Positions 1 through 64,000 of a stretch of DNA of 64,000 nt are shown here, one piece after another (positions within the stretch are counted from its first letter, which is position 1; each line of letters opens with the position of its first letter). The DNA comes from an uncultured bacterium. Its GTDB lineage: Bacteria > JACRDZ01. The notes beneath the pieces were generated by a model that searched no databases, was not told the DNA's origin, and saw nothing but the letters and a program-made list of their open reading frames with translations. The DNA lies in the NCBI GenBank assembly GCA_964457585.1, contig CAYWFU010000003.1:5500-69499 (forward strand), in the 5' to 3' direction. A program made the position numbers and the translations under genes.

Positions 1-2
1 TT

Positions 3-458
3 GTGAATGTGATAAGACCGTTTAGTTCGCATAAACCAACAGAGATTATTTCTGCCCCAAAGGTATATGCCTTTGATACCGGGTTTGTTTCGTATTATCG
101 TGGTTGGTATGAACTCAGGTCCGAAGATTTCGGTTATCTCTGGGAACATTATGTTTTGAATGAAATGTTCGCACATTTTCAAACTCGAAATGTTTTCTAT
201 TGGCGGGATAAACAGGGGCATGAAGTAGATTTTATCTTGATTGCCCATCAAAAAAAGCCTGTTGCAGTTGAATGTAAATGGAATACATCTGAATTTGAAG
301 CAACTAATATCAAAGTGTTTCGCAAAATATATCCCGATGGAGAAAATTTTGTTGTTGGAAAAGATATAGAAAAATCTTTTTATCGGCAATATGACAATAT
401 TAAGGTAAAATTTGTAAACCTAAAAGATTTAATTGAGACAATATCGTCTATTGTTTGA
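3..458 (+). CDS. C-terminal part of an AAA-family ATPase carrying a DUF4143-like domain (5'-partial at window edge)
   Basis: ORF runs off the left edge. The translation (…KVYAFDTGFVSYY…HEVDFIL…) resembles the DUF4143 C-terminal region of ATPases from memory. No N-terminal P-loop is visible because the gene is truncated by the window. Confidence 0.5.
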   Translation: MNVIRPFSSHKPTEIISAPKVYAFDTGFVSYYRGWYELRSEDFGYLWEHYVLNEMFAHFQTRNVFYWRDKQGHEVDFILIAHQKKPVAVECKWNTSEFEATNIKVFRKIYPDGENFVVGKDIEKSFYRQYDNIKVKFVNLKDLIETISSIV

Positions 459-772
459 TTTTTGCCCCTGCATTTAATATGACTATATGGTCACAGAAGT
501 ATCCCAAAAAAAATATAAGAAATAATATACTGTACCATTGTCATTATAAGTGCTATTTGTCCATGTTCCGCTTAATGAATCACCTTGTATAGAGTCTTTA
601 AAACTGATATTTTTATCAACGGACGCAAAGACATAGTTATTTCTATCAACGGTTCCGCTAATTTCTCCCTATCTCAATTTCTTCCTTTCAATTGATGTCT
701 AAGATCAGCGAAAAAATAAAATTTATGGCCTACCTTACCAGGGATATCAGTTTTTAATTTAAAACAATGACT

Positions 773-1324
773 TTAGAATTTTAGTATTAATCCTAAAGTT
801 GGACCTGCTACAGAATAAGAAAAGTCATCATCTATAAAATTTCCATTAAGAAAACGATAATTAATATCTAATCCTGCGTTTTCATGAAAAAGGTAAAGAA
901 ACCCTATCTTACCTTCACCAACGCTACCATTCATGAAGTTGTCTGTTAAATCTTCCAGTTTAAAATTTGAAATACCATAACCTGCTGAAAAATAAAAATC
1001 AAAATTTTGTTGTACAGGAAAATAAAATCCTTCCCTTAGTATAAATCTTATTTCTTCTGTATTTATATATTTTTCATAATCATAAGTGAAACCTAGAGAA
1101 ATATAATCTGCTAATACATAGTCTATTCCGATATTAAAAATTTTTCTTTTAACATCAGCCTCATCCCCTTTTAAATTACCCTTTCCTTCTAGCCAATCCA
1201 TTCCAAAATTTCTTGTCGATATAAGCCAATCCCCCTTTTTTACCTCAGTTCCCTCAGTTGAAAAAACATTTAAAGGAAATAAAATAAGCAAACTTAATAC
1301 AACTAACATTTTTTTCATAACCAT
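773..1324 (-). CDS. Outer-membrane beta-barrel protein (hypothetical)
   Basis: N-terminal signal peptide MKKMLVVLSLLILFPLNVFS. Alternating hydrophobic beta-strand pattern. C-terminal …LILKF ends in aromatic Phe, typical of OMPs. Confidence 0.5.
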   Translation of the reverse strand: MVMKKMLVVLSLLILFPLNVFSTEGTEVKKGDWLISTRNFGMDWLEGKGNLKGDEADVKRKIFNIGIDYVLADYISLGFTYDYEKYINTEEIRFILREGFYFPVQQNFDFYFSAGYGISNFKLEDLTDNFMNGSVGEGKIGFLYLFHENAGLDINYRFLNGNFIDDDFSYSVAGPTLGLILKF

Positions 1325-1627
1325 CCTCCTTGAATTTTATTTGATTAAAAGTTTAATAAAAGCAATGGATAATAAGTTCAAATTTGTATCAAATTACAGA
1401 CAAATTAGTATATGAATTTTTTAATTAAGGTAGAATTAAATTAAGACATATCACTCCCTCCTTTCGTCCAAATTTCATCTACTTTAAAACAGTTTAGGAA
1501 TCGAAAAAATATAAACACGATTTTATGATTGTTAGGTTATAAATATAACACTGTGCAATATTTATGTCAAGCAAATTATTACAATGTGAAATTGTTTTAT
1601 ATTGCATGATGTTATAAAATAATTTTT

Positions 1628-2011
1628 ATGAAAGAAAAAAATATCGTTGGAGAAAATATAAAACAATTACGAACTAAAATAGGATTTACGCAAGAGGAAC
1701 TTGCTTTAAATAGCGGATTATCTCAAGGTTATATAAATCAGTTAGAGAGCGGGAAAAGAAGGTTTACTCAAAAATCTCTGGAAATGATTGCAAATGCGTT
1801 GTCTGTTTCTATAGGTGACCTATTTGAGAAAAACGAAAAATCTAATGATGTTTCAGTAGTTGTTGAAGAGAAGGTCGAAAAATATCGAAAAATCCGTTCA
1901 AGTAAAAAAGAATTTTTCGCATTACTTGATGCCCTTCCTGAACATATAGTGGAACATTACCTTATACTGCTAAGGTTAGAGAAAAAAATTTGGAGCTCAA
2001 AAAAGACATAA
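1628..2011 (+). CDS. XRE-family helix-turn-helix transcriptional regulator
   Basis: HTH_3-like segment IKQLRTKIGFTQEELALNSGLSQGYINQLESGKRRFTQKSLEMIANAL. Confidence 0.7.
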   Translation: MKEKNIVGENIKQLRTKIGFTQEELALNSGLSQGYINQLESGKRRFTQKSLEMIANALSVSIGDLFEKNEKSNDVSVVVEEKVEKYRKIRSSKKEFFALLDALPEHIVEHYLILLRLEKKIWSSKKT

Positions 2012-2148
2012 AAGAATAAAAGCACTTAAATTATATTGAAGAACAGAAAATTGAAAACATAAAAAATAACACAAAATTTACCACAATTCACAGATTACTT
2101 TTGTTATCTATTTTTATTATCCAATTTAAACTTTGAAGCATATATATT

Positions 2149-2835
2149 TCATAAAAGCCTATTTTCCTTAAAACTAAAGTAATTATTCCCGCCAATAATA
2201 ATATGATCTAATAATCCCACATCAATTGTTTTAAGCGCGTTTTTAATATTTTCAGTTACTTTGATATCTTCAACAGAAGGTTCAAGGGATCCGCCTGGAT
2301 GATTATGAGCAATAATTACATTTATGGAATGATTGTATAACGCGCGCTCAACAATTTTTCTTGGATAAATAACTGATTGATTAACAGTTCCTTTTTGAAT
2401 TGTTTCAATAGCCAGTAAAAAATTTCTATTATTTAAAAATATTGCTTTAAGTTCTTCATCAGGCATTCCTTTTAGAGAAATTTTCAAATAATTATAAACA
2501 TCATCTGGACAGGTTATTAAATCCTTATTAAAAAGCTCTTTTGACATATAGATTATGGATATATCTTTTAAGAATTTGAGGAATAAAGCTGAATGTTCGG
2601 AAATTCCTGTTACTTCCATAAGCTTTTCTTTATCAGCATCCAGCACACGATTAATGGTTTTGAATTTAGATAATAATTCTTTAGCTATTGATTTTGTATC
2701 TTTTCTTGGGATTGAATAAGAAAGAGCTAATTCCAATATTTCATAATCCAGCCATCCGTTCAAACCATTTATTCTATATTTTTCTTTTATCCTTTTGCGA
2801 TGGCCTAAATAATCTGGTTTTGAATTATCAATCAT
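2149..2835 (-). CDS. radC: RadC-family JAB/MPN domain protein (UPF0758)
   Basis: JAMM motif HNHPGG with downstream SxxD, plus an N-terminal helix-hairpin-helix-like region. Start set at the internal Met (MIDNSKPDYLG…, 'cat' at 2833-2835). The longer ORF to 2997 would read through a hairpin-rich intergenic segment. Confidence 0.75.
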   Translation of the reverse strand: MIDNSKPDYLGHRKRIKEKYRINGLNGWLDYEILELALSYSIPRKDTKSIAKELLSKFKTINRVLDADKEKLMEVTGISEHSALFLKFLKDISIIYMSKELFNKDLITCPDDVYNYLKISLKGMPDEELKAIFLNNRNFLLAIETIQKGTVNQSVIYPRKIVERALYNHSINVIIAHNHPGGSLEPSVEDIKVTENIKNALKTIDVGLLDHIIIGGNNYFSFKENRLL

Positions 2836-3023
2836 TTTGTATCCCCCAAATCCCGCGATAGCGGGATTTGAAATCGCCAATTCATCCCGAAATACTGCGT
2901 TCTCGGCGATTTTACTCCTCACCGTACAGATAAAGTACGGTTGCGTCATAAAATCGCCTGCGGCCTTGTCTTTCGGGCGACTTGGCGATTTACCCAAATT
3001 CCTAAATCGGAATTTGGGTATCC
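2836..3023. other. Cluster of four or more consecutive stem-loops between the recG stop and the radC start
   Basis: Several inverted repeats seen directly: aaatcccgcgatagcgggattt; aaatcgcc…ggcgattt (twice); cccaaattcc…ggaatttggg. The recurring arm is AAATCGCC. Locally GC-richer than the flanks. Confidence 0.35.
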
Positions 3024-5108
3024 TTACATAGTAAAATTTTTAAGTTTATTTTCAATAAAAGACTTAAGCAATAAATAAGCGGGTGATGACAACGTATTAT
3101 CTTTTTCAATAATTGCAAACGCATCCCGCCTTGCTTTTGTCAGGATCTCCCCGTCTCTTAAAAGATTTGCAATTTTAAAATCTGGAATACCATGCTGTTT
3201 AGTACCCATAAATTCACCTGGACCGCGTATATTCAGGTCCTCTTCTGCAATACGGAAACCATCTGTTGTTTGAGTGAAAATTTTCAATCTCTGCACGCCT
3301 TCTTCACCAAGCATTTTGCCAGTTAATAGAATGCAATAAGATTTATATGAACCTCTGCCAATTCTGCCGCGCAGTTGATGAAGCTGTGAAAGCCCAAAAC
3401 GCTCTGCATGTTCAATAAGCATAATTGAAGCATTAGGAACATCTACTCCAACCTCAATTACAGTTGTAGATACAAGAATATCAATTTTTTTATTTTTAAA
3501 ATTATTCATTATATTATCTTTTTCTTCAGCTTTCATTCTGCCGTGTAAAAGTTGTACTTTTAATTCAGGAAAAATATCGCGAGTGAGGTGTTCAGCCATT
3601 TCTGTTGCAGCTTTTAAGTCTATTTTTTCTGATTCTTCGACTAAAGGATACACAATGTATACCTGCCTGCCTTCATTAATCTGCTTGCGGATAAAATCAT
3701 AAATTATATTTCTTTTTTCCTCTTTACTCCAGCGTGTTAAAGGCGGAATTCTGCCGGGAGGCAATTCATTTATTATAGAAACATCCATATCGCCATAAAG
3801 CGTTAAAGCAAGTGTTCTTGGTATTGGAGTAGCGGTCATAACTAAAATATCAGGATTATTTCCTTTTTGAACAAGTTTGCTTCTTTGTATCACGCCAAAT
3901 CTATGCTGTTCATCAATAATTACCAGCCCAAGTTTATGAAAATTAACTTTTTCCTGAATAAGAGCTTGAGTCCCAACTACTATATTTATTTCGCCATTTC
4001 CTATACTATTATAAAGTTTATCTCGTTCGCTTTGTTTTATTTTTCCAACCAGAAGAGCAGATTTCAATAGAGTATTGCTTAATAAATTTTTTAATGTCAT
4101 GTAATGCTGTTCAGCCAGGATTTCTGTGGGAGCCATCAATGCGCATTGATAACCATTTGCACAGCATACCAGCATTGCATATATTGCGATGATTGTTTTC
4201 CCTGAACCAACATCGCCCTGCAATAATCTAAGCATAGGCTGTGGGGACTCCATATCAGCAAAAATTTCATCAAGCACTTTTTTTTGAGCATTGGTAAGTT
4301 TGAATGGTAAACTTTGTGTAAACCCTGTAATTAAGGTTGAATGAACTGAAAAACTTATACCAGGTAAAATTTTTATCTCAACACGTCTTTTACCCAGAGC
4401 AAGTTCAAGTAAAAAAAATTCTTCATATACTAGCCGCTCACGCGCTTTTTTCAATGAAGACAAATTGGTTGGGAAATGTACTTCGTATAAAATTTTATTT
4501 AAAATCGGAAAAGAATATTTAGTCTTAATTTCTTCAGGAATAATATCCGGTATTTTGTCTGCATACTGATTTAATAACGAATAAATTGTTTTGCGCAGAA
4601 ATTTTTGAGTGATAGATTCAGTGAGCGGATAAATAGGTACAATTCGTCCAATATTAATATTTTCATCCGGATTTTCATCTTTTTCATTATTATCATCTAA
4701 AATTTCATATTCAGGTGAGTTTATCTGTAAACGGCTGAATTTATTATATTCCACTTTACCAACCAGAATTATATCAATGTCTTTTTTAAATATATTTTTA
4801 AGATAGGGTTGATTAAACCATATTGCTTCAATAAAACCTGAATTATCTCCAATAATAATTTTCAAAATATGTTTTATACTTCCGGATCGTGGAATATATT
4901 CACCAATACTTAAGACTTTTCCATGCACAACAGCCTTTTGTCCTATTGCAAGCTGTTTGATTGGAATAATATTAGACCGGTCATCATAATCGCGCGGGAA
5001 AAAATAAATAAGATCATAAACTGTATTGATATTCAGTTTTTGCAGTGTAAAAGCTCTTTTGGGGCCAACACCTTTAATATATTGAATAGGAGTATTTATA
5101 TCTGTCAT
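3024..5108 (-). CDS. recG: ATP-dependent DNA helicase RecG
   Basis: 694 aa. N-terminal wedge/OB region. Helicase motifs GDVGSGKT (Walker A) and DEQHRFG (DExH). C-terminal helicase domain. Overall architecture typical of RecG. Confidence 0.9.
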   Translation of the reverse strand: MTDINTPIQYIKGVGPKRAFTLQKLNINTVYDLIYFFPRDYDDRSNIIPIKQLAIGQKAVVHGKVLSIGEYIPRSGSIKHILKIIIGDNSGFIEAIWFNQPYLKNIFKKDIDIILVGKVEYNKFSRLQINSPEYEILDDNNEKDENPDENINIGRIVPIYPLTESITQKFLRKTIYSLLNQYADKIPDIIPEEIKTKYSFPILNKILYEVHFPTNLSSLKKARERLVYEEFFLLELALGKRRVEIKILPGISFSVHSTLITGFTQSLPFKLTNAQKKVLDEIFADMESPQPMLRLLQGDVGSGKTIIAIYAMLVCCANGYQCALMAPTEILAEQHYMTLKNLLSNTLLKSALLVGKIKQSERDKLYNSIGNGEINIVVGTQALIQEKVNFHKLGLVIIDEQHRFGVIQRSKLVQKGNNPDILVMTATPIPRTLALTLYGDMDVSIINELPPGRIPPLTRWSKEEKRNIIYDFIRKQINEGRQVYIVYPLVEESEKIDLKAATEMAEHLTRDIFPELKVQLLHGRMKAEEKDNIMNNFKNKKIDILVSTTVIEVGVDVPNASIMLIEHAERFGLSQLHQLRGRIGRGSYKSYCILLTGKMLGEEGVQRLKIFTQTTDGFRIAEEDLNIRGPGEFMGTKQHGIPDFKIANLLRDGEILTKARRDAFAIIEKDNTLSSPAYLLLKSFIENKLKNFTM

Positions 5109-5160
5109 ATTTTTTTAAGTTGACATATTTGGAATTTTTTTATATATTAAAAAAACATTT

Positions 5161-5247
5161 GGAGGGCTAGTCCTAACTGGCAAGGCAGCGGACTTGAAAT
5201 CCGCCGGGTGAAAGCCCTTGGGGGTTCAAATCCCTCGCCCTCCGCCA
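5161..5247 (+). tRNA. tRNA-Ser (anticodon UGA), class II with long variable arm, encoded CCA
   Basis: Acceptor GGAGGGC/GCCCTCC (7 bp). Anticodon arm GCGGA-CTTGAAA-TCCGC gives anticodon TGA. Long variable arm CGGGTGAAAGCCCTTG. T-arm GGGGG-TTCAAAT-CCCTC. Discriminator G followed by CCA. Closely parallels E. coli tRNA-Ser(UGA) as recalled. Confidence 0.85.
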
Positions 5248-5296
5248 AAAATATTATTCCAAATAAATGAAGAACCCTGTGTCAGAGCCACAGAGT

Positions 5297-5321
5297 ATCT
5301 TCTGTCTCTGATAGGAATATT
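5297..5321. repeat. Left copy of a 25-26 bp inverted repeat (ATCTTCTGTCTCTGATAGGAATATT)
   Basis: Exact reverse complement found at 6785-6809. Lies 50 bp downstream of tRNA-Ser. Confidence 0.8.
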
Positions 5322-6284
5322 TAATATTTATATTGTACCAACATCCCTGTATTAAAATGCAGAGTATTCTTGGCACTTCCAGATAATACCTAACACTATT
5401 CATAAAAGCAAGAAAAAATTGTATAACAAATGATATAACCTCGCTGGGGGATAAATTTTTATCTATAATAAATTTAAATAAATAGATATTGTACCTAAAT
5501 TATAAAACTCCGCGAATTGCATGTGTAAATGATATTTGGAAAATTCAAGCTCTTAGCTATTCGAACTTTTCTATTAAATTAAAAATAATCTAATAAAATA
5601 CGATCAATCGCTCAATGTAGAACAACTATTGCCATTCTATAGGTATTAGCATTTCTTCTATATGAACGAGAACTAGCTTCTATGGGTGTAGCTAGAAAGC
5701 TTGGGAAAATGAGTAAATGGGAGTTTATCGAAGGATTATCACTAAGTACAGCACCACAGAATTAAGTCTACAAAATCTATATCCCCGATAAACCATGTCG
5801 GGGATGACATGCAGGAGGTTGTGTCATTCTCGACATGTTTTATCGGGAATCCATGTTTTATTTTTTTAACTTTCTTTTTGTATACTTAATTCTGTGGAGC
5901 TGTACTAAGAGGGATAAAAAGACATTATGACCAAAAAGAACTTGAGGAAGATATAAAATATGCAAAAAGTAGTTAGCAATTCATCTCCAAATAAAGAACA
6001 CAACGAAGATGGCATATTTCGACCAATAAATACAATTAAAGGATTTAAAAAATATCAAAAAGTTATTATAACTTTAAAGAAATTCTTAAATAAAAAGATA
6101 AATATCTTCTTGTTTTAAAAGAATATAAAAAATAAAAATTTTAGACCCTAAATCTTTTTTAATGTATTTTATTAAGGAGGAAATATAGGGGTGGTGCGGA
6201 GAGTACATCTAACGACAAAAATGAAATTATTTAAAAGGAGCTTTAACAGTTGTGCAATGCACTAACTGCACCCCCTGATTATAC

Positions 6285-6719
6285 TCATGGTATTTTAGGG
6301 GGAGCAGACTTTATCTCTACATCTTTGTCATTTCCATGAATTTCTGTTTTTATCAAACGATCAGTTATTTCTTCAAGGTATGAATGTAATATTTTATTCA
6401 ATTCCTGAAATTCTGGCCATAAAATATCATCCACAAAAGTTTTTGGTACATTAACCATGACCGTAGTATATCTTTGTCCATTATATCTGTATGGTTTAAG
6501 ATTATATCTTCTCAGCAAAGCAATAAAAAGCTTTTTAGACCACATATCTGTCATTGTAAATTGATATTCAATAGCAGCATTATTATTTTGCAAAACTCTA
6601 AGTTTTTCACAAATACGCGTGCGCGCGTTTTCAGCAGCAATTTTTTCTCCAGGTGTAGTTGCTCCTGCGTACAGTGCTTCAATTTTTTGAAGTTTTTCAA
6701 TTAAATTTTTTTCATCCAT
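6285..6719 (-). CDS. Hypothetical protein; the N-terminus resembles the DUF2786 helix seen on plasmids and phages (weak)
   Basis: 144-aa ORF. N-terminal IEKLQKIEALYAGATTPGEKIAAENA resembles the DUF2786 consensus from memory only. Only sizeable ORF inside the inverted-repeat-flanked segment. Confidence 0.35.
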   Translation of the reverse strand: MDEKNLIEKLQKIEALYAGATTPGEKIAAENARTRICEKLRVLQNNNAAIEYQFTMTDMWSKKLFIALLRRYNLKPYRYNGQRYTTVMVNVPKTFVDDILWPEFQELNKILHSYLEEITDRLIKTEIHGNDKDVEIKSAPPKIP

Positions 6720-6784
6720 AATTGTATCCCGTATTATACACGTATTAATAGGAGATAAAGGAAAGGAGCTTTATAAATAATAAA

Positions 6785-6809
6785 ATATTCCTATCAGAGA
6801 CAGAAGATT
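6785..6809. repeat. Right copy of the 25-26 bp inverted repeat (AATATTCCTATCAGAGACAGAAGAT)
   Basis: Reverse complement of 5297-5321. Together they bracket about 1.5 kb. Confidence 0.8.
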
Positions 6810-6827
6810 AATTTTTTTCTGTAAAAA

Positions 6828-7724
6828 TTAATCTTTCATTCGTGTTGGATGATAATGCACATGAACACGCTGCAATAAATCAATTTTTTTATATAATGCA
6901 TGTTCAGCCTGTTGAGAGATTCTGTCGCCTTCGGTTACGCTTAGTGAACCGTCAATCCCAATTGTGATATTAACTACTAAATACGGTCCAAAACGGTGTG
7001 ACTGAATCTCTTCTACTTCTTGTATTTCAGGTATAAACTTCAATACCTGGTTAATTTGCTGGTCTAACACATAACCGGGGACAGTATCCATTAGATCATC
7101 AGATGATTCTCGCAAAATTTCAATTCCAGTTCGTAAAATTATAATTGCAACTAGCGCACCAGCTAAGGGATCTACCCAAAAATAACCTTCTCTGGATAAC
7201 AATATACCTATACTTGCAGCAGTGGCAGCAAAAATATCATTACGATGATCATAAGCAAGAGCGAATATTGCCGGGTTATTGGTTTTTTTACCAACTCGTT
7301 TAGTAAATATAGTTAATCCAATTTTTATTATAACAGTGAGAAGCGCGACAACTAATGCGCTGGTAGATGCATTAGTAAAATCACTTTTCCCAATCCATAT
7401 ATCATAAATTTTATTAATTGAATCCCAGAAAATTGCAACAGCAGTTGTTAAAACAAAAGATCCAACAACAACAGAAGAAATGCTTTCTAATTGACGATGT
7501 CCATAAGGGTGTTTCTCATCTGCCGGCTTATGAGCAAGCCCCATAAATATGCGTACAATAATATAATAAGCTACATCAGATGTTGAATTAATACCGTCAG
7601 CTAATAGCGCCGGACTGTGACCAATAACACCTATTACAGTTTTAACTGCAGCAAGTAAAATATTTACCCCCAGCCCTAAATTTATTGCAAAAACACTTGA
7701 TTTTTCTCGTTGTTCAGTTTGCAT
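6828..7724 (-). CDS. Cation diffusion facilitator (CDF) family divalent-metal efflux transporter
   Basis: Six predicted TM helices. Conserved CDF residues in TM2/TM5 (…HSPALLADGINSTSD…, …DHRNDIFAA…). C-terminal cytoplasmic domain. Confidence 0.8.
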   Translation of the reverse strand: MQTEQREKSSVFAINLGLGVNILLAAVKTVIGVIGHSPALLADGINSTSDVAYYIIVRIFMGLAHKPADEKHPYGHRQLESISSVVVGSFVLTTAVAIFWDSINKIYDIWIGKSDFTNASTSALVVALLTVIIKIGLTIFTKRVGKKTNNPAIFALAYDHRNDIFAATAASIGILLSREGYFWVDPLAGALVAIIILRTGIEILRESSDDLMDTVPGYVLDQQINQVLKFIPEIQEVEEIQSHRFGPYLVVNITIGIDGSLSVTEGDRISQQAEHALYKKIDLLQRVHVHYHPTRMKD

Positions 7725-8269
7725 TTTTCTCCAAATGGTTTTTTAATAAGCATTTTTTCTTCTGCAAGAGTTAGAAAACGCCATTTGCCTGATTCTACAT
7801 TCAGCTTTAAGTCACCGATTTGCATACGCTTTAATTCCAATACTTTTAAAGGTGTTCCGAATTTAGGATCTTTCAGCGCTCCAAAGAGGCGGCGGATGTG
7901 ACGGTTTTTCCCTTCGCCGAGTTCAATCTCAAGCCTTGTTTTATGTCCTGCATTCCCAATTCTTTTAACTCGTCGGACTTTTAACAATCCTTGTGGAGTT
8001 ATAACACCTTTAATTACTGAATCCATATGATCATCGGTAAAATAACCTCTGACCCATACTTCGTAAATTTTGTTACAATTTCCAGGTCTTGTAAGCGTGT
8101 CTAAAATTTTACCATCGGTTGTGAAAATAAGAAGACCTTTAGAATCCATGTCCAGACGGCCAATTGGTATCCATCCATCTGTTTTTGCCCATGCTGGCAG
8201 GAGCTCATAGACAGTTTTACGGTTTAATTCATCGGCGCATGTGACTACATAACCCTTTGGTTTATTCAT
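7682..8269 (-). CDS. rRNA pseudouridine synthase, RsuA/RluE-like, lacking an S4 domain
   Basis: Catalytic-Asp motif IGRLDMDSKGLLIFTTDG and KxYEVWV motif. Start placed at the internal Met (MNKPKGYVV). The long ORF would overlap the CDF gene by 43 nt. Confidence 0.75.
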   Translation of the reverse strand: MNKPKGYVVTCADELNRKTVYELLPAWAKTDGWIPIGRLDMDSKGLLIFTTDGKILDTLTRPGNCNKIYEVWVRGYFTDDHMDSVIKGVITPQGLLKVRRVKRIGNAGHKTRLEIELGEGKNRHIRRLFGALKDPKFGTPLKVLELKRMQIGDLKLNVESGKWRFLTLAEEKMLIKKPFGEKCKLNNEKNQVFLQ

Positions 8270-8317
8270 AAGCAGAAGTTTTTGAGAATTTTGTGGTGAT
8301 GTAGTGATGCCCATATT

Positions 8318-8871
8318 TATTTACCAATCAATAGGAAAATAGTCTTTTAGAAATTTACCGCACCAATGTACGCCTGATAGAATACCGTGAAAAAATGGGT
8401 CACACACCCGGGCTGCTCCATCAACTATATCCAGAGGAGGCTGAAAATCATGTATTTCCTGTTTTCGTGCAGAAAGAGCTATCGGGTCTTCATCCGTAAC
8501 CCAGCCTGTATCAACAGCATTCTAAAAATACCGTCTTTTGCAAGACCGCTTGCGGAGGTATGAGTAAGCATATTTAAAGCGGCTTTTGCCATATTTGTAT
8601 GAGGATGACGATCCCCTTTTTTAAAGCGATAAAATTTCCCTTCCATAGCAGTTACATTTACAATGTGTTTTTGTCCAGTGTTATCACGTCTCATCATTGG
8701 TATCAGCTTGTTGCATAATACAAAAGGTGCAATTGCATTAACCAGTTGAACTTCAAACATTTCAGATGTTTGTATATCTCCAATATTAACCAGGCTTTCA
8801 AGAACTGAAATACAATCTGTTATCTTCTCATTAAAATTAATAGTTTCAATATTTTTATCTAGGTTACTCAT
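8318..8871 (-). pseudogene. Short-chain dehydrogenase/reductase (SDR) remnant: N-terminally truncated and frameshifted
   Basis: The ORF encodes only the central SDR region (NAIAPF…[10 protein letters not shown]…NMAKAAL). A stop codon lies immediately upstream of the Met, so the Rossmann TGxxxGxG segment is absent. The C-terminal [11 protein letters not shown]…FPIDW continues in a different frame after a T5 run near 8520. Confidence 0.5.
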
Positions 8872-9182
8872 TTATGAATTATAACATATAAAGGGAAAAA
8901 GTTGAATGGTGAAAAAATTATCATTTCCGTATAAGCTATAAATATTTTGAACTTTTTTCTATCCTGTTTGTCCTGAGATATTTTATTTTTTTCAATTCCT
9001 TAATTATGATATACTGATATTAAGGGCTTGCGCTAAAATACCAAGTTATTTTTTCGCAAGCTCTAAGATAGACTTTTATCTGATTATACCCGAAAAGGAT
9101 TTTTTCTAAAGTTTATATTCTATTTTGCCGTTAATATAATCAAGTGTAAAATTTATATTATATTTATTAGAATGGGGGGAAT

Positions 9183-9467
9183 ATGGCTATAAAACAAAAT
9201 TGTTGGGAATTTAAACAATGCGGTAGAATACCAGGAGGAGCTAGGGCTGCTGAAATTGGTGTGTGTTTAGCATTTTCTGATGCTTCATGCAATGGATTAA
9301 ATGAAGGGAAAAATGCAGGTAGATTTTGCTGGGCTGTTGCCGGTACACTTTGTGGCGGAAAAATACAGGGAGATTTTGCACAAAAAAGGATTACTTGTTT
9401 AACGTGTGATTTTTTTAAAAAGGTCAAACAAGAAGAAGGTGATAATTTTAAATTAACAAATGGTTAA
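9183..9467 (+). CDS. Small Cys-rich protein with two Cys-Trp motifs (two-CW-domain-like)
   Basis: 94 aa. NCWEFKQCGR… and …GRFCWAVAGTLCGG…CLTCDFF. The NCWEFxxCG signature matches my recollection of the 'two-CW domain' family. Nine Cys overall. Confidence 0.5.
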   Translation: MAIKQNCWEFKQCGRIPGGARAAEIGVCLAFSDASCNGLNEGKNAGRFCWAVAGTLCGGKIQGDFAQKRITCLTCDFFKKVKQEEGDNFKLTNG

Positions 9468-9565
9468 GTTGAATAATTGAACGGGAAAGAGTTTAAAAAA
9501 TAAAATGAAAATTATAAAAGATAAAAAGTAACTATTTAGGTATTTTAGCTGAAGACTGAAGTTTT

Positions 9566-10519
9566 CTATTTCCTCGTTTGCAATAATATTAACTGCAAAA
9601 CTTCTTTTGCGCCTAATGATAAAAGTTTCTCACCAAGTTCTATACCCAGTTTTTCCGGATATTCAATTTCTCCTTCCATTTCCGCTTTATAAATTTGTTT
9701 CCCATCAAGGCTTGCGACTAATGCTTTTAGTTTAATTTTATTATTTTCAATTTTTGCATTAGCTCCTATCGGGATTTGACAACCGCCTTCAAGGTGTCTC
9801 ATTAAACCCCGTTCAGCTAATATTGCGATATATGTAGGTTTGTGCAGTAATGTTTCAACAACCATATTTTCTATTAATGGATCATTCTGACGTATTTCTA
9901 TTCCCACTGCTCCCTGTCCAACAGCCGGCAGCGAAACTTCAAAAGGCAGATATTGTGTGATTTTGTCAGCCAGTCCAAGACGTTTTACTCCTGCACATGC
10001 CAGAATCATACCGCTATATTCACCCGATGCTAATTTACTAAAACGGGTATTTAGATTTCCTCTTAGATCTTTAAAAACAAGACCCGGTTTATATTTCGAA
10101 AGCTGAGCTATACGGCGTAAACTGCTTGTACCTATAACTGCGCCATCTGGGAGATCTTCCAATTTTTTATTATCAGCGGATATAAAAACATCACGCGGGT
10201 CTTCTCTTTCACAGATAGCCCCGATTTTTAGTTCTTCAGGGATAATTGTAGGAACATCTTTCATACTGTGTACTGCTAGATCAACCTCTTTTCTAATTAA
10301 TGCTTCTTCAATTTCTTTAACAAAAAGTCCTTTATCACCGACTTTTGCAAGAGCCACATCTAAAATTTTATCACCTTTGGTTTTTATTTTAACTAATTCA
10401 AACTTATATTCTGGATAAGCTGAAGTTAATTTTTCTTTAACCCAATTAGCCTGCCATAGAGCCAGAGCGCTGGCTCTTGTGCCTATTAATATTGTTTTTT
10501 TATTCATATTGCCTTTCAT
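9566..10519 (-). CDS. hemC: Hydroxymethylbilane synthase (porphobilinogen deaminase)
   Basis: Full-length similarity pattern (ILIGTRASALALWQA…; dipyrromethane cofactor Cys in CQIPIG). ATGA overlap with the hemA stop. Confidence 0.9.
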   Translation of the reverse strand: MKGNMNKKTILIGTRASALALWQANWVKEKLTSAYPEYKFELVKIKTKGDKILDVALAKVGDKGLFVKEIEEALIRKEVDLAVHSMKDVPTIIPEELKIGAICEREDPRDVFISADNKKLEDLPDGAVIGTSSLRRIAQLSKYKPGLVFKDLRGNLNTRFSKLASGEYSGMILACAGVKRLGLADKITQYLPFEVSLPAVGQGAVGIEIRQNDPLIENMVVETLLHKPTYIAILAERGLMRHLEGGCQIPIGANAKIENNKIKLKALVASLDGKQIYKAEMEGEIEYPEKLGIELGEKLLSLGAKEVLQLILLQTRK

Positions 10520-11850
10520 TCAATCACATTGTTGTCAGTAACTTCGATAACAGTTTCTTTTGAAACAGTATTTGATTCAATATTATTTTCCTTTAAGTCA
10601 AAAAGTTCTCTTACAACACTTGAATATAAATATTCATCTTTTTCACCGGATGCTTCTTTTAATTTTATAATTGGTTTATGAAGCAATTTATTGATAATAG
10701 CTTTGCTCATCGCATTTATTAAATTTTTATCACTTTCAGTTAAATTTTTTAATTTACCAAGAATTTTATCAAATTCTTTTTGTCTGATATCTTCCATTTC
10801 CTTGCGCAGTAAAACAATTGTCGGCACAACATCCAGGCTGTTATACCAGCTAAAAAAATTAGATTGCTCCTGAACAATTATAAATTCCACCTTAGGAATT
10901 TCTTTTGCCCGTTCCTGAATGTTTGTATTAACAACTTCTTTTAAATCATCTATATCATATAAAAAAACATTATCTATTTCATTTACTTTTGGATCAATAT
11001 CTCTTGGAACAGCAATATCAATAAAAAAAATCGGTTTATTTTTACGTAAATGGATAATTTTTTTAGCATCCTCCTGTTTGATTATAAAATTTGGCGCGCC
11101 GGTTGAACTTATAATTATATCTATATTTGTAATATTATTTAAAATATCATCAAATTTTATTGGAGTTCCATTGAAGATTTTAGCCATATCACAGGCTCTT
11201 TCATAAGTTCGATTTGCAACGAAAACTTTTTTTACTCCATTTGTTACAAGATGTTTGGCTGTAAGTTCACTCATTTTTCCTGCGCCAATAATCATTACAG
11301 TTTTTCCTTCAATTGAATCAAATATTTTTTTAGCGAGTTCCACTGCGGCAAAACTGATTGAAACAGCGCTTTTTGCAATTTCGGTATCAGTTCTAACTTT
11401 TTTACCCACTGATATTGCATTTTTAAACAGGGTATTAAAAATAAATCCTGTTGATTTATTTTCAAATGAAAGCTGATATGCTGTTTTAATTTGTCCAAAT
11501 ATCTGAGGTTCTCCAACAATCATTGACTCAAGGCTGGATACTACTCTGAATAGATGTTCTACGGCTTTATTTTCACTATGTATATATAAACACCCATCCA
11601 GATCTGAAAGATTAACCTGATGATAATTGCAGATAAATTCTTTAATACTGGTAATGCCTTTTTCCAATTCTTTAACAACAGCATAGATTTCCACACGATT
11701 GCAGGTTGATAGAATTACTATTTCTTTAATATCCTGATATTCTTTTAATTTATTCAATGCGAGATTTAAATTTTTTTCAGGAAAACATACTTTTTCTCTT
11801 ATTGCCACTGGTGTGGTTTTATGACTTAAACCTACTACAACTATTTGCAT
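10516..11850 (-). CDS. hemA: Glutamyl-tRNA reductase
   Basis: N-terminal catalytic domain (LSTCNRVEIY, active-site Cys). NADPH-binding GAGKMSE. C-terminal dimerisation helix. Confidence 0.9.
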   Translation of the reverse strand: MQIVVVGLSHKTTPVAIREKVCFPEKNLNLALNKLKEYQDIKEIVILSTCNRVEIYAVVKELEKGITSIKEFICNYHQVNLSDLDGCLYIHSENKAVEHLFRVVSSLESMIVGEPQIFGQIKTAYQLSFENKSTGFIFNTLFKNAISVGKKVRTDTEIAKSAVSISFAAVELAKKIFDSIEGKTVMIIGAGKMSELTAKHLVTNGVKKVFVANRTYERACDMAKIFNGTPIKFDDILNNITNIDIIISSTGAPNFIIKQEDAKKIIHLRKNKPIFFIDIAVPRDIDPKVNEIDNVFLYDIDDLKEVVNTNIQERAKEIPKVEFIIVQEQSNFFSWYNSLDVVPTIVLLRKEMEDIRQKEFDKILGKLKNLTESDKNLINAMSKAIINKLLHKPIIKLKEASGEKDEYLYSSVVRELFDLKENNIESNTVSKETVIEVTDNNVIE

Positions 11851-11866
11851 TTTATTCCTTTACTCC

Positions 11867-12700
11867 TTAAAAATTATGAAAGCCTACTCGTAAATAGTTC
11901 AATCCTAAATATGTAAAAAATACTAAAAAAAATCCTATAATAGACAGAAAAGCTGTTTTGCGTCCGCGCCAGCCGGAAGTAATTCTAGCGTGTAAATGTA
12001 TAGCGTAAAGTATCCATATTGTTAATGCAGAAGTTTCTTTTGGTTCTGCCCAGTTCCAGAATGAACCCCATACTTGTTGTGCCCAGATCATACCAATAAT
12101 AATTGTTAAAGTTAGCAATGGGAAACCAAATGTAATCGAGCGGTAATTGACTTCATCCAATACTTCAAGCGATGGCAGACGATAATGCCAGATACTTTTA
12201 CTTTTAGATTTTATTTGTTTTTCCTGATAGAGATACATTACCCCTGTTGCAAAAGCAATTACAAAAGAAGCGTAGCTTAGAAAAGCGACAATAATGTGAA
12301 TCTCGAATAATTTACTGTCAAGGATAGGATGCAGAGGTGATATTGTTTTAGGTATTGTTAAAGCATAACCAAGACAGATGAAAGCAAGCGGTAAAACCAG
12401 TATCCCTATTATCCGCAGATTATATAAATAATTAATAATAAAAAATAAGAGTACAATACACCATACAAAAAAGGAAAGCGTTTCATATAAATTGGAAAAT
12501 GGAGAATATCCGATTGCCATACCTCTAAAGATAATTGCCAGAGTGTGTGTGGCAAACGCAAACCATGCAGTATAATTACCATATCTGGCTAATTTTTCAT
12601 ATTGATGAGATAATGCCACAATATAAAATACGAATCCTGTAAAATAACCAAGAAGAGCAATTAATATAAATATACTATTTAATAATGATAAATTACTCAT
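11867..12700 (-). CDS. Cytochrome c assembly protein of the CcsA/ResC/HemX-like family, as in hemA operons
   Basis: Polytopic membrane protein with the W-rich region (WAQQVWGSFWNWAEPKE) characteristic of the CcmC/CcsA/HemX family. Position downstream of hemA as in Firmicutes hemAXCDBL. Confidence 0.7.
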   Translation of the reverse strand: MSNLSLLNSIFILIALLGYFTGFVFYIVALSHQYEKLARYGNYTAWFAFATHTLAIIFRGMAIGYSPFSNLYETLSFFVWCIVLLFFIINYLYNLRIIGILVLPLAFICLGYALTIPKTISPLHPILDSKLFEIHIIVAFLSYASFVIAFATGVMYLYQEKQIKSKSKSIWHYRLPSLEVLDEVNYRSITFGFPLLTLTIIIGMIWAQQVWGSFWNWAEPKETSALTIWILYAIHLHARITSGWRGRKTAFLSIIGFFLVFFTYLGLNYLRVGFHNF

Positions 12701-13338
12701 GATAATCCTTTCACTTGAAGTATATTTTTAATTTTAGTTATCCATACCTGTGGATGGCTATTTCTAACAAGGTTTAATATTTTATTACTTGATATTTTTT
12801 TTATCAATTCTTCACGGTCTTTTTTATTTTTTATTTCTTTTAATATAGTCTGACGAATTTTTGAAATAAATTTAAAATATTTCTCTAAATTTTTATCGAA
12901 GTTTTTTTCTATTTCTTCTTTTATTATTTTAGCTAAACAGGGATTTAGTCCGCTTGTTGAAACAGCAATTTTTATTAAACCTTTATTAAATGCTGCCGGC
13001 ATTATAAAACTGCTATTAGTATTACCAGCAGTATTTACTAAAATATCCATTTTGCCGGCAATATTTGCAATTTGCATATTTAGTTTATTGTCATCAGTTG
13101 CGGTAATTATAAAATTAAAACTTTTTAAATCTGCCGTACGATATTTTCTTAATTTAAGTTTTATTTTTTTTTGTTTATAGATTTTTTTTATCGTAGGTGT
13201 AATAATTGGACTTATAATAGTTATATCAGCATCATATTTAAGTAAAGTTGCTATTTTTCGTTCAGCAACCTTACCCCCGCCAATTACTAAACACTTAAAT
13301 TTTTTTAAATTAATAAAAACCGGATAATATTTTACCAT
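12697..13338 (-). CDS. Precorrin-2 dehydrogenase / sirohydrochlorin ferrochelatase (siroheme synthase N-terminal domain, SirC/CysG-N type)
   Basis: Rossmann motif VIGGGKVAERKIATLL near the N-terminus. Roughly 210 aa, like stand-alone SirC/Met8-type proteins. Follows hemA-hemC in the same direction with a 4-nt overlap. Confidence 0.75.
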   Translation of the reverse strand: MVKYYPVFINLKKFKCLVIGGGKVAERKIATLLKYDADITIISPIITPTIKKIYKQKKIKLKLRKYRTADLKSFNFIITATDDNKLNMQIANIAGKMDILVNTAGNTNSSFIMPAAFNKGLIKIAVSTSGLNPCLAKIIKEEIEKNFDKNLEKYFKFISKIRQTILKEIKNKKDREELIKKISSNKILNLVRNSHPQVWITKIKNILQVKGLS

Positions 13339-13353
13339 TTTAAATACAAAATT

Positions 13354-13746
13354 TCATCTTTTAAAAGTATTATTCTCTATAAACTCTATATCTTTGATTA
13401 GAGGTTTATTAAAATATCTATTCAATTGAGTGGTTATATCTTTTCTAAATTTAATTAGCTGTTTATACCATAAGGATTCATTTATTACCATAATTAATTT
13501 CCCATTTCTAAATGATACAGGATGCGCATGATTATATAAAGTTGTTCCCATTCCTTTCCATGCTTTTTTTATTTCATCTAATAGTATTACATTGTTTAAA
13601 TCTAAATTATCTAAAATATTTTTTGTAATATTTTGTAATTTTATATTTTTTTCTATCTTCTGTCTTCTGTCTTCTGCCTTCTGCCTTCTGTCCTCTGTAC
13701 TCTGTGCTCTGTCTTCTGTGCTCTGTCTTCTGTCTTTTATTCTCAT
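13354..13746 (-). CDS. DUF721/DciA-like protein with an N-terminal extension encoded by heptanucleotide tandem repeats
   Basis: C-terminal AWKGMGTTLYNHAHPVSFRNGKLIMVINESLWYKQLIKFRKDITTQLNRY matches the DUF721 (DciA) pattern from memory. The only ATG start lies upstream of the repeat tract, giving a DRRQSTE/DRRQKAE-type 7-aa periodic N-terminus. Confidence 0.55.
   Translation of the reverse strand: MRIKDRRQSTEDRAQSTEDRRQKAEDRRQKIEKNIKLQNITKNILDNLDLNNVILLDEIKKAWKGMGTTLYNHAHPVSFRNGKLIMVINESLWYKQLIKFRKDITTQLNRYFNKPLIKDIEFIENNTFKR
13654..13737. repeat. About 12 tandem copies of a 7-bp unit (TGTCTTC and variants; complement GAAGRCA) inside the 5' coding region
   Basis: Read directly: tgtcttc tgtcttc tgccttc tgccttc tgtcctc tgtactc tgtgctc tgtcttc tgtgctc tgtcttc tgtcttt. 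Unit length is not a multiple of 3. Confidence 0.8.
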
Positions 13747-13786
13747 CTCTCAACCCTCTTGTTTAAAAAGGTAATGTCAAAAATTA

Positions 13787-13968
13787 ACCACAGAGAACAC
13801 AGAGAAACTTTTAAATATTAATGAGTTAGAAGAGTTCCCCCTCTGTGCCCTATAAATTTCCAGCTTATTTAAGCTATTTTTTAAATAGAAACAATGAAAC
13901 CTCTTGAGAACACAGAGAATTAAAAAATTATAAAAATAAACTCTGTGATCTCTGTGGTTCATTTTTTT
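13787..13968. repeat. About 180-bp element bounded by an 18/19-bp inverted repeat (AACCACAGAGAACACAGAG / CTCTGTGATCTCTGTGGTT) with extra internal CACAGAG copies
   Basis: Inverted repeats and internal ctctgtg/cacagag copies at ~13841 and ~13906 seen directly. Lies in the dciA-like promoter / bamA 3' intergenic region. Confidence 0.5.
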
Positions 13969-13974
13969 ATCCCT

Positions 13975-16386
13975 TTAAAAAAATCCCCATCCCAGGTTAA
14001 AATGGAATCTTCCTTTTTCATCTCCGGGCTCGAGGTTTAAACCCCAGCCATAATCAAGCCGTAAAGGACCAATTGGGGTTTCCAGATGGAATCCTAATCC
14101 TGCTCCGGATTTTAAGTCTTTAAGTCTGATTTCCTGAGTTCTATCCCATGCATTACCGCTATCAATAAATATCACAAAATTTATATTTTGTTCTAATGGA
14201 TAGCTATGTTCCAGATTAACATAAAATTCTCTTTTTTTACGATCAGCAATACCTCTTTCTGAATAGCCGCGTACGGTGCTTCCTCCTCCAATACTGAATT
14301 TTTCTATTGGAGGTACGTCATCTGATGGGCTATAATGATCAACCACACCTAATTGGGTGTGTATCATAAATACAAATTTTGAAAAAGTTCTTTGATACCA
14401 GAATGTATCTGAAATAACTTTATGATAATTATTATCACCATTTAAAAATCCGCCGGCTTTTTCAAATGAAAGACTATATTTTACACCTTTTGTAGGATTA
14501 AATACATTGTCTCTATTATCATAAACTAAAACAGGTGTCATACTGCGTGTAAGATTTTCACCAAGTATAACATCATGAGGTATACGCGTGTCGCCAATAG
14601 AACGATATTCCCCGTCTTCATAATTATAATATATTGAAAAACGCAGATTTTCGCTCAGGGGTCTGCCAATTCTTAAACCAATACCTTTTTTGCGGTATTC
14701 ATAAGCAGTTTGTTTTTTTATGAGTTCAACATAACCATCAGCATTCCTTTCCCCAAAGTAATCATATCCTCTTCGTGAACGTATAGTATTAAATATGTTA
14801 AAACCAAATAAAAATTTAGTATCCAGAATATAAGGATCTGTAAAACCCAATTCATAATTCTGCAGATCCTTGCCGAATTCCCATGTTACATCAACACGCT
14901 GTCCATAACCAAAAAGATTATTTTTAGCAATTTGAATTTGTCCGATAAGCCCATCTGTACCGCTGTAGGTAGCTCCAAAACTAGCCTGTCCTGTTGGTTT
15001 TTCTTTTAATCTCAATTTTAAATTAAGATTATCATCCCTATTCCCGGTTTCTGTATCAATATTTACATCTTCAAAAAAGCCAAGATTATATACACGTTCA
15101 ACACTGCGTCTGACTTTTTTGGTATTAAATATTTCACCCGGAAAAATAGTTAATTCTCTGCGTATTACTTTATCTTTAGTCACATCATTACCGTTAAATA
15201 TAATATTATTAAGATACATTTGCGTATTTTCATGGATAGTAAATAATATTGATACTGTTCTTTTTTCTTCATCAATAGTCTCATCAGGTTTTACTTGAGC
15301 ATAAATATATCCATGTTCACCATATTTAGAAGTTATGGCATTTATGCTTTCATCTATTTTTTTATAATTATATATTTCATCAGATTTAACTGACAGAACA
15401 GGAAGAATCTCCGGACTGGAAAAAATCGTATTGCCTTTTATTTTTGCTTCATAAAATGTATATTGAGAGCCTTCATAGAGTTCAATTTCAATAAGCATTC
15501 TGCCTTTCTTATCAAAATCAATAGAATGTTTTAAAACTTTAGCATTTACATATCCGCGTTCTTTATAAAAATCAATAATTTTTTTCAAATCGCCCTTGAA
15601 AATTTCTTCTTTATAATAACCATCTTCCAGAATAAAAATATATGCTTTTGTTTCCATCTGTCTTCTTAATCTAAAACCGCTAAAAGCATTATTCCCTTTA
15701 AAATTTATTTTTTTGATTACTACTTCTTTTTTAGAACCTTCATCAATAATAAAACGAATTATTATTCTGTTAAGCTGTCCATCTAATTCCTTTTCAACAT
15801 TAGCTGATACATAGAAAAATCCTTTAGTACGATAATAATCAATAATTCGATTCAATGTGGCAGTCTCTTTCCCTTCGGAATATCCGATGCCCAGAGGCAT
15901 TTTTTCGCAGGCAGACATTTTATCCAATTCTTCTTTTAATTCCTTATTGGAGATATTTTCATTCCCTATGAATTCGATATTATGCAGGACAGGATTTTCT
16001 TTTATAATAAAAATAAGAAGAATTCCTTCTTCTAAATCAGTAGTTTTAACTTGAATATCAGTAAAAAAACCAAGCTGGTATAATTTGTTAATATCTGATC
16101 GAATTGTCTGGCGGGAAACAAAGTCTCCTTTATGTATTGAAATTGTATTTAATACTATTTCCGGAGAATGATTTTGAATTCCTTCAATTTCAATTTTAAA
16201 TATTTTTTTTTCATTAATTTGTTCATTTTTGTTTGCATTTATATTTTTATCAGGATTGATCTCTTCAGTTTGAACTATTTCTAAATTAACCAATAAATAA
16301 TAAAAAAATACAAAAAGGAAAATTTTTGAGCATTGCTTTACTTGCTTTATAGAATTAAACACCGTATTTTTTGTCTCCTTGATCAT
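13975..16386 (-). CDS. bamA: Outer membrane protein assembly factor BamA
   Basis: 803 aa. N-terminal signal/TM. Multiple POTRA-like repeats. C-terminal Omp85 barrel ending …LGWGFF. Confidence 0.9.
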   Translation of the reverse strand: MIKETKNTVFNSIKQVKQCSKIFLFVFFYYLLVNLEIVQTEEINPDKNINANKNEQINEKKIFKIEIEGIQNHSPEIVLNTISIHKGDFVSRQTIRSDINKLYQLGFFTDIQVKTTDLEEGILLIFIIKENPVLHNIEFIGNENISNKELKEELDKMSACEKMPLGIGYSEGKETATLNRIIDYYRTKGFFYVSANVEKELDGQLNRIIIRFIIDEGSKKEVVIKKINFKGNNAFSGFRLRRQMETKAYIFILEDGYYKEEIFKGDLKKIIDFYKERGYVNAKVLKHSIDFDKKGRMLIEIELYEGSQYTFYEAKIKGNTIFSSPEILPVLSVKSDEIYNYKKIDESINAITSKYGEHGYIYAQVKPDETIDEEKRTVSILFTIHENTQMYLNNIIFNGNDVTKDKVIRRELTIFPGEIFNTKKVRRSVERVYNLGFFEDVNIDTETGNRDDNLNLKLRLKEKPTGQASFGATYSGTDGLIGQIQIAKNNLFGYGQRVDVTWEFGKDLQNYELGFTDPYILDTKFLFGFNIFNTIRSRRGYDYFGERNADGYVELIKKQTAYEYRKKGIGLRIGRPLSENLRFSIYYNYEDGEYRSIGDTRIPHDVILGENLTRSMTPVLVYDNRDNVFNPTKGVKYSLSFEKAGGFLNGDNNYHKVISDTFWYQRTFSKFVFMIHTQLGVVDHYSPSDDVPPIEKFSIGGGSTVRGYSERGIADRKKREFYVNLEHSYPLEQNINFVIFIDSGNAWDRTQEIRLKDLKSGAGLGFHLETPIGPLRLDYGWGLNLEPGDEKGRFHFNLGWGFF

Positions 16387-16389
16387 TAT

Positions 16390-18852
16390 CTATCGAATTC
16401 CACTACCTGATAACTCAGCAAGCTCTGGATTATTTTCCACTGTAGAAAAAGTCAGTTTATTATTTTCCACCTCCACTTTTATACAGGTTCCATCTTGTAT
16501 TTTTCCCATTAAAATATCGTCAGTTAAAGGGTCTTCTATATATTTCTGAATAATTCTTTTTAAAGAACGAGCTCCATATGACGGATTATCTCTATGTGAA
16601 ATTAAGAATTCTTTTGAACTTTCTGAAAGAACGATTTTTATTTTTTTATTTTCAATTCTTTTTTCTAAATCAATCAAAAATATATCTATTATTTTTTTAA
16701 GTTCTTCAATAGTAAGAGAATTAAAAACAACAACTTCATCAATACGATTTAAAAATTCCGGTCTGAAAATTTCTTTTAGTTCCTTAATGATTTTTTCTTT
16801 TATCTTATCATAATTTTCAAGTGCGCTGGAGCTAACAAATCCTAATGTTGTATCTTTTTCAATTAATCTAGCACCTATATTAGAAGTCATTATTATAACA
16901 GTATTGCGAAAATCTACTTTGTGTCCAAGACTATCGGTAACATGTCCATCTTCAAGTATTTGTAGGAAAAGGCTGAAAATATCAGGATGCGCTTTCTCAA
17001 CTTCATCCAGGAGGATAACAGAATAGGGTTTTCTGCGGATTTTTTCTGTTAAAAGCCCCCCTTCTTCATAGCCAACATAACCAGGAGGAGATCCAATTAA
17101 GCGGGATAACGAATGTTTTTCCTGATATTCAGACATATCAAATGTTAAAAGTGAAGATTCATTTCCAAATAAAAATTCAGCTAATGAGCGGGCTAATTGG
17201 GTTTTACCTACACCGGTAGGCCCAAGAAAAATAAATGAACCAATAGGGCGTTTCGGGTCCTTAAGTTTTGCTTTAGCCCTTTTTATTGCCTGACAGATAG
17301 TTTTTACAGCTTCCTCCTGCCCGATAAGACGTTTATGTATTTCTTCATTCATTTTTAAAAGACGTTCAGTTTCTTTGGCTTCCAGTCTGGCAACAGGAAT
17401 CCCTGTCCATCGGAAAACCACAGATGCAACATCTTCTGCTGTTATAACCGGAGTAGTTATTTTTTCATTAAGACTATTTTTAATAGCAGATATTTGCATT
17501 TTTAATTCTCTTTCTTTATCTCTCATTTCAGATGCTTTTTCAAATTCCTGATTTTTTACAGCTATTTCTTTTTTTTCTGTAATATCTTCAAGCTGTTTTT
17601 CAAATTTCAGCAATTCATCAGGGCGTTTATTAATACCCATACGGCTTTTAGAACATGCTTCATCTATTAAATCTATAGCTTTATCAGGTAAGAAACGCTC
17701 TACCACATATCTATCTGATAGATTAACTGCAGCAATAATAGCTTCATCTGATATTTTTATTTTATGGTATTCTTCATATTTTGGTTTCAAGCACTGGATA
17801 ATCTTAATTGTTTCTTCCGTAGTAGTTGGAAGAACTGTAATAGGTTGAAAACGTCTTTCAAGCGCTCCGTCTTTTTCTATATATTTACGATATTCATCAA
17901 GAGTTGTAGCTCCAATACACTGCAGTTCTCCCCGTGACAAAACCGGTTTTAACATATTGGATGCATCTATTGCACCTTCTGCTGCACCGGCTCCGACTAA
18001 AGTATGGATTTCATCAATAAATAAGATAATATTTCCATTAGATTCTTTTACTTCTTTAATAATAGTTTTAATCCGTTCTTCAAACTGACCGCGGTATTTT
18101 GTCCCTGCAACTACTGAAGCAAGATCCAAGGTTATAAGTTGTTTATCTAATAAAATCTCCGGGACACAGGCATTTACAATACGGCTTGCCAACCCTTCAA
18201 CTATAGCAGTTTTGCCAACGCCCGGTTCTCCTATTAATATTGGATTATTTTTTGTGCGTCTTGATAATATCTGTATTACTCTTTCTATTTCTTTATCTCT
18301 GGAGATTACCGGATCAAGTTTATTTTCTTTTGCAAGCAGAGTCAGGTCTCTGCCAAATTCATCCAGAATTGAATTTTTACCTTTTATTTTTTTATTGCTT
18401 ATATATGATTCCTGTATTCCTAATAGATTCATAATTTCTTTTTCAACTTTTTCAAATGTAGCTCCGAGATTCTTTAATACTATTGAAGCAATCCCTTCTC
18501 CTTCTTTAATTAAACCTAATAATAAATGTTCAGTCCCGATATAATTATGTCCCAATATTTTAGCTTCCTGCGCTGCAATCTCTATGACTTTTTTTACTGC
18601 AGGGCTGAATGGTTTATCAGATTGGGAAAAAGAATATCCGGCTTTAATCCCGATAATTTCTTCTGTTTCTATTCGTATGCTTTCCAAATCTATTCCCAAA
18701 TTTTGCAAAGCAATTGCAGCTATTCCTTCACCATCTATTACCAGTGCAAGTAGAATATGTTCTGTATTAACATAATCACTATTAAATTTTGCCGCTTCTT
18801 TTTTTGATACATTTAATACTTTTCTTGCTCTTTGTGTGAAGCTTTCGAACAT
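16390..18852 (-). CDS. clpC: ATP-dependent Clp protease ATP-binding subunit ClpC
   Basis: Two N-terminal Clp repeats. Two AAA modules (GEPGVGKT; GPTGVGKT). UVR-like coiled-coil linker ([16 protein letters not shown]). ClpP-binding loop region. Confidence 0.9.
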
Positions 18853-18869
18853 GGTATTTTCCTTTTTAA

Positions 18870-19907
18870 TTAATTACTTAAGCAATTCCTGATAAATTCA
18901 GCACGTAATATATTTTCATTTTTATAATCAAATCCCTTTATAGAATTAAGATGCCCTGGCTGGATTGCCCATAAAAGTTTATTAATCTGTTCAAAATTTA
19001 ATTTTGGAATAATATTCAATAATATACCAAGACGCAAAGTAGAAAGTAAATTAATTGCTTCTGTAACAGCAATGTCTCTTGTGGTTTTTAATATACCATA
19101 TGAACGCCAAACATTATCAATAAATTTTGAATTCATCTTAAGATTCGCACGTGTATTTGTTTCCTCTCCGATTAATTTCATTGTAATTTCTTCAATATTA
19201 GAGATTATCTCTTTTTCATTAAAACCATAAGATAATTTATTTGAAATCTGAAAAAAATCGCCGCATGGTTCACTGCCTTCTCCATAAATACCTCGTATTG
19301 TAAATCCCAGTTTACTAATTGAATTAAAAATGTCCTTAAGTTTATTTTCAAAAGATAATGAACCAAGATGTATCATAACAGATGCGCGCATCCCGGTTCC
19401 TATATTTGTCATGCAACTGGTTAAATAACCATATTCTTTGGAAAAAGCATATTCAATATTTTTATCGAAAATATTATCTATTTTATTAATTATCTGCCAT
19501 GCTTTTCTTAATGAATAACCGGATTTTATTATCTGCAATCTAATATGATCTTCTTCATTTACCATTATACTTACAGAACATTTATTATCAAATAATACAG
19601 CTCTTCCTTCACATTTTTCAACCTGCATAGGACTTATTATATATTTTTCCATTAGAAATAATTTATCATTAATATCGATGGAATCAAGTTCTAAAAAATA
19701 AAAATTTTTTAAAAAATCAGATTTTGAATATATTTTTTTAATTTTTTCAAGTACATTATATAATTCTTGTTTATTTGCACGGTGCGGGAAAATATTTTCC
19801 TTAATATTTCTTGCAAGTCTTATTCTCGATGAAATAACTATATCAGAGAATTGTCCGGTTTCTCCCAGCCATGGGACATCAATTTCAATTGTTTTATGCT
19901 GATTCAT
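18870..19907 (-). CDS. mcsB: Protein-arginine kinase McsB (ATP:guanido phosphotransferase family)
   Basis: Phosphagen-kinase-like core (…CMTNIGTGMRASV…). Sits immediately between mcsA and clpC as in the canonical operon. Start at the internal Met MNQHK with an upstream AAAGG. Confidence 0.85.
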   Translation of the reverse strand: MNQHKTIEIDVPWLGETGQFSDIVISSRIRLARNIKENIFPHRANKQELYNVLEKIKKIYSKSDFLKNFYFLELDSIDINDKLFLMEKYIISPMQVEKCEGRAVLFDNKCSVSIMVNEEDHIRLQIIKSGYSLRKAWQIINKIDNIFDKNIEYAFSKEYGYLTSCMTNIGTGMRASVMIHLGSLSFENKLKDIFNSISKLGFTIRGIYGEGSEPCGDFFQISNKLSYGFNEKEIISNIEEITMKLIGEETNTRANLKMNSKFIDNVWRSYGILKTTRDIAVTEAINLLSTLRLGILLNIIPKLNFEQINKLLWAIQPGHLNSIKGFDYKNENILRAEFIRNCLSN

Positions 19908-19940
19908 GTAACTGCCTTTCATAACAAAAGTGTCAGAGAG

Positions 19941-20438
19941 TCAAAGTATTAAATTTTTAATATTCGAAATCATATCCCTGATTTTTGCTGCTTCTTCATA
20001 ATTTTCACGGACAATTGCTTTTCTAAGATTTAATTTTAAATGAGATAATGTATTTGCATTTTTAACTTCTTTTTTAAATCTTGATGGAATTTTTCCTGTA
20101 TGTTCAGAATATCCGTGTATCTTTTCTTTTATTATTTTTATATAATCATTAAAAAAATCGTAACATTCGATACAGCCAGTTTTTTTATCATTTTGAAAAT
20201 CTTTATAAGTTGTTCCGCATAGTTTGCATTTTAAGTCTAAATTTACAACTGGCTGCATACTAAAATCAATCAAACCGGAAAGTATATCCATAATAGAAAT
20301 TTTTATTTGTGGTGAAATGTCTGTAATTCCTTTTTTTTCAGCACAATCCTGACAAATATAGAATTCCTGTACATTATTATTAATGTTTTCTATGTAATGA
20401 ATAGTAGCATCCCCTGTTTTGCAAATATGGCAATGCAT
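19941..20438 (-). CDS. mcsA: McsA-like activator of protein-arginine kinase (zinc-finger plus UVR domain)
   Basis: Pairs of CxxC motifs (CHIC…CQDC; CKLC…CIEC) and a C-terminal UVR motif (EEAAKIRDMISNIK). Position upstream of mcsB. Confidence 0.75.
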   Translation of the reverse strand: MHCHICKTGDATIHYIENINNNVQEFYICQDCAEKKGITDISPQIKISIMDILSGLIDFSMQPVVNLDLKCKLCGTTYKDFQNDKKTGCIECYDFFNDYIKIIKEKIHGYSEHTGKIPSRFKKEVKNANTLSHLKLNLRKAIVRENYEEAAKIRDMISNIKNLIL

Positions 20439-20447
20439 ATTATCTCC

Positions 20448-20638
20448 TTAATTAAATAGCTGTCAGCTATCAGCATTCAGCTTTCAGTTAAAAATACAAT
20501 TTCATATACCCAATATTAATTATCGCTCTTTTTTATCTTGAGTTTAATAAAAAATTATTAAGCGTTCAGTTATCAGGGATTATCTATCAGTTTATTGCTT
20601 TTTTTTAGCTGAATGCTGAAAGCTGATAGCTGAACGCT
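20448..20638. repeat. MITE/REP-like palindromic element built from NNTTCAG heptamers (arms AGCTGTCAGCTATCAGCATTCAGCTTTCAG / CTGAATGCTGAAAGCTGATAGCTGAACGCT)
   Basis: Arms at 20448-20477 and 20607-20638 are near reverse complements. There is an additional internal arm AGCGTTCAGTTATCAG at 20561-20576. Lies between mcsA and ilvE. Confidence 0.6.
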
Positions 20639-20653
20639 TGCTTAAATCATTAA

Positions 20654-21568
20654 TTAAACATATGACAGCCAATTTTCATATTTTTTATTTCTACCATGAA
20701 CAATATCAAAAAATTTTGCCTGAAGATTTTTTGTTATTAATCCGGGTTTGCCTTCTCCAACTGTTCTATGATCGATAGCTCTAATTGGAGTAATTTCCGC
20801 TGCTGTCCCGCACATGAAAACCTCATCGGCAATATACATATCATCTCTGGTAAAAGGTTCTTCTTTAACGCAATATCCTTCATCTCGCGCTATTGTTAAT
20901 ACTGTATCCCGGGTAATTCCTATTAAAATCGAAGTAGGCGGAGGTGTTTTGATTATACCATTTCTAACCATAAAAATATTTTCTCCTGACCCTTCAGATA
21001 CATATCCCTGATTATCAAGTAGAATTGCTTCATCATATCCGTCTTCAAGCGCTTCTCTTTTTGCAAGAATAGAATTAACATAATGTCCGCATACTTTAGC
21101 TCTTGCCATACTGCTGTTTACATGATGTCTGGTAAAAGAAGAGATTTTTACTGAAATTCCATTATTGATACCTTCTTCACCAAGGTATTTCCCCCATTTC
21201 CATACTATAATAGCTGCATTAACAGGGCTATTAATTGGGTTCAATCCCATTACTCCATAACCCAAATAAATCATAGGTCTTATATAGCATTCATCCATTT
21301 TGTTTATGCGAATAAGTTCCTTTGCAGCTTCTATTAAATCATTAACAGCATAAGGTATCTTTATCCGCACTATATGAGAAGAATCAAAGAGTCTTTTGAG
21401 ATGTTCATCTAATCTGAATACAGCAGGACCTCGATCAGTTTTATAACATCTTATACCTTCAAAAACTCCTAATCCATAATGTAATGTGTGGGTTAAAATA
21501 TGCACATTGGCATCCTGCCAATTAACCAGCTTGCCATCCATCCAAATTTTACTTACAGGTTCTAACAT
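20654..21568 (-). CDS. ilvE: Branched-chain amino acid aminotransferase
   Basis: Class IV PLP-dependent aminotransferase pattern, with the PLP-binding Lys in …[17 protein letters not shown]… context. Length 304 aa. Confidence 0.9.
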
Positions 21569-21661
21569 AAAAAATTGCCTCCTTAATTTTGAGTAAAAGT
21601 ATATAACATTATACTAATTTTTTAATATTAAATCCAGTTTTTTTGCTTTATTAAAAAAATT

Positions 21662-21762
21662 AGGCACAAAGGCACAAAGTAGCAAAGGCACAAAGTTTAA
21701 AAGAAAACCAAAAACTCTATGCTTTGGGATTATTTTTACTTTGTGCCTTTGTTACTTTGTAA
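21662..21762. repeat. Imperfect long palindrome built from GGCACAAAG 9-mers; probable bidirectional terminator / structured element
   Basis: aggcacaaaggcacaaagtagcaaaggcacaaagt … actttgtgcctttgttactttgt. Sits between the lolD stop and the ilvE start. Confidence 0.45.
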
Positions 21763-21763
21763 C

Positions 21764-22441
21764 TTACTTTTCAATTTTCCCATCCAAAATTCTTATTATT
21801 CTATCAGTATTTTTGGCTAATGTTTCATTATGAGTTACAATAATAACTGTCTGCTTTTTTTGTCTTGCAAGATTAATTAATAATTCCTGAACTTTTTCGC
21901 TGTTTTCTCTGTCAAGATTTCCTGTTGGTTCATCTGCCAGAATAAATCTGGGTATTGTAACCATAGCTCTTGCAATAGCAACACGCTGTTGCTCTCCGCC
22001 TGAAAGCTCATTGGGTCTATGGCCCATTCTTGATTCCAATCCCAATTCTTTAAGAATTGAACTTGCTTTATCACGGGCGGTATCAAAATTTTCATGTCTG
22101 ATCAATAAAGGAATAGTCACGTTTTCAAGAGCAGTAAACTCAGGCAGTAAATAATGGAATTGAAAAATAAATCCAATATATTGATTTCTGAAATTAGATA
22201 ATTTTTTCCCGTTTTGGATATATATATTATTCTTTTCATATTTTACTTCACCTGAAGTTGGTTTGCTTAAACCTCCAATCATATGCAGAAGTGTGCTTTT
22301 CCCTGCGCCAGATGGACCAATAACGCCAATTATTTCAAATTCTTTTATTGTTAAATCAATACCTTTAATAATTTCAAGTTGATTTTCGCCGTCTTTAAAA
22401 CTTTTTTTAATATCAAATAATTCGATTAAGTTATTATTCAT
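21764..22441 (-). CDS. lolD: Lipoprotein-releasing system ATP-binding protein LolD (ABC ATPase)
   Basis: Walker [13 protein letters not shown] signature [14 protein letters not shown]. Walker [12 protein letters not shown]. Start at the internal Met MNNNLIELF, with an 8-nt overlap of the lolE stop. Confidence 0.8.
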
Positions 22442-23648
22442 TGCGTAATGCCTCAACAGGATCAAGTCTGGATGCCTGTAATGCCGGATAAAGTGCTGCA
22501 AAGGAACTTATAATAATTGCGGCTATGCCAACTAACAAAATATCCTCAGCGCGCATTTCTATAGGCAATGTATCAATATAATATACATCGCCGGGAAGTT
22601 TAATAAATTGATATTTTTCTAATGACCATGAAAGCAATATACCGCCAACAGTACCTGAAATTGTACCAATAATGCCAATGATAAAGCCTTCTAAAAGAAA
22701 TATTTTGGCAATGCTTTTCTGTGTTGCGCCCAATGATTTTAATATCCCAATATCCTTTGTTTTTTCCATAACGACCATAATTAAAGTACTGGCAATATTA
22801 AAAGCTGATACCAGGACAATAAAGGTGAGAATAATAGATAATGTTATTTTTTCTAATTTTAAAGCGGAAAACAGATTCCTATTCATCTCCATCCAGCTTC
22901 TGGTCCAGAAAGGATATCTTAGTTTTTGCTGCGCAAGAACAGCTATTTTTTCTGCTGCAAAAATATCATCCAGCTTCACTTCTATTCCTGAAACACCTTT
23001 TCCCAATCCATATAATTTTTGCGCTGTTTGAAGAGAAATATAAACTAGAGAGGTATCATATTCATACATACCTGTCTGGAAAATCCCGACTATTTTAAAT
23101 TCTGTAGAACGAGGCATATATCCCATTGGAGTTTGTACTACTTTGGAGATAACAAGGATTTTATCACCAATACGTACTCCTAGTTTATAAGCTAACTCTA
23201 TTCCAATAATAATACCTTCTTCGCCGGGATTAAGCTCACCTTCAACCATATTTTTTTTTATTTCTGTTACTGAAGATTCCTGTATCGGATCTATTCCTCT
23301 AATAACCACACCTTCCATGTTACCGCCTGGGGACTGAAGCATAGCCTGCGCAAATACAAAAGGTGTAGTAGCAACAACATGAGGTAATTGAGAAATGCGT
23401 GACATGATTTTTTTGTATTCGTTGAACCCTTCATCTCCCTGTTTTGTTACTGTAATATGTGCCATAGTACCAAGAATTTTATTGCGTAGATCTTTTTCAA
23501 ATCCATTCATTACTGCCAGCACAGTAATAAGAACCATAACACCTAATGCAACACCGCCAATAGAAATAAAAGTAATCAGAGAGATAAAAGCACGTTTTTG
23601 TTTGGCTTTAATATATCGTAATCCAACAAACCATTCAAATGAAGGCAT
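22434..23648 (-). CDS. Lipoprotein-releasing system permease LolC/LolE (FtsX-like)
   Basis: N-terminal TM. Large periplasmic domain. C-terminal 3-TM FtsX domain. Immediately upstream of lolD. Confidence 0.8.
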   Translation of the reverse strand: MPSFEWFVGLRYIKAKQKRAFISLITFISIGGVALGVMVLITVLAVMNGFEKDLRNKILGTMAHITVTKQGDEGFNEYKKIMSRISQLPHVVATTPFVFAQAMLQSPGGNMEGVVIRGIDPIQESSVTEIKKNMVEGELNPGEEGIIIGIELAYKLGVRIGDKILVISKVVQTPMGYMPRSTEFKIVGIFQTGMYEYDTSLVYISLQTAQKLYGLGKGVSGIEVKLDDIFAAEKIAVLAQQKLRYPFWTRSWMEMNRNLFSALKLEKITLSIILTFIVLVSAFNIASTLIMVVMEKTKDIGILKSLGATQKSIAKIFLLEGFIIGIIGTISGTVGGILLSWSLEKYQFIKLPGDVYYIDTLPIEMRAEDILLVGIAAIIISSFAALYPALQASRLDPVEALRNE

Positions 23649-23657
23649 TGAAGTTCC

Positions 23658-25124
23658 TTACCTGCCAGTTTCCGGCCTCATATGCGGAAAGAAAATTACG
23701 TCTCGTATTGAACTGGAATTAGTTAACAGCATTACCAATCTGTCAATTCCAATGCCAAGCCCTGCTGTTGGCGGCATTCCATATTCTAAAGCGCGGACAA
23801 AATCTTCATCCATCATCTGAGCTTCCTGATTTCCAGCTTTGCGTTCTTCCATCTGTTTTTCAAACCGTTTTTTCTGCTCCACCGGGTCATTTAATTCAGA
23901 ATATGCATTAGCCAATTCCATTGCACCTATAAATAATTCAAAACGTTCTGCAACTTCCGGATTGGATTTTTTTGTTTTAGTTAATGGGCAAAGTTCAACA
24001 GGGTAATCAATTATGAAAGTCGGTTGAATTAAATTTTTTTCAACCAGTTCTTCGAAAATTATATTTTTAATATAAACTTCTCTTTTTTCAATACCAATTT
24101 TTTCTTTAACTTTATTAATTAAATTCGTACTTAAAGGTTCTTCCCCTGTATATTTTTTAATTGCTTCATCTATACTTAATCTTGGCCATGGCGGGGTAAA
24201 ATCAATAGTATGTTCTTGATATTCAAATATCAGTTTTCCAAAAATATTTTTTGCAACAGTTGAAATTAAATTTTCAGTTAAAGTCATTAATTCAGTATAA
24301 TCCGCATAAGCTTGATATAATTCCATCATTGTAAATTCAGGATTATGACGGATTGAAAGCCCTTCATTCCGAAAATTACGATTTATTTCATAAACTCTTT
24401 CCATTCCTCCGACAACCAGCCGTTTAAGATATAATTCCGGTGCAATACGCAAAAAAAGATCAATATCAAGCGCGTTATGATGAGTAGCAAATGGTTTTGC
24501 TGCTGCTCCACCCGGGATAGGCTGCATCATTGGAGTTTCAACTTCCAGAAAATTTTTTTCTTCAAGAAATTTTCTTATTGAAGATATTATTTTACTGCGG
24601 GTAATAAAAACCTGTTTTACATCCGGATTTACAATCAAGTCCACATATCTCTGCCTGTATCGGATTTCTTTATCTTTTAATCCATGCCATTTTTCCGGAA
24701 GCGGATGTAGAGATTTTGTCAGCAGAGTAAAAGTATTTGCAAATATTGTAATTTCACCTGTTCTTGTTTTAAAAACAGTACCGGTAGTTCCAATGAAATC
24801 TCCAATATCGACAGTGGAATCAAATATCTCAAAGTTTTTTTTTCCTAACTTATCCTGTTTAAAATAAACCTGTACTTTTCCTGTAGCATCAAAAATATTA
24901 GCAAATACACTTTTCCCGTGTTTGCGTAAAGCAGTAATTCGTCCTGCAGTAGAAATTTCAATTTTACTTTCCTCCCCTTCGTTAAGGGAAGAAAAGGTAT
25001 TTAAAATATCGATTGCTTTATGAGAAATATCATATCTATTTATATAGGGATTAATATTATTATTTTTTAATATAGTTAATTTTTGTATTCTTTGCTGTAT
25101 TAAATCATTAATATCGTCTAACAT
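23658..25124 (-). CDS. lysS: Lysine--tRNA ligase (class II)
   Basis: N-terminal OB anticodon-binding domain. Class II motifs (…FRNEG…; …GGAAAKPF…; C-terminal GLGIGIDRL). Confidence 0.9.
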
Positions 25125-25231
25125 AAATAAATCCTTTTTTTTAATTATTAAACTAATAGCTGAACGCTTATCAACAATTGTTGTTTGCCAATTATATTAT
25201 TTAAATGAACTTTGTCAAGGAAATATATTTT

Positions 25232-28200
25232 TTAAATATCCCTAGGCAAACATAACAAAAATATTTCCCATTTTTCATCTTCTTTTAATTTTTCCGGACC
25301 AAATTGCTTATAATTAAGTCGGGATACATTTTTTGTATCAGTAACATTTATTCCTAAAAGCGCTTTTACTGGTTTATTTGATTTGTGATTTTTTATAAGA
25401 ATGGTATACATGCCAGTATCAGCCTGCTGTAAAAAAACAACTTCCTGACTGATTAACTTATTATTGCTATACAGGTTTAGCTTAACAGAAAAAGTATCTG
25501 TTTTTAATTTGTATATAAAATCAGCTTTTTTTTCAGAAAGTACCATCCTGGTGGTTTTTGTCATATCATAAGCAATACGTGATCTGGATTTGCGTGAAAT
25601 GAATTTTCCACCCGGATTTCTCAATGCCAGATCAACAATTGCATCAGAGACATCCCAATTTAAATCAATTACAATATCATATATTTTTAATCCGATTGTT
25701 CTTATGGTTACAGGTTCACTAATACCAAGCTCACCCTTGCTGTTCTTAACTTCCACAACATAGCTATTTATTTTATCAACAGGTACTATTTTTTGTGAAA
25801 AGTATCCATTGGTAACTTTTGTATCCATTGTTATGTGATTACCTGTAATTCTAGCATCAGTAATATTCGGATCGCTGACAGTACCGCAGATTTCAACTGA
25901 TGGGTTATCCAATAAGTTTATTATTTCTCCATCTGCCGGAGATGTTATTGTTACTTTTGGACCTACATATTGATTTTTTGGAAAATTTACTTCTATTTTA
26001 TCAGAGAAAGTATTTCCATATAAATCATTTCCGGTAACTTCTATAATATTATCCCCTTCATTTAACTTTGTATCATGTTTAAAATAACCTTTATCCACAG
26101 GAACAGTATATTTAATTTTATTAACTGCAATTGTTACATTTTTTATATTAGGATCATTAACTACTCCTGTAATTGTTTGAACAGCATTTTCAACTGTAGC
26201 AACTGATGGTGTAACAATACTTATCCCCGGTGTTGTATCAATATTAACAGTTCTATTACAGGTCAAAGAAGATATTAAATATTCATTATTAATTAAATAA
26301 CCTGTTATATTTGCATTAACAGCATTATCCCCTTTTACTACTCGATATGTACCGCGGTATACTCCGGAAGAAACTTCATTCATAATGATTTTTGTTTTAA
26401 ATGACCCAATATCAAAAGTTGCTACGTTTTTCGGATCTCCTTCCATTGTAATTTCAATTTCCTCACCTTCACCAAGAGTATGTGTGGCATTATGATTTAC
26501 AATAAGGATATTTGGCATTTTGCTGATTTTTTTGTAAGCTTCTTTTTCTGGTTTAGATGCCATTTTATTGGCACTGTCAGAAATTTTCATCCTATGTCCT
26601 GATTCAAATAATTTTTTGTCACTTCCAATTGATAAACTTTTCTTTTCAGCATTCATCTGTAAATCAATATTATTTTTTTCTGTTAATCTGGTTGTAATTA
26701 ATCTTCCTTTAGGTGGAGTGATTCTATCTGATTTTTCTTCTTCTTGAATTTTTGATAAAATCAGACTTGAATCATTTGTAAATTTTTTAAGTTTTTTTTC
26801 TTTTATTTCTTTCTTTTCTTCAGATTTTTGTTTATTTTCCTTAAGAGTGATTTTTTTCAGATCATCTTTTTTATTTTTTATATCAGAGACAATAGTTTCT
26901 TTTTTTCTTGTTTTATCAAGATCTGGAGAGCTATTTGAATTGGTTTTTTTAGCAGAAGAGGAACCTGCTGCTGTTCTTATGACTGACCCACCTTTACTCA
27001 CCATTGTCAAAGGTGTTGCTTTTTTTGATACAGCCACTAGATTACGGTCAATCATTCTTTTAATTTTTGGAATTTTATTAATATCTATATTATCTGTTTC
27101 TATTTTTTTATCTTTAATTTTAATATTTTCATCAACTGATTTTGTCTTTTCAGTTATTTTTTCCTGTGAAAAAAGTTTATCAGAATCTTTTTCGATTTTT
27201 ATCGGGGCATTAACTAACTTATCAAGTTCTTCTTTGTCACCTTCTTCTAAAACCGGATGAGTATTTTCATTTGATGCAATTTTAATATTATCTATTTCTT
27301 TTAATTTTTCTTTTAGCATTAAATATTTTTTTATTAATTCTTTATCTAAAGTATCATTAATGGTTTCAGTCTCTTTTTTTTTCTGCGTTTGAATTTTTGA
27401 TATTGTTTGGATTGAGGATGTTTTAATTTGTTTTCCTTTTGTTTTTATTAAATCAGGATTATTGTAATTTTTTTGTTTTAAATTAGTATCTTCATTAATA
27501 TTTTTTAATATTTTATTATATTTTTTTATTTTATTGACAGGAAGTTCCATTATTTCATTTTCTGCCAGAATTTTATTTTTTGAGAAACGTTTTTCACTAA
27601 ATGAAGATGCCAGGCTTTGTTTTTTTTCGCCGGATTTAGAATATTTTTTATTTGAATCTTTTTCTTTATCAGAAAGCTGTATTTGTGATTGTTCAAGGTT
27701 GGAAATATTTTCAATCCTGCCGGTGAATTCTTTTTCTAATATACCTTCACGTAAACCTTTGTTAAATACAGCAACATTACTGACTTTTTGAATTTTTTTT
27801 TCAAGTTCCGGTGTAATTCTGGTTATTTTTTTTTTATCATCTTCATTATTTCTTGCAATATTGATAATATTAGACGGTGTATTAATAGTTTTTACTTCAT
27901 TTTTAGGTTTAAGTTCATTTTTAACCTGCTGTTTATAAGCGTTTTTTTCCTGAAGCAAAACATTTTTTTTCTCATTGGTTTTTACAATTTCAGGAGTTTT
28001 TAAGTTAGTGTTGATATTTTTTATTTTTTCTTCATATATAATATTTTTATCAATAATTCTTTTATATGATTTGGTAAAATTTTTATCTCCTTTTTGCGCA
28101 AAAGATATAGGTTCTTCAGTCACGGATATATCTTTAATTTTATTATCCGTCATACCTTTTAAAGACCCGAGTTTAAATTGGGTTTCTATATTTATTTTTT

Positions 28201-29134
28201 CAATATTCTTTTCAATTTCGGAAGTGATCTCAGGTTTACCCTGTCCCTTCATAGGAATGTCAATATCATTAACTATTTTTTTTATGCTTTTAATTGCATT
28301 TTTTGGTTTATGTTCAAATCGAATATCCTGTCTACCCGGCAGATTTTTTTTAATTGACAATTCTCTTTTATCCGAGACTTCTGACATTTCAGGCATTTTA
28401 ATATTACTGATTTTATTTTCTTTATTTTCATATTTTATTTTTTTATCAATAATTCTCTTATATGGTTTACTTAATTCTTTATCACCTTTTTGGGCTAAAT
28501 TTAAAATATTTTCACCGGGTGATATTTCTTTGATTTTATTTTCAAATACGCTTTTCGATACACCTGTTTTAATTAAAGATTCTTTATCAAGTTTTTGAAC
28601 AATTTTTTCCATTTCAGAGATGATTGCTGCTTTTTCTTTCAGATGACTAACCAATGGTGATTTTTCTGTAATAGAATGCACCCCTCGTTTAACTTCCAGA
28701 AATGGGAATGGTAGCTGGTTATTGTTTTTTATTCCCTGAAAGATTTTTTCCAGGTTATTATCTACTGAATTTTTTTGATTAACTAATTTCTTAAAATCAT
28801 TTTCATCCTTTTTATCCGGCAGAGTTTTTAATGAATTAATTATAGGTTTTAATTTTGATTTAAATTTTGTTTTAATAAGAGGAGACAGCTTCCCTCTTTT
28901 TTCTTTAATTTTAGCATTATCAGTTCCTATTAAATTTATAATATCTATTGCTGTTCTGATATGAATTTGTTGAGTCTGCCGTTTATACACATGCTTTTTT
29001 TCATATGGAATTATGTTAGAGTCATGGGGTACATTATTTAATATAAAAAAGAGTACAATATGAATACATATCGATGAAAGAGCCCGAATAAATTCATTTT
29101 TATATAATATTCGTTTATGATTTTTGTTATTCAA
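25232..29134 (-). CDS. Large (1300 aa) membrane-anchored hypothetical protein with a Lys/Glu-rich low-complexity centre and C-terminal Ig-like beta domains
   Basis: Single N-terminal TM (IHIVLFFILNNV). A long K/E/N-rich region with an internal duplication (…FAQKGDKNFTKSYKRIIDKNIIYEEKIKN… vs …LAQKGDKELSKPYKRIIDKKIKYENKENK…). C-terminal ~450 aa is rich in beta-strand/Ig-like patterning. Confidence 0.45.
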   Translation of the reverse strand: MNNKNHKRILYKNEFIRALSSICIHIVLFFILNNVPHDSNIIPYEKKHVYKRQTQQIHIRTAIDIINLIGTDNAKIKEKRGKLSPLIKTKFKSKLKPIINSLKTLPDKKDENDFKKLVNQKNSVDNNLEKIFQGIKNNNQLPFPFLEVKRGVHSITEKSPLVSHLKEKAAIISEMEKIVQKLDKESLIKTGVSKSVFENKIKEISPGENILNLAQKGDKELSKPYKRIIDKKIKYENKENKISNIKMPEMSEVSDKRELSIKKNLPGRQDIRFEHKPKNAIKSIKKIVNDIDIPMKGQGKPEITSEIEKNIEKINIETQFKLGSLKGMTDNKIKDISVTEEPISFAQKGDKNFTKSYKRIIDKNIIYEEKIKNINTNLKTPEIVKTNEKKNVLLQEKNAYKQQVKNELKPKNEVKTINTPSNIINIARNNEDDKKKITRITPELEKKIQKVSNVAVFNKGLREGILEKEFTGRIENISNLEQSQIQLSDKEKDSNKKYSKSGEKKQSLASSFSEKRFSKNKILAENEIMELPVNKIKKYNKILKNINEDTNLKQKNYNNPDLIKTKGKQIKTSSIQTISKIQTQKKKETETINDTLDKELIKKYLMLKEKLKEIDNIKIASNENTHPVLEEGDKEELDKLVNAPIKIEKDSDKLFSQEKITEKTKSVDENIKIKDKKIETDNIDINKIPKIKRMIDRNLVAVSKKATPLTMVSKGGSVIRTAAGSSSAKKTNSNSSPDLDKTRKKETIVSDIKNKKDDLKKITLKENKQKSEEKKEIKEKKLKKFTNDSSLILSKIQEEEKSDRITPPKGRLITTRLTEKNNIDLQMNAEKKSLSIGSDKKLFESGHRMKISDSANKMASKPEKEAYKKISKMPNILIVNHNATHTLGEGEEIEITMEGDPKNVATFDIGSFKTKIIMNEVSSGVYRGTYRVVKGDNAVNANITGYLINNEYLISSLTCNRTVNIDTTPGISIVTPSVATVENAVQTITGVVNDPNIKNVTIAVNKIKYTVPVDKGYFKHDTKLNEGDNIIEVTGNDLYGNTFSDKIEVNFPKNQYVGPKVTITSPADGEIINLLDNPSVEICGTVSDPNITDARITGNHITMDTKVTNGYFSQKIVPVDKINSYVVEVKNSKGELGISEPVTIRTIGLKIYDIVIDLNWDVSDAIVDLALRNPGGKFISRKSRSRIAYDMTKTTRMVLSEKKADFIYKLKTDTFSVKLNLYSNNKLISQEVVFLQQADTGMYTILIKNHKSNKPVKALLGINVTDTKNVSRLNYKQFGPEKLKEDEKWEIFLLCLPRDI

Positions 29135-29202
29135 TTTAAATTTCCTTTTGCATTACAAACATAAATATAGTTTACCATAAATAATAAAAGTTTCAAAATA
29201 TA

Positions 29203-29343
29203 CTCGGCAAGGTCATAAATTAGCATTTTTTCGGTGAGGATTGGGCATTGAGAGCAAGGCGCGAAGCCTTGCACTATTTCGAACCTGAGCAACGCAGCTA
29301 TCGATGTCCAAGACCAGCGCAAAAATGCTAATTTATGACCTTG
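29203..29343. other. GC-rich structured element: 29-bp inverted repeat (ACTCGGCAAGGTCATAAATTAGCATTTTT / AAAAATGCTAATTTATGACCTTGCCGAGT) flanking ~80 bp with an internal GCAAGGCGCGAAGCCTTGC hairpin
   Basis: Read directly. Conspicuously GC-rich island in AT-rich DNA. Includes a ~42-bp near-copy of the lptD start region (see findings). Confidence 0.45.
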
Positions 29344-30115
29344 CCGAGTATGACAAACTATTATCTATTATGCGATCAATTCCCAATTCCAGTAAATTAT
29401 CAGGTAAAGTATCATTTCTGAAAAATTGAGTATTTCCTTTAAGATAAATTTCCATTTTCAATGAAGGGTAATTAAGCTTAAAATTTTTGTCAAGACATTT
29501 ATGTCTACAATTTTCATCCCATTTTTTCTTATTATATTTAAAGAAACAGCTTTGAGTTGTGGTTAAATAACCAAAGGGATAATAAATTGATATTTTTAAA
29601 TTTTTAAAAAATAGGATTGGAGAAATTCCTCCTGGAAGATTATCAATTTCAATTCGATTGACATTATATTCTTTTAAAAATTTTCCCCATATCGGGGTAT
29701 TAATTCCAGAAATAGAAATGAATTTTTTTTCATTTTCTGATAATTTTTCAATTGGAGTGATTGGAAGACATCTTCTTTGTCTGGTTAGAAGTCTACCCAT
29801 TATAGGTATAAATTGAGGGAAATCCTGATGAATTAAATATAAGCTTCCCCAATCATTAATAACAATTTCACATGGGGTAGGGGATAAGACATTAAGAATT
29901 TTTTGTAATTTTTTAATCCCATTTTCAGTAAAATAAGGCGTTACACAGGTAAATTTGATTCCAAGATATTTGGTTTTTTCCTGTGCTTCTTTGAAGTTAT
30001 CCGGATCCGTGATATTCCATTGACAGAATTCTTCGCCAAAATAAACTCTATCAAAACCATCACAGTTTTTTTTAGAGATTTGATTTATTTTTGAAATGAA
30101 AATTGCTTTTTCCAT
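29333..30115 (-). CDS. Peptidase U32-like (collagenase-family TIM-barrel) protein, short form
   Basis: Pattern DRVYFGEEF…NF…E…KYLGIKFTCVTP…EIVINDWGSL parallels the U32 N-terminal consensus (DAVYLG…NFS…YVTLN…DAIIVQDLG) from memory. Confidence 0.4.
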   Translation of the reverse strand: MEKAIFISKINQISKKNCDGFDRVYFGEEFCQWNITDPDNFKEAQEKTKYLGIKFTCVTPYFTENGIKKLQKILNVLSPTPCEIVINDWGSLYLIHQDFPQFIPIMGRLLTRQRRCLPITPIEKLSENEKKFISISGINTPIWGKFLKEYNVNRIEIDNLPGGISPILFFKNLKISIYYPFGYLTTTQSCFFKYNKKKWDENCRHKCLDKNFKLNYPSLKMEIYLKGNTQFFRNDTLPDNLLELGIDRIIDNSLSYSARS

Positions 30116-30127
30116 ATTTTTTCTCTT

Positions 30128-32500
30128 TTAAAAGTTATAGTAAGTAGAATAAGGCGATAAACTTGGTTCTTTAAATTCAAATTTTTGCCCCGGTAAAGCT
30201 TTTAAGCTGATATTAAACCAAAATTCTTTGACCAAGATATTATCGTAAGGTGATAAACGCTGTCTTACACTGAATATTGCTTCCCAGCAATGCAAATCTC
30301 GTATTAATTCAATATCCTGTCTTTCACGTTCAAAATCTCTTATATGAAATTTATTAGTTATTTCAGCATTTTTAAAAGAATCTCTATAAATTACCGACCA
30401 GTTTTTTGTAAGTTTCAATTGAAGCGTCCCTCCGATTGATGCGAAACTACTGATTTTAGCAGGTTCTGGACCTATACCGTCAATATATACTTTATAATAT
30501 TTTGAATTAAGATTAAATGAAGCTTCTTTCCCTATTTTTTCTGTAAATTCAATAGACGTATCATTTAACTTGAATTTTTTTCTATGCCATTTTTGATATT
30601 CCGGTGTATATGAATCATATTCATCGAGATAAATATCCCAGTATAAATTACTGATAATTTTAATATTATCATCTTTTTTCACATAGATAGAGGTTTTTAA
30701 ATCACTAAATCTGGACCGATAATCACGATACGTTGTCTCATAAATACTTTTTCGCAATTCATAATTACTTTCAACTGAGATACCTGTACTTTGTTTAGTA
30801 TTTTCAAGATAAATAATATTATTTAATTTATTTTTAATTAAACCTTTATAAAGAAAATATTCAGTTCCATCCAGTTCATCAAGCTGTTTAGAATAATCAT
30901 GCGTTAATTCATTTCTAATATTTCGGGTTATATTTGTAACTAGCTTCAGTTGTGTCCCATATACACCAAAATTACGGTCATTAAGATTTACCGGATTATG
31001 ATCCGAATACCAGTTCTGATCATATTTTATTGTTGGACTGAGAGAAGTTCTTTGAAATGGATAAAAACTTGTCATTAATGCTTGAGATATGTTAAAGCTG
31101 CGGTAATAGTAATCATCAGCTTTAATATTCAAATAAGTATTTTCATAATACTTCTGGAAACGATTTGCATATAATAAATCAAGCTTATAATAAATTGGTT
31201 GTTCGAGTATTTCAATTATTGGTTTTCTTGCGAAATCAATTTTCATTTCAGGAGTTGCTTTATTGTCAATAAGAAATTCATTTTTGTTATTTTTATTCGG
31301 TTTCCAGCTTTTTAATTCTTGAAAAAATAAAGAAATATTATGAGTATCACTTGTTTTTAAAAGTGTAAAATTAATATTTTCTGTTGTACGTTTTCCCTGT
31401 ATATCTTCATAATCGAATAAAAAGTCAGGGTCGCTTAATCTGTCATAATTTAATTTGGCAAAAAAATTTGGATATAATTCATGAGTAAAATAAACTTGAG
31501 ATTTCCAGCGATCAATAGTATCTTCTCCCGCAGGATTATAAAATCTCCCTCTTGTAGTATCATACCATACAGGTTTTTGATCTATATCATAAAAATACAT
31601 AGTTCCTTTGCGTTTATCATCAACAAAGTAATTATATTCAAGTCCTCTTGCATAACCTCTGCGCTGCCAGAAATCCAATATAAAAGAACCATATGAATAT
31701 GGAGGCGCAGTATAATGCAATTTAGAATTATACCACCAGCCATATTTTGTGCTGTATCCCGGTTTAAAATAAAAAGGAGAATATTTTAATAAAAAGTAGT
31801 AATAAGGAGAATATAATACAGGTACATTCCCAACATAAAAAAATACATTAAAAGCAAGCACTTTATCATCTATATATACTATCATTTTTTTTGCCGTAAA
31901 ATTATAATGAGGATATTCCTTATCGCATGTAGTCATAATAATATTATTGTCAGCTTCAAAAGAATTTTTTTGATCTTTTTTAAATTTTGGTGTTTTAAAA
32001 TACCAGGGTTTGTTGTATATTTTACTGTTTAGAAAGGTTCCGGTGGATTTTTTTGTATTATAGTTTATTTTTTCACCTTTAAATATAGTTTCACCTTCTT
32101 TTAAATATACATTACCGGTGGCTTCAAGTTCATTTGTATCAATATTAAACTTAACTTCATCAGCATTAAGTATTTTTGACATCTGTTCTATTTTAACATT
32201 TCCTTTACCCTTAATAATTTTATCTGATGCAATATATTCCAGATAATCACCGGTTATTATAATTGCATTTGAACTTTCTGGTGATACAAATTGTTCAGTT
32301 AATCCAGATTGGGGAGGATATACTTGATATTGGATCAGACTACTTTCCCCAGTAATATTTTTGTCTGGATTTAATTGGCTAGGATCAGTCGAAATGGTTA
32401 TTTTTGTTGAGTCGGCTGAAAATGCAGAACCTGCAAAAGAGAAAAATATACAAGTAAGTAATATTGCTATCGATGTCCAAGACCGGCGGAAAAATCGCAA
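30128..32500 (-). CDS. lptD: LPS-assembly outer-membrane protein LptD (OstA family)
   Basis: Signal peptide. N-terminal OstA-like beta-jellyroll (…NADEVKFNIDTNELEATGNVYLKEGETIFKGEKINYN…). Large C-terminal beta-barrel ending …YYNF. Confidence 0.7.
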   Translation of the reverse strand: MRFFRRSWTSIAILLTCIFFSFAGSAFSADSTKITISTDPSQLNPDKNITGESSLIQYQVYPPQSGLTEQFVSPESSNAIIITGDYLEYIASDKIIKGKGNVKIEQMSKILNADEVKFNIDTNELEATGNVYLKEGETIFKGEKINYNTKKSTGTFLNSKIYNKPWYFKTPKFKKDQKNSFEADNNIIMTTCDKEYPHYNFTAKKMIVYIDDKVLAFNVFFYVGNVPVLYSPYYYFLLKYSPFYFKPGYSTKYGWWYNSKLHYTAPPYSYGSFILDFWQRRGYARGLEYNYFVDDKRKGTMYFYDIDQKPVWYDTTRGRFYNPAGEDTIDRWKSQVYFTHELYPNFFAKLNYDRLSDPDFLFDYEDIQGKRTTENINFTLLKTSDTHNISLFFQELKSWKPNKNNKNEFLIDNKATPEMKIDFARKPIIEILEQPIYYKLDLLYANRFQKYYENTYLNIKADDYYYRSFNISQALMTSFYPFQRTSLSPTIKYDQNWYSDHNPVNLNDRNFGVYGTQLKLVTNITRNIRNELTHDYSKQLDELDGTEYFLYKGLIKNKLNNIIYLENTKQSTGISVESNYELRKSIYETTYRDYRSRFSDLKTSIYVKKDDNIKIISNLYWDIYLDEYDSYTPEYQKWHRKKFKLNDTSIEFTEKIGKEASFNLNSKYYKVYIDGIGPEPAKISSFASIGGTLQLKLTKNWSVIYRDSFKNAEITNKFHIRDFERERQDIELIRDLHCWEAIFSVRQRLSPYDNILVKEFWFNISLKALPGQKFEFKEPSLSPYSTYYNF

Positions 32501-32530
32501 TTTATGCCCCCTCTGGGTATATCATGTATA

Positions 32531-33847
32531 TCATAAAGCAGATTTGTTTTTTCTTAAAATACTTATTGCTTCTCCTATTACATATAAAGAACCAGCAATG
32601 CATATTAAATCATTTCGCGATGCAAGAGTTTTAGCATGATTTATACTTTCATTTATATTTAGAATAATTTTAATATTTTTATTATATTTAATAGCAATTT
32701 TATATAATTCTCCAGGATCCGAAGCACGTTCATATGCTATTGTTGTTAAAATAACTTCATATGCTATTGGACATAAAAGTTCAAGTATTTTTTCTCTATC
32801 TTTATCTTTTAAAATACCTATAATTAAATATATACGTTTATTAGGAAAGAATTTTTCCAGACTATAACGAAGAGTGCGCGCTCCATCCGGATTATGTGCT
32901 CCATCGAGTAAAATAATTGGATCTGAAGAAATAACCTCCATTCTGCCGGGCCAATAAGCAGATTTCAGTCCATTATAAATATTTTCTTTTTCAATAGATA
33001 TTATTTTTAGCTGATTTAGTATTTCAATCCCAGCCAGTGATAAGCAAGCATTATTTATCTGATGTTCCCCGGCCAGAGATACAAATAAATCCTTCCATGT
33101 ATTATTTATTCCATAATAATTGAAGCAATTTCCTTTTATATCAATAGATTTAATTTCAGAATGAAAATTTTTTCCTGATACATAAAGAGGAGCTTGTTTT
33201 TCTTGTGCTATTTGATTTATTGTTTCCAGTGCTTCAGAAGATGCTCCTGTTATGACAGGAATATTTTGTTTTATTATACCTGCTTTTTCCCGGGCAATTT
33301 TAGGAATAGTATCTCCTAAGATGTCTGTATGTTCCAATCCAATTGAAGTAATAATACTTAAAAGAGGAGTTATTACATTAGTAGCATCAAGACGTCCGCC
33401 CATTCCAACTTCAATAATGGCAAAATCAACTTTTTCTTCCGCAAAATATTTAAATGCCTGAGCTGTTGTAACTTCAAAATAAGTCGGATGCGCATTTTTA
33501 AAATCAGGTGTATTTTGGATTATATTAACTATTTCGTTCGTAAGTTCTATAATTTTTTCATGAGAAATAGTAATTCCATTTACTGTTATTCTCTCACAAT
33601 AATCAACAAGATGAGGGGAAGTATAAATACCGACTTTGTGCCCATATGATTTTAAAATACTTCCCAATATAGTCGCTACACTGCCTTTGCCATTTGTTCC
33701 TGCAATATGAATACTTCTAAATTTATTATGCGGTGAATCCAGCGCATTAAGTAAAATTGAGATATTATTCAGCCCAAATTTTATTCCAAATCGCTGTAAG
33801 CTATAAAGATAATCAATACATTCAGTATAATTGTTAAATTCTTTCAT
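32531..33847 (-). CDS. folC: Bifunctional folylpolyglutamate synthase / dihydrofolate synthase
   Basis: Mur-ligase-family P-loop [10 protein letters not shown]. Overall Mur ligase middle and C-terminal domain pattern. Confidence 0.85.
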
Positions 33848-34650
33848 ATTATTAAAAGATCAAGTATATGACTGACTGTGTTTTTAATATCTTTTCTTTC
33901 AACAATCATATCAATCATACCATGTTTAAGTAGAAATTCTGCTTTTTGAAATCCTTCAGGCAATTTTTCACCAATTGTTTGCTCAATTACACGTGGACCA
34001 GAAAAAGCTATCATTGCTTGAGGTTCAGATATAATTATATCACCCAAAGAGGCAAAGCTTGCTATTACACCACCGGTAGTAGGGTTTGTAAGAATGGAAA
34101 TATAGGGTAATCTATAATCTCCAAGACGAGCAATGGAACTTGATATTTTTGCCATTTGCATAAGAGAAATAGCCCCCTCCTGCATTCTGGCACCTCCTGA
34201 ACATGATACAATAATCAATGGGATACGGTTTTCTATGGCTCTATCTATTGCTCTGCAAATTTTTTCTCCTACAACCGATCCCATACTGCCGCCCATAAAT
34301 TCAAAAATCATAATACAAATATTTACTTTTATTCCATTTATTTTACCTTCTCCTGAAACAATAGCATCATTAAGCCCGGTTTCTTTTTGTCCACTTTTCA
34401 AACGGTCTTTATATTTTTTATGATCCTTAAATTTTAAAGGGTCATTTGACTCGATTAATTTATCAAACTCAATAAAAGTATTTGAGTCTAAAAGCAAATT
34501 AATACGTTCTTCCCATGTAAGTCTAAAATGATAATTGCATTTTGGACATACTTTTAAATTGCGGTCTAATTCTTTCTGATAAATAATTTCATTACATCCC
34601 TCACATTTTATCCATAAACCATGAGGTATTTCTTTTTTTAACCAGGCCAT
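33844..34650 (-). CDS. accD: Acetyl-CoA carboxylase carboxyltransferase subunit beta
   Basis: N-terminal Zn-ribbon CEGC…CPKC. Carboxyltransferase domain ([12 protein letters not shown]…GGARMQEG). Start placed at the internal Met MAWLKKE; the ORF could extend to 34707. Confidence 0.85.
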
Positions 34651-34714
34651 ATGTTGAACTCCTATTTGTTTATACTGCAATTTATCAAAAAAAAACTGGA
34701 AAGTCAAATTTAAC

Positions 34715-34743
34715 TTGAAAAAATAGGATATGTATGTTATAAA
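34715..34743 (+). promoter_or_regulatory. Putative sigma70-type promoter (TTGAAA-N17-TATAAA) for the ferredoxin gene
   Basis: Hexamers read directly with a 17-nt spacer. Would place the TSS ~8 nt upstream of the palindrome. Confidence 0.35.
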
Positions 34744-34757
34744 ATTACATAATTAGC

Positions 34758-34785
34758 TGTGGAGACGCAAAATTTTGCGTCTCTA
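34758..34785. promoter_or_regulatory. 28-bp near-perfect palindrome GTGGAGACGCAAAATTTTGCGTCTCTAC in the ferredoxin 5' leader (copy 1 of 2)
   Basis: Differs at one position from the perfect palindrome at 47961-47988. Lies between the putative promoter and the RBS (AAAGGAGG), 25 nt before the ATG. Confidence 0.55.
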
Positions 34786-34810
34786 CTTTCATAAAAGGAG
34801 GTGTAAAATA

Positions 34811-34993
34811 ATGCCAATTAAATGCGATTTTGATAAATGCACTGGTGATGGTGAATGTGAAAAAGTTTGCCCGGTAGACCCAAATGTATTTAAAATAGCT
34901 GATGGCAAAACACATATTATTAATCCTGATGCATGTATTGATTGCGGAAGTTGTGTTGATGTATGTCCAGAAAAATGTTTACATTTAGAATAA
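34811..34993 (+). CDS. 2x[4Fe-4S] ferredoxin
   Basis: Two Cys clusters: C…CTGDGECEKVCP and CIDCGSCVDVCP. 60 aa from MPIKCD with a strong RBS. Confidence 0.8.
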   Translation: MPIKCDFDKCTGDGECEKVCPVDPNVFKIADGKTHIINPDACIDCGSCVDVCPEKCLHLE

Positions 34994-34998
34994 TTAAG

Positions 34999-35046
34999 TA
35001 TCAGTGTCAGATATCGATAAGTTATATTTGATAACTGGCACTGATT
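34999..35046 (+). terminator. Probable Rho-independent terminator after the ferredoxin gene
   Basis: About 16-bp imperfect stem (ATCAGTGTCAGATATC / GATAACTGGCACTGAT) followed by TTTTATTTCTTTTT. Confidence 0.5.
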
Positions 35047-35089
35047 TTATTTCTTTTTAAACCCGTTCAAGTTATTTTTTTTCGTAATT

Positions 35090-35630
35090 ATTCAGGTATT
35101 TAGCCTGAAGGCTGAAGTCTATTAGTTATCACTCATGGCTCGGATCAAGCCATTCAAGACCTTCTCAGCATCGATAATCTTTGGTCCAATCAGTTACGAA
35201 TCCTGGTTACACAAGAATCTTAAGAGCTTCGAAAAAATTAATTGATAATACATCCCTTTAATGATTATTACTACATGTTTTATACCTAAATGGTAATCCC
35301 TTGGTTACCAGTGGTAGTCACAGGCTTTAGCCTGCGTAATATTAGGGGTTGTATAAAAAGTCTGTAAAATGTAGGGGTTCGATTCATCGAACCCGAAAAA
35401 ACATTGAAAAATCAGGGGCTGTCCAAAAAGGTTACAAAATATTTATTTAGTCAAAATAATATAATTGTAAATACGATAAATATTGGATTTTTCGAACTTA
35501 AGGTACTTTATATTTAGATAAATAGAAGTTTATTCGTCAAAGTCGCGACCTTTATGGACAGCCCCACTACAATTTCCACCGATTACCCTAAATGCCTTTC
35601 ACCTTCAGTCTATTTACCTGAATAGTTACT
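35090..35630. repeat. About 540-bp non-coding segment with nested inverted repeats: outer TTATTCAGGTA…CTGAAGG / CCTTCAGTCTATTTACCTGAATA; inner GGGGCTGTCCAAAAAGG / CCTTTATGGACAGCCCC; plus a perfect hairpin GGGTTCGATTCATCGAACCC
   Basis: All repeats read directly. No ORF of 60 aa or more. MITE-like or structured-RNA candidate. Confidence 0.35.
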
Positions 35631-37110
35631 TCTTTTCAATAATCCCAATATATTTTAAAGCCTGTCTATTAAGTTCATTATCAGGATACTTTTCTGTTAA
35701 AACTTTAAAAGCTTCTGATGCTTCATTAAATTTTTTCATGTTATAAAGTGAAAGCCCGATTTTAAATTGTGCTGCTGCATCTTTATTGCTTTTAATACTA
35801 TTTATAATAGCTTTTTGAAAATATTCCATAGCTTTTTCAAAATCCTGCTGTGAATAATAAGTTTCTCCCATCCAATATAAAGCATTGTCAAGTAATGATT
35901 CATTTGGAGGAGATATAATCACCATTTCGAGTTTCTCTCGTGCTTTTTCAACCTGTTTTTCTTTTAAGAGTAAATCCAGCGCTTCTTTGTATATTTTATT
36001 AGCTGCCTCTTTATTTTTTGGAGGTTCAACTTTTTTAACAGGTTCTTCTTTTGGTTTTTCAGATGGAGCTTCAATAATTATTTGTTCTTCATTCGCTTTT
36101 TCCTGAGCAGCTTTTTTTAAAAATTTGCTTTTTAAATCTATATCCAGATGATCTTTTGATTGAAATGCCCATTCTGTATTTGGATAATTATTAATTACAA
36201 ATTGAAACATCTCTTTTGCCCGATCAAAATTGTCAAATTCCTCAAAACAGATTCCGGTTAAAAAATAACCCTCAGGAATATATTTACTATCAGAATAATC
36301 ACGGATAAATTTACGCAGCTTAAAATAAGCTTCCCCGAAATTTTTTACTTCAACTGTTTTCTTTATATCAGCAAAAAATGCATCGCCGTTAATTTTGTCT
36401 AATGTCTTTTTTAATTCAATTTCCAAATTTTGTGTTAAATTATCTATTTCGTCAACCGAATTTTTAATTGTTTTATAATCTTCATTCAATAGCGCTTTCT
36501 CTGCTTTATTTAGAAGGACATTAATTCTTTCTATACTTTGAGGCAGGTATCTATTCATTTCAGGAGTAACTATTCTTTCTGTTTTTGATTTGGAATTTTT
36601 AATCATATCAGCAGCTAAATTTTTTTCACGGATTTTTCGTGCTTCTTCAGCTTTTTTTTGTGTTTCAAGAATTTCTTTTCTTTTTTTCGCATCTTCATCT
36701 TTTTTCTTATCTTCTTCAGCTTTTATTTTACTTTCTTCTACTGCTTTATTAATTCCCTGTCTTGCTCTATCAACGAAATCCAGAATCTGAATAAAATTTT
36801 CTTGATCCAGTAAGGCAGAAGCCTCTTCCAGATATTTTTTGCTTTCTTTTAATTTTTCATTTGAATATTTTATGACCTGTAAGGTTGATGATTCCTTAAG
36901 AAGTGCCTGTACAGTTTCAATTGCCAGAACGCATCTTAATTTTTCTTTGTTTCTTTCCTCATCTTCCTGTTTTTTCTTTATTTCTGCTTTAGTAATTTCA
37001 AGTTTAGGTGATTCATAAGTTACAGGTAAAATCGGTAGTTGCCTGGAAGCACAGCCATAAAATATTAAGTTTAATATAATGAATAAAAATACAATTTGAT
37101 TTTTTTTCAT
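35626..37110 (-). CDS. TPR-repeat lipoprotein (hypothetical)
   Basis: Lipoprotein signal with lipobox (LIFYGC). Lys/Glu-rich coiled-coil middle. C-terminal TPR-like repeats (…ALYWMGETYYSQQDFEKAMEYFQKAI…). Confidence 0.55.
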   Translation of the reverse strand: MKKNQIVFLFIILNLIFYGCASRQLPILPVTYESPKLEITKAEIKKKQEDEERNKEKLRCVLAIETVQALLKESSTLQVIKYSNEKLKESKKYLEEASALLDQENFIQILDFVDRARQGINKAVEESKIKAEEDKKKDEDAKKRKEILETQKKAEEARKIREKNLAADMIKNSKSKTERIVTPEMNRYLPQSIERINVLLNKAEKALLNEDYKTIKNSVDEIDNLTQNLEIELKKTLDKINGDAFFADIKKTVEVKNFGEAYFKLRKFIRDYSDSKYIPEGYFLTGICFEEFDNFDRAKEMFQFVINNYPNTEWAFQSKDHLDIDLKSKFLKKAAQEKANEEQIIIEAPSEKPKEEPVKKVEPPKNKEAANKIYKEALDLLLKEKQVEKAREKLEMVIISPPNESLLDNALYWMGETYYSQQDFEKAMEYFQKAIINSIKSNKDAAAQFKIGLSLYNMKKFNEASEAFKVLTEKYPDNELNRQALKYIGIIEKK

Positions 37111-37304
37111 TTTTTCACTCCACTGACAAATTATAGCACATAAATTTATCTGTAGATACTTTCTAACTCAAGTGGTTCTATTACAGGGTACTTCTATTGT
37201 ATATATATTTCGGTAAAATCAGTTTTATCTTTAATTAAAAGGTTAACTATTGACAAAATATATCTGTATGATAGGATATTAGTACTTTAAGGAGATAATA
37301 AATT

Positions 37305-38507
37305 ATGTTCCCTGATAACAAAGGACACTTTGGAATTTTTGGCGGGAAATTTGTTCCTGAAACATTAATGTCAGCTCTGGAAGAATTGGAACAGGCATAT
37401 AATAAAAATAAAAATAATAGAGAATTTAAAAAAGAATTTAATTACTATCTTGAAGAATATGCTGGACGGCCAAATCCGCTTTATTTTGCAGAACGATTCA
37501 CTAAAAAATTAGGCGGAGCAAAAATTTATTTAAAAAGGGAAGACCTTAATCATACTGGTGCACATAAAATAAACAATACGCTTGGACAAATAATTTTAGC
37601 GCGGTATATGGGGAAGACCAGAATAATTGCTGAAACCGGCGCCGGTCAGCACGGAGTAGCAACTGCTACTGTATCTGCAATGTTTGGGCTTAAATGTGTT
37701 GTTTATATGGGGGAGGAAGATATAGAGCGTCAGGCGTTAAATGTTCTGCGTATGAAATTTTTAGGAGCAGAAGTTGTCCCTGTTTCTTCTGGATCGAGAA
37801 CATTAAAAGATGCCATGAATGAAGCTATTCGCGATTGGGTAACCAATGTTAAAGATACATATTATTTGATAGGTTCTGTGGCAGGTCCTCATCCATATCC
37901 AATGCTGGTCAGAGATTTTCAGTCAGTTATAGGCAAGGAGACTAAAAAGCAGATATTGCAAAAAGAAAAACGCTTGCCTGATTATCTTATAGCGTGTGTT
38001 GGCGGCGGGAGCAATGCAATGGGTTTATTTTATCCATTTTTGAAAACTGATATTAAATTTATTGGTGTTGAAGCTGCTGGATTGGGAATTGATACAAACC
38101 AGCATGCAGCAACTCTTGGTGCCGGTTCACCGGGTATCCTTCATGGTTCATTAAGCTATTTATTGCAGGATGAAAATGGGCAGGTGAAAATCGCTCATTC
38201 AATTTCAGCAGGGTTGGATTATCCAGGTGTTGGACCGGAACATAGTTATTTCAAAGAAACAGGCCGTGCGACTTACGTGTCAATTACTGATAAAGAAGCA
38301 TTAGAAGCATTTCATATGCTTGCACAAACAGAGGGAATTATCCCTGCTCTGGAATCAGCTCATGCGCTTGCATATGTTATGAAATTCGCACCGCAAATAC
38401 CAAAAGATAAAATTATAGTAGTATGTCTTTCAGGCCGCGGTGATAAAGATGTTGATGCAGTTAGTAAATATAGTAAAAATAGTCAACAGTCACAAAAAAA
38501 CAGATAA
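37305..38507 (+). CDS. trpB: Tryptophan synthase beta chain
   Basis: PLP-Lys motif [17 protein letters not shown] loop. Full-length 400 aa. Confidence 0.95.
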
Positions 38508-38682
38508 GCGTTCAGACGTCAGTTTTCAGCTATCAGTTTTAAAGATATAAAATTCAAAAAAGCTGGTTCCCTGTTACTAATTTCCATTTTTTGGTCATAA
38601 GTTACTGGCAATTAATCACTAACTAGTAGTATTAGTTTTTATAATGATTTAGCTGAATGCTGACTGCTGATAGCTGAATGCT
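38507..38682. repeat. MITE/REP-like element of the same family as 20448-20638 (arms AGCGTTCAGACGTCAGTTTTCAGCTATCAG / AGCTGAATGCTGACTGCTGATAGCTGAATGCT), inserted between trpB and trpA
   Basis: Arms at 38507-38536 and 38651-38682 are imperfect reverse complements around a ~110-bp AT-rich core. The first arm abuts the trpB stop codon. Confidence 0.6.
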
Positions 38683-38707
38683 TACAGTAAAGAATAGGAA
38701 TAAAATT

Positions 38708-39505
38708 ATGATACCTGAATTACAAAAGAAACTGCAGAAATTAAAAGATAGCAATAAGAAATTATTTATACCTTATATAACTGCCGGATATCCTTCAATA
38801 TCTATAACAGAGAAATTAGTTCTTGCAATTGAGGAAGCTGGCGCTGATGCGATTGAGCTTGGGATTCCATTTTCAGATCCTTTGGCTGATGGGTCTGTAA
38901 TTCAATATTCATCATACAAAGCGCTTCAGACTGGAACAACGCTTTCAGGTATTTTTGAAATGGTTAAAAGATTACGCGAACAAACAAAAATACCGATTCT
39001 ATTTATGAGTTATTATAATCCGATTTATAAATTTGGAGTTGAAAAATTCGCTCTGACTGCTGAAGCAAACGGAGTAAACGGAGTAATTGTTCCTGATTTA
39101 CCTCCTGAAGAAGCCGGTGAATTAATAAAAGAAACAAAAAAACATAATTTAGCATCAGTATTTCTTTTCACTCCAACAAGCAAAGAAAAAAGAATTAAAC
39201 TTATAACAAAAAAAAGTACAGGATTTATTTATTATGTTTCACTCGCTGGCGTTACCGGTGAAAGAGACAACCTTTCATCATCAATACAGCAAAATGTAGA
39301 ATCTGCCCGTAAATTTACCTCAAAACCAATTGCTGTTGGATTTGGGGTATCAACTCCCGAACAAGCTCGCGAAGTAGCAATGATTGCCGATGGAGTAATT
39401 GTTGGAAGCGCAATTATAAAGAAAATAACAGAAAATATAAATGAACCAGATTTAGTTGAAAAAGTCGGGAAGTTTGTAAAGGAATTAAGTAATGCGGTTC
39501 ACTAG
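38708..39505 (+). CDS. trpA: Tryptophan synthase alpha chain
   Basis: TIM-barrel TrpA pattern (…AGADAIELGIPFSDPLADG…; …GFIYYVSLAGVTG…). Start moved to MIPELQ (ATG 38708) because the longer ORF begins inside the repeat element. Confidence 0.9.
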   Translation: MIPELQKKLQKLKDSNKKLFIPYITAGYPSISITEKLVLAIEEAGADAIELGIPFSDPLADGSVIQYSSYKALQTGTTLSGIFEMVKRLREQTKIPILFMSYYNPIYKFGVEKFALTAEANGVNGVIVPDLPPEEAGELIKETKKHNLASVFLFTPTSKEKRIKLITKKSTGFIYYVSLAGVTGERDNLSSSIQQNVESARKFTSKPIAVGFGVSTPEQAREVAMIADGVIVGSAIIKKITENINEPDLVEKVGKFVKELSNAVH

Positions 39506-39599
39506 AGAGGCATAGGAGGCATATAGGGCATAGGGGGACGTTGTTTAAAATGTTTAATTTGCATTGAAGTAAACAATAAAATATGTTAGGATTCTAAAT

Positions 39600-40604
39600 A
39601 TGCCAAGACAAGCAAGAATAGATTATCCTGGAACACTCCATCATGTAATCGGGCGGGGAATTGAAAGAAGCAGTATTTTCAAGGAAGAAAAAGATAAAAA
39701 GGAATTTCTTCGCCGGGTGAAATTAAATTTAGATAAAAGCAGCATGCAATGTTATGCCTGGTGCATAATGGATAACCATTTTCATTTGCTGCTCGTTACG
39801 GGAGAAACAAAATTATCCGAGTTTATGAGACGTCTTTTAACAGGATATGCTGTTTATTATAATAAAGTCCATAAAAGAGTTGGGCATCTTTTTGAGAACA
39901 GATATAAATCAATAGTATGTGACACAGATGAATATTTGTTACCATTAATAAGATACATACATTTAAATCCTGTAAAAGTCGGAGCAATTCAAATTGAAGA
40001 ATTATCTAAATATAAGTGGACAGGCTATAGTGAAATCGTCGGAAAGTTAGAGAAAAGTAATGTGATTGAAGTAAATGAAGTGTTAAGTTATTTTGGTAAA
40101 ACAAAAGAAAAAGCCGAAAGAGCATATGTTAAATTTGTTAATGAGGGGATTGGATTAAATGAAAATTTTGAAGGTGGTGGATTAATAAGAAGTGCCGGTG
40201 GATTGCAAGAGGCGCTGAAGAAAAATAAAGAAGATAAAGAGATGTTTGATGAAAGAATATTGGGAAGAGGTGGATTTGTCGAAGAAATTTTAAAAAAAAC
40301 AAAAAAAGAAGAAAAGAATAAATCAAAAATACAAGATATAAATAAAATTATTGATATCGTAGGAAAATATTATAAAAAAGACCGGAAAGAAATACTAAAC
40401 AGCCGGATACAAGGAGTGAGAGAAGCAAGGGATTTGATTATTTATCTAGGTTCAATTTATATAGGAAAAAGCTTAACAGAGCTTGGTGAAATGTTGGGGA
40501 TAAAAAGGGCTGCGGCAAGTATCGCAATGTATCGAGGAAAAAACTTGGTAAAAAAAGAAGGTGCAGCAGAGGATATATTAAACATTTTAAACAACGTCCC
40601 GTAA
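39600..40604 (+). CDS. IS200/IS605-type Y1 (HuH) transposase-like protein with a C-terminal DnaA-C-like HTH; RAYT-related
   Basis: N-terminal MPRQARIDYPGTLHHVIGRG…; HuH motif NHFHLLL; catalytic Tyr region (LTGYAVYYN). C-terminal …LTELGEMLGIKRAAASIAMYRGKN resembles the DnaA C-terminal HTH. Single gene without obvious flanking TIRs. Confidence 0.65.
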   Translation: MPRQARIDYPGTLHHVIGRGIERSSIFKEEKDKKEFLRRVKLNLDKSSMQCYAWCIMDNHFHLLLVTGETKLSEFMRRLLTGYAVYYNKVHKRVGHLFENRYKSIVCDTDEYLLPLIRYIHLNPVKVGAIQIEELSKYKWTGYSEIVGKLEKSNVIEVNEVLSYFGKTKEKAERAYVKFVNEGIGLNENFEGGGLIRSAGGLQEALKKNKEDKEMFDERILGRGGFVEEILKKTKKEEKNKSKIQDINKIIDIVGKYYKKDRKEILNSRIQGVREARDLIIYLGSIYIGKSLTELGEMLGIKRAAASIAMYRGKNLVKKEGAAEDILNILNNVP

Positions 40605-40621
40605 GCCGTAAGCTCCCCCCG

Positions 40622-43600
40622 CTATCTGCTGCTAACATGCGAAAGCCCCATCACATTCCCTGCTAAATCCTGTACTTTTGTAATTGAAAGATCTATTGGT
40701 TGAAGAAGTTTCCCGTATCTTGGAATAACAGGTGTAATATAAGTATCATTTTTTTTATTTGTTGTAGTAAAAGTCCCTTCTTCTGTCAAAAGAACATTTT
40801 CACCTTTCACATCGGATACAACAATTGATGGAATGAAATTATTATCTAAAGATTCATTAAATATTATCTTTATCTGTGCAGCAAGATTTATATCATCTTC
40901 AGGAAAAATCGATTTAACAATTACCGGTTGTGTTTTATCCAGATATACCTTAATATTTGAATTTTCTATTTTCCCATCTTTATATTTCACAGAAATATAA
41001 AGATATTTTTCACCTTGAGTACCTTTTAATGTATATCTGACTTTTTCTGAATATTTAGACCATTTACCGCTTTTATATCCGGAATCTTCACTTATTTTTA
41101 TTTCATCAGCATCCTTAATATTAAAAAGTAAAGTAATATCCTCTCTTTTAGTATAGTCACCTTCCTTAACTTTAATTTTTTTCTGACGCGGATCTTCTTC
41201 TCCTGCATAAAATAGTAGTTTACTGAAAGTATCCATTTTATTACCTGTTGGATCTATAACCTGATCCATAACAAAAATAATGGCTCCTTTCATACTTTCA
41301 TCTAAAATAATTTCAGGGGTAATATATGTATCATTTTTGTTCTTATCCGAGGCAAAAGTGCCTTCATTTGCTATTAAATAATTTAAATGACTGCTGCTCA
41401 TGAGTACTATAGCCGGTTTTTCAGACTTTACTTCCTCGCTAAAATGGATGGTAATATTAAATGGTTTATTAAATTCGACTTTAGGAGGAAAATCAAACGC
41501 AGTAATAACAGGTTTATTTCTATCGAGTGTAACTTCTACCCTTTGAGGTTTGGATATATTTTTATTTTCGTCTTCAAATTTAAAGTATATTTTTTTTACT
41601 CCATCTTCTTGTGATAAATTAAATTCAAGGTCAGATGCATAATCTTCCCATTTAGTATTTTTAAAATCTACATCTTCTGACAGCATCATTTTTAATGCTC
41701 CAACTACAGAAATTGAAAAATTGATTTTTGGATTACGTACAAAAAGCCCTTCTTTAACAGCAATTTGCGTGGCAACAGGAGCATAAGTATCGAAATTAAA
41801 GCTTTTTTTCATATCCAGTTCCATTTCATTTTTTGCAAGATCAATGGCATTTTTTACTATAATTGTGATTGCTCCGCCCATGCTTTCATCAAATATAACA
41901 GGAGGTGAAGCAAAAGTATCATTTGGGAAGCGGATTGTCATAAAGCTTCCTTCACCAGACATTTCAGGACTTTTTTCACCAGTACTTACCATGCTTATTT
42001 CAGGGAAATAAGTTGTATCAAGAGATTCGTTGAATTGGACTTTAATTTGAGAACTTTCCCCAACTTTAATTGGGCTTGGATAAAAATAATTTATTATTTT
42101 TGGCGGTATTTTGTCAATGAAAACTGTAATTTTCTGCACTTCTGAAATATAACCAATTTTATCGCGGAATTGTATATATATATCTTTTTCCCCTTCTCCG
42201 CTTGATAATTTAAATCCATGTTCTTTTTTCAAAATCTCCCATTTGGCATTTTTAAAATTTTTATCTTCACTTAAAATCATTTCAACATTTTTACGATCTT
42301 TTTGTTCGTCAAATAAAAGAATAATATCATTTTTAATTGTATAATTTCCTCCTTCAACCTTAACATGCGGTGAAGGCGGAACTATATCATATCGGAATAA
42401 ATTATTCATAGTAGTTGGATCCATTATATTACCTGCTGTATCTTTAACTTCTTCAACCAGTACAGAGATATATCCTTCAAGTTTTTCAGGTAAAATAATC
42501 GGTGAAGTTATATATGTATCATTCATTAGTGTTGTTGATGAAATATTTCCATCTGGTAAAGTTAATGTTTCTTTCGACATGTTTTTTAATGTTATTTTCG
42601 GTTTCACAGAAGTATTAATTGGTTCATTAAATAGGAGCTTTATTTTGAAAGGTTCTTTTATTTTTGGAATATTGTATATCTGGTTTATTATTCGCGGAGG
42701 AGTTTTATCCAGATTTACAGCAAATTGACTTGTTGCTGAAAGCACACCGCTTTTACTACGTGTACGAAAATAAATATTCTTTTTCCCTTCGGTGGAAGAT
42801 AGATTAATTTTTTTCTCATTAGAGAATGGTTCAAAATTTTTCCCTTGAAAATTTGGATCCTCACCAATAATCATATTATCAGCTTCAGGTGCTTTTATAA
42901 GCAAAGTAATCTCCTGATTTGAAATATAATCACCTTCCTTAACTAAAAGAGCAGTATTCAAAATAAATTTACCCACAAAAATTTTATCCATTTTATTTCC
43001 GGTCAGGTCAAGAACGTTTTCAATATAAATTTCAATTTCCCCTGTCATATTTTCATCAAGAGTAATATCAGGAGTAATATATGTATCATTTTCTGCTCTG
43101 ACAAAAGAAAATCTGCCAGGCGCAATCTCTATCTCGTTTCCCTTTTCTTTTTCTTCTTCTTTCTGCCTTTTGCCTTCTGCCTTCTGCCTTTTGTTCACCA
43201 GAGTTACCTTTGGCAATATAAAAGGATTGCATGGTTCACTGAATATAAATGAAATTTGGAAATGAGTTGTAATATTTGCAGGATTTTGATATTCAGATGT
43301 TAACAATATTGGAGGTATTGTATCTGTTACAATACTCAAATTCCTTAAGACAACGGGTGATTCCATGATTGGTGCAAGAATTAATTTTCCTAAAGCATTG
43401 TCGTCAAAGTAATCATAAACAAATTTACTGATTATTACAGTATTCAATACTCCCCACCAGTTTTTAGAAACATCCAGATTTTGGTCGAATTTTGATAATT
43501 TAAAAGCATATTCTTTATTATTTAATATATTATTATTTTTTACAAGAAACGGACTATAAAATTCTTCACAATAAATACCCGTCATGTTTTCAGTGATATT

Positions 43601-45430
43601 ATTTTTAAATATCATAGGAGACGATCTATTTATATAAATACCATATTCAACATTTTGAGAAATATCATTATCGGAGATTGGCGGAGAAGACATTTCAATA
43701 CATTTTATACCGATTTGTGTATTTTTTATTATGCTATTGTTTGTAATTTTTGGAGATGATACACTTTCGCATTGTATCCCAATTTCATTAAATGAAAAGT
43801 AGCTGTTATTTATTTCAGGACTTGAAAAATTGATTGCAATTACTCCAACATTATTTTTCCGAAATTCACAAAAAGAGATATCGGGATTAGAATGATTATT
43901 GCAGATTAAACCTGAAATATTATTTTCAAATCTGGCATTTTCGATTTTAGCATTTGAACCAATAAGAACAAGCCCGCGATTGGCATTTTCAATATTAATA
44001 TATTTTAAAGAATTTTCTTCTGAATTTAAAATTTCTATCCCTTCCCAATCACCGGATTTTGGTTTTACGGAATTTGAATTGAAAGATATCTTATCCTCTT
44101 CCGTACCATTGGCAATTAGTTTCCCAAGAACTGAAATTTTAATATTTTTTTGACTTGTTGCATCAACCCAGAATTGCGTTCCCTGTTCAATCTGGAGTGT
44201 TGCGTCTGGTTCTATTTTAAAAGATTTTTGAATAAGGAATGGGCCCATGCTTTGCGTTAAAATCACATTTTGTTTAATATCTTTATTCAGAATAGCATTA
44301 TACTGTATAGGGATAAAATTAATTTTTACTGTAAATACTTCTGATTCAGCATTAAATGAATTTTTAAATTTAAGATAAAGAGTTTTAATTCCGGCTTTGC
44401 TGCTTAAAATAAAATTTTTTTTATCCTGATATTGTTCCCATTTAGCACCTGTAAAATCAGCATTTTCACTGATAATCATCTTAGTAGCTTGAGGAACAGT
44501 TATATTTAAATTTATATTTATAATTCTTGTAATTTCTCCTTCTTCTATATAAACAGGATTTTTATTTTTAATATAAAATAAGTCTGGATTAATAAAAAAT
44601 GTTTCTTTATCTTCGCGATCAATAATATTACCATTCAAACCGCGTGCATTTTCAATTATTATACGTGTAGCGCCTTTCATTTCTCTGGTTATTTTTAGCG
44701 GAGGGGTAAGTAAAGTATCATTATTAATGTATGTTGAATTGTATTCAATAAAATTGTAAGTAACTGTAAAATTATCTTTGTTTTCAACAGTAATCAACTT
44801 ATCTCCGGGATCTACCCATCTGCCAAATTCTATTTCTCCTAAAAATACTCCCGGATGCGTAATAAGTTCTTTAAGAGTATAGAATTCCCCTTCCGGTTCA
44901 TTTGCTGAAGAAGCTTTAATAATAATTTCATCATTGCCTGCGCCTGGTATTTTATTTTTACCGGAATCTTTTATAAGAATTTGCGGTTTAGATTCATATC
45001 CAAAATATTCTTTTGAATTCATCAATATCTCACCTTGCTTAATATCATTAAAAACTTGCTGTTCAAAAAGCGGAACCTGTTCAAAACGTCCAAAAAAATT
45101 TCCCTGGGCAGAGATCTGGGTTTCCAGCACAATAGTTTTTTGAGCACTGGTAACAATATATATAAAAGGAGCTACATTATTATCCATTGGCTGGTCAAAG
45201 ATAATTTTCATCTGGAATTCATCAGTTAAAGTAACGGGTTTTTGATATTCATAAGCAATAATCTTAGGTTTACGCGTATCAACTGTAACAATAAGTTCAT
45301 CAGATGAGCCGCTTTTTCCATCCATATTAGTTGCAAGAACTCTTATTATATTTTTGCCATCTATAAATACTACCTGTTCAGTAAATTGTCCATCTAATAC
45401 TGATATCACATTTGGTTTTCCATTTATCAA
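40622..45430 (-). CDS. Giant (1602 aa) repetitive surface/extracellular protein: right-handed parallel beta-helix repeats plus five or more tandem ~110-aa Ig-like modules
   Basis: Beta-helix repeats (NNSIIKNTQIGIKC…NDISQNVEYGIYI…NNITENMTGIYC…). Recurring module V(K/A)EGDY…ITLL(I/F)KA.DAD…SED..FKN.KWE.Y…F.LS…GEK.IY..F(R/K)D..G..S…V..D(K/R).(P/K)P.I. Immediately downstream of, and co-directional with, the 761-aa cytochrome gene. No clear N-terminal signal peptide at the annotated Met. Confidence 0.6.
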   Translation of the reverse strand: MINGKPNVISVLDGQFTEQVVFIDGKNIIRVLATNMDGKSGSSDELIVTVDTRKPKIIAYEYQKPVTLTDEFQMKIIFDQPMDNNVAPFIYIVTSAQKTIVLETQISAQGNFFGRFEQVPLFEQQVFNDIKQGEILMNSKEYFGYESKPQILIKDSGKNKIPGAGNDEIIIKASSANEPEGEFYTLKELITHPGVFLGEIEFGRWVDPGDKLITVENKDNFTVTYNFIEYNSTYINNDTLLTPPLKITREMKGATRIIIENARGLNGNIIDREDKETFFINPDLFYIKNKNPVYIEEGEITRIININLNITVPQATKMIISENADFTGAKWEQYQDKKNFILSSKAGIKTLYLKFKNSFNAESEVFTVKINFIPIQYNAILNKDIKQNVILTQSMGPFLIQKSFKIEPDATLQIEQGTQFWVDATSQKNIKISVLGKLIANGTEEDKISFNSNSVKPKSGDWEGIEILNSEENSLKYINIENANRGLVLIGSNAKIENARFENNISGLICNNHSNPDISFCEFRKNNVGVIAINFSSPEINNSYFSFNEIGIQCESVSSPKITNNSIIKNTQIGIKCIEMSSPPISDNDISQNVEYGIYINRSSPMIFKNNITENMTGIYCEEFYSPFLVKNNNILNNKEYAFKLSKFDQNLDVSKNWWGVLNTVIISKFVYDYFDDNALGKLILAPIMESPVVLRNLSIVTDTIPPILLTSEYQNPANITTHFQISFIFSEPCNPFILPKVTLVNKRQKAEGKRQKEEEKEKGNEIEIAPGRFSFVRAENDTYITPDITLDENMTGEIEIYIENVLDLTGNKMDKIFVGKFILNTALLVKEGDYISNQEITLLIKAPEADNMIIGEDPNFQGKNFEPFSNEKKINLSSTEGKKNIYFRTRSKSGVLSATSQFAVNLDKTPPRIINQIYNIPKIKEPFKIKLLFNEPINTSVKPKITLKNMSKETLTLPDGNISSTTLMNDTYITSPIILPEKLEGYISVLVEEVKDTAGNIMDPTTMNNLFRYDIVPPSPHVKVEGGNYTIKNDIILLFDEQKDRKNVEMILSEDKNFKNAKWEILKKEHGFKLSSGEGEKDIYIQFRDKIGYISEVQKITVFIDKIPPKIINYFYPSPIKVGESSQIKVQFNESLDTTYFPEISMVSTGEKSPEMSGEGSFMTIRFPNDTFASPPVIFDESMGGAITIIVKNAIDLAKNEMELDMKKSFNFDTYAPVATQIAVKEGLFVRNPKINFSISVVGALKMMLSEDVDFKNTKWEDYASDLEFNLSQEDGVKKIYFKFEDENKNISKPQRVEVTLDRNKPVITAFDFPPKVEFNKPFNITIHFSEEVKSEKPAIVLMSSSHLNYLIANEGTFASDKNKNDTYITPEIILDESMKGAIIFVMDQVIDPTGNKMDTFSKLLFYAGEEDPRQKKIKVKEGDYTKREDITLLFNIKDADEIKISEDSGYKSGKWSKYSEKVRYTLKGTQGEKYLYISVKYKDGKIENSNIKVYLDKTQPVIVKSIFPEDDINLAAQIKIIFNESLDNNFIPSIVVSDVKGENVLLTEEGTFTTTNKKNDTYITPVIPRYGKLLQPIDLSITKVQDLAGNVMGLSHVSSR
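43158..43195. repeat. Heptanucleotide tandem repeat (CTGCCTT x ~5; coding-strand AAGGCAG) inside the giant surface-protein gene
   Basis: Read directly: ctttctgcc ttttgcc ttctgcc ttctgcc ttttgtt. Encodes KRQKAEGKRQKEEEKEK. Same GAAGRCA-type unit as the dciA-like repeat. Confidence 0.6.
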
Positions 45431-45478
45431 TACCAGAGCTCTTGTTAATGATTGGTCATCAATGTTACCTGAACTAAT

Positions 45479-47764
45479 TTATTCATATTTTGTTAAAACA
45501 GCATTTTTTTTAGGTGATGTGATTTCTATTTTTGGACCGCTGGAAGATATAATAAAAGTAGTATCACTTTTTTCATCATCCAAATGAATATAAGCAGATT
45601 TTTTTCCTTCCTCTTCCTTTTTTTCTTTATCACGTATCATTTTAATATTTAATTCTCTTAGATGACAGGCTTCACATAATTGTTTTTCATCATTTTTAAT
45701 ACGTAAAAAACTATTTAGATTATCACCCTCAGCAATTTCCCTGTTTTTTGGTTCTTCAGGATCCCATTGGTGCACATCATGACAGGTTGCGCAGCTAACA
45801 TAATCCCAGAAACCGATATTTCCATCAATATCGTATAATGCCATAAAAGTTGGAGGAGGTGTGAGTTCTATATTACTTGGAGGAAATAATTTAGTTGAGT
45901 GATGTGCTGATAGTACTTTGGTACTTGCAGCACCTCCGGGACGATGGCAGAAATTACAGGATTTGGTAATATTATCTAAATTTTCCTGACGTGCAATATT
46001 TAATGTGAAAAGATATACAATTTCAGCATTATGCGGTGAATGACAGGCAGAACACGGTCCTGATAAAGAGACTTTTTCTCCTTTTAGATTAACGTAATTT
46101 GGATAGTTTAAAAATAAATCATGTTTGGTTTTTAATATTGTTTCTTTATCTTTATGACAATCTAAACATAATTCTGAATTGCTATTGGTCATATTCAAAA
46201 AACTATTTGTTCCATCACCTGTAATTGATCCGCTGAGTGAGATATTTAATAGCTGAAGATTAAATACAATATCTCCCTTTTTTATTTTTTCAATATTTTC
46301 TTCGGAAATAATTAAAGCAAAGATTTCTGATTCCTTGGCAAAAGGATTATAATTTAATACTTTTATTTTACCAATAATTTCACCATCTGCAAAAATAGAT
46401 AAAAGATTATCCTTTTTTACTTCTATTTTCATATTTTGATGGTCAACATATACATTTTTTCCTTTAATAAATATAATTTCTCCAATAGTCCCATTCTGGA
46501 GCATAGTTTTGTCTAATTTTATTTTTTCTTTTTTTACTTCACGTCCTAATTTTGACTTATCGGGTGACCATTGATGAACATTATGGCATGTGGTGCACTT
46601 TATCATTCCTTTACTTGATATTTTTCCATCTCTGCCAAAAAGAGGAAGGCTTGTAGTCATTTTCCATGAAGCTAATGCCAGATTTATAGGATGATAATTA
46701 TTCCCAATTAATTTTTTTTCAGCTATTTTACCTGATATATGACAACTGGTGCATTTTTTTGCTATAGTATCATCCTCAGGACCATATTCTCTGGCAAAAT
46801 TTTCTTTATCCTTCGCATTATGTACCAGATGACACGCGGAACATTGACCTGAATCGCCTGAAGATTTACCCCTGATATTTTTTTCATTAAAAGCTATTTC
46901 AAACATATCATGCGGACTGCCAATTATAAATCCCTGTGTTTTATGACAATTTACACATAAAGCAGAATTTAGCTGGTTGTTTATTCTTAAAAAACTGTTT
47001 TTTCCAATTCCATCTTCATTTTTATTTATTCCTGGTTTTTTTTCATCAGGAGACCATATATGAATATTATGACATGTTGCGCAGTTTATTTTTCCTTCAT
47101 ATTTTGGTTTACCATCGTCATCATAAAGCGGAAGAGTAGTAGTCAATCCCTTTTTTAACACTTCAATATTTAATGGATGGGAAAAATTATTCAAATTTTT
47201 AGATTTAGCGCAGCCGTTTTCATTATGACAGCTTTTACATAGCATTGTTAATATGTCTTCTGCAATATAAAAATTTTTAGCCCATAATTTTACCGTCTGG
47301 CCATTGTGCGCCAGATGACATGAAGAACATGGCCCCATTTTTCCTGTTGTCTGTTCTAAAATATTTTTTTCATCTGGAGCTGTAACTTTCATATCATGAT
47401 CTGTCCCAATAACAAATTTTTTATCATCATGACAGTTCACACAAAGAGAAGAAACGGGTAAATTAGGAATACGGAGCAAAAAAGTATAAGTTGTATCCTG
47501 CTTTTTTTGTCGTGCATAAGGATCATCAGTATGATATTTATGACAGGTTAAGCATGTAATTTTATCATCAAATAAAGGAAGAGTTGTGCGAAGTCCTGAG
47601 TCCTTCATTGAAATATTTACAGGATGCATCGTATATTTAGATGCAAAATGGCATGCATTGCAGGCAAGAGATGTATCATAATCAGCAGATGCAGCAGAAA
47701 AAATTTTTATTGAAAATATAGTTAGAAATATTAAAATTAGTGTTATTCTGTAATAAGAAATCAT
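45479..47764 (-). CDS. Multiheme c-type cytochrome, 15 CxxCH sites, secreted
   Basis: Signal peptide MISYYRITLILIFLTIFSIKIFSA. Manual count of 15 CxxCH motifs (CNACH, CLTCH, CVNCH, CSSCH, CKSCH, CATCH, CVNCH, CSACH, CTSCH, CTTCH, CLDCH, CSACH, CNFCH, CATCH, CEACH). Many are followed by a distal His (CxxCHxxH). Confidence 0.85.
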   Translation of the reverse strand: MISYYRITLILIFLTIFSIKIFSAASADYDTSLACNACHFASKYTMHPVNISMKDSGLRTTLPLFDDKITCLTCHKYHTDDPYARQKKQDTTYTFLLRIPNLPVSSLCVNCHDDKKFVIGTDHDMKVTAPDEKNILEQTTGKMGPCSSCHLAHNGQTVKLWAKNFYIAEDILTMLCKSCHNENGCAKSKNLNNFSHPLNIEVLKKGLTTTLPLYDDDGKPKYEGKINCATCHNIHIWSPDEKKPGINKNEDGIGKNSFLRINNQLNSALCVNCHKTQGFIIGSPHDMFEIAFNEKNIRGKSSGDSGQCSACHLVHNAKDKENFAREYGPEDDTIAKKCTSCHISGKIAEKKLIGNNYHPINLALASWKMTTSLPLFGRDGKISSKGMIKCTTCHNVHQWSPDKSKLGREVKKEKIKLDKTMLQNGTIGEIIFIKGKNVYVDHQNMKIEVKKDNLLSIFADGEIIGKIKVLNYNPFAKESEIFALIISEENIEKIKKGDIVFNLQLLNISLSGSITGDGTNSFLNMTNSNSELCLDCHKDKETILKTKHDLFLNYPNYVNLKGEKVSLSGPCSACHSPHNAEIVYLFTLNIARQENLDNITKSCNFCHRPGGAASTKVLSAHHSTKLFPPSNIELTPPPTFMALYDIDGNIGFWDYVSCATCHDVHQWDPEEPKNREIAEGDNLNSFLRIKNDEKQLCEACHLRELNIKMIRDKEKKEEEGKKSAYIHLDDEKSDTTFIISSSGPKIEITSPKKNAVLTKYE

Positions 47765-47865
47765 AATAATTCCTTTTTTATAATTATTTATATATTAAGA
47801 TAATAACAAATTTACCGATAATTATGCAAGTTAATAAAAATATATAATTTTAAAATAAAATTCCC

Positions 47866-47895
47866 TTGACTTTTTAAGTTGAAAATATATATAAT
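47866..47895 (+). promoter_or_regulatory. Putative sigma70-type promoter TTGACT-N18-TATAAT for the NHL/cytochrome operon
   Basis: Hexamers read directly in the divergent intergenic region. Would place the palindrome at about +60 to +90 of the leader. Confidence 0.35.
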
Positions 47896-47960
47896 ATATA
47901 TAATATAAAAAAATTATTAATTGAAACCTTTTAATAGAAAATAAAGTATACTAAAATATA

Positions 47961-47988
47961 GTAGAGACGCAAAATTTTGCGTCTCTAC
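47961..47988. promoter_or_regulatory. Perfect 28-bp palindrome GTAGAGACGCAAAATTTTGCGTCTCTAC, 16 nt upstream of the NHL-protein ATG (copy 2 of 2)
   Basis: Perfect dyad (14+14). Followed by RBS GAGGGAG and the ATG at 48005. Same sequence (1 mismatch) at 34758-34785. Confidence 0.6.
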
Positions 47989-48004
47989 AGTATGAGGGAG
48001 AATA

Positions 48005-49036
48005 ATGGACAAAACTCTTAAAGATTTTTTAATATGTTGTTTTTTTTTATTATTTTCAACTTTAATATATTCTGCTGAAGAAAAAAAAGGAACATCAAAT
48101 CCCCCGCCGCATGTGCTTTATACTATCCCTTCTGATAAATTTAGACTTGAAAAAAAATTAAGTCGTCCAACCGGTGTTACTGTTTTTAATGGTGATATAT
48201 ATATATCAGATTCATTAAATAACAGGATTGTTGCATTTAATGACATGGGGGAACTTCTTTTTATTATTGGTAAAAAAGGCAGTGGACAGTGTGAGTTTCA
48301 AACCCCATCAGGTATTATTGCTGATGAAGAAAATATTTATGTGGTTGATACTTATAATTCCAGAATTCAGATTTTAGACAGAAAATACGGAGATTATAAA
48401 TATGAAATAAATTTTAGGGAAAAAGTAAGTGAGGAAGATCAGGATAAAAAGAAATTAGAAAAAGAAGAACCTGCTGAGAAAAAAATAGGTGGAGAAGAAT
48501 TGGTAGTTCAAAAGTCAGTCCCTGTTCCTATTGATTTTGAAATGGATACAAAAGGTAAAATATATGTAACTTTTAAACGAAATAGTACAGTCAGAGTATA
48601 TGATAAAAAAGGAAATTTTAAATATAAATTTGGTAAACCCGGGCAGAATGATGGAGAATTTTCAATAGCTACCTCAATAGCAGCAAACAATATTACCAGT
48701 GAAGTTGAAACAAAAATATATATAGTTGATACAATGAACTATCGTGTGCAGATTTTTAATGAAAGCGGTAAATTTTTGAATAAATTTGGCCGTCATTCAG
48801 ATGAAATGGATGGTTTTTTAATGCCAAGTTTAATCAGTTTAGATAACAATAGCAGAGTTTATGTTTATGATCGGGCTAAAGGTAAAATTCTCGTATACGA
48901 TAAAGATAGAAAATATCTATTCTATTTTGGTCGTAGTGAAAAGCTTGCTTTTGCTGAAGATCTTTTTATAGACCGCGATAATACTATTTACGTGGCAGAT
49001 ACATTAAATAATCGTATTGTAGTGTATGGGTATTAA
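48005..49036 (+). CDS. NHL-repeat six-bladed beta-propeller protein, secreted
   Basis: Signal peptide. Repeated NHL signatures (…SDSLNNRIVAF…, …DTYNSRIQIL…, …DTMNYRVQIF…, …DTLNNRIVVY…). Confidence 0.8.
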   Translation: MDKTLKDFLICCFFLLFSTLIYSAEEKKGTSNPPPHVLYTIPSDKFRLEKKLSRPTGVTVFNGDIYISDSLNNRIVAFNDMGELLFIIGKKGSGQCEFQTPSGIIADEENIYVVDTYNSRIQILDRKYGDYKYEINFREKVSEEDQDKKKLEKEEPAEKKIGGEELVVQKSVPVPIDFEMDTKGKIYVTFKRNSTVRVYDKKGNFKYKFGKPGQNDGEFSIATSIAANNITSEVETKIYIVDTMNYRVQIFNESGKFLNKFGRHSDEMDGFLMPSLISLDNNSRVYVYDRAKGKILVYDKDRKYLFYFGRSEKLAFAEDLFIDRDNTIYVADTLNNRIVVYGY

Positions 49037-49053
49037 ATAAAAGAGGATAGAGG

Positions 49054-52000
49054 ATGAATAAAAAAAGAAACATTTTTATTGTTATTTCTATTATTTTCAT
49101 TTTATTATGTGCAACTCTTATTTTAGCTCTTCAAGGTCCTCATGGGAATCAAAAATTAGCAGATAAATTAGGAGGAGAATTTGATCCTGGTATTTTATGG
49201 GGTACATGTGCTCAGTGTCATAAAGTACATGGTGGTTTAAAAAGTGCTCGTTTATGGTATGAAGATATTTCACCTAATCCGGATAAAGCGTCATTAGTTG
49301 AAAGATTATGCCGTTTTTGCCATACAACTGATGGATTGGGAAATGAATTTACTGATATAGAAGGAACTGTGCATGAGCGAAAAGGACATATCTTTCAGAA
49401 ATCAGGCAGGTATGATAAAGATGGTAATTTAATGGAAGGTTTTGATAGCATGTATTCCTATGAATTAGTATATGATACCCCAACAGGAGGTTCTCTTGTT
49501 TCATGTTATGTATGTCACGATCCGCATGGCAGTCAATATTTTGAAACACATGAATATATTGATAGAACAGATGCAAATACAAAATATTCAACTAAATATC
49601 CAAGTCCAACCTATGATACAGCATATAGAATGAGATTAGCTGATAATTATTTTGTGACAAGAGTATGGAGAAATATTAATCCTGAAAACTCTAATTTGCA
49701 ATGGGATAAAAAATTTTTAAAAAGTAGATTAGGTCTGGGTTTTTCCGCTGTCTCAAAAACTACTTATAGAGAATTTGCATATGGCAGTACGGAATTGTAT
49801 GGAGACAGAACAGTTAATATACGTGATTTATGTTTTAATTGTCATCGTCCTGAAGGTGTTATTCAAGATCCAGCAAAAAGTGGAGCTATAAATATCTGGG
49901 GAGATACAACTGTAAGAGCTGAAGAATATAGCAAAGTTTTTTCAACTGATACTACTGAAATAGTTACCCCGCCTATAGGTGAAATTATGATTTCATCCGG
50001 GAGACAACTGGGAGATGTTTATGATACAATATTATGGTTTTATAATAAAACAACGATAGACAGTCCTGGTCCTAATGCATTTTATGATAATGCAACTCAT
50101 ACCTGTGTAACAGGTTGCCATAATCCAATAGTTGGTGAAGAAAAACCTGATGTACCTGGCAATAATGAAGCATATTATAATACTGCTTATTGGTATTCAG
50201 TATCACAAGAAGTATTAGATCAGGATGTAGCTTTAAATAAATATGAAACAGTAAATCTTGGGAAAGATGAAACAGGTATTAATAATAGATATGGAACAAC
50301 TTATCTTTATTATTCTAAGTTAGCTTGTGTTTCATGTCATAACCAGCATGGTGAGTATTTCAGGTCAAAAACAACTCATCATCCATATGATTCAACAATA
50401 CCTTTGTATATTTCTAGGACAGATGGATTTAATCAAGATAAGTCGCGTAGATTCTGTCTTGGTTGTCATGATGAACATATAAAATTTCAGGCGCCTCGTC
50501 CGGTAGGATTAGGTGTAACTGTACCGGCAATTGTCCCTGCACATTTTGATGATACAACTAGTGATGTCAGAAATGATTTATGTACATATTGCCATTCATG
50601 GGATAAGCCATTAATAATTGGTGGTTCTGTTTGCGGCAGTTGTCATGGATTTCCTCCAAATTATTTTGATGATAAAAAAAATGATAAACCTGGTGTGCAT
50701 GAGACTCATGTAATAGCGGAAGGTTATTCATGCATAACATGTCATTATAAATATCAGCATAATCAAAATAAAATAGACAAACCTGAAGATTTTCGAAATC
50801 CGGATAAACCTTTTGACTCTTCATTTATTAATGTCACACTCGATTCATCTGCTAAAATATTTTATAAAACAATAGCTGAATATGGCAAGCCATTTGATAC
50901 AGCTTATAAAATAGACAGACGATATAATAGAAGAAGAGGTACACATACATATGGATATATCATTTTTAATAATGTTGATTATCAGGACACAACTCTTAAA
51001 AAAATGAGGCCTCTTATTCCTGATACTACACTGCACTTAAATATTTATTCTACTACTTCGGTAAGGTTGACTTTCCCGTATGACTCAGCAGACCCGGTAA
51101 GAACAGAAATTAAAAAATTTTCAAGATCAGAAATGTGCTTGATGTGTCATGATAATGAAGTTGTGATTAACGGGATTCTAACAACGGGTTATAAATATCC
51201 TATTGATGGACCATATATAGAATTGCCATTAACGATTAATGAAGTTTTTCGTAAACCATTGCCAATTATAAATATTCAAAAATACTATTTTCTTGTTGGT
51301 CATGGAACAAGTTTTACATCTACTCGCAAAAAACCGCATAATCCGTTTTATAATCAATATGAAGATATATCCAGAACAGATTGTACTGATTGTCATGTTC
51401 CTCATGGTTCAGATACATTTCCATTGATTAGAGAGTGGATTAAAGATCCGCATAAACCTTATAACTCTACTGCAACATTTAATTCAACTACAGTCGCATC
51501 AGATAATAGAATTTGTTATGCATGTCATTCAGACAGATTGGATAATGGTTTTTGGCCAGGGCGGCAGAAATATGAAACTTCTATTCATTATCAATATTAT
51601 GATGATAACGATAATGCAATTTCACGTGTTTTTGATAGAGATACCTCAAAACCGTGGGTTACAGATTTTAGTCAAAATCCAAAATATGGCGATAGATATA
51701 GATGGAGATTCAGGCATGATAGTACAATGTCAAATAACGGGTCTGGTGTAAATGCCCGCGGCGGCGGACGCTGTGTTAATTGCCATAATCCGCATGGTGA
51801 TGGGTCGTCAAATATTAATAAACCAACATATGATATTATGGATAGCTCCTATAAAAATATGACAAATTATGGAGGCTCAAAATTATGTTATCGTTGTCAT
51901 GTAAATCCAGCTCAGGATAATACAGGGGTAAGCAGAGTTGCATGGAAAGATGTAAATAGTAACTGGAACGATTATAATACTACATCATGGATAGATGCTG

Positions 52001-54684
52001 ATATCCAGAGACAATTTGAATCTACAAGAGAACCAAATATCCGTTACCCCGGATATAGAGGATCACATCATGATGTTGGTGGAACCCGTTATAATAGCAC
52101 AGGAAGAAATTGGGTGCAAAGAGGTGATTGGGGTTATTTAAGATATAATAACGGTTCATATTATGAGACTGTTTTTGACTGGAGAGGCTACGATCAAATA
52201 ATTAATTTATATGATTCATCAGGTGATGACTCAAGGATAGAATGTATAAACTGTCATAATCCGCATATTGTGCAAAGGGATAATCCATATACGACTACTG
52301 CAATTGAGTCCTTAATAAATCCGGATCCAAATAATGGTGTACATCCAGATTCGGTAAATAAGGAATCCCCATATGTAGAAGAAACAAAATTTGATACTTT
52401 CTTTTTAGTAAGTGGGTTAACGCGAATTAATAAACAAAAAGTATTAAATCGTTTTTGTTTGCGATGCCATGACCATGATGCCAATTTAACAAGCCACAAA
52501 GATTTTGATTTATATTCTGAGTTAGATCCGCCAGAATGGTTATATAATTATGATTCACTGCAAATTGGTTATGAAATATGGAAGAAAAATCCAAGTATTA
52601 ATCCGGAACTTTTCAGGATGAGAAATGGAATATCCGCTGCTAATAATAAATTTTATGGTGAATTACCACGAGCAGTGGTATTTCCAAAAATAGAAAGAAA
52701 TATCTTTGTATGGGAGAAATGGGATAAATCATGGTTTTATTTCAGATCAGGACATGGAAAATTTGAAGATAATCCTGGAAATAATTATGATACTACCACT
52801 TCATGTATGGGATGTCATTATCCTCATGGAAGTTATATCCCAAAACTTTTAAGAACAGATACAACTGATACTAAAATAGTGCCGCAGGACAATGGTGCAG
52901 TTTACTGCTATAGATGTCATGAATTCCCGATAAATAATGGCTTCTGGAATGGAAAAGCAGGATGGAATGATGGTCCAAATAGAATTGCAATTCCTGAAGT
53001 TTTTGCGCAATATCAAAAAGGATTTGATAGTTCAATTCATAGTAAATATCCAAAAAGCTTTGAATCGCGTACATTCCCGAATAATAAAAATGTGAATATG
53101 TATAATTCAACATTGGGTTATGATACATCTGATGCAGGAAAATGTATTAATTGTCATGATCCTCATGGAACAGTGCGGCAGTCAGAAGGAAATGGATATT
53201 ATCAAACAATGGGATATCCAAATATGACCTATGGATATAAAGAAAATCTTTGTTATGATTGTCATGATGATAAAGCAACAAGATGGAAAAATGTAACAGG
53301 TGATGATGCAAATGGAATGGATCTAAAATCTATTTTTGGCAGTACTAATATTTCCCGTTCAAGGCATGATGTAGATACAACATCTGAAATGGGCGGAGAT
53401 AAAGCCTGGGATACAACACTGGATTATATATTAGGTGCCAATGGAGTAAATAGGGGCGATGATAGACGTATTGAATGTATCAGTTGTCATAATGTGCATG
53501 TAATAACAGGTAAATATGAAACAGGTAAAATTTATACCCCGGTTACACATCCGGAAAATCCTGCGTTATTAATTCGTGATTATGATACTGTTAATAACTG
53601 GCGGAATGGAAGAGCAATGAACACATTTTGTTTAGAATGTCATGATACAGGATGGGATACAACAGTTAATCTGTCAACAACAGTTGATAGAAGATATAAA
53701 TCACCGACTTATTTAATATTAAATAATGAATTTTTACCGCGTCCCGTTGTTTTCCCTAATTCAACAACAATCGTAGATAATAGTTACGATAATCAAGGAG
53801 ATCAACCTGCTGATCGCACAATTTGGTGGGCTGGCAACAAAAAGAGATTTTCTTTATATTATAATAAAGCGCCATATTATTACATTAATGGTCATGGGTC
53901 AGACAGTACAAGATCATATGGTGTGCCTGACGGACCAAATTTAATCCGTGTACCAATGAATGTATTATGTATTGATTGTCATGATCCTCATGCATCAACA
54001 AATATTAAACTTATCAGGGATATTGTTTTAAGATTTATTAGAAAATATAGAGTAGATACATCATTGGTTACAAATTATAAAAATAAGGTTCGGAATGAAA
54101 CAAAACTTTCAAGAGTAGACCCGCCTGGAGCAGCAGGCAGAGCAAAAGAATTATATTGCAACTGGGCATGTCATAATCCGGAATATAAGCATATTTTTAC
54201 TTATGTGCGTGATGATGACGGAAATTATTACGATTGGCCAAGCGGTGATCCTGAACAATTATTGGTTGATACAACTTCCTATCATGCGTATCGTTTAGAA
54301 ACTTATAGTGCAACAGGAAGATATATTAAAAGAGGAGATCTTGATGTTGGTTTTGCACATGGTAATGATTATTTACCAGGGCAGATCGGATATAAACAAT
54401 TTTCACCAAAATTCACTGCTGATCAATCAGATGTTGATGAAATGAAAGATACATTTAATCCAGTTACAAATACATATTTAGCCGTAGATAGCAGTAAAGT
54501 AATACCAGTAGGCGGCAGTGCGGAAGGTGATTATTATCGTCTTATGTGCTTAACATGTCATAATCCGCATGGTACAACAGATGATACAACAGATTTTAGA
54601 GAAGATAGACGCGGAATGACAGTATATGATCCAGATTCTGATGATATTAATTTATGTGCTCATTGCCATTGGAGAGCAAGATAA
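49054..54684 (+). CDS. Giant multiheme c-type cytochrome (1876 aa; about 25 CxxCH plus 2 CxxxCH sites)
   Basis: N-terminal signal/anchor MNKKRNIFIVISIIFILLCATLILA. Manual count of 25 CxxCH motifs, many in the form CxxCH(D/N)PHG, plus CVTGCH and CNWACH variants. RBS-coupled 17 nt after the NHL gene. Confidence 0.85.
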   Translation: MNKKRNIFIVISIIFILLCATLILALQGPHGNQKLADKLGGEFDPGILWGTCAQCHKVHGGLKSARLWYEDISPNPDKASLVERLCRFCHTTDGLGNEFTDIEGTVHERKGHIFQKSGRYDKDGNLMEGFDSMYSYELVYDTPTGGSLVSCYVCHDPHGSQYFETHEYIDRTDANTKYSTKYPSPTYDTAYRMRLADNYFVTRVWRNINPENSNLQWDKKFLKSRLGLGFSAVSKTTYREFAYGSTELYGDRTVNIRDLCFNCHRPEGVIQDPAKSGAINIWGDTTVRAEEYSKVFSTDTTEIVTPPIGEIMISSGRQLGDVYDTILWFYNKTTIDSPGPNAFYDNATHTCVTGCHNPIVGEEKPDVPGNNEAYYNTAYWYSVSQEVLDQDVALNKYETVNLGKDETGINNRYGTTYLYYSKLACVSCHNQHGEYFRSKTTHHPYDSTIPLYISRTDGFNQDKSRRFCLGCHDEHIKFQAPRPVGLGVTVPAIVPAHFDDTTSDVRNDLCTYCHSWDKPLIIGGSVCGSCHGFPPNYFDDKKNDKPGVHETHVIAEGYSCITCHYKYQHNQNKIDKPEDFRNPDKPFDSSFINVTLDSSAKIFYKTIAEYGKPFDTAYKIDRRYNRRRGTHTYGYIIFNNVDYQDTTLKKMRPLIPDTTLHLNIYSTTSVRLTFPYDSADPVRTEIKKFSRSEMCLMCHDNEVVINGILTTGYKYPIDGPYIELPLTINEVFRKPLPIINIQKYYFLVGHGTSFTSTRKKPHNPFYNQYEDISRTDCTDCHVPHGSDTFPLIREWIKDPHKPYNSTATFNSTTVASDNRICYACHSDRLDNGFWPGRQKYETSIHYQYYDDNDNAISRVFDRDTSKPWVTDFSQNPKYGDRYRWRFRHDSTMSNNGSGVNARGGGRCVNCHNPHGDGSSNINKPTYDIMDSSYKNMTNYGGSKLCYRCHVNPAQDNTGVSRVAWKDVNSNWNDYNTTSWIDADIQRQFESTREPNIRYPGYRGSHHDVGGTRYNSTGRNWVQRGDWGYLRYNNGSYYETVFDWRGYDQIINLYDSSGDDSRIECINCHNPHIVQRDNPYTTTAIESLINPDPNNGVHPDSVNKESPYVEETKFDTFFLVSGLTRINKQKVLNRFCLRCHDHDANLTSHKDFDLYSELDPPEWLYNYDSLQIGYEIWKKNPSINPELFRMRNGISAANNKFYGELPRAVVFPKIERNIFVWEKWDKSWFYFRSGHGKFEDNPGNNYDTTTSCMGCHYPHGSYIPKLLRTDTTDTKIVPQDNGAVYCYRCHEFPINNGFWNGKAGWNDGPNRIAIPEVFAQYQKGFDSSIHSKYPKSFESRTFPNNKNVNMYNSTLGYDTSDAGKCINCHDPHGTVRQSEGNGYYQTMGYPNMTYGYKENLCYDCHDDKATRWKNVTGDDANGMDLKSIFGSTNISRSRHDVDTTSEMGGDKAWDTTLDYILGANGVNRGDDRRIECISCHNVHVITGKYETGKIYTPVTHPENPALLIRDYDTVNNWRNGRAMNTFCLECHDTGWDTTVNLSTTVDRRYKSPTYLILNNEFLPRPVVFPNSTTIVDNSYDNQGDQPADRTIWWAGNKKRFSLYYNKAPYYYINGHGSDSTRSYGVPDGPNLIRVPMNVLCIDCHDPHASTNIKLIRDIVLRFIRKYRVDTSLVTNYKNKVRNETKLSRVDPPGAAGRAKELYCNWACHNPEYKHIFTYVRDDDGNYYDWPSGDPEQLLVDTTSYHAYRLETYSATGRYIKRGDLDVGFAHGNDYLPGQIGYKQFSPKFTADQSDVDEMKDTFNPVTNTYLAVDSSKVIPVGGSAEGDYYRLMCLTCHNPHGTTDDTTDFREDRRGMTVYDPDSDDINLCAHCHWRAR

Positions 54685-54757
54685 GAAGATCTGGATTTTT
54701 GACATTCTTGTTATTCAGGTGTCATAATTTAGTCATACTTTATATTGTACTGTAGTT

Positions 54758-54773
54758 GCTCGATTTATCGAGC
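54758..54773 (+). terminator. Probable intrinsic terminator hairpin GCTCGATTTATCGAGC followed by TTAATTTTAATTT
   Basis: 6-bp stem, 4-nt loop, T-rich tail. Nearly identical 35-bp module recurs at 58810-58845. Confidence 0.5.
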
Positions 54774-54957
54774 TTAATTTTAATTTAAAAAAAAATAAAC
54801 TTTTTTGAAACGCATTTGTATATTGCTAATGAAGGTACAAAAAAAGATAAAGCCTGCATTGAGAAGTTTTATGAGATGTAGATGTAGTGGCTGGATTACT
54901 ATCCAGCTCTCAAATAAGCAATGTTTTTAACTATTCAAGGTTTGCGGGAGAATTGCA

Positions 54958-57900
54958 ATGGGAAAGAATGAAAGTAATTATAAATTATATATAACTGTAT
55001 TAATAACTGCAATAGCTTTATTGTGGAGTTTTAGCCCACCTGCTTTATCATATCCTCCAAGAGATCACAATACCTGGTGTTACTTTTGCAAAGGAGACGG
55101 TTTTATAGATTATGGAGATCCTCCGACAATATTTTTTCCGCGTTTTCCAAATGGAGAAGGCACATGGGTACCAAGCAAAGCAGCAGATGCTTATATCAGA
55201 ACATATTATTCTAATTGGAATCTGGGTATGCCAATACGTCCTCAGTCAGTTGCTGATCAGGGGATACCATTTCCCTCAACAGATTCAAGTTTTATTACAA
55301 CAAGATATCCATGTAGATTTGACCTATGCGGTAGTAATTCTTTAGGCAGCAATTATATTAAATATAATAAATCAGCAGTTGTTGGACCGGTTAAATGTTA
55401 TGATTGTCATAGTTTAAATAAAGCAGTAATTGCCAGAAAAACAAGAGCAGTTAACAAACTGATAGTTAAGGAAGATACTGCATGTGATTGGTGCCATAAT
55501 GTAAAATCATTTGAAGGCGGCAAAATTGATTATGATTCAATGACTTATTGGTCAAGACAAAATGCCTCACAGGCGCAAAAAGATATTTTAAAAAGAGAAA
55601 ATGTAGTTCATCCATATAGTGCTTCAGCCCATCCTTTCCCTGCAGGTAATACAACTTATATTGCTGGACAGGCTGGTGACTATAGAAAACCAAGAAAAAT
55701 GGTTTGCGGAGATTGTCATGATACCAAGCAGGTTACCCTTCCGAATGACATTATTGGCAAGCTTTTTCATGAAAAATATTCAACACGTTTTAGATTAAGA
55801 GGCGGTGCAGAAGGACCTGATATTGATGGACAAACTGATACAGCTAGAATTGGTACTTTATGGGAGTGGATGCAAAGAAGAGAAAATGGGTTAGATACTA
55901 CCAGATCTTCTGCTCCAATAGGAACTTTGGCTGATGATTCTTCGTTAGCATCATCGTTTATGACATTTAGATTCAAACGGGGTGATGGTAGAGTAAAAGC
56001 ATTTTATTCAAATGATTTTTGTTTGCAGTGCCATGATAAAGGCGGCAAATTTGGGGGTGGAGGCTTATCAGATACTTCTTTAAGATCCCCATATTATGCG
56101 CCTGATATAAGATTTTCATGGTATGGTTCTAATAGAAATGGACATATTATAAGACAGAAAGGAAAATATTTAAAACCCGGTGATAAGATGCCGTGTACTT
56201 TCTGTCATGATCCGCATAGTTCTGAAAATAATTTGTTTATGTTAAAGGATTTAATATCACAAAATGGAATAGTTGAGGGTGGAAATCCTCTTATATCGAG
56301 AGCTTTCTGTCGAAGATGCCATATTAATCCTTATAAAAGAGATGGAGAGCTTAATCCTAGCATAAATTTACAGAGTACTTATATATATTCATGGGATACT
56401 TCTTATAATATATATGATAGTGTAATGATTTATGGAATAGGAGGGATTGATATAGACCCAATTCTGGAAGGAGTAGTTATTCCAATCTCACCTAAAACAG
56501 TAGATAAAATACTTAAGAAAAAATATTATCTTGATACAAACCCTGATCCAAGAAATACGGCTGAAGCGCATACAAATAGAGATAATACACAGAATTGTGT
56601 AAGTAAATGGGATTTTAATAGAAATACGTATTATATCCCGGAAAATAACGGGTCGCCAAATAATATTACACCAATTACTCAAAGAGATCTTTCTCCTCCG
56701 CCTCCGGGCAAAGACATTCATGATGGATGTCATTCATCAGCTCATGCACCAGCAGTATTATCCTGTGATGGATGTCATAAGGAAGAATTTGATTGGGCAT
56801 TTTATTCAAATAGTAAAGAGGGTGCGGGGAAACCAAAATATACACGCAAATCATTTATTAAACCTGGATTATGGATTAATTTTACCCGTCATCCGGTTAA
56901 TGTTAATTTATATACCAAGTTTGGCAATGCGCAGGTAATTGATCAAGGCGGTCAGGGTATTGAAGTAGATGTGGATGCGGAAGTTAAAAATTGGCTATTT
57001 AATCCAGATATTCAAAAAGCATTAAAAGAGTTTTTTATGGATCCGAATAATGATGGAGATAAAAGCGATAAAATAACGCCTTTTTTTGATACTTCATATA
57101 CAGCATGGGAAACAACCTGGCTTGGTAAATCCTATAGAGGTCCGGAAATGGATCAAACTGGCAGTGGTATAATATGTTTAAGCTGTCATAATGATCATTA
57201 TATCAGAAACAAATATATTGAACCATGGAAAACTCAGGCTTTCCTTAGAATGGATATGCCTTATATTTGTTTGACATGTCATCCAAAAGGAATTGTTTAT
57301 GATGAAGCAACTAAAAAAATAAGAGCATCATATAATAGACATGGAGGATTCCTCCCGGGTGATGGAAATTCAACAGTTAAGTGCAATTCCTGTCATAGCA
57401 TGCATGGAAGACATCCTGTGGATTCTACAGATCGTTATAGTTATGTATATAATTCAACTGGTGATTATCGTGCAATTGAACTGCGATATAAAATGTATAA
57501 AAGTGAAATGGATATGACTCTGGAAGAACTTTATGTAGATAGATTTGGCAATTATCAGACAACAGCATCTCTGGCAGATACAACTTTTGATGGGCAGCGA
57601 ATATATAAAGATATTAGTGGTACTTTTTATTCAAAGAATAAAGTTTTGATTTATGGAGATAAAGCAAGAAGTCAGCCTTATGCTCATTTGATGCATAATA
57701 GAAATCAGATTATAACATGCGGCAGGTGTCATGGTCTGGATCCAGCAGTTAATTTGCGCAGAGCATTAGGCAATCCAGATACAAGTCTTATTACTAATCC
57801 AAATTTCCGCTGGCCTTCAAATATTTTATATCCTGCAGCAGGTGATCCAAAAAATTATCCTCATACTGGAAATTTTGGCAGAGATGATACGTATTTTACT

Positions 57901-58749
57901 ACTGGACTCTGGAGAGATGATGTGCAAAATAATTTTAAAAATGTCAGGAGAAGCTATAAAGGCGGTACAGAGCATGATATAGATTTAACTGATGATCAAA
58001 ATGATGCTTATGATACTATTCCATCAAGCGGTGGTTATAGCCTGCATTTAAGATGCGGATATTGTCATGATCCGCATGGAAATGATAATTATGTTCAATT
58101 GCGAAATAAAATTCCAATAGCCTATTCAGCTTCTGCTGAAGATACTACTTTATGGAAATGGAATGGAAATGTTGAATCCCCTGGAGCTGATAATTATACA
58201 TATACTCCGGATGGCAAACCATTAATTGTGGTCAAAGGAGATAATAAATATTCAGTAACTCCGGGTAATTTTAGAAGTTATTATTATACAACTGGAATTG
58301 TAGATTTTTGTACTTCATGCCATATAAGATTGGATGATCAGTCAATTGAATGGTATAGAAGTCCATCTAATTTTGATACAAGAAGAATGGAAACTGTATT
58401 TATAGATGGTATAGGAAATAGAATTATTGGTAAAAGCTTTGCGCGTCATCCGACAAATATAAGTATGCGGACTTTAATTAATAGAGTAACATATACCAAA
58501 GGTGATACAACTAAGATATTCGAAGAATTGGATAAACAATGGGATTCAATTGTATTGCAGAAAAAATGCGCAGCAGAAAATAAGCGTACTGATCCGATTA
58601 TAGGTGAAGTTACATGTCTTACATGCCATAATGCGCATGCTTCACCAAATACGAGTGGAAGACTTAGAAAATCTTATGATTTTGGAATAAATTCATGTGT
58701 TAGGATTTGTCATCCGTATATTAAATTGAATAATAAAGGTGCATATTAA
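54958..58749 (+). CDS. Giant multiheme c-type cytochrome (1263 aa; about 14 CxxCH sites)
   Basis: Signal peptide MGKNESNYKLYITVLITAIALLWSFSPPALS. Manual count of 14 CxxCH motifs plus a possible CVRICH variant. Confidence 0.85.
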   Translation: MGKNESNYKLYITVLITAIALLWSFSPPALSYPPRDHNTWCYFCKGDGFIDYGDPPTIFFPRFPNGEGTWVPSKAADAYIRTYYSNWNLGMPIRPQSVADQGIPFPSTDSSFITTRYPCRFDLCGSNSLGSNYIKYNKSAVVGPVKCYDCHSLNKAVIARKTRAVNKLIVKEDTACDWCHNVKSFEGGKIDYDSMTYWSRQNASQAQKDILKRENVVHPYSASAHPFPAGNTTYIAGQAGDYRKPRKMVCGDCHDTKQVTLPNDIIGKLFHEKYSTRFRLRGGAEGPDIDGQTDTARIGTLWEWMQRRENGLDTTRSSAPIGTLADDSSLASSFMTFRFKRGDGRVKAFYSNDFCLQCHDKGGKFGGGGLSDTSLRSPYYAPDIRFSWYGSNRNGHIIRQKGKYLKPGDKMPCTFCHDPHSSENNLFMLKDLISQNGIVEGGNPLISRAFCRRCHINPYKRDGELNPSINLQSTYIYSWDTSYNIYDSVMIYGIGGIDIDPILEGVVIPISPKTVDKILKKKYYLDTNPDPRNTAEAHTNRDNTQNCVSKWDFNRNTYYIPENNGSPNNITPITQRDLSPPPPGKDIHDGCHSSAHAPAVLSCDGCHKEEFDWAFYSNSKEGAGKPKYTRKSFIKPGLWINFTRHPVNVNLYTKFGNAQVIDQGGQGIEVDVDAEVKNWLFNPDIQKALKEFFMDPNNDGDKSDKITPFFDTSYTAWETTWLGKSYRGPEMDQTGSGIICLSCHNDHYIRNKYIEPWKTQAFLRMDMPYICLTCHPKGIVYDEATKKIRASYNRHGGFLPGDGNSTVKCNSCHSMHGRHPVDSTDRYSYVYNSTGDYRAIELRYKMYKSEMDMTLEELYVDRFGNYQTTASLADTTFDGQRIYKDISGTFYSKNKVLIYGDKARSQPYAHLMHNRNQIITCGRCHGLDPAVNLRRALGNPDTSLITNPNFRWPSNILYPAAGDPKNYPHTGNFGRDDTYFTTGLWRDDVQNNFKNVRRSYKGGTEHDIDLTDDQNDAYDTIPSSGGYSLHLRCGYCHDPHGNDNYVQLRNKIPIAYSASAEDTTLWKWNGNVESPGADNYTYTPDGKPLIVVKGDNKYSVTPGNFRSYYYTTGIVDFCTSCHIRLDDQSIEWYRSPSNFDTRRMETVFIDGIGNRIIGKSFARHPTNISMRTLINRVTYTKGDTTKIFEELDKQWDSIVLQKKCAAENKRTDPIIGEVTCLTCHNAHASPNTSGRLRKSYDFGINSCVRICHPYIKLNNKGAY

Positions 58750-58821
58750 AATTATAATTTAAGTACAGGAAATTGAAAAAGCCCAATGAATTGGGCAACT
58801 ACAATATATTGTAATGTAGTT

Positions 58822-58837
58822 GCTCGATTTATCGAGC
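58822..58837 (+). terminator. Second copy of the GCTCGATTTATCGAGC hairpin module (possible terminator/attenuator; weaker T-tract)
   Basis: Flanking sequence TTGTAATGTAGTTGCTCGATTTATCGAGCCTAATTTA matches the 54745-54785 module almost exactly. Confidence 0.4.
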
Positions 58838-58852
58838 CTAATTTAAGGAGTT

Positions 58853-59074
58853 ATGATGGCAACAACAGGAGTTCTAAAAAATATAGCGCGTAAAGTTACG
58901 CTTGAATTGATTTATGAAGTAGTTGATGAGCGAACTAAAGAACTAAAAGAAGAAATTCAGGAAATAAATGTAGAAATAAGAGCTATGAATACACGTATGG
59001 ATCAGCAATATATGGCTCTAAATGCAAGATTAGATCAAATATATGCAATATTACTGCAGGAGAAAAAGGTATAG
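58853..59074 (+). CDS. Small coiled-coil hypothetical protein (73 aa) between giant cytochrome genes
   Basis: ORF with RBS AAGGAG upstream. Heptad-like pattern (…ELKEEIQEINVEIRAMNTRMDQQYMALNARLDQIYAIL…). Followed by a perfect palindrome AGCGAATTGCAATTCGCT (59081-59098). Confidence 0.4.
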   Translation: MMATTGVLKNIARKVTLELIYEVVDERTKELKEEIQEINVEIRAMNTRMDQQYMALNARLDQIYAILLQEKKV

Positions 59075-59170
59075 GCAGCGAGCGAATTGCAATTCGCTGT
59101 TTCCAGGAGATTATTCATCATGGCTATTAAAGACAAACAAAAACACAATTTGTTTATAAAGGGTAAAATC

Positions 59171-62100
59171 ATGAAAAACATTAAAAAAATAGGACTTGCA
59201 TTAATTTTAATAAGTTCAATATTAATTACAGTATTAATCTGGATGCAGGATAAAGCTATTTCAATGATTCCAGGTACACCTCATGATTTTAACAATCGTA
59301 ATTTAATTGCATGTTTAGGCTGTCATAGCTTCCATTTTTCTGAACAAGGGATGGCAGGAATAGATTCTTCAAGAGTATTCTGGCCTGGAAAAGTTCTTGA
59401 TACAGATTCAGAAAAAACAATACAAACTGTATGCTGGGGTTGTCACGGACCAGGCGGAGTACCTGATGGAGTAACAGCATTTCAACAGCAAGGCTGGACA
59501 AAAGGGCAGAATTGCAAAAAATGTCATACTTCAGGTGAAATTGCTGTTTTTGAGCAGCTAGGTTTTAATACAACTTTTGTTCCTCCCAATATTAAAGATA
59601 AATTTTTAAGAACATATTCTCACCATCCGATTGACACAGATTCTACTATAGGTTTATTAGGTAATACTAATCATAGTTGTATAGGATGTCATACACCTCA
59701 TGGAGCATGGGATTCGGGATATACTTATTATGGGAAAAAAGATACATATCCTTATCCAAAGCTATTGCGCGTAAAAGTTACAGATACAAGTTCAGCGCGA
59801 GGTTATAGAGGTTATGTATTTGGAACAGAAAAGTTCTGTTTTACCTGTCATGATTTATTATTTCCTAATATGAAAGATCCTGCAAACATAGCTTTTTGTT
59901 CAAATCCATCCTGTCATATAACAGGACAACCTTCAATCAGTGATCTGGGAAATGGATATTATAACTCTTCGCATGTATATAAATATACATCGCATACAGA
60001 AAGAGATATGACAAATGATTTTACAGATAGCCCGACTTATGAAGTTGGTCCAACCTTAACTCAACAATATATGTGGCATAAGAAAAGAAGAAGAAGTGAT
60101 TATTATCTGGGCAGTGCGCATAAGTTTATGAATCGGCTAAACAATCCATATAGATCAGGCATACGAACAGATGGGAAGATAGATTCAAGCGATATTTCAT
60201 GTTTAATATGTCATGAAATACATGGCGGCAGCAAAGATCCTAGAAGTAATAATTTGATGCGCGGAATAGAAACGCCGGATGGATATAAAGCATATTCACA
60301 AAATACATTATGTTATCAATGTCATGATGCTCAATGGCATTATGACTCTATAGTAGTAAATCCTAATTTTACATATCGTTATTACCGCTGGCAGACAACT
60401 GGTCAGGCGTCAGGGACATATGGTACGGATTATATAATACCATTATCCCCAAAACCTCATCGTGCGGATAAAGCAGGAAATAGAAAAGGGCATGGCGCTC
60501 AATTAGTAATAGATTATATAAAAGGGCAGACTTCTGATACTGCCGGAATAATATTTTCTGAAGGTGTACCTTGCTCAAAATGTCATGAACCTCATGGTAC
60601 AGGACAGGAAAAAATGATTAAAGTTATTACTCAGGATGTTCATCGAAATGAAGATGACGGTCCAAGCACAGGACATCCAACAGGCGGACTTTATATTACC
60701 ACACGTATTTATCCAAATTATTCAACAGTTTCAGTAAACAAATATAACACTACTTTTTTTAATAATTTTTGTTATGGATGTCATACTTCACCAGCTTTTT
60801 CAACAGTTGCTGTATATTCTGATGCTGGTCCAACTTATATTGATTGGAAAACAGGAAGTGCTGCTACTGGTTTATTTTATTCTGGTAAAAGTAAATTCGA
60901 TTCCAGCAGTCATAAAAATGCTAAAAATATTTATGAAAGTATGTTCGGCAGACCTTCCGCAGGTTGCCGTGCATGTCATGAACCTCATGGTACAGATTAT
61001 CCGGCAACAACATTAAAATTTGAAGAAAAATTGTGTTTTGATTGTCATCAATATGGAATAAGCAATCATAAAATAAGTTTTAAAGAATTATATGAAAGTG
61101 TTAGTGCAATTATGGAAAGGTCTGATCGTAAAGCAGGTTCAATGCATACTGTTTTTGATAGTTTTCAGACAGGATTCCTGACAGGTCCTGTAAATAGAAA
61201 AGTGGAATGTACAAACTGTCATAATACACATACTGCAAATCGACAATATCCATTAATGGATCCTGATTCACCAAAAGATATATTTAATACAACAACATTG
61301 CGAAGTGCTAATTCATTCTGCTTCAAATGTCATGGTGGAGATAGAGCAAATCCATATGTGCAAGGAGCCGGAGCAATTCCCTTTCCGGGTTATCGTCTAT
61401 TTGGTTATAAATATGGAGATACGCTTTCAATAGCAAAAATAACACAAGCAGGTACCCCTGATATCAGATTACGTGATATTACTCAGCAAAATGCTGGAGC
61501 ATGGGGTTATCTTTATAATAATCCATCGTTTGGTCAAGGTAGAGGAGATAGCGATAACAATTATGGACATCTAACAATAGATGCTACAGCTTTAGATGGT
61601 ATTGAGGGTATAGGAGAACCAAATAAGATTCTTTGTATTGATTGTCATGAAATACACGCATCATCTAATATAAGATTAATTAAAGATGTCCCATTCCGTT
61701 ATTCACGCAACCCATTTGGTGCTGCAACCATGAATTATGGTTATGATTCAACATCAGATTCAACAGTTACACGAGCCTTCTGTTTTTCATGCCATGTATT
61801 TGGAGTTAATGAGGGCGGTTCAGGAAGTATTGTATACTATTACAATAACGCAAAAAAAGTTGATCCATATAAATCAGCAAAAGGATATATAATCAGTACT
61901 CCAAACAATGACACAACAGGATATGGAGGAATTAAAAAAGGCGGATGGCTTGCCAGAGAATTAAGCAGACCATCAGTAGGTACTGGTTATGTTCTTCAGC
62001 ATGAAACAACAGGTCAGGTTAAGGATTGGTTGTGTATAAACTGTCATTTACCTCATAATCCAAGACCTGTTTATACAAGCAGATGCCTCACAGATGGCAG

Positions 62101-64000
62101 GGAAAATGATATTGGTTATAGAGGCTGTCATAGCAGTACTGATGCGGTAACTCAAGGTCCTACTGGTAATCCATACAGCAGTACTTATAATGAATTTTTT
62201 GCTCCCCAATTTATTTCGCAGCATTCTGTGAAATATGATACAACCGGACAATCAAGCCTTGGTTCATATGGTTCTTATATTGATAATGAATGCGCTAAAT
62301 GTCATGCAGTTGGTTCATTATATGATAATTTAGGTGCAGGTGCTGGTACTAATTATGGACATAATAATCATGGTATAAATTATAATTCAATAATTTCATC
62401 ACGGGGCGCATCCCCAGTTGTTCGTGATGCAAATGCAAAAAATAATTTTATATTTTATGGATTTAAAGAATTTTTAAAACCTTTTGAAGTTAATTATACT
62501 TATAGTAATGAATTTTGTCTGGATTGTCATAGTAATGCCAAGTATGATGATCATGATGCATTTCCTTATACTTATGGCGCTCCTCCTGGTGGAAGTTTGG
62601 CTTCAGAAACTAATACAGACCCAGAATGGCCAAAATTTTCAGGTCCAAAAGCAAGTATAGATACAAATGGTGATGGGCTTATAGATAAAAATTCCATGTA
62701 TGCTTCTGAATTAATTAGCGGTTATGAAAGACAATATGGAACAACATATCGTGTAATATATAGATTGGACAAAGCATGGTCCTATTATGGCGGGGGTCAT
62801 GGAAATAAAGTATGGGAAAGTACAAAAGAAATGAAATCCTTTATTGGTGAAGGTAATATCCGCAGTGATACGACAACATTTGATAAAGTGTCTACATGGG
62901 ATGAGGATATACTTGATGTCCCGGGCGGCAAAGGCGTACTATGCTTTGATTGTCATGAACAGCATGGATCACGTTTGCCAAAAAATTTAAGAATAATTGA
63001 AACATCATCAATAAAAATAAATAGAATAATTGGAATGAATAATGAGTATTTCTGCTATCAATGCCATGCAACACGATTTGACAATAATCGCCTGCCTTTA
63101 TGGCCTGGTGAAATGATTTATGAATCCAGTGTTCATGGTTATGGTATTCAATATGATGGAGGCGTTCCTGCTCCAAGCGGTGGTGCATGGGATTCAACAC
63201 TTCATGGAAATAGAGGTCCTGCAGCAACAAATATTGCCAAAGGTACATGTACAAACTGCCATGACCCTCATGGAAAAGGCTGGCGTGATGATAATTTAGA
63301 TGGAAGAGCTGATTCAACCTATCCATCAATGTTAGAGGAACCGGAAGAAAGAGTATGCTATATCTGTCATTCAAATAAAAATACTCCAGCACCAAATTTA
63401 TGGACAGGATTGGGTTATAAAACAGTTGTTGAAGTTCAAAATGCATTCCCTGGTAAAAATCGCGCTAAAAATATGAAAATTCAGTTTGACATGCCGCAAT
63501 ACTATAATACTGCCAGCGCTCATAATATATATAATAATGATACATCAAAAATAGAATGTACAGATTGTCATAACCCGCATTCAATGAAACGAAAGAATAA
63601 GATTGTTGCCTGGGGTGAGTCAACAGTTATGTCAAATTTAAGCAAAAATTACTGGAATCTGGATATAGATTCTACTGCGCGTGCAGTAGGTTTCTGTATA
63701 CAATGTCATGGTAATGACACAAATAGCGATGGATATCCTGATTCTACAGGTGCATGGGGTCCAAGGATAGCAATAGCTCGCAATGATTTGCGTCCGGTAA
63801 ATAAAAGAGTTAAATTCTGGAATGTGTTTAGAGGCGGAGTTGCTCAATGGGTATGGGATAAATCAACTCATGGCAATGTAGCTCAGGGTAATTTATCACG
63901 TCGAAAATATCAGGGGACTAATGGTGTATATCCGGGTCCAGATGGAGAACCAGGTTATAATTGGGGTGCAGTAGCGGAAATTTTCTGTATATACTGTCAT
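59171..64000 (+). CDS. Giant multiheme c-type cytochrome, 3'-partial (more than 1610 aa in window; at least 25 CxxCH sites)
   Basis: My own translation from ATG 59171 (MKNIKKIGLALILISSILITVLIW…) runs open in-frame to the window end (…FCIYCH). Manual count of 25 CxxCH motifs plus a CSNPSCH variant. An in-frame ATG at 59120 is an alternative start. Confidence 0.8.
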   Translation, partial: MKNIKKIGLALILISSILITVLIWMQDKAISMIPGTPHDFNNRNLIACLGCHSFHFSEQGMAGIDSSRVFWPGKVLDTDSEKTIQTVCWGCHGPGGVPDGVTAFQQQGWTKGQNCKKCHTSGEIAVFEQLGFNTTFVPPNIKDKFLRTYSHHPIDTDSTIGLLGNTNHSCIGCHTPHGAWDSGYTYYGKKDTYPYPKLLRVKVTDTSSARGYRGYVFGTEKFCFTCHDLLFPNMKDPANIAFCSNPSCHITGQPSISDLGNGYYNSSHVYKYTSHTERDMTNDFTDSPTYEVGPTLTQQYMWHKKRRRSDYYLGSAHKFMNRLNNPYRSGIRTDGKIDSSDISCLICHEIHGGSKDPRSNNLMRGIETPDGYKAYSQNTLCYQCHDAQWHYDSIVVNPNFTYRYYRWQTTGQASGTYGTDYIIPLSPKPHRADKAGNRKGHGAQLVIDYIKGQTSDTAGIIFSEGVPCSKCHEPHGTGQEKMIKVITQDVHRNEDDGPSTGHPTGGLYITTRIYPNYSTVSVNKYNTTFFNNFCYGCHTSPAFSTVAVYSDAGPTYIDWKTGSAATGLFYSGKSKFDSSSHKNAKNIYESMFGRPSAGCRACHEPHGTDYPATTLKFEEKLCFDCHQYGISNHKISFKELYESVSAIMERSDRKAGSMHTVFDSFQTGFLTGPVNRKVECTNCHNTHTANRQYPLMDPDSPKDIFNTTTLRSANSFCFKCHGGDRANPYVQGAGAIPFPGYRLFGYKYGDTLSIAKITQAGTPDIRLRDITQQNAGAWGYLYNNPSFGQGRGDSDNNYGHLTIDATALDGIEGIGEPNKILCIDCHEIHASSNIRLIKDVPFRYSRNPFGAATMNYGYDSTSDSTVTRAFCFSCHVFGVNEGGSGSIVYYYNNAKKVDPYKSAKGYIISTPNNDTTGYGGIKKGGWLARELSRPSVGTGYVLQHETTGQVKDWLCINCHLPHNPRPVYTSRCLTDGRENDIGYRGCHSSTDAVTQGPTGNPYSSTYNEFFAPQFISQHSVKYDTTGQSSLGSYGSYIDNECAKCHAVGSLYDNLGAGAGTNYGHNNHGINYNSIISSRGASPVVRDANAKNNFIFYGFKEFLKPFEVNYTYSNEFCLDCHSNAKYDDHDAFPYTYGAPPGGSLASETNTDPEWPKFSGPKASIDTNGDGLIDKNSMYASELISGYERQYGTTYRVIYRLDKAWSYYGGGHGNKVWESTKEMKSFIGEGNIRSDTTTFDKVSTWDEDILDVPGGKGVLCFDCHEQHGSRLPKNLRIIETSSIKINRIIGMNNEYFCYQCHATRFDNNRLPLWPGEMIYESSVHGYGIQYDGGVPAPSGGAWDSTLHGNRGPAATNIAKGTCTNCHDPHGKGWRDDNLDGRADSTYPSMLEEPEERVCYICHSNKNTPAPNLWTGLGYKTVVEVQNAFPGKNRAKNMKIQFDMPQYYNTASAHNIYNNDTSKIECTDCHNPHSMKRKNKIVAWGESTVMSNLSKNYWNLDIDSTARAVGFCIQCHGNDTNSDGYPDSTGAWGPRIAIARNDLRPVNKRVKFWNVFRGGVAQWVWDKSTHGNVAQGNLSRRKYQGTNGVYPGPDGEPGYNWGAVAEIFCIYCH

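What the first reader, a model, noticed from the sequence alone, without database searches (positions are those of the whole stretch)
45479..64000. Dense cluster of four giant multiheme cytochromes (about 80 heme sites) with NHL propeller and a 1602-aa beta-helix/Ig surface protein
Seen: a 761-aa (15 CxxCH), 1876-aa (~25 +2 variant), 1263-aa (~14) and >1610-aa (at least 25) cytochrome c gene. All have signal peptides. They are arranged as a divergent pair of transcription units sharing one intergenic region. The left unit (minus strand) is the 761-aa cytochrome followed by the 1602-aa beta-helix/Ig protein. The right unit (plus strand) is NHL propeller, 1876-aa cytochrome, 1263-aa cytochrome, a 73-aa coiled-coil protein, then a cytochrome of at least 1610 aa. 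Established: multiheme cytochromes with NHL-repeat partners are hallmarks of extracellular electron transfer (EET) loci in metal-reducing/oxidising and DIET-capable bacteria. Heme-wire proteins of more than 1000 aa are rare. Inference: this is an EET or 'cytochrome nanowire'-type module in an AT-rich, probably poorly characterised lineage. The combination of giant hemoproteins with a beta-helix/Ig giant protein and no recognisable porin partner is not a textbook Mtr/Pcc arrangement and may represent an undescribed conduit architecture.
Basis: partly seen in the sequence, partly recalled or inferred. Interest (0 to 1): 0.85.

Follow-up and report, generated by a model that had tools for sequence, protein, structure and literature searches.

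The report
Giant multihaem cytochrome cluster, one gene broken
An AT-rich uncultured bacterium carries a real cluster of giant haem-chain proteins (about 80 haem sites), and its "761-aa cytochrome" and "1602-aa beta-helix protein" are two halves of one conserved gene for a haem wire fused to an adhesin-like stalk, split here by a single stop codon.

Summary
There are four giant c-type cytochromes with 15, 25(+2), 14(+2) and at least 25 haem motifs. Each has an N-terminal export signal. They sit with an NHL propeller in a divergent arrangement.

One point is wrong. The 761-aa cytochrome and the 1602-aa beta-helix/Ig ORF are in the same frame, separated only by a TAA at 45479-45481. An Ig-like domain spans that stop. 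Continuous homologues of 2171-2490 aa exist; the closest named one is from a Candidatus Desantisbacteria MAG, and two of the four carry Gln at that position. It is therefore one 2380-codon gene, broken by a nonsense mutation or a sequencing error.

The fusion plus a divergent NHL gene is conserved in both related loci whose neighbourhood could be read. NHL genes lie within 10 kb of 37 of 74 distantly related cytochrome loci.

No porin, quinol dehydrogenase or secretion genes are in view, and the window ends inside the last cytochrome.

Best reading: an envelope or surface electron-transfer module built around a cytochrome-tipped stalk protein. It is analogous to the archaeal ANME "MHC-C" (haems plus a pectin-lyase-like domain). 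Extracellular function is inferred, not shown.

This is a new variant of a known kind, of moderate interest.

The parts
40622..47764 (-). One conserved giant gene of 2380 codons: signal peptide, 15-haem wire, Ig-like/beta-sandwich domains, right-handed beta-helix, five tandem ~195-aa double beta-sandwich units. It is interrupted by one in-frame TAA.
   Evidence: The two ORFs share a frame. Continuous homologues are P0127 (2171 aa; about 51% identity over the haem half, 53% over the rest) and P0130 (2490 aa); P0128 (52-54%) and P0129 are partial. Both halves are equally conserved.
45479..45481 (-). In-frame TAA (codon 762) that splits the giant gene. Two homologues have Gln here (the others Val and Ile), consistent with CAA to TAA.
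   Evidence: TAA is the commonest ordinary stop in the window (22 of 36 genes), so reassignment is excluded. The NCBI-derived gene calls treat the halves as separate proteins: P0001, 761 aa, and P0277, 1595 aa from GTG 45409.
47687..47764 (-). Sec-type signal peptide of the fused protein (MISYYRITLILIFLTIFSIKIFSAASA).
   Evidence: Read from the sequence. It is the only hydrophobic segment in the whole 2380 aa.
45650..47686 (-). 15-haem domain built from about four repeats of a ~160-aa four-haem module.
   Evidence: Motif positions. Internal repeats are 35-45% identical. Pfam Paired_CXXCH_1, MtrC-MtrF_II-IV, Cytochrome_C7 and c3_2. Haem Cys/His are invariant in the family alignment.
46250..46507 (-). 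Conserved haem-free small beta-barrel insert between haems 10 and 11.
   Evidence: Conserved in all family members. It is the only confidently folded part of the haem-domain model, with pLDDT 65-84. There is a weak SH3-like hit, E 0.011.
45302..45535 (-). Ig-like (Glucodextran_B-type) domain that spans the TAA.
   Evidence: 33.9 bits across the stop. The same domain is intact at the same place in P0127, residues 743-821, 35.6 bits.
43439..44296 (-). Right-handed parallel beta-helix (pectin-lyase / NosD / AlgG-like).
40625..43348 (-). Five tandem ~195-aa units of two beta-sandwich domains (the stalk), with no C-terminal anchor motif recognised.
   Evidence: Internal repeats are 26-38% identical and match the beta-sandwich domains upstream of the beta-helix. 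Those upstream domains fold as beta-sandwiches. Foldseek hits strings of Ig-like domains in the giant adhesin SiiE and the grappling-hook protein GhpA. No Pfam family matches.
47765..48004 (.). Divergent intergenic region with a promoter-like site (47866-47895, +) and a 28-nt perfect palindrome (47961-47988) 16 nt upstream of the NHL start codon.
48005..49036 (+). NHL six-bladed beta-propeller with signal peptide.
   Evidence: Pfam NHL 76 bits and DUF5128 80.5 bits. An NHL gene lies divergently next to the fusion gene in L080 and L081 as well.
49054..54684 (+). 1876-aa cytochrome with 25 CxxCH plus 2 CxxxCH and a very hydrophobic N-terminus (a possible membrane anchor).
   Evidence: It is a distant paralogue of the last cytochrome, 21-25% identical. 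The sequence is confirmed by the Logan contig L075.
54958..58749 (+). 1263-aa cytochrome with 14 CxxCH, 1 CxxxCH and 1 CxxCK, and a cleavable-type signal peptide.
58853..59074 (+). 73-aa helical ORF with no signal peptide; it is not established that this is a real gene.
   Evidence: The exact sequence is not in the protein collection.
59120..64000 (+). Cytochrome of at least 1610 aa (start at 59120 or 59171) with 25 CxxCH so far; it runs off the window end.
11867..12700 (-). Supporting gene outside the cluster: System II cytochrome c biogenesis protein CcsB, within a hemA-hemC haem-synthesis operon.
   Evidence: TIGR03144 233.8 bits against a cut-off of 187.6. Neighbours are GluTR and porphobilinogen deaminase.

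Best explanation
The region is a cell-envelope electron-transfer gene cluster of an AT-rich, diderm, uncultured bacterium. The closest named relative of its key gene is a groundwater Candidatus Desantisbacteria MAG.

The conserved core is a divergent gene pair:
1. One giant exported protein. An N-terminal 15-haem wire is covalently joined to an adhesin-like stalk made of Ig-like/beta-sandwich domains, a pectin-lyase/NosD-type beta-helix, and five double beta-sandwich repeats.
2. An NHL beta-propeller. In this genome it is followed by three more giant cytochromes with 27, 16 and at least 25 haem sites.

Proposed mechanism:
- The proteins are exported by Sec, and haems are attached by a System II (CcsB-type) machinery.
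- The long haem chains relay electrons through and beyond the periplasm.
- The stalk and beta-helix part holds the haem wire at, or binds it to, a polysaccharide-rich surface. Candidates are the cell's own envelope or matrix, a partner cell, or particulate matter.
- The NHL propeller acts as a scaffold.

In this particular genome the fusion gene carries one premature TAA. As sequenced, it would yield only a free 761-aa 15-haem cytochrome, unless the stop is an assembly or sequencing error.

Shown: the motifs, the export signals, the single-gene nature of the fusion and its conservation, the NHL linkage, and the CcsB gene.
Inferred: location, direction of electron flow, partners, and any extracellular acceptor.
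For: - Haem motifs and domains.
- The two ORFs share a frame and a domain spans the stop.
- Continuous homologues have the same order of parts.
- Two further MHC plus beta-helix fusions exist, P0153 (37 haems) and P0176 (23 haems).
- The divergent NHL gene is conserved in L080 and L081. In L080 a cytochrome follows the NHL gene, as it does here.
- NHL ORFs lie within 10 kb in 37 of 74 distantly related cytochrome loci from many phyla.
- Fold of the non-haem part: the beta-helix resembles AlgG, AlgE4, NosD and tailspikes; the Ig-like strings resemble SiiE and GhpA.
- CcsB and the haem-synthesis operon are in the window.
- BamA, LptD and LolCDE-like genes show a diderm envelope.
- Literature precedent: NHL proteins in EET clusters (PMC9769857; bioRxiv 10.1101/2022.05.06.490989), and giant ANME cytochromes fused to a pectin-lyase-like domain (PMC9012536).
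Against: - No outer-membrane porin, quinol dehydrogenase or secretion system is in the 64 kb.
- The window ends inside the last gene, and the rest of the 104,788-bp contig could not be fetched.
- The fusion gene is interrupted in this genome.
- The SPOR domain at the C-terminus of homologue P0130 and NosD-like and AlgG-like folds are typical of periplasmic proteins.
- The hydrophobic N-termini of two cytochromes may be inner-membrane anchors.
- There is no expression or biochemical evidence.
- The haem domain could not be modelled (pLDDT 33.5).
- The closest NHL homologues by sequence are not next to cytochromes.
Confidence: 0.6

Rival explanations
1. This is a periplasm-confined electron relay or store (a 'capacitor'), not an extracellular conduit. 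The giant cytochromes are tethered to the inner membrane by uncleaved N-terminal anchors. The fusion protein is held on peptidoglycan or periplasmic polysaccharide. Together they bridge or buffer electrons inside the envelope.
For: - There is no porin in view.
- The N-termini of the 1876-aa and last cytochromes are very hydrophobic over 25-28 residues.
- Homologue P0130 ends in a SPOR domain, 22.8 bits against a cut-off of 21.
- The best structural matches of the beta-helix include the periplasmic proteins AlgG and NosD.
Against: - The stalk of about 14 beta-sandwich domains plus a beta-helix resembles surface adhesins and filaments. By rough estimate from typical domain sizes it is longer than a periplasm is wide.
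- The MtrC/MtrF-type pentahaem domain hits are above threshold.
- The SPOR domain is present in only one homologue, not here.
- The window is truncated, so a missing porin is weak evidence.
Confidence: 0.25
2. This is a decaying remnant. The cluster, or at least the fusion gene, is a pseudogene in this organism, next to a mobile element, with no current function.
For: - There is an in-frame TAA at codon 762 in a strong termination context, TAA-A.
- The downstream half has no signal peptide or good start codon.
- An IS-like unit with perfect 24-nt inverted repeats lies 22 bp from the gene's 3' end.
Against: - The 1618 codons after the stop contain no further stop or frameshift in a 32% GC genome.
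- The downstream half is as similar to homologues as the upstream half: 52-53% against 51-54%.
- The other four genes are intact.
- Homologues in two other assemblies are also split, and one of these is a 2x long-read contig. Assembly error is therefore a common cause of such splits.
- The stop could not be checked against reads.
Confidence: 0.1
3. This is an array of respiratory enzymes of the nitrite/hydroxylamine/sulfite-reductase type acting on soluble substrates.
For: - There is one CxxCK motif at residue 41 of the 1263-aa protein.
- A profile of the haem domain gives marginal matches to NrfA chains, E 0.004-0.3, about 19 bits.
- There are weak NrfB/NrfH-like hits below cut-off.
Against: - No catalytic family reaches its threshold in Pfam or NCBIfam.
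- No sequence match to any solved enzyme at E below 0.001.
- The architecture is repetitive four-haem modules and long chains, not compact octahaem or pentahaem enzyme cores.
Confidence: 0.05

Closest known systems
ANME archaeal giant multihaem cytochrome type C (MHC-C; Chadwick et al. 2022, PMC9012536)
   Same: A single polypeptide combines a long multihaem chain with a pectin-lyase-like right-handed beta-helix. It has no transmembrane anchor other than the signal. The proposed role is contact with a polysaccharide surface or partner cell during extracellular electron transfer.
   Different: - That protein is archaeal, and its beta-helix is N-terminal to the haems.
- Here the host is bacterial and diderm.
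- The haems come first, followed by Ig-like domains, the beta-helix and five double beta-sandwich repeats.
- Sequence homology to MHC-C was not tested.
NHL-propeller-associated outer-surface cytochrome clusters (Desulfovibrio ferrophilus DFE_0448-0465; Ca. Tenderia electrophaga UetH/I-UetJ)
   Same: Exported multihaem cytochromes are encoded next to NHL beta-propeller genes. The same linkage is seen here and in 37 of 74 related loci.
   Different: - Those cytochromes are much smaller (about 11-26 haems). In Tenderia they come with a beta-barrel porin (UetC) and CcsAB genes.
- No beta-helix or stalk fusion is described there.
- The NHL proteins are only 24-33% identical to this one.
Shewanella MtrCAB / Geobacter Pcc porin-cytochrome conduits
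   Same: MtrC/MtrF-type pentahaem domain signatures are above the Pfam threshold in all four cytochromes. The host is diderm.
   Different: - There is no MtrB/PioB or OmbB-like porin in the window.
- There is no MtrA/DmsE-type decahaem: TIGR03508 scores 34-71 bits against a cut-off of 192.
- The proteins are 2-7 times longer.
Long single-chain 'wire' cytochromes of Desulfuromonadia (for example the 27-haem, 130.7-kDa protein of Geobacter metallireducens; PMC11492766)
   Same: These are very long multihaem polypeptides, predicted to be extracellular, and not encoded in a porin-cytochrome operon.
   Different: No detectable close sequence relationship was seen. Those proteins are haem-only and lack stalk or beta-helix domains.
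Cell-wall cytochromes of Gram-positive metal reducers (Thermincola potens OcwA, PDB 6I5B by my identification; giant 2335-2386-aa, 16-haem ORFs in Thermincola MAG loci L006 and L019)
   Same: Giant, sparsely haemylated cytochromes are associated with the cell wall. The best, though marginal, PDB sequence match of the haem-domain profile is 6i5b_A, E 0.001. The Thermincola loci were retrieved as distant relatives.
   Different: The similarity is at noise level. The envelope type is different: this genome encodes BamA and LptD.

Membership tests
Multihaem c-type cytochromes | Multiple CxxCH haem-attachment motifs far above chance | tested here: met
   79 canonical motifs. There are 0 in 13,528 aa of control ORFs, and shuffles give a mean of about 0.05. 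Pfam Paired_CXXCH_1 scores 42.9-144.9 bits against a cut-off of 20.6.
Multihaem c-type cytochromes | Export signal, because haem attachment occurs outside the cytoplasm | tested here: met
   All four cytochromes and the NHL protein have N-terminal hydrophobic signal sequences. This was judged by eye and by hydropathy; no dedicated predictor was available.
Multihaem c-type cytochromes | A cytochrome c maturation system in the genome | tested here: inconclusive
   CcsB (TIGR03144) scores 233.8 bits against a cut-off of 187.6 at 11867-12700. Its ResB/Ccs1 partner is not in the window. This gene sits in a hemA operon like Bacillus hemX, so its role could be regulatory.
Mtr/Pcc porin-cytochrome conduit | Outer-membrane beta-barrel porin (MtrB/PioB, OmbB) encoded with the cytochromes | tested here: not met
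   Pfam scans of all large ORFs in the window find only BamA (Omp85) and an LptD-like protein, both far from the cluster. The region downstream of 64000 was not seen.
Mtr/Pcc porin-cytochrome conduit | Periplasmic MtrA/DmsE-type decahaem | tested here: not met
   TIGR03508 scores 34-71 bits against a cut-off of 192.2.
MtrC/OmcA/MtrF outer-surface decahaem family | Pentahaem domain II/IV signature | tested here: met
   PF22113 scores 38.9-81.8 bits against a cut-off of 30 in all four cytochromes.
MtrC/OmcA/MtrF outer-surface decahaem family | Four-domain staggered-cross architecture (beta-barrel, pentahaem, beta-barrel, pentahaem) and a lipoprotein signal | tested here: inconclusive
   The haem-domain model failed, with pLDDT 33.5. 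No canonical lipobox is visible at any N-terminus. There is no sequence hit to solved MtrC/OmcA chains.
Cytochrome nanowire subunits (OmcS, OmcE, OmcZ) | Sequence or fold similarity to a filament-forming subunit, and polymerisation | tested here: not met
   No PDB sequence match at E below 0.001 for any of the four cytochromes or for the family profile. Polymerisation cannot be tested here.
ANME MHC-C-like haem plus pectin-lyase-domain fusion (architecture class) | More than 10 haem motifs and a pectin-lyase-like beta-helix in one polypeptide | tested here: met
ANME MHC-C-like haem plus pectin-lyase-domain fusion (architecture class) | Same domain order and common descent with the archaeal proteins | tested here: not met
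   The published description puts the pectin-lyase-like domain at the N-terminus. Here it follows the haems.
NosD (N2O-reductase maturation) | NosD-type beta-helix | tested here: met
NosD (N2O-reductase maturation) | Encoded with the NosF/NosY ABC transporter and nosZ | tested here: not met
   There are no such genes in the window or in L080, L081, L094 or L095 next to the homologues.
NHL-associated cytochrome clusters | An NHL beta-propeller gene adjacent to exported multihaem cytochromes | tested here: met
   This holds in the window, in L080 and L081, and in 37 of 74 distant loci.

The most novel reading that the evidence does not exclude
A previously undescribed bacterial protein family, a 'cytochrome on a stalk'. 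A 15-37-haem wire is covalently fused to a giant adhesin-like stalk with a polysaccharide-binding beta-helix, and in the closer members is paired with an NHL propeller. It would let poorly known groundwater candidate phyla (Desantisbacteria and neighbours) make direct, contact-dependent electron exchange with particles, matrix or partner cells without an Mtr/Pcc-type porin. This would be a bacterial counterpart of the ANME MHC-C proteins.
Probability: 0.3. Interest if true: 0.75.

Novelty: new variant of a known kind. Interest (0 to 1): 0.55.

Why it matters
If the reading is right, electron-conducting haem chains are being built directly into adhesin-like surface stalks in candidate-phylum bacteria that, in the literature I could search, have not been linked to extracellular electron transfer. 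That would extend to diderm bacteria the 'cytochrome fused to a surface-binding domain' solution known from methane-oxidising archaea.

It would also provide a compact, recognisable marker for finding such organisms in metagenomes: the fusion gene with a divergent NHL gene.

There is a practical lesson as well. One stop codon made a single conserved gene look like two unrelated genes. Annotation-based surveys would then count a cytochrome and a cytoplasmic 'beta-helix protein' instead of one exported fusion.

Tried and rejected
1. The word-indexed homologue searches found nothing but self, both for the junction/beta-helix region and for the 1876-aa cytochrome.
   - These were false negatives. 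The exhaustive HMMER scan then found P0127/P0128 at about 50% identity.
   - The exact downstream ORF P0277 is also in the collection.
   - 'No homologue' for the 1876-, 1263- and last cytochromes therefore cannot be claimed.
2. Fetching the source contig failed.
   - Exact look-ups of the 1263-aa and 761-aa proteins are not on record.
   - The genome scan did not contain the source genome.
   - The region beyond 64000 stays unknown.
3. The metagenome scan with the family alignment gave only distant beta-helix hits.
4. The neighbourhoods of the three best NHL homologues contain no cytochromes. NHL orthology by sequence is uninformative; only position is.
5. AlphaFold of the haem domain with a 4-sequence alignment failed, with pLDDT 33.5, so no fold search was run on it. 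The afdb50 library was unavailable.
6. Stop-codon reassignment (TAA to Gln) is rejected, because TAA ends 22 of 36 genes. Programmed read-through was considered but has no support. By general knowledge, TAA followed by A is an efficient terminator.
7. The taxon could not be fixed.
   - The fusion gene and the best NHL hit point to a Desantisbacteria MAG.
   - A 27-nt REP-like element is shared with a Firestonebacteria MAG.
   - The transposase clusters at 90% or more with one from a 'Poribacteria' MAG.
8. A paper search for the run accession found nothing.
Full report

Translation and motif counting give:

| ORF | CxxCH | Variants |
|---|---|---|
| 761 aa | 15 | none |
| 1876 aa | 25 | 2 CxxxCH |
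| 1263 aa | 14 | 1 CxxxCH, 1 CxxCK |
| last ORF (runs off the window) | 25 | none |

That is 79 canonical sites, so 'about 80' is right.

- The signal is not chance. The other ORFs of the window (13,528 aa) contain no CxxCH. Shuffling each cytochrome gives a mean of about 0.05 motifs. Almost every cysteine is in a motif.
- All four proteins exceed the Pfam gathering scores for Paired_CXXCH_1 and the MtrC/MtrF pentahaem domain. The 343-aa protein is an NHL six-bladed propeller. The 1602-aa ORF contains a right-handed beta-helix.
- Each cytochrome and the NHL protein begins with a hydrophobic export signal.
- An independent Logan assembly of run SRR12113406 matches window 48145-57920 with one mismatch.

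**2. The main correction: two 'genes' are one.**

- The 761-aa cytochrome (45479..47764, minus strand) and the 1602-aa ORF (40622..45430) are in the same frame. Only a TAA at 45479-45481 separates them.
- The peptide reads straight through an Ig-like domain. With the stop masked, Pfam Glucodextran_B matches profile positions 1-75 at 33.9 bits (cut-off 27). The downstream ORF alone matches only positions 23-75, at 19.1 bits.
- The downstream ORF has no signal peptide and only TTG/GTG starts. An Ig/beta-helix protein without an export signal makes little sense on its own.
- The exhaustive HMMER scan of 1.84 billion representatives, queried with the first 1200 aa after the stop, found continuous homologues.
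  - P0127 is 2171 aa, and query residues 3-1200 align to its residues 764-1947.
  - P0130 is 2490 aa.
  - P0128 and P0129 are partial.
- Their N-terminal parts are a signal peptide plus a multihaem domain collinear with the 761-aa protein. P0127 has 15 CxxCH at equivalent positions.
- P0127 has the intact Glucodextran_B domain at residues 743-821.
- In the family alignment the stop column holds Q, Q, V and I. The window reads 'TKYE*ISSGNI' and P0128 reads 'TSKEQIISGNI'. This is consistent with a CAA to TAA change.
- Identity to P0127 and P0128 is the same before the stop (51-54%) and after it (52-53%). The 1618 codons after the stop are otherwise open in a 32% GC genome. The break is therefore either very recent or an error.
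- TAA is the ordinary stop of 22 of 36 genes here, so a changed genetic code is excluded.
- The NCBI-derived gene calls list the two halves as separate proteins.
- I could not check reads.

**3. Anatomy of the fusion protein (2380 codons).**

- Signal peptide.
- Fifteen haems in about four repeats of a ~160-aa four-haem module, 35-45% identical to one another.
- A conserved haem-free small beta-barrel inserted between haems 10 and 11.
- A Lys/Glu-rich linker.
- The Ig-like domain, then further beta-sandwich domains.
- A right-handed beta-helix.
- Five tandem ~195-aa units made of two beta-sandwich domain types that also occur upstream of the beta-helix.

AlphaFold2 on a five-sequence alignment of the first 738 residues after the stop gives pLDDT above 90 for the beta-helix and 70-90 for most beta-sandwiches.

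- Foldseek matches the domain string to the giant adhesin SiiE and the grappling-hook protein GhpA.
- No transmembrane segment or recognisable C-terminal sorting signal is present.

**4. Conservation and context.**

- P0128 is GenBank MBI4652439.1, 'right-handed parallel beta-helix repeat-containing protein, partial [Candidatus Desantisbacteria bacterium]'. The next gene in that MAG (P0139) continues the same protein.
- That MAG also holds the best NHL hit, at 32% identity. One of its contigs has 31.5% GC, against 31.9% for the window.
- In both related loci whose neighbourhood could be read, an NHL propeller gene lies divergently next to the fusion gene, as it does here.
  - L080 is a Logan contig.
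  - L081 is an ENA contig, where the fusion is split by a frame shift in a 2x long-read assembly.
  - In L080 the NHL gene is followed by the start of a cytochrome whose N-terminus aligns with that of the 1876-aa protein.
- Two more distant fusions of a multihaem chain with a C-terminal beta-helix exist: P0153 (37 haems) and P0176 (23 haems). They have different neighbours and no visible NHL gene.
- Only 6 of the 150 best beta-helix/Ig hits carry haem motifs. A scan of JGI metagenomes found no close member. The family looks rare.
- In 74 loci fetched as distant relatives (21-38% identity) of the last cytochrome, from many phyla, 37 have an NHL-like ORF within 10 kb.
- The literature reports the same linkage in Desulfovibrio ferrophilus and Ca. 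Tenderia.
- The three closest NHL homologues by sequence are not next to cytochromes.

**5. The rest of the window.**

- The organism is diderm: it has BamA with five POTRA domains, an LptD-like protein and LolCDE-like genes.
- A System II CcsB gene above the NCBIfam equivalog cut-off sits in a hemA-hemC operon.
- No MtrB/PioB-type porin, MtrA-type decahaem, quinol dehydrogenase or secretion system is in the 64 kb.
- The window ends inside the last cytochrome, and I could not obtain the rest of the 104,788-bp contig.

**6. What it most likely is.**

- I read the cluster as an envelope or surface electron-transfer module.
  - Its conserved core is a cytochrome-tipped stalk protein plus an NHL scaffold.
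  - In this genome three more giant haem chains add to it.
- The motifs, the export signals, the fusion and the synteny are shown.
- The location and the extracellular function are inferred from three things:
  - the adhesin-like stalk;
  - the polysaccharide-binding fold;
  - analogy with NHL-linked EET clusters and with ANME MHC type C, whose pectin-lyase-like domain has been suggested to recognise partner-cell walls.
- The chief rival is a periplasm-confined relay or store.
  - It is favoured by the absence of a porin.
  - It is also favoured by the very hydrophobic N-termini of two cytochromes.
  - The SPOR peptidoglycan-binding domain at the end of P0130 points the same way.
  - So do the periplasmic nature of AlgG and NosD.
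- An enzyme-array reading has only marginal support.
- In this strain the fusion may be non-functional if the TAA is real.

**7. Comparison with what is known, and novelty.**

- The cluster is not an Mtr/Pcc conduit: there is no porin, and the MtrA model scores far below its cut-off.
- It shows no sequence relation to solved nanowire cytochromes.
- Very long single-chain cytochromes without porin partners are already described in Desulfuromonadia. In the fetched loci, 16 ORFs over 1000 aa carry 16-50 CxxCH. Size alone is therefore not novel.
- I did not find two things described:
  - the bacterial fusion of a haem wire to an Ig/beta-helix stalk with a divergent NHL partner;
  - its presence in Desantisbacteria-like lineages.
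- The architecture class has an archaeal precedent, so I rate the finding a new variant of a known kind.

**8. Caveats.**

- The word-indexed protein searches gave false negatives here. Nothing can be said about how isolated the three right-hand cytochromes are.
- The taxon is inferred from two genes, a shared repeat element and a shared transposase that point to different candidate phyla.
- The haem domain could not be modelled.

Noticed in passing
window 47961-47988 and 34759-34786; L079 5365-5391: A 28-nt perfect palindrome, GTAGAGACGCAAAATTTTGCGTCTCTAC, lies 16 nt upstream of the NHL start codon. It recurs with one mismatch 13 kb away. 27 of its 28 nt (positions 1-27) also occur in a Candidatus Firestonebacteria MAG contig. 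It looks like a REP-type element shared between candidate-phylum genomes.
   Followed up: partly
window 39535-40604: An IS-like unit. Perfect 24-nt inverted repeats (39535-39558 and 40577-40600) flank a 334-aa IS200-like Y1 transposase with a DnaA-C HTH domain, 22 bp from the 3' end of the fusion gene. The protein clusters at 90% or more with a partial transposase from a 'Candidatus Poribacteria' MAG, MBI5417388.1.
   Followed up: partly
window 54751-54765, 54883-54897, 58815-58829 (45-nt repeat at 54736-54780 and 58800-58844): The motif TGTAGT(T/G)GCT(C/G)GATT, followed by a short hairpin, occurs three times. It is found only in the intergenic regions after the 1876-aa and 1263-aa cytochrome genes; 0.02 occurrences are expected by chance. 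It may be a terminator, processing site or operator of the operon.
   Followed up: partly
window 9566-13338: A haem-synthesis operon: hemA (GluTR), hemC, and a precorrin-2 dehydrogenase-like gene. It carries an embedded CcsB/HemX-type cytochrome c assembly gene, reminiscent of Bacillus hemAXCDBL.
   Followed up: partly
window 25232-29134 (minus strand): Another giant envelope-type protein: 1300 aa, TTG start, one N-terminal hydrophobic segment and two Glucodextran_B Ig-like domains. It has no other family match and no BLAST similarity to the fusion protein.
   Followed up: no
window 16390-20438: An mcsA-like (UVR) gene, mcsB (arginine kinase) and clpC form an operon in a diderm genome. This arrangement is best known from Firmicutes.
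   Followed up: no
window 20458-20494, 20602-20639, 38648-38683; also 29200-29351 and 32466-32520: Further families of intergenic repeats: AGCTGAATGCTGA-type heptad arrays and a 37-nt inverted repeat.
   Followed up: no
window 13633-13754 and 43129-43208: Runs of a 7-nt unit (CTTCTGY). One lies at the 5' end of the DciA ORF. The other lies inside the Lys/Glu-rich linker of the fusion gene.
   Followed up: no
L080 8575-8825 (P0130 residues 2411-2478): The 2490-aa homologue of the fusion ends in a SPOR peptidoglycan-binding domain. It is followed by glycosyltransferase, radical-SAM and YfhO genes, which suggests a link to cell-envelope glycan biology.
   Followed up: partly
L094 1200-4134; L095 5889-9083: The more distant haem plus beta-helix fusions have different neighbours. 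P0153 sits beside a cysteine-desulfurase-like aminotransferase, a Se/S-carrier protein and a 509-aa cytochrome. P0176 sits beside a 1064-aa Wza-like polysaccharide export protein.
   Followed up: no
tool behaviour: The word-indexed protein search missed 50%-identical homologues, and even the 100%-identical downstream ORF, for these low-complexity AT-rich giant proteins. Negative results from it should not be trusted for such queries.
   Followed up: yes
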